This document shows, in pieces, positions 1-64,000 of a DNA stretch of 64,000 bases (positions within the stretch are counted from its first letter, which is position 1; the number at the start of each line of letters is the position of its first letter). The DNA lies in assembly GCA_964291625.2 (NCBI GenBank), contig OZ220089.1, positions 2,912,001 to 2,976,000 on the forward strand, in the 5' to 3' direction. The DNA comes from Candidatus Latescibacterota bacterium. Lineage in GTDB: Bacteria; Latescibacterota; UBA2968; UBA8231. The notes below the pieces were generated by a model. It worked only from the letters and a program-made list of their open reading frames with translations. It was not told the origin of the DNA and made no database searches. The position numbers and the translations under genes are program-made.

Positions 1-1200
1 GAGACGTCCCACACCAGCATCATCGCCCGTTCTCTCGGTCTGCCCACCGTGGTCGGCACGGGGGAGGCTTCCTGGGCGGTGCGCGCCGGGGATCTGCTGG
101 TCGTCGACGGCGACGAGGGCACGGTGCACGTGCGTCCCGACGCGGCGACCCTGCGCCGTTTCCGGACCCGCCGCCGGCGGCAGCTGCGCCGCGAGCGGGA
201 GCTGAGCCGGCGGGCGGACCTGCCCACGGTGACCCGCGACGGCGAGGAGGTGGTGCTCCTGGCCAATCTCGACCTGCCCCAGGAGATCGACCTGGCGGTG
301 CGCAACGGCGCCCGGGGAGTGGGCATGCTCCGCACCGAGTTCCTGTATCTCGGATACGGGTTGCCGTCGGAGGCCGACCAGTTCGACTGCTATTCCAGGA
401 TCGTCAAGGCCATGGCGCCGCAGCCGGTGGTGGTCCGCACCATCGACCTCGGGGGGGACAAGCTCATCCACGCCGTCGACTCCCCGCCGGAGGCCAACCC
501 CTTTCTCGGCTGGCGGGGGATCCGCATCTGTCTCGACAACCCGGACCTGTTCAAGACCCAGCTGCGGGCCATCCTGAGGGCCGCCGTCCACGGCGAGACC
601 CGCATCCTCCTGCCCATGATCTCCGGCCTGGAGGAGATCCGGCAGGCCCGGGAGATGATCGCCGAGACCGCGGACGAGTTGACCCGCGCGGGCGTCGACC
701 ACAGGGCGGACTGCCGGGTGGGGGTGATGATCGAGGTGCCGTCGGCGGCGATCACCGCCGAGCAGCTGGCCGGGGAGGTCGACTTCTTCAGCCTGGGGAC
801 CAACGACCTGGTCCAGTACACCCTGGCCGTCGACCGCGGAACGGCGCGCGTGGCCGAGCTCTACCAGCCCTTGCATCCGGCGGTCCTTCGCCTGATCCGG
901 CAGGTCTCCGACGCCTCGCTGGCGGCCGGGATCCCGACCAGCATCTGCGGCGAGATGGTCGCTGATCCGGTGGCCGCCCTGCTGCTTCTGGGGCTCGGGG
1001 TGCGCCAGTTGAGCGTGAGTCCCCCCCAGATCCCGGAGGTCAGGGAGCTGCTGAGGGCCGCGGAGATCGGGCGGATGTCGGAGCTGGCCCGCCAGTGTCT
1101 GACCCTGACCTCGGCCCGGGAGGTTCGCGAACGGGTCGAGGCCGAGATGGCGGAGGTGCTGGCCGCCGCCCGTCCCCCCAGCGAGGAGGTGGAGGGATGA
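1..1200 (+). CDS. ptsI: Phosphoenolpyruvate-protein phosphotransferase (PTS enzyme I), 5' truncated by window
   Basis: Frame is open from base 1 ([15 protein letters not shown] = phospho-His motif); also [50 protein letters not shown]. Confidence 0.95.
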
Positions 1201-1234
1201 CCGTGCATCGACCCAAGACGAGGAGAGGGAGGAA

Positions 1235-2395
1235 GTGAGTCACCTGTTTACATCCGAATCGGTCTCCGAGGGACATCCCGACAAGGTGGCCGATCAGATC
1301 TCGGATGCCGTTCTCGACGCCATGCTCGCCGGAGATCCCCACTCCCGCGTCGCCTGCGAGACCCTGGTCACCACCGGGCTCGTGGTCGTGGCCGGGGAGA
1401 TCACTTCCGCATCGCAACCCGACATCCAGGCCACGGTCCGCCAGGTCGTGGAGGATGTGGGCTACACCGATCCCGCCTACGGCTTCGACTCCCGCTCCTG
1501 CGGCGTCGTCGTCGCCCTCGACAAGCAGTCCGCCGACATCTCCCAGGGAGTCACCGAGTCGGAAGGCCTGCACCCGGAGATGGGGGCCGGCGATCAGGGC
1601 ATGATGTTCGGCTTCGCCTGCCGCGAGACCCCGGAGCTGATGCCCCTGCCCATCACCCTTTCCCACCGCATCCTGCAGCATCACGCCCGCCTTCGGAGAG
1701 AGGGAGCCGTCGGCTACCTGCGGCCCGACGCCAAGTCGCAGGTCACCGTGGAGTACGAAGGCCTCGAGCCGAGACGGATCGCCGCCGTCGTCCTGTCGAC
1801 GCAGCACGACCCGGACGTTGAGCACTCCCGCATCCGGAGCGACATGATCGCCGAGATCCGGAAGGTCCTCCCCGACCACCTCCTCGGCCCGGACACGGTC
1901 TATCACATCAATCCCACGGGCCGCTTCGTCGTCGGCGGCCCTCATGGCGACTGCGGCCTCACGGGGCGCAAGATCATCGTCGACACCTACGGCGGCGCCT
2001 GCCCCCACGGGGGCGGCGCGTTCTCCGGCAAGGACCCGACGAAGGTCGACCGAAGCGCCCACTACATGGCCCGCTACGTGGCCAAGAACCTGGTCGCCGC
2101 CGGGCTGGCCGGCCGCTGCCAGATCCAGCTGGCCTACGCCATCGGCGTCGCCCGTCCGGTGTCGATCCTGGTGAACACCTTCGGCACGGGCGAGGTGCTG
2201 AAGGACGGCGAGATGGAGGGGCTGATCCCCGAGGTCTTCGACCTGACGCCGCGGGGGATCATCGACCACCTGCGGCTGCGCCGCCCCATCTTCCGCAAGA
2301 CCGCGAACTACGGGCACTTCGGACGCGGCGACGACGACTTCACCTGGGAGAGGACCGACAAGGTTCCGGCCCTCAAGCAGGCCGCCGGGATCTGA
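1235..2395 (+). CDS. metK: S-adenosylmethionine synthetase
   Basis: [28 protein letters not shown] signatures; GTG start with AGGAGAGGGAGG upstream. Confidence 0.98.
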
Positions 2396-2411
2396 GCCGC
2401 GGCTTCGGGCG

Positions 2412-4547
2412 ATGACCAGGGGCCGGGAGAGGGCATCCCCGCACATCCCCAGGGGGGCCGCCTGCGCCCGGCCTGGTCGCGCCGCGGCGGCCGCCGCTCT
2501 CGCGGCGCTCATCGCCGCCGGCTGCGCCGTGGAGAAGCCCCAGGTTCCCAGGTCGTCGATCGTCCTCCGCGTTCCGGTGGCCAACGACACGACGGCCCTC
2601 TCCGAGATCGTCGCCGAGGAGACGGACTATCTCGCCCTCCGCGACGACGGCAGCATCGCCCTGCGCTACGATCGCGAGTTCAGCGACCTCGAGGGCCGCT
2701 CCGAGGTCGGCGGCCGCCTCGCCGTCACCCCCGATCCCGCCCGCTTCGCCGCTCCCCTCGGGGAGATCGCCGTCGCCGGCCGGGAGATCGTCCTGCCCCC
2801 GATCACCGCCGGGGAGTTCCTGCCCGCGGAGCTCCTCGGGCAGGAGATCCGGGTCCCCGAGGAGACCTCGCTCTCCGGCCTCGAGCTGGAGCTGCCCCTG
2901 CCGGGGGTCGAGTCCCTCGAGGTGGCCTCGGGGAGCCTGACCCTGACCATCGCCAACGGCCTGCCCCTGGCTTTCGTCGATCTGGAGCTGGCCCTGCTCG
3001 ACCGGGGCCGCACGGTGCAGACGGCAGAAGTGCGCCGCATCGACGCCGGGGGCACCGGGGCCGCGGTCTTCGACCTCGCCGACCGGCGGATCTCGGGGAA
3101 CCTGATCCTTCTCCTGGAGAGCGCCCGGCTGGAGGCGCCGGAGGAGACCGTCACCCTGCGCGCGGAGGACGCCCTCGGCATCACCTTCGGCCTGAGCCGC
3201 CTGGGGGTGCGCGAGGCCACCGCCCCCATCGAGCCCCAGGTGGTGGCACCCGCCGAGCCCGCCGCGCTCCCCCTCCCGGGGGACCGCCTGCGGCTGACGC
3301 GGGCCCTGATCGAGAGTGGCCGCCTGAGCCTGGTGGTGACCAACGAGCTGCCGGTGGCGATGGACGTGACCCTGGCGCTGCCCGAGGTGGCCGACGAGGC
3401 GACCGGGGTCTCGCCGGCCGGGGTCATCGACGGGCTTGGCGCGGGAGTTTCCCGGGAGGTCGTGATCCCCCTCGACGGCCACCTCTTCCGGCCGGAGGAT
3501 CCCCTGGAGATGCGCGTCGCGTACACGGGCCGCACGCACCGGTCGGAGGCGGCGGTGACCCTGCGCTCGGAAGCGGCGCTGACCGTCGAGGCGGTCCTGG
3601 GAGAGCTGACCTTCCGCGAGGTCAGCGGCCGGTTCGATCGCCTTCAACTGCCCGCGATCGAGCCGCGGACGCGGTACATCGACCTGCCCGCGGGAGCCGA
3701 CACGATCAACGCCGTGGCCTTCGACTCGGCGGGCATGAGGGTGACCTACACCAGCGCCGTGGGCGTGCCCGGGCGCCTGGCCCTCCGCGTCGTCGGGACC
3801 GACTCGGCGATTCCGGACTCGGCAGGGCTCGAGCGGACCTTGCAGCTGCACATCGACACCGAGGCGGGCTCACCGGCCGACCCGGTGACGCGCTCGATCG
3901 ATGTCGCACCCGGCCGGCTCACCCCCTTCCTCGACTTCCTGCCCACCCGGATCACCGTGCACACGGACTCCATCCTCATCGGCGCGGGGTTCGAGGGGGA
4001 CACCTCCCGGGTCGCCGCCGATCACTGGATCCGCCTCGACAGGGTGGCCTTCGAGGCCCCCGCCCGCCTGCTGGCCGACACCTCCTGGTTCGAGAGCAGC
4101 CCGCGCTCCCAGGGGGCTTTCACCGACGCCGAGGCCCGGCGGCGGATCAACGCCAACATCGAGGGGGCCCTGGTGACCACGACGGTCCTGAACAAGACCC
4201 CCCTGGCCATCGGCGTGCGCCTGTTCACCGCCTACGACCCCGGCCTCGTGTTCTCCGATCCGATCCTCACTCTTCCCAAGGAGGACGGGCAGTACTTCGG
4301 CGTCGACCCGGACGCGCCCGGCATCCGCCAGGTCTCCCTGAGCGCCGACGACCTGCGCCTGCTCCTGGACATCGATCCCGCCGACCCGGGACCCGCCGAC
4401 CCCGACAGCCGGGTGCGGACCCTGTACAGCGGGGTCAAGGTGCGCCTGGCGTCGCCCACATGGGACACGATCCATGGCGACGACATCGTCGTCGTCCAGG
4501 CGCAGGCCGAGATCTTCATCGAGCTCAACGAGTCCCTCGTCGAATGA
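2412..4547 (+). CDS. Hypothetical lipoprotein with repeated beta-rich domains
   Basis: Lipobox-like LAALIAAG-C; internal repeats SGSLTLTIANGLPL / SGRLSLVVTNELPV / TTVLNKTPL; stop overlaps next start (ATGA). Start position uncertain. Confidence 0.7.
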   Translation: MTRGRERASPHIPRGAACARPGRAAAAAALAALIAAGCAVEKPQVPRSSIVLRVPVANDTTALSEIVAEETDYLALRDDGSIALRYDREFSDLEGRSEVGGRLAVTPDPARFAAPLGEIAVAGREIVLPPITAGEFLPAELLGQEIRVPEETSLSGLELELPLPGVESLEVASGSLTLTIANGLPLAFVDLELALLDRGRTVQTAEVRRIDAGGTGAAVFDLADRRISGNLILLLESARLEAPEETVTLRAEDALGITFGLSRLGVREATAPIEPQVVAPAEPAALPLPGDRLRLTRALIESGRLSLVVTNELPVAMDVTLALPEVADEATGVSPAGVIDGLGAGVSREVVIPLDGHLFRPEDPLEMRVAYTGRTHRSEAAVTLRSEAALTVEAVLGELTFREVSGRFDRLQLPAIEPRTRYIDLPAGADTINAVAFDSAGMRVTYTSAVGVPGRLALRVVGTDSAIPDSAGLERTLQLHIDTEAGSPADPVTRSIDVAPGRLTPFLDFLPTRITVHTDSILIGAGFEGDTSRVAADHWIRLDRVAFEAPARLLADTSWFESSPRSQGAFTDAEARRRINANIEGALVTTTVLNKTPLAIGVRLFTAYDPGLVFSDPILTLPKEDGQYFGVDPDAPGIRQVSLSADDLRLLLDIDPADPGPADPDSRVRTLYSGVKVRLASPTWDTIHGDDIVVVQAQAEIFIELNESLVE

Positions 4548-5929
4548 CCGCTTCCGCCGCCGCCCGCCTCCTCCTCCTCGCCCTCTCCGCGTTTGCCACG
4601 GGAGCCTTCGGCGTCGTCGGGGACAGCTCTCCCCGGGCCCTCGCTCTCGGGCGTTCGTACACGGCCCTGGCCCGGGGTCCCGAGGCCGCCTTCTGGAACC
4701 CCGCCAACCTTGGCCTGAGGACCAGTCCGCGCTTGAAGTGGGAGATCCTGGGGGCCGGCCTTGGCCTGGTGGCCGAGAACAACGCCTTCTCGGTGAAGGC
4801 CTACAACGATCACTTCACCGACGATCAGCACGTCCTCACCGACCGCGACAAGCAGGACCTGCTCGGCGAGATCCCGGGGAGCGGCCTCGGGTTCAACCTC
4901 GACCTCATGCCTTCGGTCATCGCCGGCCTTCCCCTCAACGGCGGCGCCGCCTTTGCCATGCCCTGGGGGATCCATGCCGCCGTCACCACCGGCCTGGCCG
5001 TGGGCGTCGAGGGCGAGCTGCCGAAGGACATCTTCCACTTGATGTTCTACGGCAACGAGTTCGACCGCCCCTACGACATCTCCGACTGGGACGGTTCCGG
5101 CTGGGGCGTGGCGAGCCTCAACTGGTCGGGCGCCCGGCCGTGGCTGCCGCCGGAGCTGGAGCCCTACCTGGGGGAGTTCTCCCTCGGCCTGACCCTCAAG
5201 CTTCTCGGCGGCGCCTACGGCGAGGTGGTGGAGACCAGCGGCGTCCTCGAGGTCCTTCCCGTGGGGGCGGAGCTGGACGACCTGCAGGGCCTGGCCCAGT
5301 ACGCCGGCGGCCTCGGGTTCGGCATCGACCTCGGCGTCGCCGGAGTGACCCGGGACCACCGCACGACCTTCGGCCTCGGCGTGCTGAACCTGCTCGACAC
5401 CATGACCTGGGGCATCGCGGCGCACCAGGACTCCTTCTACGCCGCCGCCAGCGGCCTCCGGGTGACCCGGCTCCTCGACGTGGAGAACATCTGGGACATC
5501 GTCGACAAGGCCGACCTCAACGGGGACGGCGTGGAGGAACACCTGGAGAGGGTCGGCGAGCGGAGCTTCTCGCGGTCCCTGCCGGCCCTGGTGCGCGTCG
5601 GCGTGGCCCGCCGACAGACCTCGCAGCTGACCCTGCTCGGCAACTACGATCAGGCCCTGAGCGAAGGGTTCGGGCTGACGACGGCGCCCAGGATCTCCCT
5701 GGGTGCGGAATACCGGCTGGTATCCTGGTTCCCGGCGCGCTCGGGCATCTCCCTCGGGGGCCGCGGCTCCAGCACCGGCGTCGGCTTCGCTTTCGGACCC
5801 TTCACCATCGGCGGCATGGAGCTGGAGCTCTTCGACTTCGCCTACGCAACCCGGGGGGGGCTGGTGCCCGGCTCCTCCAAAGGCTCGGCCCTGTCCCTCG
5901 GGTTCTTTCGGTTCAGCCTCGTCAACTGA
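4544..5929 (+). CDS. Putative outer-membrane beta-barrel protein (DUF5723/PorV/FadL-like N-terminus)
   Basis: ATG at 4544 overlaps upstream stop; signal peptide followed by SPRALALGRSYTALARGPEAAFWNPANL; amphipathic Gly/aromatic-rich strands. Confidence 0.7.
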   Translation: MTASAAARLLLLALSAFATGAFGVVGDSSPRALALGRSYTALARGPEAAFWNPANLGLRTSPRLKWEILGAGLGLVAENNAFSVKAYNDHFTDDQHVLTDRDKQDLLGEIPGSGLGFNLDLMPSVIAGLPLNGGAAFAMPWGIHAAVTTGLAVGVEGELPKDIFHLMFYGNEFDRPYDISDWDGSGWGVASLNWSGARPWLPPELEPYLGEFSLGLTLKLLGGAYGEVVETSGVLEVLPVGAELDDLQGLAQYAGGLGFGIDLGVAGVTRDHRTTFGLGVLNLLDTMTWGIAAHQDSFYAAASGLRVTRLLDVENIWDIVDKADLNGDGVEEHLERVGERSFSRSLPALVRVGVARRQTSQLTLLGNYDQALSEGFGLTTAPRISLGAEYRLVSWFPARSGISLGGRGSSTGVGFAFGPFTIGGMELELFDFAYATRGGLVPGSSKGSALSLGFFRFSLVN

Positions 5930-6004
5930 AGTCGCCGGCGCGTTGCCGGCCCACGGCGCGCGCCGCTACCTTTCCGGGCCCTGCGGCAGGAGGAGAGTCT
6001 ACCT

Positions 6005-6841
6005 ATGAGCAAGCAGAAGCAGGACAACGCCCACGGCGCGGACGGGGACATCTACAGGAAGGACGGCCGCCTGAAGGGCGGGTTCTACGAGAGCGAGCTG
6101 CAGCGGCTGCAGAACGAGCTCGTCAACCTCCAGTACTGGATCAAGGACCGCGACCTGCGGGTGGTCCTCGTCTTCGAGGGCCGCGGAGGGGCCGGCAAGG
6201 GCGGGGCGATCCAGCGCATCATCGAGCCCCTCAACCCCCGGGGCTGCCGCGTCGTGGCCCTGGCCAAGCCCTCGGACCGCGAACGCTCGCAGTGGTACTT
6301 CCAGCGCTATGTCTCCCACCTGCCGTCGGCAGGTGAGATGGTGATCTTCGACCGCAGCTGGTACAACCGCTCCGGTGTGGAGAAGGTAATGGAGTTCTGC
6401 ACCGACAGGCAGTACCGCGAGTTCCTGCGCTCCTGCCCCGAGTTCGAGCGCATGCTGGTGCGCGACGGCATCATCCTTCTCAAGTACTGGTTTTCCGTCG
6501 GCGCCGAGGAGCAGGAAAAGCGCTTCCAGGCGCGCGCCGCGCAGGCCAGGAAACGCTGGAAGCTGAGCGCCATCGACCTGGCCGAGCGCGACCGCTGGGT
6601 CGACTTCTCCCGGGCCAAGGACGAGACCTTCTTCTACACCGACATCGAGGAGGCGCCGTGGAGGGTGGTCCTCTCGGACGACAAGAAGAAGGCGCGGCTG
6701 AACTGCATTCGCGACATCCTCAAGGCCATCCCTCACGAGGACATCACGCCCCCCGAGGTGGCCCTGCCGCCGCGCGCCGAAGGCGAGCCGTACCAGCGTC
6801 CGCCGCGCGAGGAGCAGCACTTCGTCCCCGAAGTCTACTGA
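6005..6841 (+). CDS. ppk2: Polyphosphate kinase 2
   Basis: VVLVFEGRGGAGKGG, QWYFQRY, IFDRSWYNR, KYWF, RWKLS, DKKKARLNCI; RBS AGGAGGAG. Confidence 0.93.
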   Translation: MSKQKQDNAHGADGDIYRKDGRLKGGFYESELQRLQNELVNLQYWIKDRDLRVVLVFEGRGGAGKGGAIQRIIEPLNPRGCRVVALAKPSDRERSQWYFQRYVSHLPSAGEMVIFDRSWYNRSGVEKVMEFCTDRQYREFLRSCPEFERMLVRDGIILLKYWFSVGAEEQEKRFQARAAQARKRWKLSAIDLAERDRWVDFSRAKDETFFYTDIEEAPWRVVLSDDKKKARLNCIRDILKAIPHEDITPPEVALPPRAEGEPYQRPPREEQHFVPEVY

Positions 6842-6906
6842 ACCGCGGCCCCCGGGGCCGCCGGAAGCCCCCTGAGACGCCAGGACTTCCGGTCACCCAC
6901 CCCGGG

Positions 6907-6961
6907 TGCCTGATCGGCATGGCCAGAGCCTCTCTTCCTGGTCGGATCTGCCGATCAGGCA
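6907..6961. repeat. Perfect 13-bp inverted repeat between ppk2 and clpB
   Basis: TGCCTGATCGGCA (6907-6919) and TGCCGATCAGGCA (6949-6961), 29-nt spacer. Confidence 0.85.
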
Positions 6962-6973
6962 GGATAGCGCCTT

Positions 6974-6989
6974 GGGTACGGCTTTTGCA
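6974..6989 (+). promoter_or_regulatory. Putative sigma54 (-24/-12) promoter of clpB
   Basis: GGGTACGGCTTTTGCA versus consensus TGGCACGNNNNTTGCA with exact GG-N10-GC spacing; predicted transcription start near 7000, just before RBS AGGAG and ATG at 7014. Confidence 0.6.
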
Positions 6990-7013
6990 CCATCGCCGCT
7001 GTCACCAGGAGCG

Positions 7014-9647
<2,634 letters not shown>

Positions 9648-9721
9648 GAGCCGGCGGGAACCGCGGCCGGGTGCCTTCGTCCTAGTAACTTCGAACCCTT
9701 GAGAGAAGAGGTGACAGCACG

Positions 9722-11152
<1,431 letters not shown>

Positions 11153-11212
11153 GTCCAACCCTCCTGCGGACGGCCCCTTGACGGCGCCGACGGCAATCCC
11201 GTTCTACCGTCC

Positions 11213-13327
11213 GTGAGCCATCGACCCATCCGACGCGGCGGCGGCAGCGGCGCGCTCCTGCTGCGCCGCCGCCTGGCCCTCGAGGGGCCTTGCCGCGGCG
11301 GCCGGCTGCGAATCGCCGCCAACGCCCCCGTGCAGCTCTACGTGGACGGCCTGCGGGTCGGGGGCGCCCCCGGCGGCGCCCTCGCCGAGCGCCCCCTGTG
11401 GCAGCCCCTGGTCCTGGGAGGCGTGCTGGAGGCCGGCACCCACGAGATGCTCGCCGTCGTCGGGTCACCCCCCGACGGCCAGGCTCCGTGGTTCGCCTGC
11501 CGTGGCCGTCTCAAGGGGGTGGCCAGTGGTCCCGCTCAACCCGTCGAATCCGACCTCCGCTGGCAGGCCTTCCCGCTGGCCGGCGGCGAGGGCTTCTCGG
11601 CCCTCGATGATCCCCCGGCGGAGGAGGACTGGGAGGGCGTCGAGACCGCCCCGGGAATCGAGGTGCAGGGCGAGGCACCGCGGGCCGACGAGCGGCTGAC
11701 GGCCGCCCGGGGCTTCGCGGTCTTCGAGGAGACCCTGTCCGGCGGCGGCCTCTCCTTCACGCCGGCCTCCGTGGGGCCGGGGGGCTGCAAGTGCGTCCAT
11801 CGCGACCAGCTGCTGGCCCTGACGGGGCGGACCTCGGTGCTCACCGGCAACCATCGGGCCGTCGCCTTCGTCCTCGACTTCGGGCGGATCGTCACCGGCT
11901 ATCCGTGTCTGCGTCTGCGCGAGGGGCGAGGCGGTGTCGTCGAGATCGGCGCCGCAGCCGCCTGGGGGCGTATCGACCACGGGCTGCGCTACGTCTGCGC
12001 CTCCGGCCGGCAGGAGTGGTACGGGCTGACGCCGGTGCGTTGCCGCTACCTGGTGGTGCGCCTGAGCGGATTCACGGAGGAGGTCGAGGTCGAGCGCCTG
12101 GCCCTGAGCGAGCGCTTCGTCGCCGCCGAGGGAGAGGCCGCCCTGGCCGTCGCCCCCGGCCATGACCTGGCTTGGGAGACGGGCCCCCCCTCCCTTCAGG
12201 GCAGCCGCCTCGACGCCTACGTCACCGATCCGCCGCCGGCGGCGTGCGACTGGTGGGGGACCCGCGCCCTGCTGTTGGCCGACGCCGTGCGCACCGGCCA
12301 CCTCGCCGCCGGCCGCGCCACCCTCCTGGGGCGGGCCCCGGACCCCCTCCGCCCCCTGGCCGGGGACCGCCCCTTCCCGGTCTGTCTCGAGGCCTACCAC
12401 GACTACTCGGGCGACGCCGACACCCTGGGACGGCTGCTTCCCACCGCTGTCGAGACCGCCCTTCGCGGGCCCGATGCCGATGCCGGCGCCGCGTCCCTGG
12501 CCGCGGCGGCGGCCGCCGCCGGCGCCGCGGAGCGGCTCTGCCGGCGGGCCGGGGAGGATGCCGACGCCGGGCGCTGCCGAGAGGCGGCCGACTCGGCCCG
12601 GGCCGGCCTGGAGAGGCTGTGGCGGCCCGAGCAGGGTCTCTACGCCGAGGGCCCCGGGGGCGGCTTCAGCCAGCGCGCCAACGCGCTGGTCCTGGCCGCC
12701 GACGCCGCCCCCGGGGACCGGTCGGCGCACATGGCCGCGGCCCTGCGAGACCCCGGGGTGGCTCCGGTGGCGGGACTGACCGAGGCGGTGCTGCTGGCCG
12801 AGGGGCTCTGGCGCTCGGGGCACGGGGCGCGCGCCCTGGAGGTGATCGACACCTGGTGGCTGCGGATCGTGGGCCGCGAAGGCTCCACCTGGCGCGACAA
12901 GCGGGGACCGGAGGCGGACGTGGCGGCCCCAGGCCCCGACTACCTTCTCGGCAGGTTCCTCCTCGGCATCTCGCCGACGGAGCCGGGCTTCGCGCGCCGC
13001 CGGGTGGAGCCCGCCCTGTCCCTGGCCGACGGCGCCCGGGGCCGGCTGCCCACGGCGGCGGGGGACCTCGCTGTCGAGTGGCGTACCGGCGAAGTGGAAG
13101 GCGTGCGGCGAACGACGGTTCGACTCCAGGCGTGCGGCGCCGGCCAGACGGAGCTGGTTCTCGAGCGGGGCGGCCGTCCACGACCGACGCTGAGCGTCGA
13201 CGGCGAGGTGGTCTGGCGCAACGAGAAGCTCTACCCCAACGCGAGCGTCCGCGAGACCGCTGCCGGTCCGCAGGCGGTGACCCTCCTCTTTCCGGGAGCG
13301 GGCGCCTGGGAGGTGATCCTCGAATGA
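11213..13327 (+). CDS. Alpha-L-rhamnosidase (GH78)-like protein, apparently degenerate
   Basis: LDFGRIVTGY, FSQRANALVL, LLGISPTEPGF..RRVEP, ARGRLPTAAGDLAVEW recall GH78 architecture; catalytic motifs altered. Confidence 0.55.
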   Translation: MSHRPIRRGGGSGALLLRRRLALEGPCRGGRLRIAANAPVQLYVDGLRVGGAPGGALAERPLWQPLVLGGVLEAGTHEMLAVVGSPPDGQAPWFACRGRLKGVASGPAQPVESDLRWQAFPLAGGEGFSALDDPPAEEDWEGVETAPGIEVQGEAPRADERLTAARGFAVFEETLSGGGLSFTPASVGPGGCKCVHRDQLLALTGRTSVLTGNHRAVAFVLDFGRIVTGYPCLRLREGRGGVVEIGAAAAWGRIDHGLRYVCASGRQEWYGLTPVRCRYLVVRLSGFTEEVEVERLALSERFVAAEGEAALAVAPGHDLAWETGPPSLQGSRLDAYVTDPPPAACDWWGTRALLLADAVRTGHLAAGRATLLGRAPDPLRPLAGDRPFPVCLEAYHDYSGDADTLGRLLPTAVETALRGPDADAGAASLAAAAAAAGAAERLCRRAGEDADAGRCREAADSARAGLERLWRPEQGLYAEGPGGGFSQRANALVLAADAAPGDRSAHMAAALRDPGVAPVAGLTEAVLLAEGLWRSGHGARALEVIDTWWLRIVGREGSTWRDKRGPEADVAAPGPDYLLGRFLLGISPTEPGFARRRVEPALSLADGARGRLPTAAGDLAVEWRTGEVEGVRRTTVRLQACGAGQTELVLERGGRPRPTLSVDGEVVWRNEKLYPNASVRETAAGPQAVTLLFPGAGAWEVILE

Positions 13328-14004
13328 GCGAACCGGCCCCCCTGCACACGGCGGTGCGTGAACCGAGGATCGCGGGCCCCGGGCCGCCCCCGCTGCTGGT
13401 GATGCTCCACGGGTACGGCAGCGACGAGGCCGACCTGCTCGGTCTGGCGGACTTCCTCGATCCGCGGCTGCGGGTGCTCAGCTTTCGGGCGCCGATCCCC
13501 CTGGACATGGGCGGATACGCCTGGTTTCCCCTGGAGATCGCGGGGGAGGGTCTGGCCGGTGACTACGACCAGGCGGAGCGCACCCTGGCGCAGCTGGCGG
13601 GGCACCTCGACGCGGTCCTGCACGAGCACGGCCACGGCGGCGGGGAGACCCTCGTCCTCGGCTTCAGCCAGGGCGGGGCCATGGCCCTCGAGCTGCTGCT
13701 GGCGCGACCGCGGGCGGTCACGGGGGTGGCCTTTCTCAGCGGCCTCTGGGCGAAGCAGCGCATGCCGGCGGATCCGGGCGTGAGGGCCGCGGTGAAGGGC
13801 AAGCCCGTGCTGCAGACCCATGGCATCGGCGATCCGCTGATCCCCCTCGCCGATGCGCGGGCGACACGGGGCCTGCTCGAGGAGCTGGAGGTCGACCTCA
13901 CCTGGCGCGAGTACGCCATGGGCCACCAGATCGACGAGGACTGCCTGCGGGACCTGATCGACTGGATCGGAGCGCGCCTGGAGGTCTCGGCCTCCGGAGG
14001 CTGA
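13324..14004 (+). CDS. Phospholipase/carboxylesterase (alpha/beta hydrolase)
   Basis: ATG 13324 overlaps upstream TGA; LHGYGS, GFSQGG nucleophile, HG..DP, MGHQI. Confidence 0.9.
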   Translation: MSEPAPLHTAVREPRIAGPGPPPLLVMLHGYGSDEADLLGLADFLDPRLRVLSFRAPIPLDMGGYAWFPLEIAGEGLAGDYDQAERTLAQLAGHLDAVLHEHGHGGGETLVLGFSQGGAMALELLLARPRAVTGVAFLSGLWAKQRMPADPGVRAAVKGKPVLQTHGIGDPLIPLADARATRGLLEELEVDLTWREYAMGHQIDEDCLRDLIDWIGARLEVSASGG

Positions 14005-14015
14005 CCCCGGGCCGC

Positions 14016-15056
14016 TCAGCCCTCGGCGCCGTCCACCCAGCCGGAAGCCTCGGCGCGGACGATTTCCGCCATCGCGTCGAGCCAGCGCGGGTGATCGTTG
14101 AGACACGGCGCCAGGTGCAAGGACCGCCCCCCCGCCCCGAGGAAGATCTCCCTGCCTTCGTTGCCGATCTCGTCGAGCGTCTCCAGGCAGTCGGCGGTGA
14201 ATCCCGGGCAGGCGGCCAGCAGGCTGCGGGCCCCTTGCGAAGGCAGCTCGCCGAGGAGGTCCTCGGTGTACGGCTGCAGCCACTCCTCCTTGCCGAAGCG
14301 CGACTGGAAGCCCAGCACCCACTGCTCCGCCTCCAGGCCGAGGCTGGCGGCCAGCAGCCGCGCCGTCTCCCGGCACTGGTCGCGGTAGGGATCCCCCTCC
14401 TCCACGTAGCGCAGGGGGATGCCGTGGAAGGTGATCAACCAGCGGTCGGGCGGGGTATCGAGCAGCGCCGCCTGCTCCTCGAGGATGGCCCCCAGGCTGT
14501 CGATGTAGGCCGGGTGGTCGTAGTAGGGGGGCACGAAGCGCAGGCTGGGCATGCGGCGGCGGCGGTCGAAGAACCAGGTGCAGCGGCGGCCGAAGGCGGC
14601 GCGGGTGACGGCGTCGTAGACCGACCCGGTGGTGGAGCAGGAGAACTGGGGGAACATGGGCAGGACGACGATGCGCTCGATGCCCTCGCCGGCGAGGGCG
14701 GCCATGGCCGCGTCGATGCCGGGCTCGCCGTAGCGCATGCCCAGGGCGACGCGGTAGGCCCCCCCCAGTCTCTCCTGCAGCCCCTGCTCCTGGGCCCGCG
14801 AGTGCACCATCAGGGGCGAGCCCCGGTCGGTCCAGATGCGGCGGTAGAGCCGGGCCGAGCGCGCCGGCCGCCGGGTGAGGACTAGGAGGTGGAGGATCGG
14901 CCACCACTTCCAGGGGCTCAGGTCGATCACCCGGCGGTCGCTGAGGAACTGGCGCAGGTAGGGTCTCAGGGCCCGCGCCTCGGGGGCGGCGGGGGTGCCC
15001 AGCTGGGCGATCAGCACGCCCACCTTGGGGGGCGCTGCGGAGGGCTCGGTCATCAT
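14016..15056 (-). CDS. hemH: Ferrochelatase
   Basis: GVLIAQLGTP, YLRQFLSDRRV, GSPL, MRYGEP, FHGIP, GDPY, FQSRFGKEEWLQPYT, GFTADCLETLDEI; start trimmed to ATG 15056 or 15053. Confidence 0.95.
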   Translation of the reverse strand: MMTEPSAAPPKVGVLIAQLGTPAAPEARALRPYLRQFLSDRRVIDLSPWKWWPILHLLVLTRRPARSARLYRRIWTDRGSPLMVHSRAQEQGLQERLGGAYRVALGMRYGEPGIDAAMAALAGEGIERIVVLPMFPQFSCSTTGSVYDAVTRAAFGRRCTWFFDRRRRMPSLRFVPPYYDHPAYIDSLGAILEEQAALLDTPPDRWLITFHGIPLRYVEEGDPYRDQCRETARLLAASLGLEAEQWVLGFQSRFGKEEWLQPYTEDLLGELPSQGARSLLAACPGFTADCLETLDEIGNEGREIFLGAGGRSLHLAPCLNDHPRWLDAMAEIVRAEASGWVDGAEG

Positions 15057-15135
15057 GCTCTGCGGTGGCCGGAGGTGGAGGGGCTGCCTAATATACCGCC
15101 AAGTCGCCACGATTCTCAGACGGAAAGGACCGCGG

Positions 15136-15855
15136 ATGCGTTGTGTCTTCGTCGGCGTCGAGTACGCCGGCAAGTCGACCCTGATCGAACTGCTGACCGC
15201 CTATTACCGCCAGCGCAGTCAGCGGGTGCATGTGGACGACCACTTCACGATTCCCGACTCCTCCCTCAGTCCCCAGTCGCGGGCCCGCTACATCGACTTC
15301 CCCGACGACGTCAAGGAGCGCATGCAGCGCATGCAGATCCAGTACCACGTGGAGGTCATCAAGAACTACGATCACGTGATGATCAGCGGCTGGCATATCG
15401 AGGAGCGGATCTATTCGGACTTCTACGGGGAGGACCCGGATCACCCCTACTATCCCCGCTACGCCCGGGGGCACCACCGGCTCTACGAGGTGCAGGTGCT
15501 GGAGGCGCGGCTTCCCGACCTGGCCCTGATCCACGTGACCGCCTCGGACGACGCCATCCGCGAGCGCATGGAGTCGGACCCGCACGAGTACCAGATCGTC
15601 CGCGCGGGGGACGTGGCCGAGCTGAAGGCGCGGTTCGCCGACGAGGTGGCCGCCTCCCTGTTCACCGACAAGCACCGGCTCATCGAGCTGGATACCACCG
15701 GCCGCAGCCCCGCCGAGTCCCTCGACGAGCTGCTGCTCAAGTCCGAACCGCTCATCACCCAGGGCGAGCTGGCCATCCGGAGCCTGCCCGTCCCCGAGAG
15801 CGAGTACGACGTGGTCTACGAGAACGGGGTTCGGCGGACGGTGCCCAGGGCCTGA
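15136..15855 (+). CDS. P-loop nucleoside/nucleotide kinase-like protein of unknown substrate
   Basis: N-terminal Walker A VFVGVEYAGKST; TMK/dNK-like layout (LIHVTASDDAIRER, IELDTT); RBS AAAGGA before ATG 15136. Confidence 0.65.
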   Translation: MRCVFVGVEYAGKSTLIELLTAYYRQRSQRVHVDDHFTIPDSSLSPQSRARYIDFPDDVKERMQRMQIQYHVEVIKNYDHVMISGWHIEERIYSDFYGEDPDHPYYPRYARGHHRLYEVQVLEARLPDLALIHVTASDDAIRERMESDPHEYQIVRAGDVAELKARFADEVAASLFTDKHRLIELDTTGRSPAESLDELLLKSEPLITQGELAIRSLPVPESEYDVVYENGVRRTVPRA

Positions 15856-16075
15856 ACGGGCGCCCGGGCGGGTTCCCGGTCCCGCCGGCCGGAAGCCCCG
15901 CTGCGGCGGGCAGGACCCATGCGCGGACACCAGTCTGACGCGAGCGTCTCCCGGCGGCGGGTCAACGCCTCTCCGGGCGCGGGCCTGGCCGCGGCGGTGA
16001 GCGGCTTCGCCGGGGCCCCCCTGGCCTGCGTGCGGCCCCTTGGCCGCGCCCCCGCCGGGGAAGGGAGCTGAGGCC

Positions 16076-16609
16076 GTGCTGCCCCTGCGCAAGGTCGAGA
16101 TCCGCCGCCTCTTCGAGAAGGCTGCCCGCGACTACCCCCCGAAGGCGGAGCTCGCCTTCCTGCTGCAGAGCATGGAGGACCCGCGCAACGTGGGGTCCCT
16201 CTTCCGCGTGGCCGACGCCGTCGGCGCACGGGAGCTGGTGCTGGCGGGCCGGACCCCGGCGCCCCCCGACGACGAGATCGACCGCACCTCCCGCGGGCAC
16301 GACCGGCGGGTGCCCTGGAAGGCCATCGCCGACACGCAGGAGGCGATGCGCGCCCTGGGGGCGGAGGGGTACCACATGGTCGCCCTGGAGACGGCCCGGG
16401 GGGCGCGGTGCTTCCTGGACTACCCCTGGACGAAGAAGGTCTGCCTCGTCCTGGGCAACGAGTCGAAGGGCGTGTACCCGGCGACCCTTGGCCTGTGCGA
16501 CGGCGCCGTCTTCGTCCCCATGTACGGCAAGGGGCCGTCCATGAACGTGCACGTGGCCGCCGCCCTGGTCGCCTACGAGGCGTTGCTGCGAGGCGGGAAG
16601 GCGGGCTGA
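16076..16609 (+). CDS. TrmH/SpoU family RNA methyltransferase
   Basis: EDPRNVGSLFRVADA, LVLGNESKG, VFVPMYGKGPSMNVHVA; GTG start approximate. Confidence 0.9.
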   Translation: MLPLRKVEIRRLFEKAARDYPPKAELAFLLQSMEDPRNVGSLFRVADAVGARELVLAGRTPAPPDDEIDRTSRGHDRRVPWKAIADTQEAMRALGAEGYHMVALETARGARCFLDYPWTKKVCLVLGNESKGVYPATLGLCDGAVFVPMYGKGPSMNVHVAAALVAYEALLRGGKAG

Positions 16610-16631
16610 GCGGTGGTTGCGGGGCCGGGCG

Positions 16632-17453
16632 TCAGGCCTGGCGGAGCGCCGCCATGGTCCGTTCCATCGACTCGCGGAAGGGCCCGGGCAGCGAGTCGAG
16701 ATAGGCGGGTTCAGCGTATTCCGGCTCCCGCGCCCAGTCGCTGACCACCGACGACTCCGCCGCCAGGCCGGCGTCTCCGTAGATGATGAACAGGGACCGG
16801 CGGCGAGCCCCCGGACCCTTCAGGCCGCGGTGGATCCCCCTCGCGTCGAAGGGCGCGGCGCTGCCGGCCTCGAGGCGGACCTGCCGGGCGCCGGGCCGCG
16901 CCGTCTCCGCGTCCCAGCCGCTGATCCCCTCGTCGTAGCCCTCCTCCTCCTCCGCGGTGTTGGCGCGGTTGTGGGAGCCGGGGACGTACCAGAAGGAGGC
17001 GTCGTCCTCGAGGGCCACGAGGACCTGGGTCGCGGGGAGTCTCTCGACCTCCCGGAGGCGTCTTTCCGTGGGCGAGTCCTTCCCCCAGGCGAAGTAGGAG
17101 TCGCGGTGCCAGCTGGAGCGGTAGTCGTACTCCTCGTTCATGGCGAAGGCGGCGACTCCGTGCATCGCCGCCTCCTCCCCGAGAAGCCGCCGCGCGAAGG
17201 CCAGGATGGCGGGAGCGCCGAGTGCTTCCATGAGAGGCCTGCTCGCCAGGGAGGGGTGGTGGGGGTTCTGGAAGCGGTATCCCTGGAGGAACCCCGTGGT
17301 CTCGTCGCGGGGGGCGAGGCCCAGACCCAGGGCGGCCTCGATCGTCTCCTCGTAGCTCCGCCGCACCTCCGGCAGGCGATCCGGGGGGATGACGTCTTTC
17401 AGGATTGCGTATCCTTCCCGGTCGTACCGTGCCATCATTCCCTCGGTGATCAT
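16632..17453 (-). CDS. Phytanoyl-CoA dioxygenase (PhyH) family Fe(II)/2OG oxygenase
   Basis: YDREGYAILKDVI start, WHRD and IHRG metal ligands, VPGSH; RBS GAGGAG before ATG 17453. Confidence 0.8.
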   Translation of the reverse strand: MITEGMMARYDREGYAILKDVIPPDRLPEVRRSYEETIEAALGLGLAPRDETTGFLQGYRFQNPHHPSLASRPLMEALGAPAILAFARRLLGEEAAMHGVAAFAMNEEYDYRSSWHRDSYFAWGKDSPTERRLREVERLPATQVLVALEDDASFWYVPGSHNRANTAEEEEGYDEGISGWDAETARPGARQVRLEAGSAAPFDARGIHRGLKGPGARRRSLFIIYGDAGLAAESSVVSDWAREPEYAEPAYLDSLPGPFRESMERTMAALRQA

Positions 17454-17466
17454 CGATCCCCTCCTC

Positions 17467-18651
17467 ATGAGTGAACGCCCCGACATCGTCACCCGCCACG
17501 TCGACAGCCGCGAGACCTCGCGCCTGGGCCTGCCCGTGGGCCGAAAGATCGGCCGGCTGGACACGACCACCAACTGGGTCCTCGACGACCGCTTCGATCA
17601 CGGGCCCCACGACGGGCTGCACCGGCGGCTCACCGTGGTCGACGCCTACTCGGCGGCCGTGGACCTGGAGGAGATCCTGCGGGGGGGCATCGACGTGGTG
17701 ATCCAGGCCTTCGGGGTGGAGGAGCGCTACGTGGCCGGGGCGCCCCTCCTCGATCCCCTGGCCGAGCCGGAGCGCGGGTCCCGGCAGTGGGAGCCGTTCT
17801 TCGACGGGGACGCCCTCGTCGAGCGGGTGCTGATGAACCTCGACGAGCACCGCCAGTTCGCCGAGGCCTGCGCCGATCACGTCGAGGTCGCCTGCTCGGG
17901 CGAGGACGTCTCCCGGATCGTCGCCGGCGGCCGGGTCGCCATGGTGCTGATGCTGGTGAGCGGCTTCATCGCCGACAGCCTCGACGTCCTGCGCGAGTAC
18001 CACCGCCGGGGCGTGCGGGTCCTGTGCCCCAGCCACCTGAGCGCCACCTCCTGGGCCGACTCCAGCGCCGAGCTGAACGATCCCCCCGGCCTGACCGGCT
18101 TCGGCCGCGAGGTGATCGGCGCCTGCGAGGAGCTGGGCGTGATCGTCGACCTGGCCCACTGCTCCGACTACACCTGCCGGGACATCCTGGCCGCGGCCAC
18201 CCGGCCGATGCTGGCCACCCACACCAAGGCCCGGGCGCTGAGCGGAAGTCTGCGCGACATGCCGGACGAGCTGCTGCGGGGGGTGGCCGAGGGGGGAGGC
18301 GTGGTCTGCGCCCTGGCGCCGGCGCCGAGGACCCCCCTGGAGCGGCACGAGGCCCGGCGCCGCCGCGACGACGACCTGCACCGCCGCTACCCCGACCCCT
18401 TCGAGCGGGCCCGCGCCAAGCTGGCCGACGCCGAGGTCTGGGGCACGAAGCTCGACCTGGAAACCATCGACCACCTGGTCGGCGTGGCCGGGATCGAACA
18501 CGTGGGCCTGGCGAGCCACGCCCAGAGCGTGCCCCAGTGGAAGGAGTACACGGCGGACCTGCTCGCCCACGGCTACTCCGAGAGGGACGCCGCCCGGGTC
18601 CTGGGCGAGAACCTCCTGCGGGTGCTCTCCTCGGCCGGGGGCGCCGGCTGA
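17467..18651 (+). CDS. Membrane dipeptidase (M19)-like amidohydrolase with altered active site
   Basis: GLTGFGREVI, GVIVDLAH, LATHT, DMPDELL, TIDHLV..AGIEHVGL, LGENLLRV. Confidence 0.75.
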   Translation: MSERPDIVTRHVDSRETSRLGLPVGRKIGRLDTTTNWVLDDRFDHGPHDGLHRRLTVVDAYSAAVDLEEILRGGIDVVIQAFGVEERYVAGAPLLDPLAEPERGSRQWEPFFDGDALVERVLMNLDEHRQFAEACADHVEVACSGEDVSRIVAGGRVAMVLMLVSGFIADSLDVLREYHRRGVRVLCPSHLSATSWADSSAELNDPPGLTGFGREVIGACEELGVIVDLAHCSDYTCRDILAAATRPMLATHTKARALSGSLRDMPDELLRGVAEGGGVVCALAPAPRTPLERHEARRRRDDDLHRRYPDPFERARAKLADAEVWGTKLDLETIDHLVGVAGIEHVGLASHAQSVPQWKEYTADLLAHGYSERDAARVLGENLLRVLSSAGGAG

Positions 18652-18658
18652 CGGCCCC

Positions 18659-20689
18659 TCAGCCGGAGGGCGCCACGTACGCCGAGCCGGACCGGCCGCT
18701 CTCCCCCGGGTTCACCGGGAAGGGGATGGGGATCCCGTCCCCGTGCCAGGGGAAGGCGTAGCTCGGGTCGTTGCTGAACCGTGAGAGGCCGGCGTCGAGG
18801 CGGACCTTGGCGGCGGGTGGCAGGTCGACGGCGATGTAGCGGCCGTTGACGGCAGTGACGGCTGGTCCCTCCCCTTCGCCGCCGTCAGCCCTCACCTCGG
18901 TGAAGGTGTGCTCCCCGAAGGCGCCGGCCTGCACGATCAGCCGCCGGGAATGCTCGCGGCTGCAGTTCACCAGCTGGACTCCCACGGAGCCGGCGTCGAG
19001 ATGGTCCACGAGGGCGGCCACGTCGGATGGCAGCCCGGGGCGCTCCTCGTCGGCGTCGTAGTAGCGGACCGTGGCGCGCAGGAGCCCGCCGTTGTAGATC
19101 GACTGGGGGGTCCCCATGGTCACCTGGGTCAGGCCCTTGGTGAGGACCGGGTTGGCGGGAATGGCGTTCGCCTGCAGCCGCTCGATCACCGTGCGCCCGT
19201 CCTTGCGCATCTCGTCGATCGCCTGCATCGACCACTCCGCCTCGGCGGACAGGATCTTCTCCGGCCAGTCCGGGTTGTTGCCTTCGTAGTACTGGTAGCG
19301 GGCGAACTCGGTCTGTCCCGAGTTCTTCTCGCTGCCGGTGTCGCCCACGTCGTTCCAGTCGCGCTCCACCTCGCCCTCGCGCACCCGCTCGATCAGTTCG
19401 CGGTCCTCCTGCGACATGGAGGCGTGGTAGAGGTGGGTCAGCTCCTGCATGCGCCAGGGCATCGGTCCGGTGTAGACGTGGCGCATGGGCACGATCGTGT
19501 CCTCCCGCCGCGGCAGGGGCGGGTCGTACTGCCACCCGGAAGGCCCGTAGCGCGTCGGCATGATCAGCTGGCCGTCCTCCCTCTTGATGGAGGCGTCGAG
19601 GAGGACCTTGACCTGGTCCCGCAGCAGGTCGAGATAGCCGAAGTCCCCGGTCAGCAGCACGGCGCACTCGGCGGCGATGTTGAGGCTGTGGAACATGATG
19701 TTGAAGCCCTGGTAGTGGTTCCACCCGTACTGGCCGCCCCAGAAGTTGCCGTTGCGGCGTTCGCCGACGATGCCAGTGGGTCCCACGTTGTCGGGCATGA
19801 CGCCGCCGTTCTTCGCCGCCCGCTCCATCCACGCCTCGGTGTACTCCAGGACCCAGCGCTTGTAGCGCTCGTCGCCCGTGTAGAGGTAGGCGTGGGTCAC
19901 GAGGGCGGTGGCCCCCAGGTTGTTGGGCGTGTCCGCCTGCAGGATCAGCTTGTTGAAGAGGTCGACGATCTCCGCCTGCCGCGCCGGGTCCTCCCACCAG
20001 TCGAGCTCCAGGTCCTCCACGATCGGGTAGAGGCTGGCGCGGACGCCGTAGTAGTTGACCTCGCTCCCAAGCCAGCGCCCCGCCAGGAGCATGGCGTGGG
20101 CGGTCTCGGCGCTCGCCTCCTGCAGCGGCCCCTGGCTCGACTGGAAGGGCGACCGGAGGACCTTGTGCACCGGGTCGTAGTTGGGGGCCTCCGGATCGTC
20201 GCCGGTGTAGAACCCGGCGAAGAGCTGGGCCCGGCGGGCCATCTCCGAGATCGTCGGATCGGCGACGCCGAAGTCGTAGAAGGCCATCATGCCCTCGCCG
20301 AGATGGTGCCACTCCATCGCCTGCTGCAGGTTCCAGAACTCCCGCCGCGCCGAGGGCCGGAAGACCTTCTTGTGGTCGTTGAAGCGGGTGCGGTGGACGA
20401 CGCCCTCGTCGCTGATGCGGGCCGTGGCGTTCCAGGCGGTGGCCGCCATCTCGAGAAGGCTGTCGTCCGCCCCCATGGCGTAGAACAGGCCCCAGTTGTA
20501 GAACTGCTCGAAGAGGTCGTCGAAGTCCTCGGCGTAGAGGATCGCCCCGCCGCGCTCGGTGCACTGGCGGAACCTCAGGCGCGCGGCCTCCTCCATCTGG
20601 GCGATGAGATTGCGCTCCAGCAGGGCCCAGGCCGGCGGCGCGCCCACCCGGGCCGCGGTGATCTGCGGCATGCCATTGGTATCGGTCAC
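18659..20689 (-). CDS. Uncharacterised ~650-aa cytoplasmic protein, family A copy 1 (putative (alpha/alpha)6 barrel enzyme)
   Basis: Paralog of 27095 and 29040: PPAWALLER, DD..E..NWGLFYAMG, EWHH.GEG, AYLYTGD..Y, PDNVGP.G, GGLLRATVRY, QAGAFGEH.FT. Confidence 0.8.
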   Translation of the reverse strand: MTDTNGMPQITAARVGAPPAWALLERNLIAQMEEAARLRFRQCTERGGAILYAEDFDDLFEQFYNWGLFYAMGADDSLLEMAATAWNATARISDEGVVHRTRFNDHKKVFRPSARREFWNLQQAMEWHHLGEGMMAFYDFGVADPTISEMARRAQLFAGFYTGDDPEAPNYDPVHKVLRSPFQSSQGPLQEASAETAHAMLLAGRWLGSEVNYYGVRASLYPIVEDLELDWWEDPARQAEIVDLFNKLILQADTPNNLGATALVTHAYLYTGDERYKRWVLEYTEAWMERAAKNGGVMPDNVGPTGIVGERRNGNFWGGQYGWNHYQGFNIMFHSLNIAAECAVLLTGDFGYLDLLRDQVKVLLDASIKREDGQLIMPTRYGPSGWQYDPPLPRREDTIVPMRHVYTGPMPWRMQELTHLYHASMSQEDRELIERVREGEVERDWNDVGDTGSEKNSGQTEFARYQYYEGNNPDWPEKILSAEAEWSMQAIDEMRKDGRTVIERLQANAIPANPVLTKGLTQVTMGTPQSIYNGGLLRATVRYYDADEERPGLPSDVAALVDHLDAGSVGVQLVNCSREHSRRLIVQAGAFGEHTFTEVRADGGEGEGPAVTAVNGRYIAVDLPPAAKVRLDAGLSRFSNDPSYAFPWHGDGIPIPFPVNPGESGRSGSAYVAPSG

Positions 20690-20794
20690 GAGCTCTCTCC
20701 TCGGGAAGCGGGGCGGCCCAAGCTAGCGAAACCCCCAAGGCGGGACAACGCTGGACGCACCCGGGGAGTCCGGCTATCCTCTCCGCCCTTCGTC

Positions 20795-22339
20795 ATGACC
20801 TCGAGAGCACGACCTCCGCGCTACCGCGTCATCTTCAACTGGGACGGCGACAGCCTCGCCTACGGGGAGCATCCGCAGTCGGCGGAGCGGCTCGTGGACC
20901 AGATCTTCCGTCCTCTCGAGGGCACCCAGGTGGACGCCGTGTTCTGGAGCATCGGCAGCCACGAGGCCCTGTGGCCTTCCGAGGTCCACGAGCGCGAGGG
21001 GGAGCGCACCGGCCGCGTCTACGCCTCGGTGCGGGCCATGCGCCACGCCGAGAACGTGTGGAGCCTGTTCGAGGCCGGCGAGAGCGTCTACCAGGCGATG
21101 GTCGAGCGCGGCCACCAGCTCGGGATGCACGTCTACGTCTCGATGCGGATGAACGACAACCACTTCTACAACACCCGCCCCCACGAGTTCAAGAAGCTGA
21201 ACAAGGGCACCCGGCTGCGGCAGGACCATCCCGAGTGGCTCCTCGACGTCGACGACGTCCCCGAGAGCCGCGGCGTCGGCTCCTGGAACTTCGCTCACGC
21301 CGAGGTCCGCGAGCACAAGCTCTCCTACATCCGCGAGGCCTGCGCCCTGGCCGACTGGGACGGCGTCGAGCTGGACTGGCAGCGCCACCCCTTCCACCTG
21401 CCCCAGCACGACGGTTACCGCCTGCGCTACGCGCTCACCGACCTGCAGCGCGCCGTCCGCGAGATGGCCGACGGGATCGCCGCCGAGAGGGGGCGCCCCT
21501 TCCACGTGGCATCGCGGGTGGCCACGACCCTGGAGGCGTGCCGGCGCATCGGCTACGACGTGCCCCGCTGGTGCGGCGAGGGCCTCTGCGACGTCCTCAT
21601 CGGCGCCGGCGGCTCGTCCACCGACCCCGGCTTCGAGGTGGCCGCCTTCAAACGCCACTCCGACGGCACAGGCATCCGTCTCTACGGCGGCTTCGACAGC
21701 TCGTACCGCCAGGAGGCCGCCCGCCTGGTGAGCCTCCTCGAGTGGCGCGAGGCCTTCTTCCGCGCCGTGGCCGCCGGTTATCTCGCAGAAGGGGCCGACG
21801 GGGTCTACACCTTCAACTGGTTCCCGAAGAAGGCCGACTGGACCGGGCTCCTGAGCACCCTCGGCGCCGAGGAGACCCTGCGGGGCACCGACAAGATCTA
21901 CTCGGCCCTGCGCCGCGGCGACACCTGGCAGGACGACGCCCTGGCCAACGCCGTGAACGACCGCATCCACGGCGAGACCTCGGTGGCGCTCATGCCCGGC
22001 CTCACCGGCGACGGACCGACCTTCACCCTGGGCCTGTACGACGACGTCGGCGAAGGCTCTCTGCAGCTGCAGATCGAGATGGCCCACTGGGCGCCCGGGG
22101 ACGCCGTCCGCGTCACCCTCGACGGCGAGCCCCTCGGAGATCCGGCGATCCGCGACGTGGCGGAGATGGCCGAGGCTCCGCCGGACGTCTCCGAGAACAA
22201 GTGGCTCGTCTGGGACCTGGATCCCGAAGCCGTGGCCAGGGGACCCCACAAGGTCAAGGTCGTCCTGGTCAGCCGCGACCCCCGCCTCGCCCTGCCTCTC
22301 GTCGTCGAGCACGTGGACCTCCACGTGAAGTACCGGTAG
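20795..22339 (+). CDS. Glycoside hydrolase-like family 10 (DUF187-like) TIM-barrel protein, copy 1
   Basis: RVIFNWDG, SMRMND, HPEW, WNFAHAEVR, DGVELDW, GVYTFNW; true start ATG 20795, not 18908. Confidence 0.7.
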   Translation: MTSRARPPRYRVIFNWDGDSLAYGEHPQSAERLVDQIFRPLEGTQVDAVFWSIGSHEALWPSEVHEREGERTGRVYASVRAMRHAENVWSLFEAGESVYQAMVERGHQLGMHVYVSMRMNDNHFYNTRPHEFKKLNKGTRLRQDHPEWLLDVDDVPESRGVGSWNFAHAEVREHKLSYIREACALADWDGVELDWQRHPFHLPQHDGYRLRYALTDLQRAVREMADGIAAERGRPFHVASRVATTLEACRRIGYDVPRWCGEGLCDVLIGAGGSSTDPGFEVAAFKRHSDGTGIRLYGGFDSSYRQEAARLVSLLEWREAFFRAVAAGYLAEGADGVYTFNWFPKKADWTGLLSTLGAEETLRGTDKIYSALRRGDTWQDDALANAVNDRIHGETSVALMPGLTGDGPTFTLGLYDDVGEGSLQLQIEMAHWAPGDAVRVTLDGEPLGDPAIRDVAEMAEAPPDVSENKWLVWDLDPEAVARGPHKVKVVLVSRDPRLALPLVVEHVDLHVKYR

Positions 22340-22356
22340 CGCCGCCGGGAGCCGCC

Positions 22357-23895
22357 ATGGCCGGGAGACCGTACCGGATCATCTACAACTGGGACGGGGC
22401 GCCCCACCACTACGACGAGCACCCCCAGTCGATGGAGGCCTTCCTGCGGAAGACCTACGCGCCGCTGGCCGGCACCCAGGTGGACGCCCTGTTCTGGTGC
22501 ATGGGCACCCACGAGGCGACCTGGGCATCCGACGACCTGCCCGTGAAGGGCGACTCCGTGGGCCGGATCTACGACAGCGTGCTGGTCATGCGGGACACGG
22601 AGAACCTGCGGGCCATGCTCGAAGGGGGCGAGGACCCGTACGCCGCCATGGTCGCCCGGGGCCGCGAGCTGGGGATCGACGTCTGGCCTTCGATCCGCAT
22701 GAACGACCAGCACTTCTGGCAGATCCAGGACCTGGAGACGATGCAGCGCTCCACGGTCAACGAGATGACGGACCTGCGGAAGGAGCATCCCGAGTGGTGC
22801 CTGGGGGAGCACGCCCCGGGCTGGTGCGCCACCTCGTGGAACATGGCCGTCCCCGAGGTGCGGGCCCACAAGCTCGAGATGATCTCCCAGGCCTGCCGGC
22901 TCGCCGACTGGGACGGCGTCGAGCTGGACTGGCAGCGCCACGCCTTCCACCTGCCCGCCAACCACGAGTACCGCCTGCGTTACGCCCTCACCGACCTGCA
23001 GCGGGCGGTGCGCCGCATGACCCGGGAGCTGGGCGAGGAGCGGGGCCGGCCCTTCCCCGTGGCCGTCCGCGTCGCCGCCACCCTGGAGGCCTGCCGCCGT
23101 ATCGGCTACGACGTCGAGACCTGGGTCGACGAGGGCCTGTGCGACATCCTCATCGGCGCCGGCAACTCCGGCACCGACCCGTGCTTCGAGACCGGGGAGT
23201 TCCTGAGGCTCGTGGAGGGCACGGGGATCCAGGTCTATCCGGGCTTCGACTTCGACTCCCGGCAGCAGGGAGCCCGCCTGATCCCCCACGACCGCTGGCG
23301 GGACCGCTGGTTCGCCGGCATGGCCCAGGCACACCTCGACCGCGGCGCCCACGGCGTCTACGTCTTCAACTGGCACGCCGACGAGACCATGCGCCGGGAG
23401 TCGCTGACGACGATCGGCGCTGCCGAAACCCTCCGCGGCCTCGACAAGGCCTACACCGCCGTCCATCGCAGCATCGGTACCAATCCGCTGCGCAAGGACG
23501 CCGAGCGCGACGACCGCCTCTACGGCGAGGTCCCCGTCGACCTGCACCGCACCCTGACCGGGGACGGCCCGGTCTTCCACCTCTCGACCCACGATCCCGG
23601 CGCCGCGGGCGCGCAGCTGCTGATCGAGATGGAGCACTGGTCCCCCACCGGCGACGAGGTGGCCGTCACCCTGGACGGCGCCGCCCTGGGCGCGCCCGAG
23701 GTGCGCAACCAGGCCGCCGAGGACCCCCAGGTCCCCGCCGACGTCGACGAGAACAGCTGGCTCGTGTGGGACCTGGACCCGGCCCGGGCCGCCTCCGGCG
23801 ACCACGAGATCCAGATCGTCCTCGTGAAGCGGGACCCGCGGATACGTCCGCCCCTCACCGTGGCCAACGTCGAGATCTGGACGAGCCATGGCTGA
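22357..23895 (+). CDS. GHL10/DUF187-like TIM-barrel protein, copy 2 (tandem paralog)
   Basis: RIIYNWDG, SIRMND, HPEW, ADWDGVELDWQRH.FHLP..H.YRLRYALTDLQRAVR shared with copy 1. Confidence 0.7.
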   Translation: MAGRPYRIIYNWDGAPHHYDEHPQSMEAFLRKTYAPLAGTQVDALFWCMGTHEATWASDDLPVKGDSVGRIYDSVLVMRDTENLRAMLEGGEDPYAAMVARGRELGIDVWPSIRMNDQHFWQIQDLETMQRSTVNEMTDLRKEHPEWCLGEHAPGWCATSWNMAVPEVRAHKLEMISQACRLADWDGVELDWQRHAFHLPANHEYRLRYALTDLQRAVRRMTRELGEERGRPFPVAVRVAATLEACRRIGYDVETWVDEGLCDILIGAGNSGTDPCFETGEFLRLVEGTGIQVYPGFDFDSRQQGARLIPHDRWRDRWFAGMAQAHLDRGAHGVYVFNWHADETMRRESLTTIGAAETLRGLDKAYTAVHRSIGTNPLRKDAERDDRLYGEVPVDLHRTLTGDGPVFHLSTHDPGAAGAQLLIEMEHWSPTGDEVAVTLDGAALGAPEVRNQAAEDPQVPADVDENSWLVWDLDPARAASGDHEIQIVLVKRDPRIRPPLTVANVEIWTSHG

Positions 23896-25033
23896 GTCCG
23901 CGAGACCCCCGTACCGCGCCGCCATCATCGGGGCCGGCCGCATGGGCGGTCTCCTCGAGGACGAGCAGCCGCCCAACACCTTCCGCAAGCCCCACGGCCA
24001 CTTCGCCGCGTACTCCGCCGTCGACGAGACGCAGGTCGTGGCCGTGGCCGGCCGCCGGCCCGGGCGGCTGAAGCTGTTCACCGAGCGCTTCGGCATCGCC
24101 AACACCTATCTCGACTACCGCGAGATGATCGAGAAGGAGAAGCCGGAGATCGTCAGCGTCACCACCCAGTCCCGGTACCGCGCCGAGGCGATCCTCTTCG
24201 CCATCGAGCACGGCGTCCGCGGCATCTACGCCGAGAAGGCCCTGTGCGCCTCTCTCGCCGAGGCGGATGCCATCGCCGCGGCCTGCCGGTCGAAGGGCGT
24301 GGCCTTCAACTTCGGGGCCGAGCGCCGCTACCACGACGGGTTCGTGCGTCTGCGGCGGGCCATCGAAGCCGGCGACATCGGCCAGCCCCAGTTCGCCTTC
24401 ACCTACTGGTGCACCGACCTGATGAAGCACCACTCCCACTCCTTCGACACGGTGGCCATGCTCCTCGGGGACCCGGCGCCGGTCTGGGCCGAGGGGCGGC
24501 TCGTGGAGCCGGGGGATCCCCTCGACCCCGGGGAGACCCGTATGGGCCCCCGCGAGGGGGACGAGATGACCCGTCAGCCCCTGCCGGTCCCGGCCTACGA
24601 CCCGGAGGGCCACTGCTTCGTCCCCCCCGAGGGCACTCGCTACGCCGAGCCCGTCCTGGAGTTCGCCCGCGTCGGCTACGCCGGCGGCACCGAGTCGGTC
24701 TTCGTGCCGCGGCTCGGGGCGACCGAGTTCGAGGTCCACGGCGACCAGGGGCGGGTCTGGGCCTGGGACGACGGCGCCGACTTCCGCGTGCGGCGCCGCG
24801 CCGAGGGAGGCTGGAAGGAGGAGGTGATCCGGCCCCTGGGCGAGAGTCCCACGGTCGTCATCATCCGCGAGATCGTCCGCGAGCTGGAGACGGGGGAGCG
24901 CACCAGCGGCAACATCGACCGCACCCTGCAGGCGGCCGAGGCCGAGTTTGCCGTGGCCTGCTCCCACCTGCAGGGCGGCGCCCGCATCTCCCTGCCGGTG
25001 GAGGACCGCAGCCTCCGCATCCCCGGCCACTGA
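23888..25033 (+). CDS. Gfo/Idh/MocA family NAD(P)-dependent oxidoreductase
   Basis: IIGAGRMG Rossmann motif, YLDYREM, AEKA (variant of EKP). Confidence 0.85.
   Translation: MAESARPPYRAAIIGAGRMGGLLEDEQPPNTFRKPHGHFAAYSAVDETQVVAVAGRRPGRLKLFTERFGIANTYLDYREMIEKEKPEIVSVTTQSRYRAEAILFAIEHGVRGIYAEKALCASLAEADAIAAACRSKGVAFNFGAERRYHDGFVRLRRAIEAGDIGQPQFAFTYWCTDLMKHHSHSFDTVAMLLGDPAPVWAEGRLVEPGDPLDPGETRMGPREGDEMTRQPLPVPAYDPEGHCFVPPEGTRYAEPVLEFARVGYAGGTESVFVPRLGATEFEVHGDQGRVWAWDDGADFRVRRRAEGGWKEEVIRPLGESPTVVIIREIVRELETGERTSGNIDRTLQAAEAEFAVACSHLQGGARISLPVEDRSLRIPGH
24994..25033 (+). repeat. Direct repeat, left copy (3' end of Gfo gene)
   Basis: GCCGGTGGAGGACCGCAGCC-TCCGC-ATCCCCGGCCACTGA; recurs at 25493-25533. 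Confidence 0.9.
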
Positions 25034-25049
25034 GGACGCCGCCTCGTCG

Positions 25050-25078
25050 TTGACGGTTCGGTCGGGCTTCGGTACCCT
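25050..25078 (+). promoter_or_regulatory. Putative sigma70 promoter of the small coiled-coil gene
   Basis: TTGACG-17 nt-TACCCT. Confidence 0.55.
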
Positions 25079-25141
25079 CGATGTCCGTGCCCCCTGGGGC
25101 CCGGGCACGCTGGCCCCGTCCAGCAAGCGAGGAGAGTACGT

Positions 25142-25462
25142 ATGGAACACCTGAGCCCCTGGTTGTCTCCGGCTGCCGTGGTCGCCGTGATGCTGTTCGT
25201 CTGGCGCCGCCTGGACAAGCGGATCGACGACCTGCGAACCGAATTGCGGACCGAGCTGCGTGGCGAAATGAACGGCCTGCGCGGCGAGATGAACGGCCTG
25301 CGCGACGAGCTGCGCGGCGAAATGAACGGCCTGCGCGGCGAGATGAACGGCCTGCGCGACGAGATGCGGGGGGTGTCGGAGCGCCTGGCGCGGCTCGAAG
25401 GCGCCGCCTTCGGCCCCTGGCCTACCCGCTCGCAGGCGGAGACGGCCCCGGAGGCCGACTGA
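25142..25462 (+). CDS. Small membrane-anchored coiled-coil repeat protein
   Basis: RBS GAGGAG; hydrophobic N-terminal segment, then (ELRGEMNGLRGEMNGLRD)x2 and VSERLARLEG. Confidence 0.75.
   Translation: MEHLSPWLSPAAVVAVMLFVWRRLDKRIDDLRTELRTELRGEMNGLRGEMNGLRDELRGEMNGLRGEMNGLRDEMRGVSERLARLEGAAFGPWPTRSQAETAPEAD
25253..25360 (+). repeat. Intragenic tandem repeat, 2 x 54 bp containing 21-bp subunits
   Basis: gagctgcg(t/c)ggcgaaatgaacggcctgcgcggcgagatgaacggcctgcgcgac twice with one mismatch. Confidence 0.95.
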
Positions 25463-25492
25463 CGGGCAGGAGATCCGGGGGCCGGTCCCGGG

Positions 25493-25533
25493 GCCGGTGG
25501 AGGACCGCAGCCCCTAAAATCCCCGGCCACTGA
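25493..25533 (+). repeat. Direct repeat, right copy
   Basis: GCCGGTGGAGGACCGCAGCC-CCTAAA-ATCCCCGGCCACTGA; 35 identical bases with the left copy. Confidence 0.9.
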
Positions 25534-25556
25534 ACGCCCACCCCCCAGGAGACAAC

Positions 25557-27098
25557 ATGCCGGACTCCGCCTGGCCGCCGCGCCTGATCTACTACAGCGA
25601 CGCCCACCACTTCCACGCCAAGCGCATCGACCCGCCCCTGAGCCATCACAAGATGCGCTGGCCTGTCGACGAGCTCTCGGGGACCGGCGTCGACCTGCTC
25701 GCCTTCGGCCTCGGCTTCGGCGACGTCTACTTCCACCAGACCCGCATCGGCCGCGTCATCGGCCAGGAGCAGGAGGTCTGGGAGCAGTTCATCAACTGGC
25801 GCATCATGCGCATGGTCCGGGACGCCTCGGCCCTGGGCACCGACCAGCTGCGCGAGGTGATCCGCCACGGCCGGGACGCCGGCATCCGCGTCTTCCCCAG
25901 TCTCAAGCTGCAGGACCCGACCCCCCAGGGCGGCGAGCGCTGCGGCTGGCTCAAGTGGCGCCGGGGCATGGAGGTCACCCTGGGTACGGGGGACGACCGC
26001 TTCCCGAGCCACCAGACGGAGTGGTGCTACGACTACGCCAACCCCGCCGTCCGGGAGGAGAAGCTCAGCCTCGTCCGCGAGGTCCTGGAGGACTACGAGG
26101 CCGACGGCATCGAGCTCGACTTCATGTTCTTCCCCCTCTACTTCCGGCGCTCCGAGACCGAGGCCCACGTGGAGACGATGAACCGCTTCGTCGCCGACGT
26201 GCGGGCCCTGGCGCGCGAGATCGGCGAGGCCCGGTCGCGGACGATCCCGGTCATGGCCCGTGTCTGGCACCGGCGCGACGAGAACCTGGGCCTTGGCCTC
26301 GACGTCGAAGCCTGGCTCGCCGCGGGGGACGTGGACGTCGTCGTCGGCCAGATCCCCAACCTGTTCCTGGACCCGTGCGTCACCGACGGCCGCTGGCTGG
26401 CCGACGCCGCCAACGCCGCGGGAGCGGCCTCCTACCTGCGGCCGGGGCGCCGGCTCGAGGATCCCCGCACCGACATCGCCAACATCGAGATGTTCCGCGC
26501 CTTCGGGCAGACAGCGCGGTGGCAGGGGTTCACGGGGGCGTACCTCGGCTACCTGCCGTGGCCCTTCTCGGACGCCGAGTACCGCATCCTGCGCGAGATG
26601 GCCTTCCCCGAGGCGGCCCTGCGCCACGACAAGCGCTACTTCCTGCCGGAGCGGGAGGAGCTGCCCCCCTACGTGCGGCCCGACGGCCGGCGGCTTCCTC
26701 TCGTCCTCGAGGAGGGCGCCGCCGAGACCGTCTGCATCACCGTGGCCGACGAGATCGAGGCGGCCATCGCCGACGGCGAGATCCGCGACCCCGTGCTCAC
26801 CCTGACCTTCCGGCAGTTCTGCGTGGAGGACGAGGTCGCCTTCCGATTCAACGGCCGGGACCTGCCCGTCGAGGGCAAGGGCATCCACGAGCCCCGGCGC
26901 GGCCTCTACTGGCTGCGGTGGACCCTGGACGCCGGGGAGGTGGTGCAGGGGGAGAACACGGTCGAGCTGGAGATCCTGCGCAAGGAGAGGACCGCCGGCT
27001 TCGAGCGCACCCTCACCGGCGTCGAGATCCACCTGCGCTACACCGAGTTCGACCTCCCCGAGGCCCTCGACCCGGTCAAGATCCCGCCGCCCTCATGA
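25557..27098 (+). CDS. GHL10/DUF187-like TIM-barrel protein, copy 3 (divergent)
   Basis: RLIYYSDAHH, PSLKLQD, YDYANPAVR, DGIELDF, C-terminal beta domain like copies 1-2; RBS AGGAG. Confidence 0.7.
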   Translation: MPDSAWPPRLIYYSDAHHFHAKRIDPPLSHHKMRWPVDELSGTGVDLLAFGLGFGDVYFHQTRIGRVIGQEQEVWEQFINWRIMRMVRDASALGTDQLREVIRHGRDAGIRVFPSLKLQDPTPQGGERCGWLKWRRGMEVTLGTGDDRFPSHQTEWCYDYANPAVREEKLSLVREVLEDYEADGIELDFMFFPLYFRRSETEAHVETMNRFVADVRALAREIGEARSRTIPVMARVWHRRDENLGLGLDVEAWLAAGDVDVVVGQIPNLFLDPCVTDGRWLADAANAAGAASYLRPGRRLEDPRTDIANIEMFRAFGQTARWQGFTGAYLGYLPWPFSDAEYRILREMAFPEAALRHDKRYFLPEREELPPYVRPDGRRLPLVLEEGAAETVCITVADEIEAAIADGEIRDPVLTLTFRQFCVEDEVAFRFNGRDLPVEGKGIHEPRRGLYWLRWTLDAGEVVQGENTVELEILRKERTAGFERTLTGVEIHLRYTEFDLPEALDPVKIPPPS

Positions 27099-29029
27099 GA
27101 CGGGGGGTCGAGCTGGACCTGCCCACCGTCACCGCCGCGACGGTCACGGCCCCGCCCGCCTGGGCCCTGCTGGAGCGGCGCCTCTTCGAGGTCATGGAAG
27201 AGGCGGCCGAGCTCCGCGTGAGCCGCTACTCGCAGCGCGGCGGCGTGCCCTACTACGCCGACGACCTGGACGACCTCTACGAGATGATCCACAACTGGGG
27301 CCTGTTCTACGCCATGGGGGCGGACGAGCGGGTCCTGGAGCTGGCCCTGCAGCACTGGAACGCCGTGACCCGCTTCGGCGACGACAGCATCGTCAACCGG
27401 GTGCACCCCCGCTTCACCCAGCAGGTCCACCGCGAGTACTACGGCCTCGTCCATCCCGGCGACGCCGAGTGGCACCACGCCGGCGAGGGCAACATGGCCT
27501 TCTACCACCTCTGCCTGGCCGATCCGACGATCTCGGAGAACGTGCGCCGCGCGGTCCAGTTTGCCGGGTTCTATCTCGGCGACGACGAGGCCGCCCCCAA
27601 CTACGACCCGCGCCACAAGGTGCTGCGCTCCCCCTTCCAGACCAGCCAGGGCCCGTGGCTGGAGGCCACTCCCGAGAAGGCCCACGCCTACCTCTACGGG
27701 CCCGCCGAGCTCGGCGGTGAGGTCAACTACTACGGGACGCGCTCCACCCTCTACCCAGTGGTCCCCGACCTGGAGGCGGACTGGTGGAGGGAGCCCCGCC
27801 GCCGCAGGGAGATCGTCCGCCTCTTCGACCGCATCGTCCTCAACGCCGACTCCCCGAACAACCTCGGGGCCACGGCGCTGATCACCAACGCCTACCTGCA
27901 CACGGGGGACTCCCGCTACCGGGACTGGGTGATCGACTACGTCGGCGTCTGGATGGAGCGCATCCGCGCCAACGGCGGCGTCATCCCCGACAACGTGGGA
28001 CCGACCGGCGAGATCGGCGAGCACCGGGACGGCTGCTGGTGGGGCGGCGTCTACGGCTGGAACAGCTACTGCGGCTTCAACATCCTCTTCCACTCGCTGA
28101 CCATCGCCGCCGAGTGCGCCCTGCTGCTCACCGGCGACTACGGCTACCTCGACCTGCTGCGCTCGCAGATGCGGGTACTCATCGACAACGGCATCACCCG
28201 CGAGGACGGCCAGTTCCTGCAGGCGGTGCGCCACGGGCCCGAGGGCTGGGGCCACAAGATGTGGAACCCGGTGACCGGGCTCGACCAGCCGGTGCGCATG
28301 AACGAGCTGGCCCGCCTGTGGCACGCCTCCCTGTCGCGGCAGGACCGCGAGCTGCTCACCTGGGTCAGGGAGCGGGACGTGACCATCGACTGGAGCGCCA
28401 ACGAGGTCGAGGGTCCCGACTTCTACAAGGGGGTCCACGAGTACCCGCGGTTCCAGTACTACGACGGCCGGAACCCCGGCTGGCCGGAGGCGATCCTGCG
28501 GGCCGAGCTGGAGAGCGTCCTCAAGGTCCACCGCGAGCAGGCCGGGGACGAGCGCACCGTGGAGCGGATCATCGAGGACAACCGCTATCCCCAGAATCCC
28601 GTCCACACCAAGGTCCTGACCAACGTGATGATGGGGGCGCCGCAGCCGGTATACCACGGCGGCCTGCTGCGGGCGACGGTGCGCTACTTCGACCCGGGGA
28701 ACGCCCGCCCCGGCATCCCGCGGGACGTGGCCGCCCTTGTGGACCGGCTCGAGGCCGACCGGGTCGGACTGCAGCTGGTCAACCTCGATCCCGCCGCCGG
28801 CCGGCGGGTGGTGGTGCAGGCCGGGGCCTTCGGCGAGCACGCCTTCACCGAGGTCCGCGTCGACGCCGGCGAGTCGACGCAGGTCACGCCGGTGGAGGGA
28901 AAGCACTTCGCCGTGGACCTGCAGCCGGCGTCCGCCATCCGCCTCGAGGCGGGCATGCGCCGCTTCGTCAACGCCCCCTCCCACGCCTTCCCCTGGCACG
29001 GGGACCGCATTCCCGTGCCCTTCCAGTAG
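27095..29029 (+). CDS. Family A protein, copy 2
   Basis: ATG 27095 overlaps upstream TGA; same motif set as 18659-20689. Confidence 0.8.
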   Translation: MRRGVELDLPTVTAATVTAPPAWALLERRLFEVMEEAAELRVSRYSQRGGVPYYADDLDDLYEMIHNWGLFYAMGADERVLELALQHWNAVTRFGDDSIVNRVHPRFTQQVHREYYGLVHPGDAEWHHAGEGNMAFYHLCLADPTISENVRRAVQFAGFYLGDDEAAPNYDPRHKVLRSPFQTSQGPWLEATPEKAHAYLYGPAELGGEVNYYGTRSTLYPVVPDLEADWWREPRRRREIVRLFDRIVLNADSPNNLGATALITNAYLHTGDSRYRDWVIDYVGVWMERIRANGGVIPDNVGPTGEIGEHRDGCWWGGVYGWNSYCGFNILFHSLTIAAECALLLTGDYGYLDLLRSQMRVLIDNGITREDGQFLQAVRHGPEGWGHKMWNPVTGLDQPVRMNELARLWHASLSRQDRELLTWVRERDVTIDWSANEVEGPDFYKGVHEYPRFQYYDGRNPGWPEAILRAELESVLKVHREQAGDERTVERIIEDNRYPQNPVHTKVLTNVMMGAPQPVYHGGLLRATVRYFDPGNARPGIPRDVAALVDRLEADRVGLQLVNLDPAAGRRVVVQAGAFGEHAFTEVRVDAGESTQVTPVEGKHFAVDLQPASAIRLEAGMRRFVNAPSHAFPWHGDRIPVPFQ

Positions 29030-29039
29030 AGGAGGACGC

Positions 29040-31028
29040 ATGTCCGCTCCTCGGTACGGCCCCTCCATCGCCGCCTCGCAGTTGGCCTCGCCGCCCGAAT
29101 GGGCCCTGCTCCAGCGCCGCCTCATCGAGGTGGGCGAGGAGAACGCGGCCCTCATGGTGGAGAAGCACTGCGCTCCCGGCGGCATGATGTACTACGCCGA
29201 CGACATCGACGACTACTACGAGAAGGTCGACAACTGGAGCGTGTTCTACGCCATGGGCGGCGCCCGCCGGGTCTTCGACGACGCCATGATGATCTGGAAC
29301 GCGTCGACGCGGACCAACGGCCCCCGGGGCAACCCCGTCTTCGGCTGGATGCTGCCCCAGCTCTACAACGAGTACTACTGCCTGGGCCGGCAGGAGGAGT
29401 CGACCTGGGTCCCCGGCCGCCGCATGGTCAACGAGTGGCACCACCACTCCGAGGGGAACATGGCCTTCTACGGCTTCGGCCTCGCCGACCCGGAGATCCC
29501 GGAGAACGTCAACCGCGCCCGCCGCTTCGCGGACATGTTCATCGGCGCCGACCCGGAGGCCCCCAACTGGGACGCCGGCCACCGCATCATCCGCTCCCCC
29601 TTCCCCACCAGCCGCGGACCCGTCTTCGAGGTCACCCTCGAGAACGCCATGGCCGAGCTCCACGGCAGCCGTGTCCACGAGTCCGGGGAGGGGTACCTCT
29701 TCAAGGAGATGGGCACCAAGACGACCCTGCGCCCCCGCCTCGACCGCCTGGAGGAGGGCTGGTGGAAGGAGCCGCCGCGGGCGGCCGAGGTGCTCAAGCT
29801 CTTCAACCGCATGGTCCTCGACGGCGACGTGGCCAACAACCTGGCCGCCTGCAGCCTGGTGACCAACGCCTACCTCTACACGGGCGAGGAGCAGTACAAG
29901 GGGTGGGTCCTCGACTACGTCGAGGCGTGGATGGAGCGCATCCGCAGGAACGACGGCATCATCCCCGACAACATCGGTCCCAACGGCATCATCGGCGAGC
30001 ACCGGGACGGCCAGTGGTGGGGCGGCCTGATGGGCTGGAGCTACTACATGGGCTTCAACATCATCTTCCACGGCCTCGTCTCCGCCGCCGAGTGCGCCCA
30101 GCTGCTCACCGGCGACGCGGGATACCTCGACATCCTCCGCTCCCAGCTCAAGGTCATCGCCGACAACGCGATCACCGGCGACGACGGCCAGCTCCTGATC
30201 CGCTACCGGCACGACCACCGGGGCTGGGTCGACGAGAGCGAGTACGGCCATCTCGGCGCCTCGCCGATGCGGGGCAAGGACCTGGCCCACCTCTGGCACG
30301 CCTCCCTGGCCGAGGAGGACGCCCGGTTGTTCCGGCACTTCCGCGACGGCGAGGTCCGCCGCGACTGGAACGAGATGCTCGGCGCCAGCGAGAAGGACCA
30401 GGGCGACTCGGAGCTGGCCCGCTTCAACTACTACGACGGCCGCAACCCGGACTGGCCGGTGCGGATCCTGCGCCACGAGCTGGACGACGCCCTGCAGCGG
30501 CGGCAGCGGCTGATGGACGAGGACCGCACCCCCCAGGAGCTGGTCGACCAGCACGCCCACCCCGTCAACGGCATCCGCTCCCGCGCCCTCATCCAGACGA
30601 TGCTGGGCTGCCCCCAGATGGTCTACAACGGCAGCCTGCTGCGGGCCACGGTGCGCTACTACGACGCCCGGGCGAAGCGCCCCGGCCTGCCCCCCGAGAC
30701 CGCCGCCCTCGTGGAGGAGATCCGGCCCGACGGCGCCAACCTGCGCCTGGTGAACCTGGGCGCCTCGGACGAGGCCGCGGTGATCGTCCAGGCTGGCGCC
30801 TTCGGCGAGCACGCCTTCACCGGGGCGTCCTGGCGCGAGGGCGAGGAGACCCGGCGCCAGCCGGTGGAAGGCAAGTACCTGACGGTGACGCTGCCGGCGT
30901 CGACCTCGATCCGCCTCGACCTGGGCATGGAGCGCTTCGTCAACACCCCGTCGTACGCCCACCCGTGGCACGAGAAGGGGATTCACGTCGCCTCCGAGCC
31001 GGAGATGCCGCCGGGCTTCCCTCACTGA
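29040..31028 (+). CDS. Family A protein, copy 3
   Basis: RBS GAGGAGG, ATG 29040; PPEWALLQR, EWHHHSEG, AYLYTGEEQY, PDNIGPNG, SLLRATVRY, QAGAFGEHAFT. Confidence 0.8.
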   Translation: MSAPRYGPSIAASQLASPPEWALLQRRLIEVGEENAALMVEKHCAPGGMMYYADDIDDYYEKVDNWSVFYAMGGARRVFDDAMMIWNASTRTNGPRGNPVFGWMLPQLYNEYYCLGRQEESTWVPGRRMVNEWHHHSEGNMAFYGFGLADPEIPENVNRARRFADMFIGADPEAPNWDAGHRIIRSPFPTSRGPVFEVTLENAMAELHGSRVHESGEGYLFKEMGTKTTLRPRLDRLEEGWWKEPPRAAEVLKLFNRMVLDGDVANNLAACSLVTNAYLYTGEEQYKGWVLDYVEAWMERIRRNDGIIPDNIGPNGIIGEHRDGQWWGGLMGWSYYMGFNIIFHGLVSAAECAQLLTGDAGYLDILRSQLKVIADNAITGDDGQLLIRYRHDHRGWVDESEYGHLGASPMRGKDLAHLWHASLAEEDARLFRHFRDGEVRRDWNEMLGASEKDQGDSELARFNYYDGRNPDWPVRILRHELDDALQRRQRLMDEDRTPQELVDQHAHPVNGIRSRALIQTMLGCPQMVYNGSLLRATVRYYDARAKRPGLPPETAALVEEIRPDGANLRLVNLGASDEAAVIVQAGAFGEHAFTGASWREGEETRRQPVEGKYLTVTLPASTSIRLDLGMERFVNTPSYAHPWHEKGIHVASEPEMPPGFPH

Positions 31029-32203
31029 TGGCAACCCCCCCGCCCGGGTACCGCGTGGCCGTCATCGGCTGCGGCAGCCACGGCACCCGCCTGGCCCGGA
31101 CCTTCGACCTGGACCCGCGGTGCCGGGTGGTGGCAGGGGCCAACAGGGGGCGGGAGGGCCTCGACCTGTTCTGCCAGCGTTTCGGCGGCCTGCCCGGCTA
31201 CCAGGACTACCGCCGGCTGCTCGCCGAGGAGGAGTTCGAGATCGCCCTGCTGGCCCTGCCGGTCTCCGTGAACCCCGAGGTCGTCGCCGCCTGCGCCGCC
31301 AGGAAGGGGATCGCCGGCATCTTCAGCGAGAAACCGGTCGCCGTCAGCCTCGCCGAAGCCGACGGCGCCGTCGAAGCCTGCGAGGCCCGGGGCATCCCCT
31401 GGTCGGCGGGGGACATGTTCCGCAACGCCCCCGAGATCTGGACGGCGCGGCGCCTGGTCGAGTCCGGCGAGATCGGCGAGGTGCAGTCGATGAACATCTA
31501 CGGCTGCGGCGGCAACCAGATGTCGGGCCAGGGCTGCCGGCAACTCTCCGACGGCTTCATGTTCGCCGGCGACGCCGAGGTCGAGTGGGTGGTCGGCGCC
31601 GTCGACGGGGAGCCGGCCGACGCGGACCTGGGCCCCATCGACGAGCACAGCGACCACGACCAGGGCGTCGCCTTCGGGGTGATCGGCTTCGCCAACGGCC
31701 TCACCGCCCACCTGCACCGGAACATCACGGCCAGGAACGGGATCGAGGTCCTGGGCTCGGACGGCGTGTTGTTCATCGGCCAGAGCCGCGTCGGCCGGAT
31801 ATGGCGCCGGACCGCCCGCGGCCTCGAGCCGGACCGCAGCCTCTTCCCGGATCCCGATCCCGGGCAGACCGCCCTCCACCAGTACGACGAGGAGGGGTGG
31901 GAGGTCCCGCGCACACGCATGACCGAGAGCGTCACGGCCTTCCTCGACGCCGTCGAGAGCGGCGGGCCCGTGAAGTGCTCGGGCGCCGACATGCGCAAGG
32001 CCCTGGAGGTGGCCGTCGCCGTCCGCGAGTCTCACCGGCGCGGCGTCGTTCGGGTCGATCTGCCTCTCCAGGACCGCGGCCTCCGCATCATTCCCAGCCA
32101 GCGCCGACATGTCGGCCGCCGGGAGTCGGAAGGCAACGAGGCCTTCCTCGCCCACATCCGCGATCACAAGCGGGACCAGACCAGCGAAATGGATCCAGGA
32201 TGA
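31028..32203 (+). CDS. Gfo/Idh/MocA family oxidoreductase
   Basis: TGATG overlap; VIGCGSHG, YQDYRRLL, SEKP, ESHRRG..VDLP..DR. Confidence 0.85.
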   Translation: MATPPPGYRVAVIGCGSHGTRLARTFDLDPRCRVVAGANRGREGLDLFCQRFGGLPGYQDYRRLLAEEEFEIALLALPVSVNPEVVAACAARKGIAGIFSEKPVAVSLAEADGAVEACEARGIPWSAGDMFRNAPEIWTARRLVESGEIGEVQSMNIYGCGGNQMSGQGCRQLSDGFMFAGDAEVEWVVGAVDGEPADADLGPIDEHSDHDQGVAFGVIGFANGLTAHLHRNITARNGIEVLGSDGVLFIGQSRVGRIWRRTARGLEPDRSLFPDPDPGQTALHQYDEEGWEVPRTRMTESVTAFLDAVESGGPVKCSGADMRKALEVAVAVRESHRRGVVRVDLPLQDRGLRIIPSQRRHVGRRESEGNEAFLAHIRDHKRDQTSEMDPG

Positions 32204-33093
32204 CCTTCCCCGCCTCCGAGATGCACGCCGTGGCCGGGAGCGTCCCGGGCCGCATCGGCTTCTACGTGAAGGACCTCGAGACCGGGCTGCAGTGCGAGCA
32301 CAACGCCGACGAGCCGCTGCCCACGGCCAGCACCATCAAGGTGGCGGCCCTGATCGAGGTCTTCCGCCAGGACCGGGAGGGCCGCCTGTCCCTCGACGAC
32401 CGTCACCGCGTGCCCCGGGACGTCTCCGCCCAGGGCACCGGCGTGCTGCGCATCGCCCGCGATCATCCGGAGCTGACGGTGCGCGACTACTGCCGGCTGA
32501 TGATGGCCGTCAGCGACAACGTCGCCACCGACACCCTCGTGGGCCTCGTGACCCCCGCGGCGATCAACGCCACCATGGAGTCCATGGGCTTCCATCAGAC
32601 CCGGTTCCCCATGCCCATCGGCGTCTGGCACTACCTCATGGACGGCATCACCGCCACGCCGTCGCGGGAGAACGACGAGCTGAAGGTCGCCGGCCGGCTC
32701 GGCGGCGACGGTGACCGGGAGCTGCCCTTCGTCAGCTCGCTGGACAACAACGTCGCCTCCGCGCGGGACCTCGGACGGATGATGGAGAGGATGGAGCGGC
32801 GCCAGATCGTCGACGCCGGGGCCTGCGATGAGATGCTGGAGATGATGAAGCAGCCGAGGAACCCGAACCGGATCCGGCAGTATCTCAGGCCGGAGATCGA
32901 GGCGGCGCGCAAGAACGGGGGCAGCCGCATCAAGGCCGACGCCGGCGTCGTCTACCTGCCCACGGGCCCCCTGGTCATCGCCGCCCTCGCTACCACCGAC
33001 ACCCGCGAGGAGCAGCAGAAGGGCATGGACGCCATCGGCGAGATCAGCCGCCTGGCCATCGCAACCCTGTCACCGGAGAGCCTGATCGAATGA
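32200..33093 (+). CDS. Serine hydrolase, class A beta-lactamase-like fold, no signal peptide
   Basis: TASTIK (SxxK), SDN, RKNG (KTG variant); ATGA overlaps on both sides. Confidence 0.8.
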   Translation: MTFPASEMHAVAGSVPGRIGFYVKDLETGLQCEHNADEPLPTASTIKVAALIEVFRQDREGRLSLDDRHRVPRDVSAQGTGVLRIARDHPELTVRDYCRLMMAVSDNVATDTLVGLVTPAAINATMESMGFHQTRFPMPIGVWHYLMDGITATPSRENDELKVAGRLGGDGDRELPFVSSLDNNVASARDLGRMMERMERRQIVDAGACDEMLEMMKQPRNPNRIRQYLRPEIEAARKNGGSRIKADAGVVYLPTGPLVIAALATTDTREEQQKGMDAIGEISRLAIATLSPESLIE

Positions 33094-34148
33094 ACGACAA
33101 CCGCATCGAGTGCCTCTTCCTCTCGCAGGAGGACCTGCTGAAGGCCGGCTGCCTGGACATGCGGCTGGCCATAGGCGCCGCCGAAGAGGCGATGCTCGCC
33201 TTCCGGAGGGAGGAGATCCTCTTCCCCGACAAGGTGGTGCAGATCTTCGACGAGGGTACGCAGGAGCGCATCAACTGCCTGCCCGCAACCCTGCTGACGG
33301 ACAAGGTGTGCGGGGTCAAGTGGGTGTCGGTCTTCCCGCGCAACCCCGAGAAGTACGGCATGCAGAACCTCTCCGCCGTCATCATCCTGTCCGAGATCGA
33401 GCGCGGTTTCCCCATCGCCTTCATGGATGGAACCCTGTGCTCGAACGTGCGCGTCGGAGCGATGGGGGCCCTGGCCGCCAGGCACCTGGCGCGGCCCGAC
33501 TCGAGGAGCATCGCCTTCATCGGGGCGGGGGAGCAGGCCAAGATGCACCTCATCGGCATGAAGACGGTCGTCCCCGGGATCGAGGAGTGCCGGGTCTCCG
33601 CCAAGTCGGCCGACGAGGAGCAGCAGTTCATCGAGGAGATGCGGCCCCTCTTCGCGGAGATGCGGTTCACCGCCGCGGGAACCGACGCGCGGCGGGCCAT
33701 GGAGGGGGCGGACATCCTCGTTACCGCCACCAGCGCCCAGGCCCCTCTCCTCAAGGCGGCGTGGATGAAGCCGGGAAGCTTCTACAGCCACATCGGCGGC
33801 TGGGAGGACGAGTACGCCGTGGCGAAGCAGTGCGACAAGATCGTCTGCGACGACTGGGAGACGGTGAAGCACCGGACCCAGACTCTGAGCCGCATGTACA
33901 AGGACGGCGAGTTGAAGGACGAGGACGTCCACGCCAACCTGGTGGAGATCATCGCCGGCGAGAAGAGCGGCCGGGAGACGCCGGAAGAGAGGGCCTACTT
34001 CAACGCCGTCGGCCTCGCCTACGTCGACGTGGCGATCGCCCACGCCATGTACCTCCGCGCCCGGGAAGCGGGGGCGGGACGGATGTCGAGTATCCAGGAG
34101 ACCATGATCTTCCAGCACCCGGAGCTGGCGGACTGGATCCGGATGTAG
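33090..34148 (+). CDS. Ornithine cyclodeaminase/mu-crystallin family protein
   Basis: GVKWVSVFP.N, RVGAMGALAA, FIGAGEQA, DILVTATS, GLAYVDVA. Confidence 0.9.
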   Translation: MNDNRIECLFLSQEDLLKAGCLDMRLAIGAAEEAMLAFRREEILFPDKVVQIFDEGTQERINCLPATLLTDKVCGVKWVSVFPRNPEKYGMQNLSAVIILSEIERGFPIAFMDGTLCSNVRVGAMGALAARHLARPDSRSIAFIGAGEQAKMHLIGMKTVVPGIEECRVSAKSADEEQQFIEEMRPLFAEMRFTAAGTDARRAMEGADILVTATSAQAPLLKAAWMKPGSFYSHIGGWEDEYAVAKQCDKIVCDDWETVKHRTQTLSRMYKDGELKDEDVHANLVEIIAGEKSGRETPEERAYFNAVGLAYVDVAIAHAMYLRAREAGAGRMSSIQETMIFQHPELADWIRM

Positions 34149-34151
34149 CGC

Positions 34152-35216
34152 ATGTCTTCCAGGATACTCGACAGCCGCACCATGAAACCGCTGCAGCCGG
34201 CGACGTCGCTGTGGAAGGAGTACGACCCGGCGGCCGCCCCCCGCGCCTTCAAGGCGGAAACCGCCGCCGAGGCGAGGCGCTGGCAGAGGACGACGCGCCG
34301 GGCCCTGGCCGGGCATCTCCGCCTGGAGGCGGGGGACGGCACCGCCCCGGCGCCCCGCAGGATCGAGGTGGTCGACAAGGGGGACTACCTGCGGGAGAAG
34401 ATCGTCCTGCGCACCGGCCCCCACTCGCGGATGCCGGTCTACCTCCTGCGGCCCAAGGAGGCGGAGGGCCCCCTGCCCTCGGTGGTCGCCTTCCACGGCC
34501 ACGGGTACGGCGTCAAGGACATCGTCGGCCTGTGGGAGGACGGGGGCGAGCGGGACGTTCCCGACGGCTACCACAAGGACTTCGGCGTCGCCCTGTGCCG
34601 CGCCGGTTTCGCCGTGGCCGCCCCGGAGATCTCCGGCTTCGGCGAGCGCCAGACCGACTTCTCGTACCTGGGACAGGGGCAGGGGGCGCCTTCGACCTGC
34701 GCCCACATGGCCTTCCTCGCCTTCCACCTCGGCACCTCGGTCGTCGGCATCCGCGTCTCCGACGGCTTGCGTCTCGTGGACTACCTGGAGACCCGTCCCG
34801 AGTTCGACACCGGCCGCCTCGGGGCGATGGGTATCTCCGGGGGCGGCATGCACACCTTCTTCTCCACCTGCATCGACGCGCGCATCCGCGCCTGCGTGGT
34901 GAGCGGCTACTTCTCGAGCTTCCGGGACAGCATCCTCGCCATGCATCACTGTCCCTGCAACTACGTGCCGGGCCTCGCCGAGTTCGGCGAGATGCACGAC
35001 CTGGCGGGACTCATCGCCCCCAGGCCGATGCTGGTGGAAGCCGGCACCCACGACCCGATCTTCCCGATCGCCGCGGTGCGCTCCGGCCTGGCCAGGGCCC
35101 GCAAGGTCTACGGGGTCTTCGGGGCCGGCGGGCAGGTGAGGGCGGACATCTTCTCCGGCCGCCACCAGATCAGCGGCGCCCACGCCTACGGTTTTCTCAG
35201 GGAAGCCCTCGCCTGA
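34152..35216 (+). CDS. Alpha/beta hydrolase (dienelactone hydrolase / acetyl esterase-like)
   Basis: VAFHGHG, GFGER, GISGGG nucleophile, HCPCNYVPG, IAPRP, DPIFP, GRH; start may be 34182. Confidence 0.85.
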   Translation: MSSRILDSRTMKPLQPATSLWKEYDPAAAPRAFKAETAAEARRWQRTTRRALAGHLRLEAGDGTAPAPRRIEVVDKGDYLREKIVLRTGPHSRMPVYLLRPKEAEGPLPSVVAFHGHGYGVKDIVGLWEDGGERDVPDGYHKDFGVALCRAGFAVAAPEISGFGERQTDFSYLGQGQGAPSTCAHMAFLAFHLGTSVVGIRVSDGLRLVDYLETRPEFDTGRLGAMGISGGGMHTFFSTCIDARIRACVVSGYFSSFRDSILAMHHCPCNYVPGLAEFGEMHDLAGLIAPRPMLVEAGTHDPIFPIAAVRSGLARARKVYGVFGAGGQVRADIFSGRHQISGAHAYGFLREALA

Positions 35217-35217
35217 G

Positions 35218-35937
35218 ATGTTCCTCGATGCTCTGAAGGATCTCTTCGGGCCCCGGCTGCTGGATGAACACCCGGACGAGTGGGGGATCACCGAGCACTG
35301 CCCGGACCCTTCCGCGATAGGCTACGCGACGACGATCACGCCGAGGTCCATCTCGGCGGCGCTCGACCTCGGAGCGGACGTGATCGTGACCCATCACGAT
35401 GCCTGGAGCTTCATGTATGAGCAGCGGGAGCGGGTGTACGAGCTGCTGCGAGAGAGCTGCCTGACCCATGTGTGGGCACACCTGCCGCTGGATCATGCGG
35501 ATTTCGGCACCTCGGCCGCCCTGCTCTCGCAGGCGGGCTGCAAGGAGGTCTGGAAGCCGACGGAGGGAGAGGTGCGGATCGGCGAGCTGCAGGAACCGAC
35601 CGATGTCGAGGGGATCCGTTCGGTCTTCGACTCCCTGCTGCGGGAACAGCCGCGGAGTCTGCACGACTCCGGTCGAGCGATCCGCAGGATCGGCTGCGTC
35701 ACCGGCGCCGGCGTCTACACGGGCTACCTCAAGGACGCCATGCCCCATGACATCGATCTCTACCTGACGGGCGAGACCAGCCTGTACTTGTGCGAGTACG
35801 CCATTCACCACGGAGTCAGCGTCCTGGTCTACTCGCACAATCATACCGAGCTGCCGGGGGTGCGGGCCTTCGCGGAGCGGCTGGGCCAGGCCCTGCAGCT
35901 GGAGGTGAAAGGACACCTCGGCGACTCGCACTTCTGA
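35218..35937 (+). CDS. Nif3-like dinuclear metal centre protein
   Basis: VIVTHH, AHLPLD, VTGAG, YLTGE, SHNHTE; codon usage visibly less GC3-biased than neighbours. Confidence 0.85.
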   Translation: MFLDALKDLFGPRLLDEHPDEWGITEHCPDPSAIGYATTITPRSISAALDLGADVIVTHHDAWSFMYEQRERVYELLRESCLTHVWAHLPLDHADFGTSAALLSQAGCKEVWKPTEGEVRIGELQEPTDVEGIRSVFDSLLREQPRSLHDSGRAIRRIGCVTGAGVYTGYLKDAMPHDIDLYLTGETSLYLCEYAIHHGVSVLVYSHNHTELPGVRAFAERLGQALQLEVKGHLGDSHF

Positions 35938-35982
35938 CAGCAGACGGCCTGATCAGCGGCGCCGGGCCGCCCCCGCATCGCG

Positions 35983-36014
35983 CCCGCCTACGCACGGCCA
36001 GGCCGATGTCGCCC
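35983..36014. repeat. Imperfect direct repeat of the 3' end of the 36626-37798 gene
   Basis: CCCGCCTA-CGCACGGCCAGGCCGATGTCGCCC matches 36621-36659 CCCGCCTA-(CACGGAC)-CGCACGGCCTGGCCGATGTTGCCC (8/8 + 22/24). Confidence 0.8.
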
Positions 36015-36017
36015 TCC

Positions 36018-36046
36018 TTGACGGCCCCCCCGTCTCCGGTTATGCC
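36018..36046 (+). promoter_or_regulatory. Putative sigma70 promoter of the TA module
   Basis: TTGACG-17 nt-TATGCC, followed by RBS AGGGAGG and GTG 36075. Confidence 0.5.
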
Positions 36047-36074
36047 TGAAGTATGACAGAAGGGAGGAAACCTC

Positions 36075-36323
36075 GTGAAGACGGCGATCTCGGTTCCCGA
36101 TGCCCTGCATGAGAGCATCGAGACCTTCATCCAGGTCACCAGGATGACGCGCAGCGAGTTCTACCAGAGGGCGGCGAGAGCCTACATGGAAAAGGGATAT
36201 GCCCGGGCGATCGCCGCCAACCTCGACCAGGTCTACGGAGGGCAGGAGACGGCCGAGGAGATCGCCTTCCGCCGTGCGGCCCTGTCCCACTTCCGGGATC
36301 TGGCGCAAGAAGAGGAATGGTAG
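36075..36323 (+). CDS. Ribbon-helix-helix antitoxin (MazE-type partner)
   Basis: MKTAISVPD.L.......MTRSEFY..A...Y, acidic C-terminus EEEW; stop overlaps toxin start. Confidence 0.85.
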   Translation: MKTAISVPDALHESIETFIQVTRMTRSEFYQRAARAYMEKGYARAIAANLDQVYGGQETAEEIAFRRAALSHFRDLAQEEEW

Positions 36324-36568
36324 TCTCCATCTCCACCGTCGTCGTTGTCTCGATCACCGGCAACCTGCGGTTGGGGCAGGCCTTCGGAAACGTGACCCTG
36401 CGGATGGGGGAAGCCGGCCTTCCGAAGGGATCCGTGGTCAACATCTCACAGATCGCAACGGTGGACCGGTCGATGCTCGACGGCCGCATCGGGTCGTTGA
36501 CCCCCGCCCGGTTCAACGAAGTGCTGCAGGGAGTCCACGCCCTGCTCAGGCCTGTGGAGACACCGTAG
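36317..36568 (+). pseudogene. PemK/MazF toxin with N-terminal in-frame deletion
   Basis: ISTVVVVSITGNL, GNVTL, GLPKGSVVNISQIATVDR, RIGSL are the MazF C-terminal two-thirds; the RG.I...P.GSE...RP segment is missing after MVV. Confidence 0.8.
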
Positions 36569-36625
36569 GGGCTGGCTACGCACGACCGGTCCGGTCGAGT
36601 CGAGCCCGGCGCGGTGGGGCCCCGC

Positions 36626-37798
36626 CTACACGGACCGCACGGCCTGGCCGATGTTGCCCAGTTGCTCCAGCGTCAGCAGGCCGTAGTTGTAGAAGGTGAC
36701 GCCGCCGGCGCCGCCCCCGCGGGCGGCGGACAGTTGCTCGCGGATCGGCTCCGCCCGCCGCATGTCGCCGGTGGGGCTGATGAACACGGTCCCGCCGTCG
36801 GCGATCATCCCCTCCAGCTCGCGGATGCGCCCGACGGGATCCTCCCCTTCGCGCAGGGTGTAGCCGAGCCGGTCCACCTGCCGGTTGACGACCGGGTCGA
36901 GATCGTTGGTCAGGGCCCGCTCCGGGCTGGCCAGGTCGGCCTGGACCTTGGCCCCCCGGGCGCGGATCAGCTCCACCACATCGAGCCAGAGATCCGTCGT
37001 CTGCCGCCGGGAGATCTCCATGTAGCGTTGCAGGCGGCCGTCGAAGGCCTCCTCGATCCAGGCGGCGGTCCCCGGCTCGTCCGCGTCCGGGTCGGCGCCG
37101 GCCGCCAGCCGGGGCCGCATCCACTCCACCAGGTCCCGCCGCAGGGACTCGGCCTCCAGGCCGGCGGCGTCGGCGAAGGCCATGGAGGCCGGGTTGAAGC
37201 ACAGGGACAGGAGCCATCGGCAGCGCTCCGGCATCTGGGCCCGCCTCTTGCCGGGCATGGAAAACCCGCGCCGGCACAGGGACTCCACCCAGACGGCGTC
37301 GGGTTGGAAGCGCTCCAGGACCTCGGCGGTGAGGGCGGCGAAGTAGTCCCGCACGTCCCGCGGGGCCGTGCTGAGCGCTCCCACGTGAGGGGTCCCGAAG
37401 GCGTCGTGGCGGGCGAACTCCGGGTAGCGTTCGGAGAGGTGGTTCTGAAAGGTGTAGACCATCCACGCGGAGAACCCCAGGCCCCGCTTGCGGATCGCCT
37501 CGACCATGCGGTCGAACCAGGCGGGGTCGGTCACCTCCCGGCTGACACGGGGAGATATCCGCGTGCCCTCGTACCGGGACAGGTCCGGGGAGAAGTAGAC
37601 GGCGCCGTTCTCGCCGTAGTAGACGGGGCGCCGCGGGTTGTGGGGCAGGTAGTACTCCGAGCGGTGGTAGCACGGGGTGAGCAGGACCTCGCCGCAGGCG
37701 GCCAGGTCGGCGATACGGTCGAGGGCGAGGTCCACGCCGTCGTCGGCCAGGTCCCACGGATAGGTGTAGAGGGATGCGAGGAAAGAGTCCGACGTCAC
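36626..37798 (-). CDS. Hypothetical TIM-barrel protein (glycoside hydrolase-like)
   Basis: YTYPWD, PCYH, YPEFA.HDAFG, DAVWVES, FYNYGL; GH-like pattern, family uncertain. Confidence 0.65.
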   Translation of the reverse strand: MTSDSFLASLYTYPWDLADDGVDLALDRIADLAACGEVLLTPCYHRSEYYLPHNPRRPVYYGENGAVYFSPDLSRYEGTRISPRVSREVTDPAWFDRMVEAIRKRGLGFSAWMVYTFQNHLSERYPEFARHDAFGTPHVGALSTAPRDVRDYFAALTAEVLERFQPDAVWVESLCRRGFSMPGKRRAQMPERCRWLLSLCFNPASMAFADAAGLEAESLRRDLVEWMRPRLAAGADPDADEPGTAAWIEEAFDGRLQRYMEISRRQTTDLWLDVVELIRARGAKVQADLASPERALTNDLDPVVNRQVDRLGYTLREGEDPVGRIRELEGMIADGGTVFISPTGDMRRAEPIREQLSAARGGGAGGVTFYNYGLLTLEQLGNIGQAVRSV

Positions 37799-37802
37799 TC
37801 CG

Positions 37803-38918
37803 TCACCCTCCTGGCGCCGAGGCGCCGCCGAGGGGTCTGCCGGCGGCGGACTGGATCTGCTCGGCGTACCGCTCCTCGCCGAAGGTCTCCTTCTTGTTGA
37901 GATAGCGGCTCATGGCGGGGATGATCTTCTGGCTGCGGTCGGCGATGGGGAAGCGGACCGGCCCGTGGCCCTCGCGGTGGGACTGACGCAGCCCGATGGA
38001 GATCTCGAGGACCTTGCGCATGTTCTGGCCGCTGCACCGCGGCTCGATGCCCCGGTCGAGGGACTCGACGATCGACTGGATGCCGCCGCGCTGGCGGGTG
38101 CCGCTGGGGTTGATCCAGTCCTCGGGGTCGCCGAACTCGGTGAAGAAGTCCTCCTCTTCCACCAGCTTGCCGTGCGGGTCTCCCCGCCAGAGATGGCCGC
38201 TCATCCAGTTCGAGTGGTAGACGCCCTCGCTGCAGACGACCTCGATCCCCTCCATGGGCGAGCGCCGGGTGTGAATGAAGGCGTCGACGCCGTTGGCGAA
38301 GCGGATCGCCCCGCCCATGCACTGATCGTCGTCCGAGAAGGGGTCGCCGAGACACCAGCCGGTGAGCCACTCCACGTCGGCGTCGCCGGCGAAGAGGCGC
38401 AGGACGCTGAGGCCCTGGCAGCCGCCCCCGGAGATCTCGCCGGTCGACTGGTAGAGGTTGATGCTGCACACCTCCCCCAGGCCGCCGGAGTCGATGAGGC
38501 GCTTCACCTTCCAGTGCTGGGGCATGTTGCGGTAGGCGTCGCCCGAGGCGAAGGCGATGCCCCGCGACTCGCAGGCCTCGACCATGGCGTCGGCCTCCTC
38601 CAGGCTCGCCGCCATCGGCTTCTCGCAGTAGACCGCCTTGACGCCCGCCTCGGCGCAGTCGATGACGACCCCCGGGTTGGGCCTCACCGGCAGGATCGGC
38701 GCGGCGATGTCGATCTCCTCCTTGGCGAGCAGCTCCCGGTAGTCGGAGTACCCGGGCACCGGGAAGTGCTCCAGGAAGATCCCCAGGTTGTCCGCGTCCG
38801 GGTCGGCGGCGGCCACCACCTCGGTCCGCGGGTTGCCCGCGTATCCGCGGGCGTGGCCGTGCCCCTTGCGGCCGCAGCCGATGAGGGCGACGCGGTAGAT
38901 CCCGTCCTTCGTGTCCAT
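37803..38918 (-). CDS. Gfo/Idh/MocA family oxidoreductase
   Basis: LIGCGRKG, YSDYRELL, CEKP, QSHREG..VRFP..DR; close paralog of 31028-32203; RBS AAGGAG. Confidence 0.88.
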   Translation of the reverse strand: MDTKDGIYRVALIGCGRKGHGHARGYAGNPRTEVVAAADPDADNLGIFLEHFPVPGYSDYRELLAKEEIDIAAPILPVRPNPGVVIDCAEAGVKAVYCEKPMAASLEEADAMVEACESRGIAFASGDAYRNMPQHWKVKRLIDSGGLGEVCSINLYQSTGEISGGGCQGLSVLRLFAGDADVEWLTGWCLGDPFSDDDQCMGGAIRFANGVDAFIHTRRSPMEGIEVVCSEGVYHSNWMSGHLWRGDPHGKLVEEEDFFTEFGDPEDWINPSGTRQRGGIQSIVESLDRGIEPRCSGQNMRKVLEISIGLRQSHREGHGPVRFPIADRSQKIIPAMSRYLNKKETFGEERYAEQIQSAAGRPLGGASAPGG

Positions 38919-38989
38919 GGGCTTCTCCTTTCCCCTCGGTAAGCACGGGGATATCGACAAGGTACACAACCAGCCCCTTTCTTTGCGGG

Positions 38990-40981
38990 ATGGAAGACTC
39001 TGGCGCTCCCCGGCCCGCCGGGGCGCCGCGGCTGCGCTTCGTCCGGAGCATCGTCGCCGGGGCGCTGCTCTCCCTGATCATCAGCGTCGGCTTCGCCTAT
39101 TGCCGGCTGGCCCTGTCCACGGCCGGCATGAACTCGGACTACATCACCGCCGGGGCCGTGGCCGTCTTCTTCCTCGTCACGGCCTTCCTGAACCCCTTCC
39201 TCAAGCTGGTGCACCGGCCCTGGGCTTTCCGCCGGGGCGAGCTGGCCGTGGTCTACGTGATGCTCATCATCGCCTCGACCATCCCCACCTGGGGCTTCTC
39301 GGCGAACCTGATCCCCATGCTGCCGGCGGTCTACTACTTCGCCACCCGCGAGAACGAGTGGGCCGAGCTGGTCCATCCCCACATCCACAACTGGATGGTG
39401 GTCCAGGACGAAGACGCCGTCACCTACTTCTTCCAGGGCCTGCCCGAGGGAGCCTCCATCCCCTGGGGCGCATGGGTCGTGCCGCTGGCCGCCTGGCTCA
39501 CCTTCATCCTCGCCATCTACCTGATGATGATCACCCTCATGGTGCTGCTGCGCCGCCAGTGGGTGGAGCACGAGCGCCTCCTCTTCCCCCTCGTGCAGCT
39601 GCCCCTGCAGATGATCGAGGAGGGCCGGCCCGGCGACCGCTTCGGCCCCTTCCTGAAGAGCCCTCTCATGTGGGTGGGGTTCCTGGTGCCCTTCTGCCTG
39701 CTCAGCACCTACGGCCTGAACTACTACTTCCCCGTCGTCCCCAAGGTCGATCTCTACACCATCGTCGTGCCCTGGCGCGACTGGGGCGCCGTGGAGATCC
39801 TCCTGAGCTTCACCGTCCTCGGCCTCTCCTACTTCCTCAGCTTCGCCCTCTCCTCCAGCCTGTGGGTGTTCCACCTCCTCGCCGACGTGCAGATGGGCAT
39901 CCAGTACACCATCGGCTACCGGCTGTCGGGGGAGATCGAGAAGTTCATGGAGGGGACCCTGATGCTGGCCCACCAGGGCATGGGGGCGATGCTCGCCCTC
40001 ATCGGCTACGCCATCTGGACGGCCCGGGGCCATCTCAAGGCGGTGGCCGGCAAGGTCTGGCGCCCCGGCGCCGGGACGATCGACGACAGCGGCGAGATGC
40101 TCTCGTACCGGACCGCCGCCGTGCTGCTGGGGATCTGCAGCCTCTACGTCACGGTCTGGCTGACCCTGTCGGGCGTGCCCCTGTGGGTGACCGTCGTCTT
40201 CCTGCTCGTCGCTTTCGGCGTCTTCCTCTTCATGGCCCGCCTCATCGCCGAGAGCGGCCTCGGTTTCATCCGGCCCCAGATGACGGCCCAGCCGATCGTC
40301 ATCAACTTCCTCGGCACCCACAACGTCACCGCCTCGGGCCTGTTCAGCCTGGCCATGACCTTCAGCTGGGCCGGCAACCTGCGCATCCTGCTCATGGCCT
40401 CGGCGATCAACGGCATGAAGCTGGCCGAGCGCGTCGGCGCCCTGCGCCGGCCCCTGTTCTGGGCGATGACGGTGGCCATGCTGGTGAGCCTGATCTCCTC
40501 GGTCTGGCTGGTCATCCACCTCGCCTACGACCGCGGCGGCATCAACCTGGAGCTGTGGGCCTACCAGGCGATGGCCAAGAGCCCCGCCAACTTCACGGCC
40601 TACAAGATCCTGAACCCCGTGAGCCTCTTCGAGCCCTTCGACGTCATGGGCCCGCGGCTGCTCTTCACCGGTGTCGGCGGCGCCGTCATGTCCGCCCTCA
40701 TCTGGGCCCGCCACCACCTGCTGTGGTGGCCCGTGCACTACATCGGCTTCGCCGTGAGCGCCACCAACATGACTTCGGCGAGCTGGTTCAGCATCTTCCT
40801 GGGCTCGGTCTTCAAGGCCTTCATCCTCAGGTACGGCGGCATCCGCCTCTACCGCTCGTTGCGGCCCCTCTTCCTCGGTTTCATCCTGGGCCAGATCACG
40901 TGCTCCGCCTTCTGGCTCGTCGTCGACCTCATCGCCGGAGGCACCGGCAACAAGGTCCCCGTCTTCTCGCATCACTACTAA
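38990..40981 (+). CDS. DUF6785/DUF6784-like polytopic membrane protein (putative transporter), copy 1
   Basis: Many TM segments; EL..VYVM, YYFAT.ENEW, LRRQWVEHERLLFP, WWPVH.IGF, RPLFLGFILG. Confidence 0.7.
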   Translation: MEDSGAPRPAGAPRLRFVRSIVAGALLSLIISVGFAYCRLALSTAGMNSDYITAGAVAVFFLVTAFLNPFLKLVHRPWAFRRGELAVVYVMLIIASTIPTWGFSANLIPMLPAVYYFATRENEWAELVHPHIHNWMVVQDEDAVTYFFQGLPEGASIPWGAWVVPLAAWLTFILAIYLMMITLMVLLRRQWVEHERLLFPLVQLPLQMIEEGRPGDRFGPFLKSPLMWVGFLVPFCLLSTYGLNYYFPVVPKVDLYTIVVPWRDWGAVEILLSFTVLGLSYFLSFALSSSLWVFHLLADVQMGIQYTIGYRLSGEIEKFMEGTLMLAHQGMGAMLALIGYAIWTARGHLKAVAGKVWRPGAGTIDDSGEMLSYRTAAVLLGICSLYVTVWLTLSGVPLWVTVVFLLVAFGVFLFMARLIAESGLGFIRPQMTAQPIVINFLGTHNVTASGLFSLAMTFSWAGNLRILLMASAINGMKLAERVGALRRPLFWAMTVAMLVSLISSVWLVIHLAYDRGGINLELWAYQAMAKSPANFTAYKILNPVSLFEPFDVMGPRLLFTGVGGAVMSALIWARHHLLWWPVHYIGFAVSATNMTSASWFSIFLGSVFKAFILRYGGIRLYRSLRPLFLGFILGQITCSAFWLVVDLIAGGTGNKVPVFSHHY

Positions 40982-41000
40982 CCCGACAAGGAGGTCCATC

Positions 41001-41888
41001 GTGGCCAGGTACAGCTTGACAGCAGGGCTCTTCTCCCTGGACGAGAAGGGCGAAGCAAGGGATCTCGCGGCAACCCTCGAGGCGATCGCCGCCGCCGGCT
41101 TCGGCGAGGTGGAGCTGATGGCCGAAGGCGCGGAGTGGGAGAAGCCGGGGGCCCACGACCCGGGACCGTGCCGCGAAGCCCTGGAGCGAACGGGGATCTA
41201 TCCGCACACGATCCACACCCCCCTGACAAACGCGAACCTGGCGAGCTCGATCGAGGCGATCCGGCACGACAGCATCGCGCGCATCGCCGACGCCATGCGG
41301 TATCTCGGGGAGGTCGGCGGACGGACCGCCATCGTCCACCCGACGGGCCACCCCACTCCCGAGGAGGAGCCGTATGCGTTGGAGAACAGGGGGGCGGTGA
41401 TGGAGCGCAGCCACCGCTCCGTGAGCGAGCTGGTGGCGGTTGCCGAGGAGACCGGGGTCCGCATGGCCCTGGAGAACCTGGGGAGCAAGACGAGGAACCC
41501 CTTCCGTCCCCTGTCGTCGATGGCGGAACTCCGCGCCTTCATCGCCGGCTTTCCCCCCGAGCACGTGGGGCTCTGTCTGGACACGGGGCACGCCTGCATC
41601 AGCGGCCTCGATCCGGCCGAGCAGGCGCGCATCGCCTCGGAGAGGCTCTGTGCCCTGCACATACAGGACGTCGATGGCCTGGAAGACTGCCACTGGGTCC
41701 CGGGGCGCGGCGTCATCGACTGGTCCGCCGTGGGGGAGGCCCTTGCGGCGATCGGCTTCGACGGTGCGTGGACGATGGAGGCGATGACGTCGAGCACGGA
41801 GGCGACGGCGGAACAGGTCGCCGCCGAGTGCAAGGCCTTGTCCGAGCGCTGGGAGGCCGAAGGAATGTCGAATCCCGGGAAGAGCTGA
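41001..41888 (+). CDS. Sugar phosphate isomerase/epimerase (xylose isomerase-like TIM barrel)
   Basis: GFGEVEL, IHTP, VHP, ALEN, CLDTGH, LHIQD, HWVPGRGVIDW, TME. Confidence 0.88.
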   Translation: MARYSLTAGLFSLDEKGEARDLAATLEAIAAAGFGEVELMAEGAEWEKPGAHDPGPCREALERTGIYPHTIHTPLTNANLASSIEAIRHDSIARIADAMRYLGEVGGRTAIVHPTGHPTPEEEPYALENRGAVMERSHRSVSELVAVAEETGVRMALENLGSKTRNPFRPLSSMAELRAFIAGFPPEHVGLCLDTGHACISGLDPAEQARIASERLCALHIQDVDGLEDCHWVPGRGVIDWSAVGEALAAIGFDGAWTMEAMTSSTEATAEQVAAECKALSERWEAEGMSNPGKS

Positions 41889-41953
41889 CGCGTCCGCCCG
41901 GGCGGAGGTCGCCTGCGACCTGGCGCAGGCCCGCCGGACCGAGAGCTCAGGCA

Positions 41954-43861
41954 CTACAGCCGCATCGCGATCTGGTCGAGGAGCAGCAGGACGCCCAGGG
42001 GCAGGAAGTCGCCGAGGATCAGCCCCAGGAAGAAGGGCCGCATCCGGGTGAAGAGGCGGGGGCCGCCGTAGTTGAGGATGATCGTCTTCAGCAGCCAGGC
42101 CACCAGCACGGTGAAGAACATCTTGTGGATCACCAGGCTGATGGGGAAGCCGATGGGGTGCAGGGGCCACCAGACGAGCTGCTGGCGCAGGAGCATGAGC
42201 CCGCCCATGATGCTGCCGCCGATGGCCATGTAGCCCCAGTACTCCCACTTCGGCCCCACGGAGGAGCGCACCCGCGCCAGGGCGTCCTGCCACGGATACT
42301 GCGTCTGCTCGAGGAAGTAGTGGGAGGTGTTCAGCCCGCCGTGCTCGTAGGCGATGCTCAGCATCACCCAGGCGGAACCGCCCATCGAGACGACCAGGGC
42401 CACCACCATGCTGGGGAAGATCAGCCGCCGTCCCTTCTTCACGTGCTCCTCGACGATCTTGAGCCCGTTGGAGCAGGAGACCATGACGAAGGTGATGATG
42501 TCGCTGGCCCACATGTAGGTGAGGGAGAGGGCGGCGATGCCGGTCAGCCCCAGGGCCCGGGTGCCGATCCCCCCGATGACCACGTCGGAGGCCACCATGG
42601 GGGTCACCAGGTAGGGCAGTCCTCCCTCGGAGATGATGCGGGTGATGCCGAGGAAGAGGACGAAGGCGAGGAAGAGGAAGACCACCGTGATCCACGCCGG
42701 CATCCCCGCCTGCCACAGCCAGAAGCACATGAAGCCCAGGCAGCCCAGCAGGAGCAGCACCGCCCCCCGGTAGGACAGGATCTCGTCGCCGTCGTCCATC
42801 CGCGGGCCCCGGCCGAAGGCATGGGCGAAGACCCTGCGGATGTGGCGGCGGCCGTTCCACAGGGCGAAGAGGGCGAGGACGAGGAAGGCTCCGAAGCCCT
42901 GGTGGGAGGCGATCGTGCCGCCCTGGGACCAGGGGCTGAAGAGGGGATCGATGCGCTCCACCCCGAGGGAGATCATCGCCGCTTCCTGGGCGAAGTTGAT
43001 GATGGCGAAGACCCAGAAGCCGAGGGAGACCTCGCGCCGCACCAGGTAGGTGAAGCCGATCATCATGAAGTTGATGCCGATGCGCAGGCGCAGCTGGTCC
43101 TCGAAGAAGTGGAGGTAGTAGCCGCCCACGGGGATGATCGGCAGGAACCAGAAGTGGCGGTTGACGCCGTTGTAGCACTGGATGAAGAAGGGGATGGCGA
43201 AGCCGAGCCAGAACAGCCAGCTCTTGAAGAGGGGCTTGATCAGCCCCGGGCGGTCTCCGTCGTCGATCATGGAGATCGGCAGCTGGGTCATGGGGAAGAT
43301 CAGGCGCTCGTGGTGGACCCACTGCCTCCGCAGGATGATCATGATGGCGATCATTCCCAGGTGCACGGAGAGGGCGAGGGGCAGCCAGTGGAGCAGGGGC
43401 GGCAGCCACAGTCCCCAGGGCACGCCCCCCCCGGGGGCGCCCTCGTAGAAGTCCTTGATCTCGCCGAACTCCTTGGTGGGGATCGCCCATTCGGGGATCA
43501 GGGGCAGCACCTCGTAGCCCCAGTTGTTCTCCGGACTGGCGTAGTAGACGGCGGAGGTCAGGATCGGCAGCAGGTAGGAGACGATGCCGCAGGTAGCCAC
43601 CGCCGAGCCGATGATCCACATGACGTACATCTGCGCCAGCTCGGCGGGTGACAGCATCCACCGCCGGCGCAGGATACCGGTGAGCGGGTTGAAGACGAGG
43701 ATGACGGTGAAGAGGATGATCAGCGCGCCGGGCGTGTAGTACCAGCCGGTGAATCCCGACCGCTTGAGCATCATGTCGGTGTACTGGGAGCCCGCGCCCA
43801 CCAGCAGGCAACCGAGGGCGCCGAGGAACAGGGCCCTGTACGTCGGCCGCAGGGAGCTCAC
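41954..43861 (-). CDS. DUF6785/DUF6784-like polytopic membrane protein, copy 2
   Basis: ELAQMYVM, YYASPENNW, LRRQWVHHERLIFP, WWPLHPIGF, RPFFLGLILG; start overlaps upstream GT-C stop (GTGA). Confidence 0.7.
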   Translation of the reverse strand: MSSLRPTYRALFLGALGCLLVGAGSQYTDMMLKRSGFTGWYYTPGALIILFTVILVFNPLTGILRRRWMLSPAELAQMYVMWIIGSAVATCGIVSYLLPILTSAVYYASPENNWGYEVLPLIPEWAIPTKEFGEIKDFYEGAPGGGVPWGLWLPPLLHWLPLALSVHLGMIAIMIILRRQWVHHERLIFPMTQLPISMIDDGDRPGLIKPLFKSWLFWLGFAIPFFIQCYNGVNRHFWFLPIIPVGGYYLHFFEDQLRLRIGINFMMIGFTYLVRREVSLGFWVFAIINFAQEAAMISLGVERIDPLFSPWSQGGTIASHQGFGAFLVLALFALWNGRRHIRRVFAHAFGRGPRMDDGDEILSYRGAVLLLLGCLGFMCFWLWQAGMPAWITVVFLFLAFVLFLGITRIISEGGLPYLVTPMVASDVVIGGIGTRALGLTGIAALSLTYMWASDIITFVMVSCSNGLKIVEEHVKKGRRLIFPSMVVALVVSMGGSAWVMLSIAYEHGGLNTSHYFLEQTQYPWQDALARVRSSVGPKWEYWGYMAIGGSIMGGLMLLRQQLVWWPLHPIGFPISLVIHKMFFTVLVAWLLKTIILNYGGPRLFTRMRPFFLGLILGDFLPLGVLLLLDQIAMRL

Positions 43862-45783
43862 GGGCGCCCCCCCGTGGCCGGCGGCGGTTCAGCGGCCACA
43901 CCCAGAAGCCGGTGGAGCTCCTCAACCTCGCGGCGGGCGGCGGGGTCCTCCCCGGCCTGACGCCGCAGCGCCTCTACGTGCGGCAGGGCCGCCTCGGGGT
44001 TTCCGCGCCTGATCTCCAGCCGCGCCAGCTGCCGGTGCAGGGGCAGCGCCGTCGGATCCAGCTCCAGGGCGCGTCGGTAGGCGCGGGCGGCCCCCTCCAG
44101 ATCGCCGACCTCGCGGCGGGACCAGGCCAGCCGCGCGTGGAAGACGGCGCGCTCCGGCTCATCGGCCGCCAGCCGCTCCAGGTGCAGGACCGCCGCGGCA
44201 TGATCGCCCATGTCCTGGCTCATGGCGGCCAGGCGGAAGCGGACGTCGGAGCGGTCGGGGTAGTGGTGCAGCAGGCGCTCCCAGGCCTCCGCCGCCCGGC
44301 GGATGTCGCCGCGCCGGGCGAGCAGGGCGCCGGCGTCGTGGAGGGCGATCTCGTGGTCCGGCTCCCGCTTCAGAGCCTCGTCGTAATGGCGGAGCGCGTT
44401 GGCCGGCAGGCCCTGCTCGGCGTAGGCCGACGCCAGGTAGAGGTGCTCCTGGCTGCCGCCCTCCATGTCCATGGCGGGGACGCCCGCGTTGAGGGCGAGC
44501 ACCAGGACGGCCGGCATGGCGAGCCCCAGGGCCAGCCGCCGCCCTCGCAGCCGGGACAGTCGCGTCACCCCGTACCCGGCGAAGAGCAGCAGGGAGGGGA
44601 CCGCCGGGAGCCGGTAGCGGCCGGTGACGAAGAACAGTACCACGGCTACCATGTAGGCGGCGGCGAACAGCAGCAGCAGGTCGGCGGCCGGCGACCTCGC
44701 CCGCGGGTTCCGCAGGTAGAGGACCAGCCCGGTCAGCGCGAGGGGCCCCACCAGGCCGAAGGGGAAGGCCAGCCCCCGTATCCACAGCAGCCCCTGCAGC
44801 AGCCAGGACCAGCTCCGGGCGAAGTAGGGGTCCAGGTTCCGGGGGATCTCGTCGCCGCGCCAGAACTGGTGGAGCTTGCGCAGCTGCAGGAGCAGGTAGC
44901 TCCCCGGATCGGCGGCGAGGTATTCCAGGGAGCGGCCGAAGAAGTACCTCGATGAGGCTCCCTTTTCAGTGATCCCCGCCTGACGCTCCGGCATGGCCGT
45001 CAGCTCCTGCCAGTCACGGCCAGGGCGGATTCTCGTCGTGCGGTCCGAGTCGGGGTTGTTGCCGAGGTAGAAGTTGATCCCCCCGTTGTAGGAGATCGGC
45101 ACCCACTCGCCCCCGACGATGCGGTTGCGAAGGGTGACCGGCGCGATCGCCAGGGCGACGCCGAGGACCAGGGCGCCGATGGCGGGGAGGGACGCCCGCG
45201 CCCGGAGCCGCGCCCACAGGAGGGCGATGGGCACGAAGAGAAGCACGCTGGGCACGTTCAGGGCGGCCAGGCCCAGGAGCAGACCTGCGGCCAGCCAGCG
45301 GCCGGGGGACCGGCCCCCGGCAGCCCACAGCAGGGCGGTCAGCGCCAGGGCGTTGAGGAAGACCGCCAGGGCGGCGGGCAGCAGCTCGCCCTCGAAGTAG
45401 AGGAAGGGGCCGTAGACGGCGGCGGCGCCGGCGGCGATCCAGCCCGCGGCGGGAGAGAAGGCGCGGCGGCCCAGGTGGAGGATCAGGAGGCAGACCGCCG
45501 TCCCGGAGATCGCCTGAAGGAGCCGGGGCAGGTGGTAGCCCTCGCCGAAGAGGGCGAAGGCCCCGGCGAGGAAGAAGGGGTACAGGGGCGGCTGCCAGAA
45601 CGGCTGAGGCGGACCGAGCCACTGGCCCTCGGCCAGGTGCAGAGCCGTGCGCACGTAGGTGCGGGCGTCGACGATGGGGTGGTAGAAAAGGGGGCTGTCA
45701 TCGGCCTGGAGCAGATAGACCAGCCGCACGGAGAGAGCCGCGAGGCCCAGCAGGCCCAGAGTGATCCAGTGCCGGCGTTTCAT
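43858..45783 (-). CDS. GT-C fold (ArnT/PMT-like) glycosyltransferase with C-terminal TPRs
   Basis: PIVDARTY, FWQPPLYP, LLQA, NGGINFYLGNNP, FFVTGRYRLP; multiple TM segments then TPR-like helices. Confidence 0.8.
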   Translation of the reverse strand: MKRRHWITLGLLGLAALSVRLVYLLQADDSPLFYHPIVDARTYVRTALHLAEGQWLGPPQPFWQPPLYPFFLAGAFALFGEGYHLPRLLQAISGTAVCLLILHLGRRAFSPAAGWIAAGAAAVYGPFLYFEGELLPAALAVFLNALALTALLWAAGGRSPGRWLAAGLLLGLAALNVPSVLLFVPIALLWARLRARASLPAIGALVLGVALAIAPVTLRNRIVGGEWVPISYNGGINFYLGNNPDSDRTTRIRPGRDWQELTAMPERQAGITEKGASSRYFFGRSLEYLAADPGSYLLLQLRKLHQFWRGDEIPRNLDPYFARSWSWLLQGLLWIRGLAFPFGLVGPLALTGLVLYLRNPRARSPAADLLLLFAAAYMVAVVLFFVTGRYRLPAVPSLLLFAGYGVTRLSRLRGRRLALGLAMPAVLVLALNAGVPAMDMEGGSQEHLYLASAYAEQGLPANALRHYDEALKREPDHEIALHDAGALLARRGDIRRAAEAWERLLHHYPDRSDVRFRLAAMSQDMGDHAAAVLHLERLAADEPERAVFHARLAWSRREVGDLEGAARAYRRALELDPTALPLHRQLARLEIRRGNPEAALPHVEALRRQAGEDPAARREVEELHRLLGVAAEPPPATGGRP

Positions 45784-45795
45784 GGGCGATGTAAC

Positions 45796-45832
45796 AAAAA
45801 AACGCTGGACAGGTCGTCAGACCTGCCCAGCG
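45796..45832 (-). terminator. Intrinsic terminator 2
   Basis: Minus strand CGCTGGGCAGGTC-TGAC-GACCTGTCCAGCG-TTTTTTT (13-bp stem, one G-U pair, U7). Confidence 0.9.
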
Positions 45833-45838
45833 CGGGTC

Positions 45839-45868
45839 AAAAAGGAGACTTCTGAACTGCGAAGCCTC
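45839..45868 (-). terminator. Intrinsic terminator 1, at the stop codon
   Basis: Minus strand GAGGCTTC-GCAGTTCA-GAAGTCTC-C-TTTTT. Confidence 0.6.
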
Positions 45869-46793
45869 AGAACTGAGCCTTGATCCTGCCCCAGCTCTTC
45901 GACTCGACAGCCGTCGGGAAATTGATGGAGGGGTTGACGGGCTCCAGGAAGAAGTCGCCCTGGCCCAGCCACGTTCCCTCGCCGCCTGGCCTGGTGGACC
46001 ACGCGGGACCGCCGTGGGCGCCGTCAGGCAGGTTGCCGTCGTCGTCGGTGTTGAAGAAGGTGATGTGGATCGTCTGACCCTCGGTGAGCGAGGCGAGGGT
46101 GATCATGTCCGGAGACTTGTCCTCCGCGTCGAGTCCCCCGACCCAGTGGTCGATGGGCGCCACCCGGTGCTCGTAGTGGTAGGTGCTCTCGCCGAACTCC
46201 TCGCCTTCGAAGGTGTGTTCCAGGGTCCAGAACTCGCTGCCGCTGTCGAGCCAGTCGCACCCGACGCAGATGCCGATGACCATCCAGAATTCGCGGTCGG
46301 GCAGCTTTGGCAGGGCGTAGTTGAAGCCCCAGTAGGCGTTGATGTTCTCGCCGGCCAAGTCTCTCACTTCCTGCTCGGAGAGGTGCCGGATGGTGAAGAA
46401 GTACTCGCTGGCGTCGTCTTGGTACCAGTCCCACCCCGTGGGATCGGGGCGGTCGGTGTTATGGATGTCATCGTAGATGGAGTTGCAATAGTAGAGCTGC
46501 CCCGTGCTGGCGCTCCAGCCGACGCGGATGGTGGCATCGAAGGAGCTGGGGTCGGCGTCGCCCTTCTGGGTCCCTTCGGGCTGCCAGTCGTTGAAGGGAT
46601 AGAGATCGGCGTTGGTGATCCAGTACTGGTCGCCGGGGATGGCGTCCCAGTCGGAACAGTCACCGTCGATGGTGGGCTCGGCCCCGGCCGGGAACTGCAC
46701 CGTGTTCCTGACCTCATCCTCGGGGATGTGGGCGAAGACCGCCGTGGAAACGGCGAGAACGCCGACGACGATCATCTGCGCGCATCTGAACAT
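45867..46793 (-). CDS. Secreted CBM9/DOMON-like sugar-binding protein with C-terminal TAVESKSWGRIK tag
   Basis: Signal peptide (STAVFA); PTIDGDCSDW, RVGWS....LYY, DD, E.RV pattern; RBS AAGGAGAG before ATG 46793. Confidence 0.65.
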   Translation of the reverse strand: MFRCAQMIVVGVLAVSTAVFAHIPEDEVRNTVQFPAGAEPTIDGDCSDWDAIPGDQYWITNADLYPFNDWQPEGTQKGDADPSSFDATIRVGWSASTGQLYYCNSIYDDIHNTDRPDPTGWDWYQDDASEYFFTIRHLSEQEVRDLAGENINAYWGFNYALPKLPDREFWMVIGICVGCDWLDSGSEFWTLEHTFEGEEFGESTYHYEHRVAPIDHWVGGLDAEDKSPDMITLASLTEGQTIHITFFNTDDDGNLPDGAHGGPAWSTRPGGEGTWLGQGDFFLEPVNPSINFPTAVESKSWGRIKAQF

Positions 46794-46946
46794 GGTTCTC
46801 TCTCCTTGCAGTGGGAGAATGGGAAGGGATTCTACTGGCGCTCGGTGGCGCCGGAGGTTCGTGAGCCAGATAGAAGCCCAAGGTAACCAATCCCGGGCCA
46901 CCATACAAGAGAATAGTGGATCTCCCCGGGCCGGCCTCGGGAGGTC

Positions 46947-49115
46947 TCAATAGGCCAGAGAGAGGAGGCGGGTGGCCGTCCTGCGCCCCTCGTCACTCAT
47001 CAGCCGGACTTGGGCAAGGTATACCCCCGGCGCCGCCGGGCCGCCGGCATCGTCGCGGCCGTCCCAACGGTGGACGAAGTGGCCGCTGGCCATCGAGGCT
47101 TCCAGCCGCCGCACCAGGCGGCCGTCCAGGGTCAGGATCCGCACCTCCACGGGTCGCGCCTCGGTGAGGTCCCGCAGGTCGAAGGAGAGGATCGCCTCGT
47201 CGTTGATCCCGTCGCCGTTGGGCGTGAAGACGGCGGGCCGGATGTCGAGCCGCTGCAGCAGGCCGCCCCCGGTGGGGGTTCGCACCGAGAGGCCGTCGCC
47301 GACGAAACGGACGGTGGCGTTGCCGGGGGTGACGCTCTGCTTGAGGTCCGGCTCCCGGCTGTCGTAGACCCAGCCGCTGAACTCCGCCCCGAAGCGCAGG
47401 ACGCGGGCGCTGAACTCCACCTCGATCCGCTTCTCGCTGTCGCGCCCCGGATCCTCCAGCCGGTCGAAGGAGAGGAGGATGCGGTCTTCCAGGACCTCGG
47501 GCGGAAACCGCTCCATGACCTCCTCGCCGCCCACGCGCACCGAGGTCACCGCCAAGGCGGGCCCGCCCGTGAGAATCTCCAGGCGGTCGAAGCCGCGGTT
47601 GCCGTCGCGGAGGATCGGCTTGACCACGTAGGTGAAGGTGTGGGGCTCGAAGTCCTCCACCTCGATGGGCCAGATCTCGCCGATGACCTGGGAGGCCGCC
47701 GGCGACTCGGAGAACAGCAGGGACAGGTCGTGGAGTACGGGTGTCCGGTCCCTGGCGGCCGTCAGCACGATCTCGAACTGGAGATAGCGGGTCGGTCCGG
47801 GGGAAATCAGCGGGGTGCCGTGCGACCAAGAAGCGGCGGGGTCCTCACCGCGCTCGCCCGCGGCCAGGTCGTAGGTGGCGGACCAGAAGCTCCAGTTCTC
47901 CAGGTCGATGACGCGCTTGACCTCTCCCGAGGTGATGTCCTGCTGAAAGCTGAGCCAGTCGATGGGCTGGTACCGCCCGCTGACGCCGCGCCGCAGGAAG
48001 ATGTCGGGGCTCGGGGTGTTCCCGGTGCGGGTACGCAATTCGATGGAAGTGCCGGGGGGGCGTTCCGACCTCCAGCGGATCTTGCTCCAAGAGACCGGCT
48101 GGCCGAAGTCCAGGATCTGCGAGCGGTAGACGGAGCGGCGCACGTATCCCTCGCCGTAGATCTCGATCTCCGCCAGCTCCCAGGTCCGTTCCGGGATGTA
48201 GGGGCGCACCGAGACGAAGCGCTCGTGGCGCACGGGGAACCGGAGATCGATCACCGGATCCAGGTTCTCCCGGGTCTGGATCAGGGCGTCGAAGTTGGGG
48301 TCGGTCCCGGCCGAATCGACGTATCCGGTGGTCTCGGAATACCGCTTGAACTGCCCCTGGCCTGGGCGCTGCCCGCCGCCCGTGCTGCCGGGAAACTCCT
48401 TGATCGGAGCGTCGTTGTCGGTCACCGCGATCTCGTACCACTCGAGGTAGTTGTCGGCGAAGCTGGTCTCCCCGAACAGCTCCGGGTCGGGCTTCGGCTC
48501 CGCCATGGCGGCGATGGCCGCGGCGTCGTCGACGCGGCCCAGCCGCGGGTAGACGCGGATCCGGTTGATCGGCGTCTGCTTGCCCAGGTTGATGATCACC
48601 GCCGAGGCCTGGGCCCCCAGGTACACCCCGCCGCGGACCAGGGGCTCCGCCAGGAGGGGGTTGTCCTCGAGCAGCATCAGGCGCGCGGTGGTGGGGTCCT
48701 CGTCGAGGGCCAGCAGCAGATCCCCGGTGGGGTAGCGCTGGGTGTTGTGCCCTTGGTAGATGCTGCCCCCCCGCCCGAAGAGGACGCTGTCCCGGGCGAG
48801 GTTCACCATGGGATCGATCCATTCCGCCCGGAGCATGCCGCCCTCCATGTCGGGCCAGTCGGGCCCCCGGTAGTTGTACTCGAGGAGGAAGGTCCCCCCC
48901 CCCTCTTCCTCGATGGACCTCACCGGGTGCTCCCGGAGCACGTTGCCGGCGGAGTCCACGGCCACGTAGGCTCCTGCGGGGCCATCCTCCTCGGGGACGG
49001 CGAAGAGTTGCCAGTCGTTCGCTCCGGATCCCAGGTGGAATTCGGCACGCGCCCAGAGGGTGCCGGCCAAGGAGAGCAGCAGGGCGGCGGCGGTGAATCC
49101 GATGCGGTTGATCAT
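46947..49115 (-). CDS. Secreted protein, discoidin-like domain plus C-terminal FlgD-Ig-like domain (family B copy 3)
   Basis: Signal peptide; INLG....NRIRVYPR, YGEGY, LRTRTG, ENWSFWS, FTPNGDGIND, WDGRD..G..APGVY, ends LSLAY. Confidence 0.75.
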   Translation of the reverse strand: MINRIGFTAAALLLSLAGTLWARAEFHLGSGANDWQLFAVPEEDGPAGAYVAVDSAGNVLREHPVRSIEEEGGGTFLLEYNYRGPDWPDMEGGMLRAEWIDPMVNLARDSVLFGRGGSIYQGHNTQRYPTGDLLLALDEDPTTARLMLLEDNPLLAEPLVRGGVYLGAQASAVIINLGKQTPINRIRVYPRLGRVDDAAAIAAMAEPKPDPELFGETSFADNYLEWYEIAVTDNDAPIKEFPGSTGGGQRPGQGQFKRYSETTGYVDSAGTDPNFDALIQTRENLDPVIDLRFPVRHERFVSVRPYIPERTWELAEIEIYGEGYVRRSVYRSQILDFGQPVSWSKIRWRSERPPGTSIELRTRTGNTPSPDIFLRRGVSGRYQPIDWLSFQQDITSGEVKRVIDLENWSFWSATYDLAAGERGEDPAASWSHGTPLISPGPTRYLQFEIVLTAARDRTPVLHDLSLLFSESPAASQVIGEIWPIEVEDFEPHTFTYVVKPILRDGNRGFDRLEILTGGPALAVTSVRVGGEEVMERFPPEVLEDRILLSFDRLEDPGRDSEKRIEVEFSARVLRFGAEFSGWVYDSREPDLKQSVTPGNATVRFVGDGLSVRTPTGGGLLQRLDIRPAVFTPNGDGINDEAILSFDLRDLTEARPVEVRILTLDGRLVRRLEASMASGHFVHRWDGRDDAGGPAAPGVYLAQVRLMSDEGRRTATRLLSLAY

Positions 49116-49131
49116 GGTTTCAGGCCCCTCG

Positions 49132-52100
49132 TCAATAGGCCAGGGCGATCACCCGGGACCGCTTCCGCCTCCCGGCCTCCGAGTCCGCCAGGGCGCCCAC
49201 CTGGCAGAGATAGAGACCGGGGGGCGCCAGGGCGCCGCCGTCCTCGCGGCCGTCCCAGACGACGGTCTGCGGCCCTCCCAGCAGGTCGAACTCGAGGCCG
49301 CGGACGAGCCGGCCGCCCAAGGAGTAGATGCGCACCTGCACCGGGCGGGCGGCGGCCACCGAAAGCAGGGAGAATCGGATCCGGGCCTCGTCGTTGATGC
49401 CGTCGCCGTTGGGCGTGAATGGGTTGGGCGCGATGGCGAGATCGTCGACGATGCGGCCGATCTCGTCGGCGCGGATGGCCAGGGAGGTGGCCGGCCGCAG
49501 GCCGGTGACGTCCTCCCCGGCGGCCCCCTGCCAGGAGGTGTCCAGGCCGCTGTTGCGGACCGCCAGCTCCAGCAGGGTGCTGGGCAGGTAGACGGCGGAG
49601 GCGAAGCGCACCCGCAACAGCCTCCCGGGACCGATCACCCGTCCGCGCTCGGCGGACCTCAGACGGGCGTACTGGCGGTCGCTCAGCGAGTCTCCGAGCG
49701 CGGAGTACACCGTCTGCTCCCCGAGGGTTGTGACGATCCTGTAAAAGCGTACCGGCCCCTTCTCCTCCTCGGGCAGCTCCTCCCAAGCTGCGGCGTCCAC
49801 CTCTTCCAGCTCCTCGCCATCGAGCCGGAAGTAGCGGATCGCTCCCTGCTCCTCCTCGGGCAGGTCGTTGTAGCCGTTCTGGGTGAGCAGGCGCCCGTCG
49901 AGACCGGCGGGGACCTCGTCGCCGGGCGCGAGGCGGCGGTAGAAGGTCCGGGGAAGCAGCTCCTCGGGGGCGCTCCGGACCGGCTCGGGCAGCCGCAGCC
50001 AGAGGGAGTCCCGGTGGCCGAGGACCCGCATGACCCGGCCCTCGGCGTCCTGGAGCCCGTCGACGTGAGGTTGCTCGAAGAGCATGGCGGGCTCGTCCCG
50101 GGTCAGCTCGTCCTCGGTGCCGGCCGCCAGGTCGATCAGGCGCATGTCGAGGGGCGGGTCGGCCCGCAGCAGAAGCTCGTCGAAGCCGGGGCTCTGGCTG
50201 CCGGACGACCCCTCGAGGAAGCCGGGCTGCAGAAAGACCTCGAAGGTGTCGAGCTGGCCGGCGGCGGACACATCGGGCCAGACCTCGGCTCCCAGTCGCT
50301 GGGCCACGGGCGTCTTCAGATCGACGCTGATGCGCCGTATGGCGGGCACCGACACGCGGTCGTGATTGACCAGGCGCGCCTGGATCCGCATGAACCGGCG
50401 CAGCCCGGGGGAGGTGGCCGGATCGCCCGGGCGTTCGTACTTGCGGCTCCACGGACTCCACCCGGGACCGGCCACGTAGGAGGTGTCGACCGGGCCTTTC
50501 CGGGTGAAGGAGAGGCGCTTGTACTGGGAGGCCGTCTTCTCGTTGCCGTCGGTGTCGAAGTAGCGGATGCGCTCCAGCAGCTGGTCGCCGGTGCGGGTGC
50601 GGATCTGCACCTCGGCCCCGGGGGGTTCGTCGGCCTCCCATCGGACCGCGCCGAGGGTGACCTCTCCCGGCAGCTCGATGAGGTCCGACTCGAGGACCGC
50701 CTCCGCAGCAGGACCTTCGGCGAAGAGCCACATCAGCCGGATTCGGGGCCAGTAGCGGGAGGTCAACTCGCTGGCGTCGTCGGGAAGGGCGAAGGCGATC
50801 ATCTCGAGGAAGCGCACGCGGCGGGAGGGTTCCAGGGGATCCGCCAGGAGGCGGTAGTGGCCGTTGTGCAGGTTGGTCTCCCGCTCGACGGAGGAGAACT
50901 GGTCCCACTGCAGGTTGCCCTGGGCGTCGCGGGCTCCGATGGAGCTGCGCAGGCGGTAGCCCCGGGGCGGGTTGAAGCCGACGGTCCGGACCTCCTTCAG
51001 CCACACCGTGCCGCCCATGTCGACGGTGATCGTGTTCCGGCCCGGCTCGGAAACGATGTAGGTGCTCACCTGGTTGTGGCTTCCGTAGATCCCGTCGAAC
51101 ATGAAACCCGGTTGGCCGGAGGTGGAGGTCTCCTCCACGCTGCCGCCCCCGGAGAGGAACTCGATTCCGAGGTCGTCGCCCCGGCCCCAGGCCTCGACCT
51201 CGGCCAGCCGCGGCAGCTCGCGGCGGTAGTGGACCCGTCCGCCGCGCCGGTCCTCGGGCAGGGAGAGCCAGGTCTCCTCGGAGACCGGCTCCTCGAAGTC
51301 GCCGTCCCTCAGGAAGTGGACGACATCGCCGCGCTCCGCCGCCGGCAGGGCCTGCCAATCCTCCTCCCCGACCTCCTCGGCGCGGCCGCCCCGGGTGTCG
51401 GTGACCACGATGCGGATCAGCTCCACCAGCTTGCCGTCCCATTCCGGGCTGGGCTCGCCGACCCCCAGGTAGGTGCTGGATCCCTTGTAGCTGTCGCTGA
51501 TGGGCAGACGCCGGTCGGGGTCGGTCAAGGCGTCGGCGGGCAGGTACTCGCTGACTCGTTCCGCGTCGAATACGAATGTGCGCCGGTCGGTGTTCACGCC
51601 GTCGAAGGGGATGAAGACATCCGTGTTGCGCGGCACGTCGTCCACGTAGGAGCCCTGCGCCGGACCGACGAGGATGAGGAATCGGTAGAAGGGATCCCCC
51701 CACTCCTCCTCGACGAAGGACAGGCGGAGCCTCTCGAGGGGCACCGGCCGGCCCAGGCCCACTTCGACCCACCAGTCCTCGGGCGGGTCGTCGAGGTCGG
51801 GCTCCCAGAACGTCGTCGGATCGCCGTCGACGAGGTGGTGCATCAGGTGCGGGTTGGACCCGGCGCGGCTCCCCCCGGGGCGGACCACATGGTCGTAGAC
51901 GAGGTTGTCGCCGAGGTCCCTGACCGGATCGCCCCGGAAGTCCCGCCGGACGGTACTGTCCACGTTGGCGATGCGTGGAGCATCGCGGGTGAGGACCACC
52001 GGGCGGCCGAAGGACCGGTCGGACAGCAACTCGTAGACGGTGCGGAACTCCCGGGAGCGCACCGTGCCGTCCCGCTCCAGGCGGACCAGGTGGGTGGGCA

Positions 52101-52242
52101 TGGTCCAGGCCTCCCAGTGCCGCGCACGGTCGACGACGACCTGGCCGCCGCGCACGTCGTAGCCGTTCTGCGCGAGGAGGGGGCCGCCCCACAGCGGCAA
52201 GAGCGCCCACAGGGCCGCCCCGACTCTGCGCCATGTGGTCAT
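49132..52242 (-). CDS. Large secreted protein, discoidin-like domains plus FlgD-Ig-like CTD (family B copy 2)
   Basis: Start at TGATG overlap (52242, or 52248); signal peptide; LVDGDPTTFW, IRTRTG, WSPWS, NPFTPNGDGIND, ends IALAY. Confidence 0.75.
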   Translation of the reverse strand: MTTWRRVGAALWALLPLWGGPLLAQNGYDVRGGQVVVDRARHWEAWTMPTHLVRLERDGTVRSREFRTVYELLSDRSFGRPVVLTRDAPRIANVDSTVRRDFRGDPVRDLGDNLVYDHVVRPGGSRAGSNPHLMHHLVDGDPTTFWEPDLDDPPEDWWVEVGLGRPVPLERLRLSFVEEEWGDPFYRFLILVGPAQGSYVDDVPRNTDVFIPFDGVNTDRRTFVFDAERVSEYLPADALTDPDRRLPISDSYKGSSTYLGVGEPSPEWDGKLVELIRIVVTDTRGGRAEEVGEEDWQALPAAERGDVVHFLRDGDFEEPVSEETWLSLPEDRRGGRVHYRRELPRLAEVEAWGRGDDLGIEFLSGGGSVEETSTSGQPGFMFDGIYGSHNQVSTYIVSEPGRNTITVDMGGTVWLKEVRTVGFNPPRGYRLRSSIGARDAQGNLQWDQFSSVERETNLHNGHYRLLADPLEPSRRVRFLEMIAFALPDDASELTSRYWPRIRLMWLFAEGPAAEAVLESDLIELPGEVTLGAVRWEADEPPGAEVQIRTRTGDQLLERIRYFDTDGNEKTASQYKRLSFTRKGPVDTSYVAGPGWSPWSRKYERPGDPATSPGLRRFMRIQARLVNHDRVSVPAIRRISVDLKTPVAQRLGAEVWPDVSAAGQLDTFEVFLQPGFLEGSSGSQSPGFDELLLRADPPLDMRLIDLAAGTEDELTRDEPAMLFEQPHVDGLQDAEGRVMRVLGHRDSLWLRLPEPVRSAPEELLPRTFYRRLAPGDEVPAGLDGRLLTQNGYNDLPEEEQGAIRYFRLDGEELEEVDAAAWEELPEEEKGPVRFYRIVTTLGEQTVYSALGDSLSDRQYARLRSAERGRVIGPGRLLRVRFASAVYLPSTLLELAVRNSGLDTSWQGAAGEDVTGLRPATSLAIRADEIGRIVDDLAIAPNPFTPNGDGINDEARIRFSLLSVAAARPVQVRIYSLGGRLVRGLEFDLLGGPQTVVWDGREDGGALAPPGLYLCQVGALADSEAGRRKRSRVIALAY

Positions 52243-54986
52243 CACCATCTCCCCAGTCCGGCGTACACGGTGATGAAGGACTGCACCCGGGTGAAGGCTT
52301 TCTCCTCCCGGGGGGTGGTGCGCTCCACCACGAAACCGGTCATGAACCACACCTGGTAGCCCTGGTAGGCCGAGGTGCTGGTCAGCTGCAGCCCCGTGGA
52401 GACGCCGGAGAAGTCGGCGGCCCGGCTGTCCAGATCGCGGGAGAGGAGATACTCGATCCCGCCCTGAAGGGTGGTGGCGCGCAGCAGGGGAACCACCACC
52501 AGTCCGGAGACCAGTTGGGTCAACGTGGTCCGTTGCGCGTCGCTGTAGAGATTGCGGCTCTGGCTGATGTACTCGCTCTTCCAGCGCGGCACGAGCTCCA
52601 GCGTCCCCAGGCGGTAGCTGAAGGCGGCCTTGTTGACGAGGCCGAGGAAGTGGTCGGACTCGTCGAGACCGTGACGCAGCCGTTCCTCCTCCTCGAGCCG
52701 CTGCACGTAGCGCAGGTAGCTGAGCTTGCTCTGCAGGAAGAGGCCGCCCGTCTGGTAGTGGTGGCCGAGGAAGGACCGGTGGATCCACGTGTCCCGGGCC
52801 AGCAGCGGGTCTTCCACCGGCGTCACCCGTCCGCCGTTGAGGGTGTTGTCGGGCGCCCACTGAAGCAGCGGGTCGGGGATGTCGTCGCGGACCGACTCCA
52901 GGGTCTGGAAGATCCGGAGCCGTCCCCACCGCGCCGAGATCCGGTCGTATCCGATGACCGCGTAGTCGCTGTGATTGCGCCGGGCCGACGCGATCGACCC
53001 CTCACGGAGGGTCCCGGCCTTGACCTCCAGGCCCGGGGCCGGGCGGACGCCGCCGAAGAGGTTGAAGCCCCGGCGGTCGCGGCGGTAAGGGTAGTCGGGC
53101 TCGTCGTCGTTCTCGAAGCGGTCGACCCAGAAGTTGTGGTTCATGTCGACGCCGAGGAGGAACTCCGGCCGGTCGGAGCCGAAGCGCAGGAAGGGCTCCT
53201 CGTAGTCGGGGACGGTGTTCGGGCGGATCCGGTTGTCGTTCTGGTTGTAGTCGGGGATGAAATCGTTATTGAGGTCCCAGCCGGGGAAGACGCGGAAGTC
53301 GACGCCGCCTTCACCCCTGGAGTAGGGACCGACCGCGCCCTGGGCGACGGTGTCGAAGCGGAAGAGGTCGGGCAGCCGGTCCTGGTCGTCGTTGTCGTCC
53401 ACCAGCTCCAGCTTCAGGCGGTCGTCATCGTAGGAGACGCTGCCGTCGGCGGAGGTTACGAAGGTCTGGGTGTTGTACAAGGGGTCTATGGAGTAGGCCT
53501 CGCCATGGAAGAAGAAGGGGTCGGCCGTCCGGCCCAGGTTGAGCATCCACGCCGGCCGCGCCGCCTTGCCGGCGATCCCGGAGGAGACCTCGTGTTTCTC
53601 GGCGAGGGGGTTGGGGTACTTGCGGTAGCTCCACCCCAGGTCGTACTCGCCGTAGAGGTCGAGACCCCACACGTCGCTCACCTTCAGGGTGCTGCCCACG
53701 AGGTGGGTGGCGGTGGGCAGCCCGTACTGAAAGCGCACCACGCGCAGGTTGGAGCCGTCGCTGACGTTGCCCTCCGCCCGCTCCACCATGAGCAGCACGG
53801 GCGTGCCCTGGCGGCCGGTCTGCCGGTCGGAGGTCATCCAGATCTGGTAGTCGTTGGCCAGGGTCAGGTGGAACTCGACCTTGGCGATCTCGCTGCGGTC
53901 GGCCCGCGCCCGGCCGGCGAAGGCGGGATCGGTGAAGTCCCAGGTCAGGCGGATCTCGTTGCTGCCGGCGGCGGTGAGGAAGCCCTCGCGGGGGGTCCCT
54001 CCCGAGACGACGGGCTCGAAGCGGATGTCCCTGCCGCTGTCGGTGCTGCCGTCGAGATAGGTGATGAGGATGTCCGAACCGGCCGGGAACCAGGAGGCGC
54101 CGCTGGCGGGATCCTCGGGGGAGTCGTCGCGCAGGACGATCTCGATGGAGGAGACCAGGCCGTTCTTCGATTCCTGCAGCGAGCCGGAGAGCAGGTTGTC
54201 CATGAGCCGGCTGTTGAGGCTGTTGGACTGGTGGGCGTTGGCCATGTGGACCCCCACCTCCACGAAGTCGCCCACCTGGGTCACGAAGCGGCCGCCCATG
54301 ATGGTGGTGACGTCGGTGCGGGGCCGGAGGTCCGACTGGCCGCCGATGCCGCCCTGCGAGTAGAGCAGGGTCGCCATGTACTTGTCGGTGGCGAAGTCGA
54401 GCTGCACGCCGCTGAACCGGGGCTTGGAGAACACCAGCGGCGTCAGGGTCGTGCGCAGGTCGCGGCCCGCGGTGAGGGCGAAGTGGTACTGGCCCTTGCT
54501 CTCGGTGGCGACGGCGACGTTGGAGAACCACTCCGCCATCCTCTGGGCCTCGAAGAAGACGTGCCCGCTCTCGAGCGGGGTCGTCTGGCTGGTGTTGAAG
54601 AGCAGCCATCCCCGGGTGAGCAGGTTGCCGTAGAGATCGTAGAACAAGTCGCCCTCGAGGGCGGTGTCCACGTAGCGCTCGTACGGCTCGCGGGCGTAGG
54701 AGGTGGTCTCCCACTGCCAGAGCCCGGCCTGCGAGTAGAGCTCCTGGGGCACGTACCACTTCCGAACCGTCGGATCGACGGCCTCCATCAGGACCATGGG
54801 GCCCCGAGGCTCGAAGCCGCGCACCCCCGCCTGGGCCACGCCGAGGCGTCCCCCGTAGTCGACCTGTGCCGGCGCCGCTTGCGGACCCAGGACCGCCGCG
54901 GCGAGGAGAACACGGACCACCCGACAAAGCCCCCTCCGGCTCTCCCGCGCGGCCCGGCCGCCTCTCTGGTTCACGGAATCCCTCAT
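52242..54986 (-). CDS. Asp-rich putative outer-membrane protein (family C copy 2)
   Basis: Signal peptide then QVDYGGRLG, DPTVRKWYVPQELY, Ca-loop-like repeats, amphipathic C-terminal strands ending FITVYAGLGRW; start approximate. Confidence 0.7.
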   Translation of the reverse strand: MRDSVNQRGGRAARESRRGLCRVVRVLLAAAVLGPQAAPAQVDYGGRLGVAQAGVRGFEPRGPMVLMEAVDPTVRKWYVPQELYSQAGLWQWETTSYAREPYERYVDTALEGDLFYDLYGNLLTRGWLLFNTSQTTPLESGHVFFEAQRMAEWFSNVAVATESKGQYHFALTAGRDLRTTLTPLVFSKPRFSGVQLDFATDKYMATLLYSQGGIGGQSDLRPRTDVTTIMGGRFVTQVGDFVEVGVHMANAHQSNSLNSRLMDNLLSGSLQESKNGLVSSIEIVLRDDSPEDPASGASWFPAGSDILITYLDGSTDSGRDIRFEPVVSGGTPREGFLTAAGSNEIRLTWDFTDPAFAGRARADRSEIAKVEFHLTLANDYQIWMTSDRQTGRQGTPVLLMVERAEGNVSDGSNLRVVRFQYGLPTATHLVGSTLKVSDVWGLDLYGEYDLGWSYRKYPNPLAEKHEVSSGIAGKAARPAWMLNLGRTADPFFFHGEAYSIDPLYNTQTFVTSADGSVSYDDDRLKLELVDDNDDQDRLPDLFRFDTVAQGAVGPYSRGEGGVDFRVFPGWDLNNDFIPDYNQNDNRIRPNTVPDYEEPFLRFGSDRPEFLLGVDMNHNFWVDRFENDDEPDYPYRRDRRGFNLFGGVRPAPGLEVKAGTLREGSIASARRNHSDYAVIGYDRISARWGRLRIFQTLESVRDDIPDPLLQWAPDNTLNGGRVTPVEDPLLARDTWIHRSFLGHHYQTGGLFLQSKLSYLRYVQRLEEEERLRHGLDESDHFLGLVNKAAFSYRLGTLELVPRWKSEYISQSRNLYSDAQRTTLTQLVSGLVVVPLLRATTLQGGIEYLLSRDLDSRAADFSGVSTGLQLTSTSAYQGYQVWFMTGFVVERTTPREEKAFTRVQSFITVYAGLGRW

Positions 54987-54997
54987 GGCCGGCCCGT

Positions 54998-57079
54998 TCA
55001 GTAGGCGATCCCCACGGCGCGTGCCGCCGCGGTGGAGCGGGCGTCGCCGTCCACCGTCAGCTGCACCAGATAGAGCCCGGGAGGCAGCGGGTTCCCCCGG
55101 TCGTCGCGGCCCCCCCAGTCGAGGCCGGCGAAGCCGGCGCTGGTGTAGGTGCCGTTGCCGCCCTGATGCTCGAAGATCGTGGCCCGGCGCCGGCCGCTGA
55201 CGTCGAAGAGGGCCACCTCGATGTCGGCCTCGCCCACCACCGTGAGCACCTCGAAGCTCAGCCGCAGGCGGTCGTTCACCCCGTCGCCGTTGGGGGTGAG
55301 GACGGGCGCCTCCAGGGAGAAGCCGCCGATGAGCCCGCCGCGGGTCACCCCCGGACTGAGGACGGTGATGCCGGATTCGAAAGCCGCGTCGTCCTCGTCC
55401 AGAAGGCCGGCGTCGCCGCCCTCCACCCACTGGAAGGCGTCCGTCCCCTCCACCAGGGCCCGCCCCGCGAAGTCGCTGCTGTAGGCCAGGACCTGGTTGA
55501 CGAAGCGGATCTTGAGCACCGTGCCGTCCTCGGTGATCCGCGGGAAGCGGACGGTGAAGGCCTCGTCGGTGAAGGAGGTGATGGCCGCCTCGCCCTCGTC
55601 GGTCACCGCGTCCTGCGTCTCGAAGTCGTGAGCGAGGATCGTCGTCCCGTCGGCGGCGACCATCTCCAGGCCCTCGATCCGTTCGGCCCGGCCCTGGGTG
55701 GACAGCTCGAAGGCGTTGAACCCCTGCACCTCGGCGCGCCTCATGTCCGCCCGCACGGCGTACACGAACCGGGTGGGAAGAGCGGCCTCCACGTCGCGGG
55801 GGAAGATCTCGGCCACGAGGGCGTCGGCCAGGGCCGGCCGGGTGAACTCGAAGGAGATGCCCTCGAGGACCTGGCTCGAGTGCAGCCCCCGGCTGAGGAA
55901 CTCGACCTGGAACTGGAAATAAGTCCGCGGCGCCGGGGAGACGTTGCGGGTGCCCGCGGCGCTCAGGCCCTCCGTGGCCGGGTAGGGCGGCGACCAGGGG
56001 CTCCAGTTCTCCACGTCGTCCCCTATGGACCCGCGCTCCCAGAGATCGCTAGCCGCGCCGTCGGCGGGCAGGGCGAGGAACTCCTTGCGCGAGAGGGGTT
56101 CGCCCGGATTGTCGACGGACCGGGGGATGTCCTCGGCGTTGGGGTTCCCCACCTCGCGGCGGTTGTAGACGAAGGGAGTATCGTCGCTCCCGGTGCGGGT
56201 GCGGATGACGAGGCCGGTGAGGGCCTCCTCTCCGGTCACGCTTCTCTGCCAGCGGACCTGTCCCCAATTGCTGGGGGTGCCCAGGTCGACCACGGGGGAC
56301 AGGTAGCGGGCGAAGGGGTAGAACCCCTCGCCGAAGATCTGGAACTTCTCGATCTCGTAGGGTATGGCCGAGGTGGCCCGCAGGCGCACGAAGCGCACGT
56401 ACCGGGGCGGGTCGATCTCCACCACCGTCACCGGCTCGGAGTTGTCGTCCACGGTGAGGAAGGACTCCCAGGTGCCCAGGGCGGGAAGTCCGGCCTCGTT
56501 GAGGAGCAGGCCGTCGTGGATCCGCACCTCGAAGTTGCGCAGGAAGTCGTCCTCGAAGGGGGTGGTCGGCGAGGGCAGAAGGGTGTTGCGCGGGAAGAAG
56601 CGGAGGCGGTTGACGCCGACGATCGCCCCCAGGTCCACGGTCAGCAGGGTGCCCTGGATCTTGTCGCCCTTGCGCTCGAAGGCGGTGCCCGTCGACTCGG
56701 GGGTGAGCAGACCCTGCAGGATCTCGGCCAGCAGCCTCCTGTCGAGCTCCAGGGATGTCTCGGAGACGATACTGCCGCCGTTGGCCACGAGGCTGGCGGA
56801 CAGGTTCTCGCCCTCGTCCAACTGGACGGGCAGGAGGGCCTGCGGATGGTCGCCATGGTCCAGCTCGACGCGGCCGTCCGGGGCGACGCCGATGGCGGTG
56901 ACCCCCGGCGTGAGGGAGGGGCGGAACTCGGGCTGGATGGTGGCCACGCCCTCCAACCCGGAGACCTCCCCCTCCCAGGTGATGTTCCCGTCCCGGCCGA
57001 AGCGCACCTCCTGGGCGCCGGTGGGGGACAGCCCCGTGAGCACCGCCAGGGCCAGGCGGACCAGGACCCCGGCCCTCAC
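54998..57079 (-). CDS. Secreted discoidin-like plus FlgD-Ig-like CTD protein (family B copy 1)
   Basis: Signal peptide; VDLG....NRLRFFPR, FGEGF, IRTRTG, ENWSPWS, LTPNGDGVND, WGGRDDRG..LPPGLY, ends VGIAY. Confidence 0.75.
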   Translation of the reverse strand: MRAGVLVRLALAVLTGLSPTGAQEVRFGRDGNITWEGEVSGLEGVATIQPEFRPSLTPGVTAIGVAPDGRVELDHGDHPQALLPVQLDEGENLSASLVANGGSIVSETSLELDRRLLAEILQGLLTPESTGTAFERKGDKIQGTLLTVDLGAIVGVNRLRFFPRNTLLPSPTTPFEDDFLRNFEVRIHDGLLLNEAGLPALGTWESFLTVDDNSEPVTVVEIDPPRYVRFVRLRATSAIPYEIEKFQIFGEGFYPFARYLSPVVDLGTPSNWGQVRWQRSVTGEEALTGLVIRTRTGSDDTPFVYNRREVGNPNAEDIPRSVDNPGEPLSRKEFLALPADGAASDLWERGSIGDDVENWSPWSPPYPATEGLSAAGTRNVSPAPRTYFQFQVEFLSRGLHSSQVLEGISFEFTRPALADALVAEIFPRDVEAALPTRFVYAVRADMRRAEVQGFNAFELSTQGRAERIEGLEMVAADGTTILAHDFETQDAVTDEGEAAITSFTDEAFTVRFPRITEDGTVLKIRFVNQVLAYSSDFAGRALVEGTDAFQWVEGGDAGLLDEDDAAFESGITVLSPGVTRGGLIGGFSLEAPVLTPNGDGVNDRLRLSFEVLTVVGEADIEVALFDVSGRRRATIFEHQGGNGTYTSAGFAGLDWGGRDDRGNPLPPGLYLVQLTVDGDARSTAAARAVGIAY

Positions 57080-59064
57080 GGCCCCACCCCCATGCGGGAC
57101 TGCAGTTGGTCGGTCATCATGCTCGTCACCAGCGTCAGGTGCCCCTGCAGGTCCTCGCGCTCGCGGTTCCGCTGATAGCGGACGTAGGCGAGGCGGGACT
57201 CCTCGGCGCGGGCTTCGTCCCCGAGGCGCTCGTAGGTCAGGGCGAGGTAGTAGTGGACCCGGTGGTCTTCGGGCCAGACCTGGCGCAGGCGTTCGAAGAG
57301 GGCGGCGGCCTCCCGGTGGCGGCCCTGCTCGTGGAGCTGGCGGCCCCTCAGCCCCAGGGCCGCTCCCGAGTCCGGCGCCGTCTCCAGGACCTGCTCCAGC
57401 ACCTCCGCCGCTTCCTGGCCGCGGCCTCGGCGGATCAGCACCTCGGCCAGGACGGGACCGTACTCGGCCACCTGTCCCCCCTCGTAGAGGGCGCGGCAGG
57501 CCTCCTCGGCCTCGGGCAGCCGGCCGGCGGCCGAGTAGAGCAGGGCCAGCATGCCGCGGGCCCGGACGTTGCCCGGCTCCGCCTCCAGCGCCCGTTCATA
57601 GGCGCCCAGGCCCCCCTCCACGTCGCCGCTGCGGAACAGGGCGTCGCCCAGAAGGGTGAGCAGCGAATCCGCGGGGGCGGCCTGCGCCCTGATCAGCTCC
57701 CGGTAGCATCTGGCCGCCTCGGCCGCCCGCCCCGAGGTCAGGTAGACCTTGGCGAGGGCCATGCGGGACTCGTGCATCTCCGGCCAGCGCTCGAGCAGGC
57801 TCTCGTAGAGGCCGGCGGCGCGGATGTCGTCCTTCTGGGCCCGGTAGTGCCCGGCCAGGGCCTGGTAGGTCTCCAGCCTGGCGGGGTCGAGGGAGAGGGC
57901 CGTCTCGTACTCGCGGACGGCGTTGGCGCGCAGTCCGAGCTGCCCGAAGCCATGGCCGAGCCAGTAGTGCTGCCCGGCCCGGCCTTCGGCGCCCGCATCG
58001 CCGGCGTTGAGGCCGATGGCCAGCAGGAGGCAGGCGGCCGCCGCCGCCAGCGCCGGCAGCCTCGGAAGGGTGGCCATCGCCGTCACCCCGGCCGCGGCGA
58101 AGATCAGCAGGACCGGCACCGCCGGGGCGCGCACCGCCGAGTCCGCGGCCGGCAGGAGCAGGGCCTGCACGGTGAAGCAGCCGGCGAAGAGGAGGAGGGC
58201 GATCTCCAGCGGCCCTCGCCCGCCGCGCAGGCGCGCGAAGATGCCCGCCAGCGCCAGGGGCGCCGCCACGCCGAAGGGGAAGGCCAGCCCCTCGTCCCAC
58301 AGCAACACCGACAGCAGGCTGGAGCTGCGGCTCCCGAAGTAGGGATCGACCTCCCCCAGGAACTCGCCTCCCTGCCACAGGGCGTGGACCCGGCGGAGGC
58401 CCTCCCCCAGCCCCGGAGCCGCCTCCGGCGCCCAGGCCGACAGCAGCCAGGCGGGCAGCAGGACGGCGGCCGTCCCCAGTGCCAGGCGCAGGGCCGCACC
58501 CCGGCGGCTCCGCAGCAGCCAGAGGGCCAGGGCGAGGGCGAAGAGGCAGATCCACCACTCGGCGAGGGCGGCGAGCCCCAGGAGCAGCCCCGGCAGCCAG
58601 AACGGCCGCTCCCCGGAAGAGGTGAGGGCCCGCGACAGGGCGATCAGGGCGAGCAGCACCAGGCACGTGGCCAGCACCGGAGGCAGGATCTCGCCGGAGA
58701 AGTAGATGGCAGGTCCGTAGAGGGCGAGGGCCAGGCCGGCCCCGAGAGCCGCTTTCGGCGGGAGGGCGGACGACCTGGCCAGCCACCAGAGCAGGACGCA
58801 GTTGACGGCTCCGAGGACCACCTGGACTCCGCGAACCAGATCGAAGTCCCCGGGGACGACGGCGAGAAAGGCGTCGTAGAGGGAGACGAAACCGGCCGCC
58901 TCGCCAGAGCTGCGCTCCAGGTGGGCGATGGCGGACCCCAGCGGGACCTCGCGCACAGGGTGGCTGCCGGACTGGTGGACGTAGATCCACCGGGCCGCCA
59001 GGGCGGCGGCGAAGATGGCGGCCCCCTCGCCGGCGGCGCTGCGGCTCATCTCCCGGAGGCTCAT
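57076..59064 (-). CDS. GT-C-like membrane protein with C-terminal TPRs, divergent paralog of 43858-45783
   Basis: ATG 59064; shares YGP..YF.GE.LP, LWQG.E...EVDPYF, LLW..GLAFPFG..APLAL.G, then TPRs. Confidence 0.72.
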   Translation of the reverse strand: MSLREMSRSAAGEGAAIFAAALAARWIYVHQSGSHPVREVPLGSAIAHLERSSGEAAGFVSLYDAFLAVVPGDFDLVRGVQVVLGAVNCVLLWWLARSSALPPKAALGAGLALALYGPAIYFSGEILPPVLATCLVLLALIALSRALTSSGERPFWLPGLLLGLAALAEWWICLFALALALWLLRSRRGAALRLALGTAAVLLPAWLLSAWAPEAAPGLGEGLRRVHALWQGGEFLGEVDPYFGSRSSSLLSVLLWDEGLAFPFGVAAPLALAGIFARLRGGRGPLEIALLLFAGCFTVQALLLPAADSAVRAPAVPVLLIFAAAGVTAMATLPRLPALAAAAACLLLAIGLNAGDAGAEGRAGQHYWLGHGFGQLGLRANAVREYETALSLDPARLETYQALAGHYRAQKDDIRAAGLYESLLERWPEMHESRMALAKVYLTSGRAAEAARCYRELIRAQAAPADSLLTLLGDALFRSGDVEGGLGAYERALEAEPGNVRARGMLALLYSAAGRLPEAEEACRALYEGGQVAEYGPVLAEVLIRRGRGQEAAEVLEQVLETAPDSGAALGLRGRQLHEQGRHREAAALFERLRQVWPEDHRVHYYLALTYERLGDEARAEESRLAYVRYQRNREREDLQGHLTLVTSMMTDQLQSRMGVGP

Positions 59065-59066
59065 CC

Positions 59067-61739
59067 CTACTCCAGACCGGCGTAGATGGTGACGAAGAAC
59101 TGGTTGGTGGTCCGGGACTCGCGCTCCTCGAAGGCGCGGTGCTCGACCGAGACGCCCAACAGCGAGCGCAGGCGGTAGCCCAGGTAGGTGGAGTCGGTGG
59201 TGAACTGCACGGCCACCGTGAGGGAGTCGAAGTCCTGCTCGTCGTCGTCGAGATCGTTGAGGTACAGGTACTCGACACCTGTCTGGACCTTGGAGGAGCT
59301 CAGGACCCGGGTCTGGGCGATGATCCCCGCCATCTCGGTGAGGCGCGACCGCCGTCCGGCGCCGAAGAGGCCGCGGCTCTGGCGGGTGTACTCGCTCTTC
59401 CACCGCGGCTCCAGGAGGAAGGGTCCGATCCGGTGCCGGTAGCTGACCTTGTCGATGAGGCCGAAGAAGTAGTCCTCGCGGGCGAGGCCGAGCTCCCGGC
59501 GGCGCTCGCCGGACATGCGCTGGTCGTAGAGGAGGTGGTTCACCTTGTTGACCACCAGCCACGGCCCCGACTCCAGGGAGTGGCCGAGGAAGAGCTGGTT
59601 GATCCAGGTGTCCTGCCCGAGCAGGGGGTCCTCGATCAGGACGAGCTCGCCGCCGCGCAGGGAGTTGTCCGGGGCCCACTGCAACAGGGGATCGGGGATG
59701 TCGTCCTGGACCCACTGGGTCATGAGGAAGAGGCGCAGGCGGCCGAAGCGGGGCGAGTCCGAATCGATGGTCGCCAGGGCGTAGTTGCTGTGATTCCTGC
59801 GGTCGCTGGAGATCAGCTCCTCCCGCAGCACGCCCGCCATCAACTTCATCCCCGGGGCGACCTCGGCGCCGCCGTAGATGTTGAACCCCTCGTGGTCCTT
59901 GCGGTACGGGAAGTCGGGAGCCTCGTCGTTCTCGTACTGGTCGACCCAGAAGTTGTGGTTCATGTCGACGCCGAAGAGGAACTCCGGCGGGTCGACGCCG
60001 AAGCGCAGGAAGGCCTCCTCGTAGTCCGGGACGGCATTGGTCCGGACCCTGTTGTCGTTCTGGTTGAAGTCGGGCACGAAGTCGTTGTTCTGGTCCCAGC
60101 CGGGATAGACCTCCGTGTCGCCCCTCAACCAGTCCGAGCGCACCGTGTCGGGGATGCGGTCGTGGTCGTCGTTGTCCTCCACCAGCTCGTACCCGCTCCG
60201 GCGGGTGTCGCCGTAGTAGATCTCTCCGACCCGGGTGCACAGGAGGGAGCGCGTGTTGTAGAACGGGTCCATGCTGTAGGCCTCGCCGAAGAGGAACCAG
60301 GGGGCCTTCCTCCGGGAGACGTTCAGCATCCACGCCGGGGCGCTCTCGGCGCCCTCGATTCCCGAGCTGGAGTGGTGGATCTCCTCGGCCGCGTTGGGGT
60401 ACTTGCGGTAGCTCCAGCTGCGGTCGTACTCGCCGTACACGTCCAGGCCGAAGGGGGCGCGGATCTCCAGGCTGCCGCCGGCCACGTGGGTCGCCGTGGG
60501 CAGGCCGTAGTGGAAGCGCAGGGTGCGCAGGTTGGTGATGTCGCGGACGTTGCCCTCGGCCTGGGCCACCAGGAGCAGCACCGGCTGCCCGTGGAAATCG
60601 GTCTGGCTGTCGGAGGTCATCCAGACCTGGTAGTCGTTGCCCATCTGCAGCCGGAACTCGACCTCGACGATCTCGGCCTTGGTGTGCTTCGCGCGGTCGA
60701 GGAATCCGGGGCTGTCGAAGTTGTAGATCAGCCGGATCTCCTCGGTGCCGTCGGCGGCGATGAAGCCCTGGCGGACGATGCCGCCCTCCACCACCGGCGT
60801 GAAGCCGATCTCCCGGCCGCGCTCCTGCGTGCCGTCCTGGTAGGTGATGAAGATGTCGGACCCGGCGGGGAACCAGGCGGCGCCGCCCTCCCCGTCCGCG
60901 GGGGAGTCGTCGCGCAGGACGATCTCGATGGAGGAGATGGCCTCGTTCTGGGCTACCGTCAGCTCGCCGGCGAAGGGGTTCCAGCTGGTCTTGTCCCGCA
61001 GCGTGTTGGACTGGTGGGCGTTGACGCCGTGGACCCCGAGCTTGAGGTAGTCGCCGACCTGGGCGGCCAGCCGCCCGCCGACGAGGCTGGTGTTGTTGGT
61101 GCTCAGGAACTCCCGGTCGAGGGTGCTGCTGCCGCCGGGGCTGCTGATGCGCGAATAGAGCAGGGTGGCCTCGGCGCGGTCGGTGGCCAGGTCGAACTGC
61201 AGCCCGTCGAAACGGGGCTTGGAGAACACCATGGGCGTCAGCACCGTGCGCAGCTGATTGCTCACGGTGAGGGAGAAGTGGTACTGGCCCTTCTGGTCGT
61301 GGGTGACGACGACGCCCGAGAACCAGTCCCGGAAGCGGTTGGACTTGAGCAGCGAGTTCCCGAACTGTTCCGGCGTGGTCTGCGAGTTGTTGTAGATCAG
61401 CCAGCCCCGGGTGAGGAAGTTGCCGTAGATGTCGTAGAAGTGCTCGCCCTCGAGGGTGGTGTCGATGTAGCGCTGGTAGTGGTCGCGGGCGTAGTTGGTG
61501 TAGTCCCACTGGCGCCAGCGGTAGTCCAGGTAGAGCTCCTGGGGCACGTACCACTTGCGCATGGCCGGGTCGACGGCGTTGAGCATGACCCCCGGCCCCT
61601 GGGGGGCGAGGCTGTACTCCTCCCCCTGGCGCAGGCCCAGCCGCGCGCCGTAGTCCTGCTGCGCCGCGGCGGGCAGCAGGCCCAGGGCGAGCAGCCCCAG
61701 GAGACCGAGAGCAGCTGCCGGATTGCCGTGCAGGTTCAT
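59067..61739 (-). CDS. Asp-rich putative outer-membrane protein (family C copy 1)
   Basis: RBS AAGGAG, ATG 61739; signal peptide, QQDYGARLG, DPAMRKWYVPQELY, ends FFVTIYAGLE. Confidence 0.72.
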   Translation of the reverse strand: MNLHGNPAAALGLLGLLALGLLPAAAQQDYGARLGLRQGEEYSLAPQGPGVMLNAVDPAMRKWYVPQELYLDYRWRQWDYTNYARDHYQRYIDTTLEGEHFYDIYGNFLTRGWLIYNNSQTTPEQFGNSLLKSNRFRDWFSGVVVTHDQKGQYHFSLTVSNQLRTVLTPMVFSKPRFDGLQFDLATDRAEATLLYSRISSPGGSSTLDREFLSTNNTSLVGGRLAAQVGDYLKLGVHGVNAHQSNTLRDKTSWNPFAGELTVAQNEAISSIEIVLRDDSPADGEGGAAWFPAGSDIFITYQDGTQERGREIGFTPVVEGGIVRQGFIAADGTEEIRLIYNFDSPGFLDRAKHTKAEIVEVEFRLQMGNDYQVWMTSDSQTDFHGQPVLLLVAQAEGNVRDITNLRTLRFHYGLPTATHVAGGSLEIRAPFGLDVYGEYDRSWSYRKYPNAAEEIHHSSSGIEGAESAPAWMLNVSRRKAPWFLFGEAYSMDPFYNTRSLLCTRVGEIYYGDTRRSGYELVEDNDDHDRIPDTVRSDWLRGDTEVYPGWDQNNDFVPDFNQNDNRVRTNAVPDYEEAFLRFGVDPPEFLFGVDMNHNFWVDQYENDEAPDFPYRKDHEGFNIYGGAEVAPGMKLMAGVLREELISSDRRNHSNYALATIDSDSPRFGRLRLFLMTQWVQDDIPDPLLQWAPDNSLRGGELVLIEDPLLGQDTWINQLFLGHSLESGPWLVVNKVNHLLYDQRMSGERRRELGLAREDYFFGLIDKVSYRHRIGPFLLEPRWKSEYTRQSRGLFGAGRRSRLTEMAGIIAQTRVLSSSKVQTGVEYLYLNDLDDDEQDFDSLTVAVQFTTDSTYLGYRLRSLLGVSVEHRAFEERESRTTNQFFVTIYAGLE

Positions 61740-61750
61740 CGACTGGCTCC

Positions 61751-63442
61751 TTACCCCTTCGCGTGCCGTTGTTCCAGGCGGTCCTCGAAGACCTGTATGC
61801 GGTCCCCGTATCTCTCTCGCAGGGACTTGAAGAGGGCGGAGACCCGGGTGTCCCGCCCCTTGGCGCGGAGGTGCTGCACCACGGCCGCGCGCGCCTGCTC
61901 GAAGGTCAGGAGGCGGCTGCCCTCCCGCTCCAGGACCCGCAGGATCGCATGGCTGTCGACTTTTTTCAGGTACAGGGGGCCCAGCACCTCGCCCACGGGC
62001 GCCGAGAAGGCAGCTTCCACCAGCTCCGGAAAGCCCTCGGCGAGATGGCGTTGCAGGACCATCTCGCCGCCCTTCCTGTGGATGCCGTGGGAGGCCGCGC
62101 CCGGACGCCGGAGGATCTCGGCGAAGGCAGTTCCCCCCTCGATCTCGCCGCGCCACCGCAGGGCCTCGTCCTCGTCCTCCGTGTGCACTTCCTCGATGCG
62201 GGCCCTGTCGCCGGCGCGGAACAACTCGCGGTTCTCGTCGTAGTAGCCCCGAACCTCCTCCTCCGAGAACACCAGGTGGTCCTCCACGTCGATCTGCATG
62301 AGGTGGTCCACCAGAAGCCCGTCGCGGGTGTGGGCCCGCCATTCCTCGAAGGCCTCGTCCTGGTGCCATCCCCGTTGCCGCGCGGCGAAGGCGAAGAGAC
62401 GGGGGTAGAGGAGCTCCCGCTCGGCGATGGAGAGGATGAGGGCGCTGTCCGACAGGGCCGAGCTCTTGGCCATCTTGCGGACCCGGTCCACGAAGTCGGC
62501 GGCGGTGATGGGGGCCCCGCCGGCCCAGGTGAACAGCGGCTGGCGGGCCTGCTCCGGGGTCAGCTCCGGCTGGCGCGCCCGGGTGCGCTCGATGAGGGCG
62601 CGCACCCCCTCCGGGCGGGGGCTTACGTCCTGGTCCCGCCGGAGCAGCTCGACCTCCTCCTCGGTGCGGCGCCACCACTGCTCCATGAAGAGGAGCTTGC
62701 GGACGTCGTCGGCGTAGAGCTGGATCGGCGCCTCGCGGTCTTCGGCGAAGCGGATGATCTGCCACCCCAGCTGTGAGAGGGGGAGCAGGGCGGGGGTTCG
62801 CACCGGCAGGGAGAGGAACTCGCCCTGCGGCACCCGGAGGCGCTTGAGTCCGGGCACGCCGACCCAGCCGATGGTTCCGGTCGAGTCGGTGCTGGGGTCG
62901 TTGGGGGCGTACTCCCTGGCCAGCTCGTCGTAGCCGGTTCCCGACTCGAGCTGCTCGAAGACGGCGCGGGCCTCGGCCTCGCTCCCCTTGAGGACGATGC
63001 GCTGCAGCAGCCGCTCGCGGTCGAAGCCCATGTCGTGGAAGGCGCGCTCCACCTCCTTGGGGCCGATCTCGACCTTGGGGGCGATCACCTGGCGCTGGTA
63101 GCGCATGGAGAGCCAGGCCCGCTCCGCGTCCTCCATCTGCCGGGCCAGGGCCGAGGTGGTGTCGAGCCCCCGGCCGTGGGCCTCAAGCAGCAGCAGCTCC
63201 TGGTCGATCACGGACTGCAGGTGGTCCCGGTCGGCCTGGACCCCCTCCTGGTCGCTGACCAGGTGGTCCGGCAGCCGGTCGACGAATCTCTCGAGTCCGG
63301 CCTCGGTGATCTCGGCATCGCCGACCCGGGCCAGGACCACCTCGTCGGGACCGCAGCCGGCGAGGACGGCGGCCAGGAAGGATGGCACGATGGTTCGGAG
63401 GGGGATGGGGAAACGGCCGGCGGGGGCCCTGGCAATCGGCAT
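61751..63442 (-). CDS. PpiC/SurA/PrsA-like peptidyl-prolyl isomerase lipoprotein
   Basis: Lipobox VLAG-C; VLARVGDAEIT, LIDQELLL-like motif (VIDQELLL), two rotamase-like domains, TFEQAR..V; start uncertain (63442-63454). Confidence 0.75.
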   Translation of the reverse strand: MPIARAPAGRFPIPLRTIVPSFLAAVLAGCGPDEVVLARVGDAEITEAGLERFVDRLPDHLVSDQEGVQADRDHLQSVIDQELLLLEAHGRGLDTTSALARQMEDAERAWLSMRYQRQVIAPKVEIGPKEVERAFHDMGFDRERLLQRIVLKGSEAEARAVFEQLESGTGYDELAREYAPNDPSTDSTGTIGWVGVPGLKRLRVPQGEFLSLPVRTPALLPLSQLGWQIIRFAEDREAPIQLYADDVRKLLFMEQWWRRTEEEVELLRRDQDVSPRPEGVRALIERTRARQPELTPEQARQPLFTWAGGAPITAADFVDRVRKMAKSSALSDSALILSIAERELLYPRLFAFAARQRGWHQDEAFEEWRAHTRDGLLVDHLMQIDVEDHLVFSEEEVRGYYDENRELFRAGDRARIEEVHTEDEDEALRWRGEIEGGTAFAEILRRPGAASHGIHRKGGEMVLQRHLAEGFPELVEAAFSAPVGEVLGPLYLKKVDSHAILRVLEREGSRLLTFEQARAAVVQHLRAKGRDTRVSALFKSLRERYGDRIQVFEDRLEQRHAKG

Positions 63443-63603
63443 GGCCATCTGCATCGGGAGCACGTTCGGCCCGGTCGCCGCGGGTCGGGGGAGTGTGCGG
63501 CGGCAGGGTCTCTCCGTCTCGGCGGGCGAGGTCTGCGCCGCCGGCCGGGTCAGCCGGGGGACGAGGGCTCCGGGGCCCCAATATATATGGAGACGGCGGC
63601 TGT

Positions 63604-64000
63604 TCATACCCGGCCACCCCCGCTCTCGATCCCCAGGATGCGCCCGGCGGTCCCGCCCATGATGGCGTCCTTGTCTTCGGTGGTGAGGAACTCGCAGTAG
63701 TGCTCGATCCACCGGCGCGACTGCCGGTAGGTGCAGAACCGGTTCTGGAAGGGCATGTCGGTCCCCCACAGCAGGCGGTCGGACCCGATCCGGGCGACCA
63801 TCTCCTCCAGGGTCGGCCAGACCTCCCGGTAGGGGAAGTCGAAGAGGTCCCCCAGGCGCACCGGGAAGCAGACCTCCAGGTGGCAGTTCGGGCTTGCGAA
63901 GGGCTCCCAGACCTCCTCCGGCAGAACGATGCGGCCGCCCTCGAGGAAGAGCCGCCACGGGAAGCCGTGGGTGAGGGAACAGACGGTGTCGGGGTAGCGC
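63604..64000 (-). CDS. Amidohydrolase_2 family protein, 5' truncated by window
   Basis: RYPD...LTHG, HLEV, DRLLWGTDMP, IMGGTA.RIL; frame open to the window edge. Confidence 0.85.
   Translation of the reverse strand, partial: RYPDTVCSLTHGFPWRLFLEGGRIVLPEEVWEPFASPNCHLEVCFPVRLGDLFDFPYREVWPTLEEMVARIGSDRLLWGTDMPFQNRFCTYRQSRRWIEHYCEFLTTEDKDAIMGGTAGRILGIESGGGRV

Follow-up and report, generated by a model that had tools for sequence, protein, structure and literature searches.

Three DUF8034 paralogs in a Latescibacterota genome belong to a predicted toroid family that may include sugar-acid lyases

The window, a stretch of 64,000 nucleotides of Candidatus Latescibacterota DNA, contains three genes for related proteins of about 650 amino acids, interspersed with genes for GH156 sialidase-like proteins and Gfo/Idh/MocA oxidoreductases (Table 1). 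As a preliminary description of this DNA had stated, the three reading frames are open from end to end and the proteins are related, copies 2 and 3 being 59% and 46% identical to copy 1 and the paralogs ranging from 46 to 59%. The GC content of the three copies at codon position 3 was 0.96–0.98 relative to 0.44 at position 2, which matches real genes of a 70% GC genome; together with the open frames, this ruled out a frameshift or shadow-ORF artefact. The start of copy 1 is backed by two relatives (L193 and L194) that align from residue 1, the start of copy 2 and the stop of the GH156-like gene ahead of it overlap, and the stop of copy 3 shares one base (31028) with the start of the following Gfo/Idh/MocA gene. 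We concluded that the three genes are real, intact DUF8034 paralogs. The source genome has 10 full-length copies, two of which, both at contig ends, are ~96% identical at the DNA level and are probably one gene assembled twice.

Table 1. Genes of the window and predicted features of the copy 2 protein (gene positions in window nucleotides, protein features in copy 2 residues)
Feature	Position	Strand	Remarks
DUF8034 copy 1	18659-20689	-	676 aa; GTG start; N-terminus not hydrophobic
GH156 sialidase-like gene 1	20795-22339, start approximate	+	divergent from copy 1
GH156-like gene 2	22357-23895, start approximate	+	Asp14, Arg129, His134, Arg202 equivalents kept
Gfo/Idh/MocA oxidoreductase	23888-25033	+	neighbouring gene
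GH156-like gene 3	25557-27098	+	directly upstream of copy 2
DUF8034 copy 2	27095-29029	+	644 aa
DUF8034 copy 3	29040-31028	+	662 aa; 10 bases 3' of copy 2
Gfo/Idh/MocA oxidoreductase	31028-32203	+	coupled to copy 3
Copy 2 model	toroid ~22-513; insertion ~165-250; beta-sandwich 529-622
Candidate catalytic set, copy 2	D59, D60, E63, W126, H128, E131, D252, N256, W322	+	from conservation and model

Judged by their homologues, the genes belong to Pfam PF26099 (DUF8034, Pfam 38.1), a name without a function. The assignment was made through homologues, the Pfam set scored against the window proteins being one without the PF26099 model: all 120 homologues among the matches listed, at 53–93% identity, carry PF26099 in precomputed annotation, and one homologue compared with the DUF8034 clusters gave a score of 0.99 and a TM of 0.91. 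Searches of the three copies with that Pfam set and with NCBIfam gave no family for any of them, the enolase-superfamily, UxaA/GarD, IlvD/EDD, and UxuA models had no sequence match in any copy, and PDB searches with single sequences and with profiles matched no characterised family. The earlier statement that no named family is recognisable therefore stands for full-length matches to characterised families, but the genes are catalogued as DUF8034; the family is, as proposed, uncharacterised, and with 10 genomic copies it is expanded. Literature searches, in which subscription journals were largely uncovered, found no paper on PF26099/DUF8034 or a characterised member, none on the mechanism of PL2, and, by title and start of abstract, nothing relevant on a toroid aldonate dehydratase or on 2-O-methyl-sugar catabolism through elimination. 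Clustered at 50% identity, the family comprises no fewer than 350 groups with an E limit of 1e-30, or 1,784 with a limit of 0.001. It was found in 97 of 121 sampled genomes of the source phylum, and 40 of 120 genomes of Paenibacillaceae had it too. Compact DUF8034 operons occur in cultured Paenibacillus and Devosia strains. A hydrophobic N-terminus was present in 14 of 96 relatives, and one relative has a secretion-type C-terminal domain with a score just below the cut-off.

Conservation was assessed over 243 family sequences, with residues numbered as in the 644-aa copy 2. D59, D60, E63, H128, E131, and D252 are near-invariant, with conservation of 0.98 and 0.95 for the D59-D60 pair, and all three copies have the candidate catalytic residues, which are retained in at least 91% of the sequences. 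The AlphaFold model (pLDDT 96) is a helical toroid joined to a beta-sandwich, in which D59/D60/E63, W126/H128/E131, D252/N256, and W322 occupy the beginnings of inner helices 1–4 or the positions immediately ahead of them; from this topology, the conserved polar residues would be grouped in one candidate pocket rich in acids and aromatics. All nine motifs named in the preliminary description were found in all three copies, with the A...TG[DE]..Y cap occurring twice per protein, and its choice of DD.E and EWHH as active site accords with the near-invariant DD..E and H..E, which are the likely active site. The invariance of EWHH..EG held only in part: W126, H128, and E131 are general, but position 125 may hold either acid, D or E, and H127 characterises the clade of the window copies, which differ from the operon-linked members at pocket positions 125, 127, and 255. 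The motifs RATVRY.D, QAGAFGEH, and RF.N.PS.A.PW, which had been listed with the others, are placed by the model in or after the C-terminal beta-sandwich, outside the helical barrel. H128 is the only invariant histidine of the barrel, H582 belonging to the beta-sandwich; no cysteine or lysine column was conserved in 119 or 243 aligned sequences.

The predicted fold agrees with the earlier expectation of a toroid, but the 14 main helices of the model make seven hairpins by count, so that the helix pattern suggests seven rather than the six of an (alpha/alpha)6 barrel. Fold searches with the whole protein and with the barrel alone, the check that had been suggested, gave tied matches to GH47, GH76, GH88, PL2, AGE, and LanC, and no single family stood out. 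The best were glycosidases (GH76, GH47, and GH88, Z 14–14.7), with the lyase PL2 lower (Z 12.5) and the toroid transaldolase AprG at Z 12.2; AGE-family proteins were the top Foldseek matches (E 1e-5) and had Z 11–13 in a further fold comparison. As the tied matches have 7–12% identity and rmsd 4.4–5.6, catalytic residues are not transferable from them.

The surroundings of the window copies differ from those of the operon-linked relatives. The first GH156-like gene retains the equivalents of Asp14, Arg129, His134, and Arg202, and the third retains that of Asp14, without those of His134 and the arginines. No lactonase or mutarotase gene lies near the window copies, and a mutarotase profile search of the source genome gave no match. 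The window copies are 39–44% identical to the best operon-linked members and form their own clade, whose gene neighbourhoods are scrambled; among 117 flanking positions at the loci sampled for this clade, enolase-superfamily genes occupied 12 (1.3 expected), GH156-like genes 10 (0.4 expected), and DHDPS-type genes 3 (0.3 expected).

In Paenibacillaceae, DUF8034 lies between an L-galactose-dehydrogenase-like reductase (AKR) and a lactonase plus mutarotase. Among 60 loci, the AKR was present in 49 (directly upstream in 25), the lactonase in 33 (directly downstream in 29), and the mutarotase in 36. The five best solved relatives of the AKR are L-galactose dehydrogenases, the sole NCBIfam match of the lactonase tested was L-fucono-1,5-lactonase, below the cut-off, and PDB and NCBIfam searches assigned no substrate to the neighbouring SDRs. 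Sugar ABC transporters were near DUF8034 in 19–22 of the surveyed relatives' loci, and other neighbours include GH95, GH139, GH78, GH43, GH88, and beta-helix proteins. We compared 49 loci having a lactonase with an AKR or SDR, 34 with DUF8034 and 15 without. A dehydratase of the enolase, UxaA/GarD, or UxuA type, or else the short Zn-dehydrogenase, was present in 0 of the 34 and 13 of the 15, counts that are not independent trials because the loci share descent and were partly hand-picked; IlvD/EDD was absent from 67 further proteins of these loci. Several gene orders contain a pathway that is complete except for a known dehydratase: L039/L143 (lactate-utilisation genes, IclR, SDR, FAH, mutarotase, lactonase, SDR, DUF8034), L025, and L032 (AKR, lactonase, DUF8034, RraA aldolase, DUF8034, DHDPS-type), whereas the counterpart loci without DUF8034, L305 and L307, read UxaA-AKR-lactonase-SDR-FAH-Lut. 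In one AKR clade, 57 of 58 members come from DUF8034 loci; the remaining one (L191) and its lactonase nest within DUF8034-linked clades, and its slot is filled by an enolase-superfamily gene of a subfamily that recurs in L323, where it precedes the same AKR, and in L325, where an SDR and a mutarotase flank it. Devosia, freshwater Actinobacteria, and the window clade also have enolase-type genes, but beside DUF8034 and not in its place, and the 60 Paenibacillaceae loci include an enolase-type gene in 2 and UxaA in 2 more. FAH is in cis in 7 of these 60, most of the operons having no downstream cleavage enzyme, and an aldolase or SDR-FAH pair shares the operon with DUF8034 in L032, L095, L039, and L101.

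In favour of a link to the pathway, the downstream SDR occurred in all 40 DUF8034-bearing Paenibacillaceae genomes as compared to 56 of 80 others. The exclusion seen within loci did not extend to whole genomes. Cassette-type UxaA occurred in 21 of the 40 and in 41 of the 56 others with SDR, but when the 900-aa UxaA was counted as well the figures became 39 of 40 and 52 of 56. Several DUF8034-bearing genomes also have the Zn-dehydrogenase route, and five have 5–7 MR_MLE matches apiece. As a UxaA/GarD-type dehydratase lies elsewhere in 39 of the 40 genomes, DUF8034 is not required to close a genome-wide gap, a consumer of the aldonate could act in trans, and the strict reading of DUF8034 as a missing gene was rejected.

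We propose, with about even confidence and from the gene context of the relatives, that DUF8034 is a metal-assisted beta-eliminating lyase converting aldonates to 2-keto-3-deoxy acids, so that of the earlier alternatives, a carbohydrate-active enzyme or a lyase, the neighbourhoods of the relatives favour a lyase on small sugar acids, not on polymers. The C2 proton would be removed and the oxygen group at C3 expelled, as water or an alcohol. D59, D60, E63, E131, and D252, at the starts of inner helices 1–3, may bind a divalent metal holding the substrate carboxylate, a role given to the metal because no conserved Arg or Lys was seen at the candidate inner-helix acids, and H128 may act as base or acid. 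In the relatives, the dehydrogenase and lactonase of the operon would supply the substrate, an aldonate that the cell's known dehydratases would refuse (an O-substituted sugar acid or a less common stereoisomer), and the product would pass to an SDR and FAH-family hydrolase pair or to an aldolase. The window copies may carry out the same chemistry on other substrates; for them the lyase reading is weakened by their separate clade, the pocket differences, and the lack of a nearby lactonase or mutarotase. For the family at large it is weakened by the known dehydratases encoded elsewhere in the genomes, by the enolase-type genes that lie beside DUF8034, by the glycosidase fold matches ranking above PL2, and by the export-like relatives, which are odd for a dehydratase. 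A narrower version, which we regard as doubtful, makes DUF8034 a new toroid lyase class whose O-substituted sugar acids are beyond the reach of ordinary dehydratases. Elimination at C3 of the aldonate would release methanol, sulfate, or an entire sugar or, alternatively, a 2-O-methyl aldonate would be dehydrated to an enol ether, then hydrolysed by a GH88- or GH156-type partner; this would amount to an enzymatic 'peeling' of methylated or capped sugars, for example the 2-O-methyl-fucose of rhamnogalacturonan II. It is hinted at by the dedicated AKR clade in cells already having fucose/arabinose and galactose routes, by a GH139 2-O-methyl-fucosidase in the DUF8034 operon (2 of 60 loci), an intact GH88 between AKR and DUF8034 (8 of 60), and formaldehyde dehydrogenase nearby (4 loci), and by the GH156-like genes of the window.

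The fold matches to GH76 and GH47, the acidic and aromatic pocket, the transporters and glycoside hydrolases beside the relatives and the GH156-like genes in the window, the exported appearance of some members, and the known dehydratases available in trans would all suit a new glycoside hydrolase family, in which an acid pair of the toroid (D59/D60 or E63/E131), possibly aided by Ca2+ like that of GH47, would cleave oligosaccharides taken up by the cell; the freed sugar would go to mutarotase, dehydrogenase, and lactonase and the acid to enzymes elsewhere. We consider this unlikely, as it leaves unexplained the exclusion of the consumer genes across several gene orders, the exchange of DUF8034 for an enolase-superfamily gene, and those DUF8034 loci that have glycerate kinase, 2-hydroxyacid dehydrogenase, and several enolase-type genes with no sugar dehydrogenase-lactonase pair; the tied fold matches, moreover, allow no transfer of catalytic residues. 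The exchange at L191 would also fit an epimerase or isomerase, of the AGE/cellobiose 2-epimerase/YihS or mandelate racemase type, since the enolase superfamily includes epimerases. Such an enzyme, acting on a sugar acid or a sugar, would exchange the proton at C2, and the resulting stereoisomer would be taken by an ordinary dehydratase, consistent with the AGE fold matches, with enolase-type genes beside DUF8034, and with dehydratases in trans. It is rather improbable, however: catalysis by AGE enzymes depends on two or three inner-helix histidines and only H128 is invariant in the DUF8034 barrel, and loci with an otherwise complete pathway, L039 and L025 among them, would remain without a dehydratase. 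By analogy with AprG, DUF8034 might instead be a carbon-carbon lyase or transaldolase acting on keto-sugar acids freed by the GH156-like neighbours, whose enrichment in the window clade, together with the AprG fold match and the absence of a cleavage enzyme in cis from most Paenibacillaceae operons, would be accounted for. This is the least probable of the alternatives and very unlikely, in view of the lack of a conserved lysine, of the aldonate that would stay unconsumed in all 34 DUF8034 loci, and of the separate aldolases or SDR-FAH pairs already in the same operons.

If DUF8034 is a sugar-acid lyase, it would be a new enzyme fold and a further structural solution for sugar-acid dehydration, built on a fold otherwise seen mostly in glycosidases, polysaccharide lyases, and epimerases, and many annotated non-phosphorylative sugar pathways would have a gap filled. 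It would also be one more among the enzyme families expanded in marine lineages able to oxidise a variety of sugars, expansions of this kind having been described for SAR202 (PMC10444878). Should the substrates be O-substituted, the marine expansion of DUF8034 would be a route consuming modified sugars of dissolved organic matter.

The pathway and mechanism of known acid-sugar dehydratases have been outlined previously (PMC11199699, PMC6336799). The enolase-superfamily enzymes (L-fuconate dehydratase FucD), UxaA/GarD (Herbaspirillum D-arabinonate dehydratase), IlvD/EDD, and UxuA share with DUF8034 the chemistry proposed here and, in its operon-linked relatives, the operon slot, from lactonase to KD-aldonate dehydrogenase/hydrolase or aldolase, but have no sequence or fold relation to its 640–680-aa toroid plus beta-sandwich; as DUF8034 has no conserved cysteines, it would have no Fe-S cluster. 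Among toroids, the GH47 alpha-1,2-mannosidases and PL2 pectate lyases are metal-using and seven-hairpinned, GH47 using Ca2+ and PL2 having a catalytic arginine. Their alignments with DUF8034 were the longest (356–367 residues at Z 13–14.7 for GH47; 373, the longest, for PL2), at 7–9% identity and rmsd 4.4–4.7; the 14 main helices of the DUF8034 model may form a seven-hairpin toroid like that of GH47, but the Z of GH47 is tied with those of six-hairpin families and there is no sequence match, the beta-sandwich is extra, and the PL2 arginine has no conserved counterpart at its inner-helix starts. GH76, GH88/GH105, AGE, YyaL (7tkv), LanC, and GH127 are likewise helical toroids (Z 11–14.7), with shorter alignments (272–328 residues) and no sequence match. 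LanC and GH127 have conserved zinc-binding cysteines, which are absent from DUF8034, and in place of the multi-histidine site of the AGE superfamily DUF8034 has a single invariant barrel histidine; GH127 does have C-terminal beta domains, as does DUF8034, and GH76 also has a DD pair.

The three copies of family A in the window (676, 644 and 662 aa for copies 1, 2 and 3) have frames without internal stops and GC by codon position of the coding type; copies 2 and 3 aligned end to end with copy 1 at 59% and 46% identity, and all nine motifs of the preliminary description were found in each copy, upholding its claim of three related copies. None of the three has a hydrophobic N-terminus. As copy 2 starts within the stop of the preceding gene, copy 3 begins 10 bases after copy 2, and the copy 3 stop is overlapped by the next gene, copies 2 and 3 lie within one operon. 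The genome holds 10 full-length copies, two of which, at contig ends and about 96% identical in DNA, may be one gene; the sequence shared by these ends is probably due to strain variation or assembly overlap. One paralog (about 4190100-4199851 of contig C1) lies near an enolase-superfamily gene, an RraA-type aldolase, an SDR, PhyH and an aldehyde dehydrogenase.

Searches of local Pfam, NCBIfam and PDB sequences gave no match to the window copies; thus the strong full-length match to a characterised family, named beforehand as refuting, was not found there. The earlier statement that no named family is recognised held for these databases but not for the homologues, as PF26099 (DUF8034, a name given by the Atlas to a homologue) was on 120 of 120 homologues listed, from 633 found among 7,994 candidates scored. 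The literature searched yielded no paper naming PF26099 or DUF8034, which is catalogued but uncharacterised. The proposed "new carbohydrate-active or lyase family" therefore stands as multi-copy and without a characterised match, but not as uncatalogued, and lyase is our preferred reading, held about as readily as not. Representatives numbered 1,784 at E <= 0.001 and 350 at 1e-30; the family occurred in 97 of 121 genomes sampled from Latescibacterota, with up to 11 scored matches per genome, and named relatives were SAR202, Poribacteria, Latescibacterota, Devosia, Microbacterium, Paenibacillus, Chloroflexota, Planctomycetota and Cyclobacterium.

Neighbourhoods were compared in the best 80 of 565 GTDB loci plus the genome's own, with a query from another clade than the window's. 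Gene calls came from an ORF heuristic of our own, and each label was assigned by likeness to representatives checked against Pfam; individual labels may therefore be wrong. Genes found repeatedly nearby encode sugar ABC transport (19-22 loci), SDR (21), MR_MLE proteins of the enolase superfamily (18), AKR (18), Gfo/Idh/MocA (16) and amidohydrolase lactonase (9), together with mutarotases, FAH, aldolases and glycerate kinase. These are parts of non-phosphorylative sugar oxidation, which in the available text of PMC11199699 and PMC13406643 runs through mutarotase, dehydrogenase, lactonase and dehydratase, then SDR and hydrolase or aldolase.

Family A occurred in 40, and the lactonase in 93, of 120 Paenibacillaceae genomes. 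We fetched 60 family A loci, leaving out fragments and merging one split gene, and 40 lactonase loci without family A nearby, every third of 125 listed (29 further matches were unlisted), one of which contained a split family A; kinship among loci inflates all counts. The commonest order in family A loci was AKR (here an L-galactose-dehydrogenase-like reductase), family A, lactonase, mutarotase. Of the 49 loci that combine a lactonase with AKR or SDR, 34 had family A only, nine a Zn-dehydrogenase only, three MR_MLE or UxaA only, one both a Zn-dehydrogenase and an MR_MLE or UxaA gene, and two neither; family A together with a known sugar-acid consumer was found in 0 of the 49. Across all 60 family A loci, MR_MLE and UxaA occurred in two each. 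In hand-picked loci of the IclR-SDR-FAH cassette, a UxaA/GarD or MR_MLE gene was present in 15 of 20 from genomes without family A; of the 20 from genomes that have it, one held a UxaA gene and another a UxuA gene. The AKR tree has a clade of 58 sequences, 57 of them from family A loci, separate from Zn-dehydrogenase- and UxaA-linked AKRs. The one exception in it is locus L191, which keeps the genes for the transporter, beta-helix protein, GH88, lactonase and mutarotase but has, at the position expected of family A, a gene of the enolase superfamily accompanied by a DUF455 gene; this enolase subfamily has neighbours like those of family A in four of five other genomes having it.

DUF455 (ferritin-like) genes lay in or adjoined sugar-acid operons at L191:4296-5653 (split over two frames, with an ambiguous base), L098 and L188, and possibly supply an oxidative step such as O-demethylation. 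Seven loci (L159, L164, L169, L170, L173, L181, L184) carry lactonase, (AKR) and Zn-dehydrogenase, then transketolase and fructose-6-phosphate aldolase, possibly an undescribed route for an oxidised aldonate. Several Pfam-less proteins recurring in family A operons are candidate new carbohydrate-active families; one has features like ulvan lyase N-terminal domains.

UxaA/GarD proteins include D-arabinonate and L-fuconate dehydratases (available text of PMC6336799). Because a UxaA/GarD-type dehydratase is present genome-wide in 39 of 40 family A genomes, family A does not replace this standard step; its operon adds a further route that brings a dehydrogenase of its own, and this fits a different substrate. 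We propose, with chances evenly divided, that family A would catalyse metal-assisted beta-elimination with an aldonate as substrate. The 39 of 40 result also allows the consumer to act in trans, with family A doing something else. Among the rival readings, a glycosidase is unlikely, an epimerase more so, and a carbon-carbon lyase improbable. A bolder form of the beta-elimination proposal, in which family A would act as a lyase on O-substituted sugar acids alongside GH88 or GH156 partners, is also unlikely; GH139 (available text of PMC12282258), intact GH88 and formaldehyde dehydrogenase in family A loci hint at it, but in some loci a lyase-like neighbour accounts for GH88 instead.

The window copies belong to a clade of 44 sequences (support 0.997) and are 39-44% identical at best to locus-derived members. 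In window-clade loci (68 metagenome and 20 phylum, including the window, some near-duplicates and part not placed on the tree), 117 flanking positions were compared with the numbers expected if this genome's counts are spread over 5,000 genes, an assumed total (expected values in brackets). They held MR_MLE 12 times (1.3), GH156-like 10 (0.4), PhyH 10 (1.6), Gfo/Idh/MocA 9 (2.1), DHDPS-type 3 (0.3), AKR once and lactonase never. The link to acid sugars thus holds for this clade; the operon slot does not. The genome has 16 GH156-like matches. EnvSia156 catalytic residues (available text of PMC6811678) are kept in the first two window genes; in the third the equivalents of His134 and the arginines are gone, which makes another substrate or reaction likely. 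DUF6785/DUF6784 genes, candidate transporters, recur near family A in phylum loci (12 genes).

Features of the window, source genome (G000) and relatives (L, loci; P, family A homologues)
Feature	Location	Strand	Remark
Family A copy 1	18659-20689	-	
Family A copy 2	27095-29029	+	
Family A copy 3	29040-31028	+	
GH156 sialidase-like genes	20795-22339; 22357-23895; 25557-27098	+	no Pfam name; profile E 1e-57 to 6RZD
Operon continuation	about 32200-35937	+	beta-lactamase-fold protein, ornithine cyclodeaminase-like protein, alpha/beta hydrolase, DUF34/NIF3 gene
390-aa protein	36626-37798	-	no Pfam match; relative near family A in L268
DUF6785/DUF6784 membrane protein	38990-40981	+	
DUF6785/DUF6784 membrane protein	41954-43861	-	
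Contig-end family A copies	G000:C1:4782058-4784040; G000:C2:1123007-1124980		ends share about 5 kb, 93-98% identity
Proteins without Pfam match, 475-760 aa	L134:2560-4830; L136:4803-6899; L136:9053-10918; L133:319-2382; L101:9900-11327		beside known glycosidases
Family A fusions	P0134; P0138; P0198		secretion-type C-terminal domain; MORN repeats; N-terminal FGE-sulfatase-like domain

Transfer of the reaction to the window clade rests on shared residues (numbered as in copy 2). Across 243 sequences D59 (0.98), D60 (0.95), E63 (0.98), W126 (0.95), H128 (1.0), E131 (1.0), D252 (0.99), N256 (0.91) and W322 (0.96) are kept, all nine being present in every window copy; neither Cys nor Lys is conserved. 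The EWHH motif was thus borne out in W126 and H128 (with E131), whereas E125 and H127, like N255, are D, M and L in locus-derived members. An AlphaFold model built on 119 sequences (pLDDT 95.9, pTM 0.95; barrel alone 95.6) has helix pairs 22-45/58-74, 78-94/121-142, 147-161/254-270, 273-292/327-346, 349-364/402-412, 415-426/449-456 and 463-483/506-513, an insertion between helices 147-161 and 254-270, and a C-terminal beta-sandwich at 529-622. The (alpha/alpha)6 toroid of the preliminary description therefore survives as a helical toroid, with seven predicted hairpins, by our reading of the DSSP string, rather than six. The active site of such toroids is the face at the inner-helix starts; in the model the nine residues sit where inner helices 1-4 begin, on this putative face. 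GH76, GH47, YyaL and GH88 tied in the barrel search at Z 13.9-14.7 (rmsd 4.4-7.3), and since Z near 13 is common among helical proteins this gives fold class only. A dehydratase-type reaction on a helical toroid would, if true, be a known chemistry on a fold new to it. The longest structural alignments with the barrel, 356-373 residues, were those of GH47 and PL2.

Follow-up and report, generated by a model that had tools for sequence, protein, structure and literature searches.

TonB-dependent transporters and SusCD utilisomes (PF00593, PF07715) combine a large barrel carrying an N-terminal segment with ExbB/ExbD and a single-pass, His-bearing transducer that has an extended linker. SusCD utilisomes also display surface carbohydrate-binding modules, and many paralogous cassettes depend on few motor loci. 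A second group of related systems is formed by type-B cargo of the T9SS and their PorP/SprF shuttles, such as SprB-SprF and PG1035-PorP-PorE (PMC12618676, PMC9143113). According to PMC12618676, type-B cargo are known or predicted adhesins, paired in Bacteroidota with a gene of the PorP/SprF family that is usually directly downstream; in Flavobacterium porP/sprF lies directly downstream of the cargo gene, and the shuttles are thought to be stoichiometric, although one shuttle can serve several orphan cargo. The Agl-Glt complex of Myxococcus (PMC11761067) is a single machine with no T9SS link. It unites TolQ/ExbB and a pair of TolR/ExbD-like subunits with TonB-like transducers, scaffolds of TPR proteins, as many as three outer-membrane barrels and, as its surface adhesin, a vWA lipoprotein. 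Very large barrels are also known as the SlpA porin of Deinococcus and Thermus (PF21620; PDB 8ae1, 8agd). A search of openly accessible papers found no description of the system analyzed here, and the part of PMC4454575 that is available mentions only porins and TonB import.

The window, a 64,000-nucleotide stretch of the genome of an uncultured Candidatus Latescibacterota bacterium, contains the ten genes listed in Table 1. Gene calls confirmed the presence, common minus strand and order of these genes as reported in the earlier note, and from the PpiC gene to the DUF6785 gene the intergenic gaps are 11, 2, -4, 11, -7, 16, 153, 83 and -4 bp. The DUF6785 gene, with its boundary at 41954, falls just outside the region considered in that note, which began at 43858. 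A terminator-like hairpin splits the CBM9-like gene from the last two genes (GT-C/TPR protein 2 and DUF6785), and no sigma-70-like promoter was found. Co-oriented close runs of at least 10 genes make up 46 of 1722 runs, so the run alone is not rare. In one RNA run from a sponge, contigs span all 30 of 30 bins, but depth is uniformly low and a silent control is missing, a pattern from which transcription is not inferable.

Table 1. Features of the gene cluster, with positions in the window
Feature	Position	Strand	Basis
PpiC foldase, SurA/PrsA-like	61751-63454	-	Rotamase_2; lipobox-like Cys read from sequence
C1, 890-aa outer-membrane beta-barrel	59067-61739	-	predicted model
C1 inserted beta-rich domain, model residues 244-385	60507-60932	-	predicted model
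C1 Asp/Asn-rich insert, model residues 465-589	59895-60269	-	predicted model and sequence
GT-C/TPR protein 1, apparently degenerate	57076-59064	-	PMT_2 and TPR; PMT_2 below cut-off
B1, signal peptide, CBM32/F5-8-type fold, beta stalk and tagged Ig domain	54998-57079	-	model, profiles
B1 CBM32/F5-8-type fold	56312-56821	-	model
B1 tagged C-terminal Ig domain, PorU-CTD-like, TPNGD motif, final Tyr	55001-55339	-	model
C2, C1 paralogue	52242-54986 (alternative start 54920)	-	52% identity to C1
B2, long B subtype with F5/8 domain and tag	49132-52248	-	profiles, synteny
B3, B paralogue with tag	46947-49115	-	profiles
CBM9-like secreted protein, short WGxIK-type C-terminal motif	45867-46793	-	sequence
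Intrinsic-terminator-like hairpin, 14 pairs and T run	45802-45833	-	consensus match only
GT-C/TPR protein 2, intact-looking	43858-45783	-	PMT_2 over cut-off, DA motif kept
DUF6785/DUF6784 polytopic membrane protein	41954-43861	-	profile match

The clustering of B, PpiC, GT-C/TPR, CBM9-like and DUF6785 genes around C genes far exceeds chance. All 29 B genes of this genome, all 7 PpiC genes and 5 of 6 GT-C/TPR genes are found no more than 15 kb from a C gene; the same holds for only 10 of the 27 CBM9-like and 10 of the 27 DUF6785 paralogues, compared with a background of 6% and with 4 of 63 proteins bearing a type-A-like CTD. The genome encodes 25 C barrels and 29 B partners, with more candidates in relatives, and a genome has a dozen cassettes, relatives more. 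The gene cluster is a satellite cassette and belongs to a cell-surface system that exists in many copies and has apparently not been described before. The repeated layout proposed earlier, in which each C gene is followed by B, proved to be a local rearrangement: in 75 related loci B stands directly before C 93 times and after it 6 times, and orthologues of B2 usually sit directly upstream of those of C1. Our preferred interpretation, held tentatively and at a little under an even chance, is that these genes form an ExbBD-energised, multi-copy outer-membrane system for capture and import, most likely of nutrients, analogous to SusCD and not homologous to it; its function is predicted.

On the predicted model of C1 (23 long strands; pLDDT 84.5, pTM 0.83), family C forms a large barrel in the outer membrane, from whose surface two big inserts emerge, both on the long-loop side, which is probably extracellular. 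The Asp/Asn-rich insert is 16% Asp, with many invariant Asp residues, and is probably Ca-binding. Strand 1 is preceded by an N-terminal segment of ~110 residues with conserved Tyr, Asp and Gly, which is modelled partly at low confidence (mostly so over residues 1-53) and may fill the barrel lumen. Every listed match in fold searches with this model was a membrane beta-barrel, which together with the strand count bears out the earlier assignment of C as a membrane barrel. The fold matches are generic and none is outstanding (best Z 13.9, rmsd ~12), so fold novelty is not thereby established. Pfam and NCBIfam profiles matched no family in C1 or C2, and hmmsearch --max detected no homology of C to SprA or to any other protein of the genome; C maps to no known T9SS component, in keeping with the earlier note. 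A C profile run against PDB sequences gave 0 matches in one search and 2 chance matches in another. The ESM Atlas contains 30 unnamed clusters for C, and the nearest named cluster, DUF6029 at 0.88, is a lead only.

Assignments of C to described families were also considered and rejected. Membership of the PorP/SprF shuttles is contradicted by size (890 aa and 23 long strands, against ~300 aa for PorP/SprF barrels) and by the absence of TIGR03519 or other NCBIfam matches. Homology to TonB-dependent receptors or SusC is not seen with PF00593 or PF07715 (hhalign probability 0.3%), and the 25 proteins of the genome that match PF00593 include no C protein. A chaperone-usher pore of the PapC/FimD kind was discarded: no Pfam or NCBIfam usher profile matched, the chain ends at the last strand, and the cassette has no pilin gene. 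Fold similarity to PapC is generic (Z 11.5, rmsd 3.9, 252 aligned).

Family C and the B tag were each found in 91 of 151 genomes of the phylum with identical family tallies, so the co-occurrence of B and C predicted in the earlier note holds. Presence of C follows families, 10 being all-positive and 4 all-negative, and the co-occurrence therefore rests on few independent events; profiles A8 and A9 had been derived from genes linked to C. In 20 distant clusters, the members that bear names are Latescibacterota/Handelsmanbacteria, apart from one Pirellulaceae label on a 2.7-kb contig. One related locus is titled Woeseia. Both labels may be binning errors.

The companion genes differ in how closely they follow C. 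The PpiC and GT-C/TPR proteins had been proposed as dedicated companions of this subfamily, and their linkage to C within 15 kb agrees with this; they accompany it in four other families as well. One of the two GT-C genes of the window looks degenerate from its sequence: GT-C/TPR protein 1 is missing a conserved DA dipeptide and a large loop, both of which are retained in the four other paralogues of the alignment. GT-C/TPR protein 2 has a PMT_2 domain over cut-off with the first-loop acidic motif, a combination that protein 1 lacks. The Bacteroidota O-glycosylation motif has a density of 3.9 per 1000 residues in B, against 1.6 for C, 3.6 for type-A cargo and 2.2 overall, and is uninformative. 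The CBM9-like protein of the window has no Pfam match of its own, and 2 of 5 scanned paralogues match CBM9_1 weakly. The DUF6785 protein is a candidate inner-membrane importer.

The window and most sibling cassettes have no motor gene; the system would rely on genes elsewhere in the genome for its proton-driven motor. A TonB-like DUF4159 subfamily is present in 89 of 151 genomes, all of C-positive families: 89 of the 91 genomes with C have it, and none of the 60 without C. Its genes stand in "master" loci together with those for ExbB/ExbD and a large TPR protein. The connection of the barrel to ExbB/ExbD and a TonB-like transducer, with DUF4159 replacing TonB_C, is one of genetic linkage only, in these loci. 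The master locus of this genome (contig C1:283-308 kb) comprises B, C, CBM9-like, small barrel, TPR, ExbB, ExbD and DUF4159 genes, the TPR protein being membrane-anchored and 1100 aa long; similar loci occur in genome G009, where B and C are missing, and in genome G016, where the small barrel is missing. The DUF4159 protein has a single membrane helix, which usually bears His, and a Lys/Arg/Pro-rich linker; 13 of 16 proteins have His in the N-terminal helix, one truncated gene call having been dropped. At loci without B in G003, DUF4159 adjoins C in 7 of the 8 examined, with CBM9/WxxK-tail genes near in 7 and DUF6785 in 5. Against such a motor link, four solo C loci in G006 and G012 have neither B nor DUF4159 within the 20 kb examined. 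This genome also has cassettes of the same layout with a TonB-dependent receptor instead of C: in one the receptor is followed by a protein of no known type and a PorV-family barrel (contig C2:386937-394330), and in another a receptor-like copy is next to a DUF6785 gene (contig C1:1351574-1360241).

The system thus shares with TonB and SusCD systems a large barrel with an N-terminal segment, ExbB/ExbD, a His-bearing single-pass transducer with extended linker, carbohydrate-binding-like surface modules and many cassettes served by few motor loci. In contrast to these systems, C shows no recognisable relationship to a receptor barrel or a plug domain, and the transducer ends in DUF4159 instead of TonB_C; the candidate lid, B, is a T9SS-type cargo and not a SusD lipoprotein, and the cassette is without a glycoside hydrolase.

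Motor-bearing loci contain two or three barrels of ancient paralogue classes (defined on a FastTree tree without bootstrap or root test), ExbB with two ExbD, a large TPR protein and small lipoproteins, and in G006 and G012 also an AgmX/PglI (TonB-C-like) domain protein. That three ancient barrel paralogues recur as a fixed set in these loci would suit a structural platform no less than an importer. This composition recalls Agl-Glt, and with the adhesin character of type-B cargo it speaks for an ExbBD-powered machine for adhesion or surface positioning, in which a barrel platform would hold the B adhesin and couple it to the motor with no import. We consider this rather unlikely. C matches no Glt barrel family; no NCBIfam match to the GltA/B/H barrels or the CglB adhesin was found for C or B, and only motor-type and AgmX/PglI-domain analogues occur in relatives. 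Moreover, the ~dozen cassettes per genome and the linkage to CBM9-like and DUF6785 genes in loci without B look more like substrate-specific uptake loci than like one motility machine.

On its model (B1; pLDDT 92, almost all beta), family B has a CBM32-like lectin fold, followed by a stalk and by a C-terminal domain resembling that of PorU. B1 residues 65-234 match CBM32 modules (4a42; Z 14.7, rmsd 2.1, 124 aligned), with the non-lectin DOC and IFT25 domains matching this F5/8 fold equally well, and residues 559-671 match the PorU CTD (6za2; Z 12.0, rmsd 2.6, 99 aligned). B was rejected as a SusD, given its nearly all-beta model, the absence of a SusD profile match and the absence of a lipobox Cys in the three B N-termini of the window. 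The B-body profile gives one weak match (E 1e-16 to 1e-19) in 14 of 60 C-negative genomes and equally weak matches in 2 of 91 C-positive ones, and the body is for this reason a poorer marker than the tag.

Like type-B cargo, B is a predicted secreted surface protein with a PNGDG.ND-type tail, and the genome also encodes SprA, two PorU proteins and, counting matches over cut-off, five members of the PorV family, all outside the window. Among the predicted genes of the window no core T9SS gene was found, as had been stated, except a DUF5723 barrel at 4544-5929. Unlike type-B cargo, B has a tail that folds like the seven-strand PorU CTD and always ends in Tyr; in all three B proteins of the window it matches CHU_C (20.5-21.8 bits vs a cut-off of 27) and FlgD_ig below cut-off, and TIGR04131 gives no match at E 0.01. 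The type-B systems also have no counterpart of the 100-kDa barrel C and the ExbBD/DUF4159 motor. In five distant genomes a small PorV/PorP-superfamily barrel gene lies between the B tag and C in 8 of 9 tag loci, directly downstream of B in the ancestral layout, where the Bacteroidota type-B rule would place it. All 6 small barrels scanned match PorV_fam at 37-62 bits and PorP at no more than 21 bits, below the cut-offs of 90, and no PorE-like partner was seen. The subfamily is present in 80 of 151 genomes, all of C-positive families. From its position directly behind B in those distant loci, the small barrel, rather than C, is likely the partner of the B tag.

PorP/SprF (TIGR03519) was found neither in the window nor over cut-off in the 151 genomes, the control genomes also being without signal; GldN and GldM profiles have no match in this genome and none over cut-off in any control genome. 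ExbBD/DUF4159 as a general T9SS motor in place of GldLM was rejected because the 60 C-less genomes keep SprA and have no DUF4159 of the subfamily.

In the first interpretation of the window, C would itself bind the B tail or carry it out of the cell, acting like an oversized PorP/SprF or as a dedicated secretion pore, with its own foldase and glycosyltransferase. The position of B before C, which is that of cargo before porP/sprF in Flavobacterium, the shared distribution of tag and C and the missing PorP/SprF all agree with this, as do the 28-29 tags against 2 small-barrel copies in this genome, both in trans (G000 contig C1:289072-289998, contig C2:448747-449604), where stoichiometric shuttles would be expected, and the 11 of 91 C genomes without a small-barrel match. 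It is nonetheless improbable. The small barrel holds the canonical slot in the distant tag loci, and one shuttle can serve several orphan cargo. C often occurs without any B and is in large excess over it in G003 (17 C matches, one tag), G006 and G012. SprA is present in 149 of the 151 genomes and in 89 of 91 C genomes, so an extra secretion pore is not needed. Complex prediction for mature C1 with the B2 tail, a pair picked by synteny, scored 0.00 in both runs, without controls, and speaks neither for nor against binding. Of the first interpretation, the self-contained barrel-and-passenger assembly with C as a PorP/SprF analogue is not supported as it was put, given SprA, PorV and PorU in the genome and the small barrel between B and C in relatives; its SusCD-like alternative comes closest to the best reading.

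A role for C as a large, passive porin or as a structural protein of the outer membrane, of the SlpA/OmpM kind and with the other genes as co-clustered envelope cargo, is very unlikely: C shares very large barrel size with SlpA, the top Foldseek matches include SlpA/SDBC (E 1e-8 to 4e-8, TM ~0.2) and 7 of 45 distant C proteins match SlpA_C weakly (best E 7.9e-7), but these SlpA_C matches are confined to a single stretch of ~70-130 residues and all below cut-off (best 28.3 bits vs 35), C1 and C2 have no match to SlpA_C, SLH or other families, no SLH anchor was detected in C, and the tight DUF4159/ExbBD linkage would be left unexplained.

Under the capture and import reading, the PpiC lipoprotein would help to fold the 100-kDa C barrels. 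Judging from fold, genome content and gene order, B proteins would exit through the T9SS translocon SprA, and their TPNGD...Tyr tail would be taken up by the dedicated small barrel, whose gene follows B immediately in the ancestral layout and lies in trans in this genome. B would remain on the surface with its CBM32-like head beside C. ExbB/ExbD, the TonB-like DUF4159 protein and the 1100-aa TPR protein would transmit force to C and open it. The CBM9-like proteins would bind substrate, DUF6785 would move it across the inner membrane, and the GT-C/TPR proteins may glycosylate exported parts. The whole would work like a SusCD utilisome, with a non-homologous barrel, T9SS-delivered lids and a DUF4159 transducer.

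With somewhat more reserve, we think it possible that this is a separate envelope machine with an ExbBD-type motor beside TonB, Tol-Pal and Agl-Glt, in which DUF4159 drives a non-homologous giant barrel, lectin lids are delivered by the T9SS through a private tag and shuttle, and dozens of substrate-specific cassettes are deployed in sponge and marine Latescibacterota. If so, functions would be provided for three unannotated families (barrel C, DUF4159 and DUF6785), a new fold family of large outer-membrane barrels would be added, and a third kind of T9SS sorting tag would be recognized, outside Bacteroidota. Energised transport across the outer membrane would have evolved more than once if a barrel unrelated to TonB-dependent receptors is coupled to a motor. 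The 25 barrels and their 29 partners occupy a sizeable share of the genome in these abundant sponge and marine Latescibacterota, and so probably shape their feeding or attachment.

The ten genes of the window had been read in the order PpiC, C1, GT-C/TPR, B1, C2, B2, B3, CBM9-like, GT-C/TPR and DUF6785, where family C comprises very large predicted outer-membrane barrels and family B surface proteins with a lectin-like head and a C-terminal tag. This order was confirmed, with all genes on the minus strand and gaps of -7 to 153 bp. Pfam and NCBIfam assigned PpiC, PMT_2 with TPR (two proteins) and DUF6785/6784 among the products and gave weak CHU_C/FlgD_ig matches on all three B tails; neither database assigned a family to C1, C2 or the CBM9-like protein. 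Whole-genome gene calls yielded 25 C and 29 B genes spread over 12 loci. Every B gene (29 of 29) and every PpiC gene (7 of 7) is found no more than 15 kb from a C gene, which is true of 6% of all genes and of 4 of 63 type-A-like CTD proteins.

An AlphaFold2 model from a 143-row alignment (pLDDT 84.5, pTM 0.83) upholds the proposal of the earlier note that C is a membrane barrel. DSSP recognized 23 long strands in this model, most with alternating hydrophobic residues; shorter strands before residue 112 may form a 24th strand or a plug. The connections between strands alternate regularly between short turns and long loops, so that the beta-rich (244-385) and Asp/Asn-rich (465-589) inserts would lie on the same face, probably the outer one. 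The structural matches listed are all membrane beta-barrels, none of them exceeding a TM-score of 0.24 relative to the query, and membership tests placed C in none of PorP/SprF, TonB-dependent receptors, ushers, Glt barrels or SlpA. The family has 1208 representatives at 50% identity. A FastTree phylogeny of 53 C proteins (24 of the genome's 25, with the split gene excluded, together with those from the distant loci retrieved) assigns the window's C1 and C2 to a clade on a long branch (type I, support 100), separate from the type II barrels, which form three paralogue classes common to several families.

The 75 closest loci, which are not independent of one another, contain B in 73, GT-C/TPR and CBM9-like genes in 54 each, PpiC in 50 and DUF6785 in 24; B lies ahead of C in 93 instances and behind it in 6. 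The usual order in these relatives is PpiC, B2, C1, GT, B1, B3, C, CBM9-like, and the window is therefore rearranged. The same companion genes were found again in four other families. Recurrent neighbours of type I cassettes are FG-GAP/ASPIC-UnbV proteins, in many cases accompanied by TPR proteins, and a conserved lipoprotein-like gene of 240-260 aa (loci L007, L010, L012, L014, L120).

The B1 model (pLDDT 92) has a CBM32/F5-8-type jelly roll at residues 65-234 (4a42, Z 14.7, rmsd 2.1); this fold matches non-lectin DOC domains as well. The C-terminal Ig domain of the model resembles that of PorU (6za2, Z 12.0, rmsd 2.6). The final Tyr is present in 189 of 189 tagged B proteins from the 75 loci. 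In its proposed working B would resemble type-B T9SS cargo. Its tail shares the PNGD motif with the signals of such cargo but scores below that family's profile cut-off (CHU_C). Since the Ig family of the tail also has members in FlgD and streptococcal proteases, the fold alone is no proof of a secretion signal. An ordinary type-A-like tail is found on about 60 further proteins of the genome. A WGxIK/WGxLK-type C-terminal motif, seen in CBM9-like tandem arrays and at the ends of unrelated proteins too, may be a third sorting tag.

Named homologues place the host in Latescibacterota, and co-occurrence of B and C holds across this phylum: C and the tag are each found in 91 of the same 151 genomes, and their tallies by family are identical. 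Ten families are entirely positive and four entirely negative, so few independent events lie behind this co-distribution. SprA is present in 149 of the 151 genomes, and none has PorP/SprF over cut-off, in a search in which the control genomes gave no match either. The window's own genome has SprA, five PorV-family genes and two PorU over cut-off; GldN and GldM gave no match there, in searches for which the control genomes were uninformative. In other FCB phyla T9SSs are described as possibly present, no more (PMC11285876).

In five distant genomes, every tag match (9 of 9) is followed within 1.2 kb by a C gene, and in 8 of these pairs a gene of 270-330 aa stands between the two. The six products scanned all match PorV_fam below cut-off, two of them also matching PorP weakly. 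In Flavobacterium, porP/sprF occupies the same slot behind type-B cargo (PMC12618676; PMC9143113). Among the 91 genomes with C, 80 contain the small-barrel subfamily according to a profile built from these six proteins; none of the 60 genomes without C does. The window's genome has two copies, one of which heads a motor-gene locus (Table).

Near type II loci, TPR and DUF4159 genes occur in 4 of 4 cases, and ExbB/ExbD within about 10 kb in three. TonB has a His-bearing N-terminal helix and a Lys/Arg/Pro-rich linker; C-linked DUF4159 proteins share this architecture: a single N-terminal helix, which includes His in 13 of 16, and such a linker. This DUF4159 subfamily is present in 89 of 91 genomes with C and in none of the 60 without it. 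One related genome, G003, has 17 C matches versus one tag; of the 8 B-less loci fetched from it, 7 have DUF4159 next to C, while CBM9/WxxK-tail genes are present in 7 and DUF6785 in 5. Four solo C loci of two further genomes (G006, G012) have neither B nor DUF4159 in the 20 kb fetched, which counts against this linkage.

Table. Positions of further features in the window, its genome (G000) and fetched loci (L###); C1: and C2: introduce genome coordinates, not the barrel genes
Feature	Position	Strand	Remark
656-aa secreted-looking protein without Pfam match, then 461-aa DUF5723 barrel	window 2577-5929	+	barrel weakly matches small-barrel profile; possibly another cargo-barrel pair
Several 510-680-aa proteins, Pfam none or weak GHL6 only	window 18659-31028		PPxWALL-type N-terminal motif common to three and a gene just beyond the window end; possibly an undescribed catabolic family
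Beta-lactamase-family (PF13354) gene	window 32200-33093	+	
Small gene pair with PemK/MazF-like toxin fragment	window 36075-36568	+	
Second DUF6785/6784 gene	window 38990-40981	+	converges on the cluster; genome total 27
Small barrel, TPR (1097 aa), ExbB, ExbD, DUF4159	C1:283-308 kb		at the end of the B/C locus that has these coordinates
CBM9-like tandem arrays, WGxIK/WGxLK-type motif	G000 C1:3471490-3548220; C2:1083343-1088595		far from any C gene
Split C paralogue	L013:13527-16405		799-aa and 110-aa pieces
AgmX/PglI C-terminal (TonB-C-like) proteins	L099:8533-9513; L102:16656-17726		directly 3' of DUF4159, motor-bearing loci of G006/G012
Fused membrane/spermidine-synthase/TPR proteins	L105:3803-6811; L107:2205-5540; L115:3033-6389		near C loci, G003
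TonB-dependent receptor (or receptor-like gene), unknown 825-1081-aa protein, PorV-family barrel	L119:6937-14327; L118:6577-15241		one adjoins DUF6785

Reading secretion route, contacts, energy coupling, substrates and glycosylation from gene layout, predicted folds and co-distribution, we consider it most likely that the small barrel would hold B as cargo of the T9SS and that C would form the outer-membrane terminus of an ExbBD-type motor. The chance that the whole is an import system, a SusCD analogue, falls only a little short of even: the copy number of the cassettes, the lectin-like folds and DUF6785 favour it, as do cassettes of the same genome with a TonB-dependent receptor in the place of C, followed by an unknown protein and a PorV-family barrel. 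An adhesion platform like Agl-Glt (PMC11761067) is rather unlikely. That C itself anchors the B tail, or is a pore, seems improbable; the case for an anchor retains some force in this lineage, given 28-29 tags to just two small barrels. A passive porin is the least credible role for C.

A literature search, its coverage stopping short of subscription journals and supplements, found no description of this system. That it forms a class of its own among motor-driven envelope machines is somewhat less likely than not. This analysis adds three things: a dedicated small barrel, matching distributions for four components, and a link between motor-less cassettes, such as that of the window, and master loci that bear the motor genes.

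What the first reader, a model, noticed from the sequence alone, without database searches (positions are those of the whole stretch)
52242..61739. Family C: paired ~900-aa proteins with a conserved N-terminal motif, Ca-loop cluster and barrel-like C-terminus
Seen in both: mature N-terminus DYG.RLG, AVDP..RKWYVPQELY, [FY]D.YGN.LTRGWL, TP.VFSKPRF.G.Q.D, LRDDSP.D, YGLPTATH, then [DE]DNDD.DR.PD, WD.NNDF.PD.NQNDN, GVDMNHNFWVD..END..PD.PY, DDIPDPLLQW, PRWKSEY and terminal F.T.YAGL. Alternating hydrophobic strands flank the Asp-rich insert. I recognise no named family. Inference: a novel OM barrel with a plug-like N-terminus and a Ca-stabilised extracellular domain.
Basis: partly seen in the sequence, partly recalled or inferred. 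Interest (0 to 1): 0.75.

Follow-up and report, generated by a model that had tools for sequence, protein, structure and literature searches.

The report
Giant barrels anchoring three-lectin surface kit
Two related genes of an uncultured Latescibacterota bacterium encode members of an unnamed protein family, predicted to be very large outer-membrane barrels, that sit in a repeated gene kit with three distinct secretion-tagged, lectin-like proteins and a folding helper, and they likely hold those proteins on the cell surface.

Summary
All 12 motifs are in both proteins (914 and 890 aa, 52% identical). They are 2 of 25 copies in this genome and match no Pfam, NCBIfam or PDB family. AlphaFold2 predicts a barrel of about 24 strands over residues 143-888 (pLDDT 86), not only the C-terminus. 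It has two inserts, inferred to be extracellular: a beta-sandwich and a highly conserved Asp/Asn-rich loop. Calcium binding and a plug role for the N-terminus are unproven.

The main result is the gene context. All 29 proteins with a type-B-like type IX secretion (T9SS) tail lie within 15 kb of a family gene, against 4 of 121 other tail hits. Tail and barrel also co-occur across 121 genomes. The tailed proteins form three subtypes, one of each per kit, beside a SurA-like lipoprotein. The genome has SprA, PorV and PorU; no PorP was found.

Best reading (0.45): an anchor for a three-subunit surface complex, working like PorP/SprF but not a member of that family. Rivals: an uptake channel or an usher-like export pore. 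This scan found the family before on other DNA; I found no paper on it.

The parts
59067..61739 (-). Barrel paralog 1 (P0002, 890 aa): signal peptide, N-terminal domain, predicted ~24-strand outer-membrane barrel with two inserts
52242..54986 (-). Barrel paralog 2 (P0001, 914 aa; start codon uncertain, mature protein likely begins at Gln41), 52% identical to P0002; lies 11 bp downstream of cargo Y
61662..61739 (-). Signal peptide of P0002 (residues 1-26, Ala-x-Ala site, mature protein starts with Gln); read by eye, no predictor run
   Evidence: sequence
61314..61661 (-). N-terminal domain of P0002 (residues 27-142): aromatic-rich, conserved in the near clade, low model confidence up to about residue 100; no TonB-plug homology; role open
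59076..61313 (-). Barrel region of P0002 (residues 143-888): 23 long predicted strands, plus one short N-terminal strand inferred from parity
   Evidence: topology inferred from the short-turn/long-loop pattern
60507..61004 (-). Insert 1 (residues 246-411): independently folding beta-sandwich with the conserved DDSPxDG loop; inferred extracellular; no clear fold match (best Z 5.8)
59895..60269 (-). Insert 2 (residues 491-615): Asp/Asn-rich, almost no regular secondary structure; holds 32 of the 88 positions conserved in at least 90% of the family, 23 of them D/N/E; likely binds metal (inferred)
61751..63454 (-). SurA/PrsA-like PPIase with a lipobox-like LAGC motif (start codon uncertain); 7 of 7 close paralogs lie at family loci
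57076..59064 (-). PMT_2-like (GT-C) membrane glycosyltransferase with TPR repeats, between the two barrel genes
54998..57079 (-). Tailed surface protein, subtype Y (693 aa); CHU_C/FlgD_ig-like CTD ending GIAY
49132..52245 (-). Tailed surface protein, subtype X (1037 aa); weak F5/8 (discoidin) hit, CTD ending ALAY
46947..49115 (-). Tailed surface protein, subtype Z (722 aa); FlgD_ig over the cut-off, weak CHU_C, CTD ending SLAY
45867..46793 (-). Secreted protein with a C-terminal WGxIK motif; a paralog hits CBM9_1; 9 of 10 paralogs lie at family loci
43858..45783 (-). Second PMT_2-TPR glycosyltransferase, downstream on the same strand
41954..43861 (-). DUF6785/DUF6784 membrane protein; 10 of 27 paralogs lie within 15 kb of a family gene

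Best explanation
The two genes encode paralogs of an unnamed family, predicted to fold as ~24-strand outer-membrane barrels, that likely act as the membrane anchor for a fixed set of three T9SS-tailed, lectin-like surface proteins encoded beside them. Proposed working, step by step. (1) Barrel and tailed proteins X, Y and Z cross the inner membrane by Sec; signal peptides are seen in the sequence. (2) The co-encoded SurA-like lipoprotein helps fold the barrel or its partners (inferred). (3) X, Y and Z, whose tail is a PFTPNGDG...VAY variant of the T9SS type-B CTD, exit through SprA, which the genome encodes (SprA shown, use inferred). (4) The barrel collects or holds them through its two inserts, the acidic one probably stiffened by calcium (inferred). 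This is the job PorP/SprF does in Bacteroidota, done here by a barrel about three times as long and for a fixed trio rather than one cargo per shuttle. (5) The product would be a glycan-binding surface platform (inferred from weak F5/8 and CBM9 hits).
For: Fold: AF2 pLDDT 85.6, pTM 0.84; all listed fold matches are membrane barrels, none close. Linkage in this genome: 29 of 29 CTD-B proteins lie within 15 kb of a family gene, against 4 of 121 other CTD hits; only 7.3% of the genome is that close. 12 of 25 family genes directly follow a CTD-B gene, the order known for type-B cargo and porP/sprF (PMC12618676, Introduction). Across 121 genomes of the phylum: a strong CTD-B match (E <= 1e-20, threshold chosen after seeing the data) in 70 of 72 genomes with the barrel and 0 of 49 without. 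Families f2 and f3 of the same class lack both, while more distant families have both. SprA is in 120 of 121. SprA, PorV and two PorU are over their cut-offs here; PorP/SprF is not. Fixed composition: X+Y+Z at all 8 near-clade loci of this genome (6 by tree, 2 by best BLAST hit) and at 38 of 38 three-cargo loci elsewhere. Barrels co-diverge with X and Z across 7 loci (rho 0.45, p 0.023; rho 0.55, p 0.005). PorP-like barrels anchor type-B CTD proteins at the surface (PMC9143113, abstract and Discussion).
Against: All functional steps rest on gene context; nothing was measured. P0002 itself is not preceded by a CTD gene, and neither are 13 of 25 family genes. Barrel and directly adjacent CTD do not co-diverge (12 pairs, rho -0.19), and subtype Y gave rho 0.29, p 0.14, so strict one-to-one pairing is not supported. 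The tails score below the CHU_C and TIGR04131 cut-offs in the window, so their use of SprA is an extrapolation. A ~24-strand barrel is far larger than an anchor needs: PorP has 14 strands (PMC9143113). Far-clade copies come as trios of barrels with one tailed protein, near ExbB genes, which an anchor role does not explain. The genomes and loci counted are related, not independent. The PorP absence test had no positive control.
Confidence: 0.45

Rival explanations
1. Uptake machine, like SusC/SusD: the barrel is a gated import channel, the N-terminal domain sits in its lumen as a non-canonical plug, X/Y/Z and the CBM9-like protein capture glycans at the surface, and DUF6785 moves the product across the inner membrane, with energy from ExbBD encoded elsewhere.
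For: The barrel is in the size class of TonB-dependent transporters. Some VIA alignments pair model residues from 41-56 onward with TBDT chains from their N-terminal part. 5 of 8 ExbB genes lie within about 13 kb of family loci. 10 of 27 DUF6785 genes lie within 15 kb. Copy number is high, up to 84 candidates per genome, as expected of substrate-specific uptake kits. Partners carry weak F5/8 and CBM9 hits.
Against: No Plug domain: 24 PF07715 hits in the genome, none at a family locus; profile comparison E 0.63. No ExbB near the window's own locus. No glycoside hydrolase was seen next to the kit genes I scanned. That DUF6785 is a transporter is my recollection, untested: no PDB hit and no paper.
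Confidence: 0.2
2. Usher-like dedicated export and assembly pore: each barrel exports and assembles its own X/Y/Z subunits, delivered by the co-encoded lipoprotein chaperone, without SprA.
For: About 24 strands with an inserted beta-sandwich. The top VIA row is the FimD usher (Z 14.8, rmsd 4.0, 265 aligned; within 1 Z of the next rows), and FimD/PapC align over the whole barrel (model 153-886). A fixed set of paralogous subunits plus a dedicated chaperone gene is the layout of chaperone-usher operons.
Against: No usher sequence match. The usher plug is inserted between strands 6 and 7 and occludes the lumen (PMC4356140, passage), whereas insert 1 follows a strand inferred to run outward. The model has no usher-like C-terminal periplasmic domains: it ends with a barrel strand. 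Partners are 700-1040 aa and carry T9SS-like tails, and 71 of 72 genomes with the barrel have an SprA match (some weak).
Confidence: 0.18
3. Structural envelope scaffold, like Deinococcus SlpA: an abundant, metal-stiffened barrel that organises the outer membrane and carries a surface layer made of X/Y/Z, with no transport step.
For: SlpA ranks 2-4 in Foldseek (TM 0.19-0.24). 11 of 44 family members scanned hit the same stretch of Pfam SlpA_C, best E 7.9e-7, which maps to P0002 residues about 394-503. SlpA has metal-stabilised insertions and was suggested to anchor the HPI layer (PMC9388160, passages).
Against: All SlpA_C hits are below the cut-off (at most 28.3 of 35 bits), cover under a fifth of the profile, and are absent from 20 of 20 near-clade members scanned and from both window proteins. 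No SLH domain or coiled-coil stalk is seen; SlpA has 28-30 strands. 25 divergent copies fit a single structural role poorly.
Confidence: 0.1

Closest known systems
PorP/SprF shuttle-anchor barrels with T9SS type-B CTD cargo (PF11751, TIGR03519; SprB-SprF, PG1035-PorP)
   Same: An outer-membrane barrel gene often directly downstream of a gene with a CHU_C-like tail; many paralogous sets per genome; SprA in the same genome.
   Different: PorP has 14 strands (PMC9143113) and its model is 273-292 positions long; this family is ~890 aa with about 24 predicted strands and two inserts, and shows no sequence match. The partners here are one paralogous family in a fixed X/Y/Z trio. No GldM or GldN was found (controls did not ring).
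Chaperone-usher ushers (FimD, PapC)
   Same: About 24 strands, an inserted beta-sandwich, a neighbouring chaperone gene and a fixed subunit set; lowest rmsd among the top VIA rows.
   Different: No sequence match; insert inferred to be extracellular; no C-terminal periplasmic domains; the chaperone is SurA-like, not PapD-like.
TonB-dependent transporters (SusC-like)
   Same: Large barrel preceded by an N-terminal domain of ~115 aa; carbohydrate-binding-like neighbours; ExbB near some loci.
   Different: No Plug (PF07715) match; the last residue is aromatic in only 18 of 117 full-length members; two large inserts.
Deinococcus-Thermus SlpA barrel (PF21620)
   Same: Giant barrel with acidic, putatively metal-bound insertions; weak local HMM similarity over four strands in far-clade members.
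   Different: Below the cut-off, no SLH or coiled coil, fewer predicted strands, multi-copy kit.
SprA/Sov translocon and DUF6029 barrels
   Same: A faint GxR...lG motif in the early strands aligns with both; DUF6029 is the nearest named Atlas cluster (0.89).
   Different: Profile-profile scores are not significant (SprA E 0.018, probability 2.6%; DUF6029 E 0.02, probability 2.4%).

Membership tests
PorP/SprF | Match to PF11751 or TIGR03519 | tested here: not met
   No hit for either protein at E <= 0.1; genome scans found none at family loci.
PorP/SprF | 14-strand FadL-type barrel | tested here: not met
   Model has 23 long strands over 890 aa; profile against 11 PorV-like proteins of this genome gave E 0.26.
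PorP/SprF | Gene linked to type-B-like CTD genes | tested here: met
   29 of 29 CTD-B genes within 15 kb; 12 of 25 family genes directly downstream of one.
PorP/SprF | Binds the CTD and is needed for its export or anchoring | not testable with these tools
   Needs experiment.
T9SS type-B CTD (partners) | CHU_C / TIGR04131 over the curated cut-off | tested here: inconclusive
   Window partners score 20.5-21.8 of 27 bits (CHU_C) and 14-16 of 35 (TIGR04131, two of three); two paralogs just pass CHU_C, 27.3 and 27.6.
TonB-dependent transporter | N-terminal Plug domain (PF07715) | tested here: not met
TonB-dependent transporter | 22-strand barrel with the lumen filled by the N-terminal domain | tested here: inconclusive
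   About 24 strands inferred from DSSP; model coordinates not available; N-terminus low-confidence.
Usher (FimD/PapC) | Usher sequence profile | tested here: not met
   No Pfam, NCBIfam or PDB hit.
Usher (FimD/PapC) | 24-strand barrel | tested here: inconclusive
   Count of about 24 is inferred; VIA Z 14.8, rmsd 4.0, 265 aligned, within 1 Z of unrelated barrels.
Usher (FimD/PapC) | Two periplasmic C-terminal domains after the barrel | tested here: not met
   The model ends with a barrel strand at 876-888.
SlpA (PF21620) | SlpA_C over the cut-off along the barrel | tested here: not met
   Best 28.3 of 35 bits, local only; none for P0001 or P0002.
SlpA (PF21620) | N-terminal SLH domain and coiled coil | tested here: not met
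   No Pfam hit and no long helix in the model.
SprA/Sov | ~2000-aa translocon matching TIGR04189 | tested here: not met
   The genome's SprA is a different gene; profile comparison not significant.
Calcium-binding Dx[DN]xDG-type loops | Metal bound by the acidic loops | not testable with these tools
   Two Dx[DN]x[DN] loops in insert 2 of each protein and near-invariant Asp/Asn; binding not shown.

The most novel reading that the evidence does not exclude
The kit is a secretion-and-assembly system of its own: a ~24-strand barrel of a new family acts like an usher, taking three Ig-tailed lectin subunits from a dedicated lipoprotein chaperone and building a surface complex independently of SprA, with the barrel trios plus ExbB as its energised form.
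Probability: 0.18. Interest if true: 0.85.

Novelty: new variant of a known kind. Interest (0 to 1): 0.6.

Why it matters
The T9SS literature I read treats the system as exclusive to Bacteroidota (PMC12618676 Introduction; PMC4793230 passages). Here a whole uncultured phylum carries SprA (120 of 121 genomes), and a majority (72 of 121) add an unnamed, much-amplified giant-barrel family tied to its own class of secretion tail. If the best reading holds, type-B-like cargo is anchored by two unrelated barrel families, and this one serves a fixed three-subunit complex. That gives a testable model for how these bacteria build their surface, and a new large-barrel architecture for structural work. 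If the barrel exports its partners itself, it is a new secretion route.

Tried and rejected
Complex prediction of P0001 (872 residues, with alignment) and the CTD of cargo Y: no answer, score 0.00 in both runs, controls not folded. It is no evidence either way, and only one of the three tails was tried.

Sequence searches with no match: Pfam and NCBIfam for both proteins; PDB by single sequence and by three profiles, chance-level hits only. Longer fused forms of 1807-5000 aa: none among 7515 candidates, weak evidence.

Profile-profile tests, all not significant: TonB plug, PorV-like, DUF6029, SprA, internal repeat. Insert 1 folded alone gave only generic beta-sandwich matches. No fold search singled out one barrel family, and families not listed are not excluded.

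Mirror-tree test on directly adjacent barrel/CTD pairs was negative. The by-subtype version was designed afterwards on 7 of the 8 near-clade loci, leaving out the locus with a split X gene and using one barrel per locus; treat it as exploratory. The cargo tree is the quick tree, 28 of the 29 CTD-B proteins, and the Z clade has support 88 only. GldM, GldN and PorP scans found nothing but had no ringing control. A soluble fold is rejected. Shadow ORFs on the plus strand were rejected by codon-position GC. One plug alignment had five rows on the wrong strand and was rebuilt.
Full report
Observation. The finding's ends are those of two minus-strand genes, 52242-54986 (P0001, 914 aa) and 59067-61739 (P0002, 890 aa). 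They are 52% identical, and all 12 quoted motifs occur in both. They belong to one tightly packed run on the minus strand: PPIase, P0002, PMT-TPR, cargo Y, P0001, cargo X, cargo Z, with gaps of 16 bp or less, then a WGxIK-tail protein, a second PMT-TPR and DUF6785. Named homologues are hypothetical proteins, mostly of Candidatus Latescibacterota or labelled Gemmatimonadota; two carry other labels.

Family. The genome holds 25 copies: 12 near-clade copies, 35-55% identical, at 8 loci, one of them frameshifted; and 13 far-clade copies, about 25% identical, as four trios and one single. The search of 50%-identity representatives gave 690 hits. The profile matched 72 of 121 genomes of the phylum; two families of the same class had none (0 of 29 and 0 of 13). 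Neither protein hits Pfam or NCBIfam at E <= 0.1, and PDB sequence searches give only chance hits. All 30 Atlas neighbours of a homologue lack a common Pfam family.

Structure. AlphaFold2 with 124 sequences gave mean pLDDT 85.6 and pTM 0.84. DSSP shows 23 long strands from residue 143 to 888, with short turns alternating with long loops. Reading the short turns as periplasmic, as is usual for outer-membrane barrels, a 24th short strand is needed before residue 143, and both inserts (246-411 and 491-615) face outward. All listed fold matches are membrane barrels, none close. Foldseek's best are MtrB, SlpA, FimD and LptD, with TM 0.24 or less. VIA gives Z up to 14.0 in the wide search and 14.8 for FimD (rmsd 4.0, 265 aligned, within 1 Z of the next rows). 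Insert 1 folds alone as a beta-sandwich (pLDDT 85.6) with no clear match. Insert 2 is the most conserved part: 32 of the 88 positions conserved in at least 90% of sequences, 23 of them Asp, Asn or Glu, with two Dx[DN]x[DN] loops. Calcium binding is likely but not shown. Residues 27-100 have pLDDT 33-58 and no similarity to TonB plugs. Only 18 of 117 full-length members end in an aromatic residue; a conserved Phe sits mostly 6-11 residues from the end.

Weak links to named barrels. 11 of 44 members scanned hit one four-strand stretch of SlpA_C, all below the cut-off. All 11 are among the 24 far-clade proteins (two of which I picked because they carried that label), and none is among the 20 near-clade ones. 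Profile comparisons with SprA, DUF6029 and PorV-like proteins were not significant. These may reflect remote shared hairpins; they do not place the family.

Context. A CTD profile built from 23 motif-picked C-termini taken genome-wide splits 150 hits into 29 strong ones (PFTPNGDG...VAY, over 100 bits) and 121 weak ones (67 bits or less, mostly ending in a type-A-like LLLR/K). All 29 lie within 15 kb of a family gene, against 4 of 121, with 7.3% of the genome that close. 12 of 25 family genes follow such a gene directly; P0001 does, P0002 does not. Across the phylum sample a strong tail match (E <= 1e-20, a threshold set in a gap after seeing the data) occurs in 70 of 72 genomes with the barrel and 0 of 49 without, while SprA is in 120 of 121. 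These genomes are kin, so this is a few independent events, not 121. The tailed proteins are paralogs beyond the tail and fall into subtypes X, Y, Z and a trio-linked W. All 8 near-clade loci carry X, Y and Z (6 by tree, 2 by best hit; one X is split, one locus has two Z). Among 68 loci from other genomes, 46 of 46 with two or more tailed genes had different subtypes and 38 of 38 with three had X+Y+Z; these loci are largely orthologous. Also tied to family loci: 7 of 7 PPIase paralogs, 6 of 6 and 6 of 9 PMT paralogs for the two queries, 9 of 10 paralogs of the WGxIK protein, and 10 of 27 DUF6785 genes. The genome has SprA, PorV-like proteins and two PorU over their cut-offs; PorP/SprF, GldM and GldN were not found, with no ringing control. 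Five of 8 ExbB genes are near family loci, none near this window.

Mechanism. In Bacteroidota, type-B CTD cargo needs a cognate PorP/SprF barrel, often encoded directly downstream (PMC12618676: abstract, Introduction and one Results section read), and stays bound to it at the surface; those barrels have 14 strands (PMC9143113: abstract and Discussion read). The genetics here copy that pattern with an unrelated, much larger barrel and a fixed trio of partners, so I favour an anchor or scaffold role after export through SprA (0.45). Against strict pairing: adjacent barrel and CTD do not co-diverge (rho -0.19, 12 pairs), although barrels track X and Z by locus in an exploratory test. Uptake (0.2) would explain the barrel size, the ExbB and DUF6785 neighbours and the copy number, but lacks a plug. 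An usher-like pore (0.18) fits the strand count, inserted sandwich, chaperone and fixed subunits (usher features from passages of PMC4356140), but not the missing periplasmic domains or the T9SS-like tails. A SlpA-like scaffold (0.1; passages of PMC9388160) fits the acidic inserts only.

Novelty. The protein family is unnamed and fails every membership test that could be run; the system works, by inference, like a known kind. Searches for Latescibacter with type IX secretion, with T9SS, and with outer membrane plus FlgD found no paper, nor did DUF6785. None of the 20 listed papers mentioned Latescibacterota. The library misses most subscription papers, and I read no supplements, which could hold T9SS surveys covering this phylum. 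From PMC4793230 and PMC12635249 I saw passages only. This scan has noted the family many times in this and other genomes. I checked the core claims myself; beyond what I saw in those short notes, I add the counted tail linkage, the phylum co-occurrence, the X/Y/Z subtype test, the two-insert topology and the sub-threshold SlpA link.

Noticed in passing
G000:C1:4212381-4216405 (L009): One family copy is split by a frameshift: profile positions 17-704 and 707-855 lie in different frames. A subtype-X gene near C1:302499 is also split. Assembly error or pseudogene.
   Followed up: no
G000:C1:13857-22151, 360363-368739, 4444740-4453414; C2:46358-55059 (L001, L004, L011, L012): Far-clade copies form four trios, each after a type-A-like tailed gene and a subtype-W gene. 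Three are directly followed by a ~1080-aa TPR protein; DUF4159 and ExbB genes lie nearby.
   Followed up: partly
G000:C1:98138-104335; 1099932-1104267; 4476981-4480085: SprA, PorV next to PorU, and a second PorU are present, with 14 PorV-like matches and over 100 type-A-like CTD hits, but no GldM or GldN was found: a T9SS translocon with no detected canonical motor.
   Followed up: partly
window 45867-46793 and 33 other genes: 34 called genes end in an [ST]WGx[IVL]K motif, a possible third sorting tail; each of the 8 near-clade loci has one within 15 kb.
   Followed up: partly
window 38990-40981 (+) and 41954-43861 (-): Two DUF6785/DUF6784 membrane proteins; 27 paralogs in the genome, 10 near family loci; no PDB hit and no paper.
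   Followed up: partly
L002, L003, L006, L008, L010: FG-GAP/ASPIC-UnbV proteins, GDSL-TPR proteins and a ~250-aa lipoprotein-like protein with no Pfam hit recur beside near-clade kits (some assigned by eye).
   Followed up: no
window 36075-36568: Small two-gene pair; the second hits PemK/MazF toxin: a likely toxin-antitoxin module.
   Followed up: no
window 2412-5929: A 711-aa protein with no Pfam hit followed by a DUF5723 protein, next to MetK.
   Followed up: no
P0001, P0002, cargo X and Y: Mature proteins appear to begin with Gln after the signal peptide, as in the Bacteroidota pyroglutamate 'Q-rule' (recalled, not tested).
   Followed up: no
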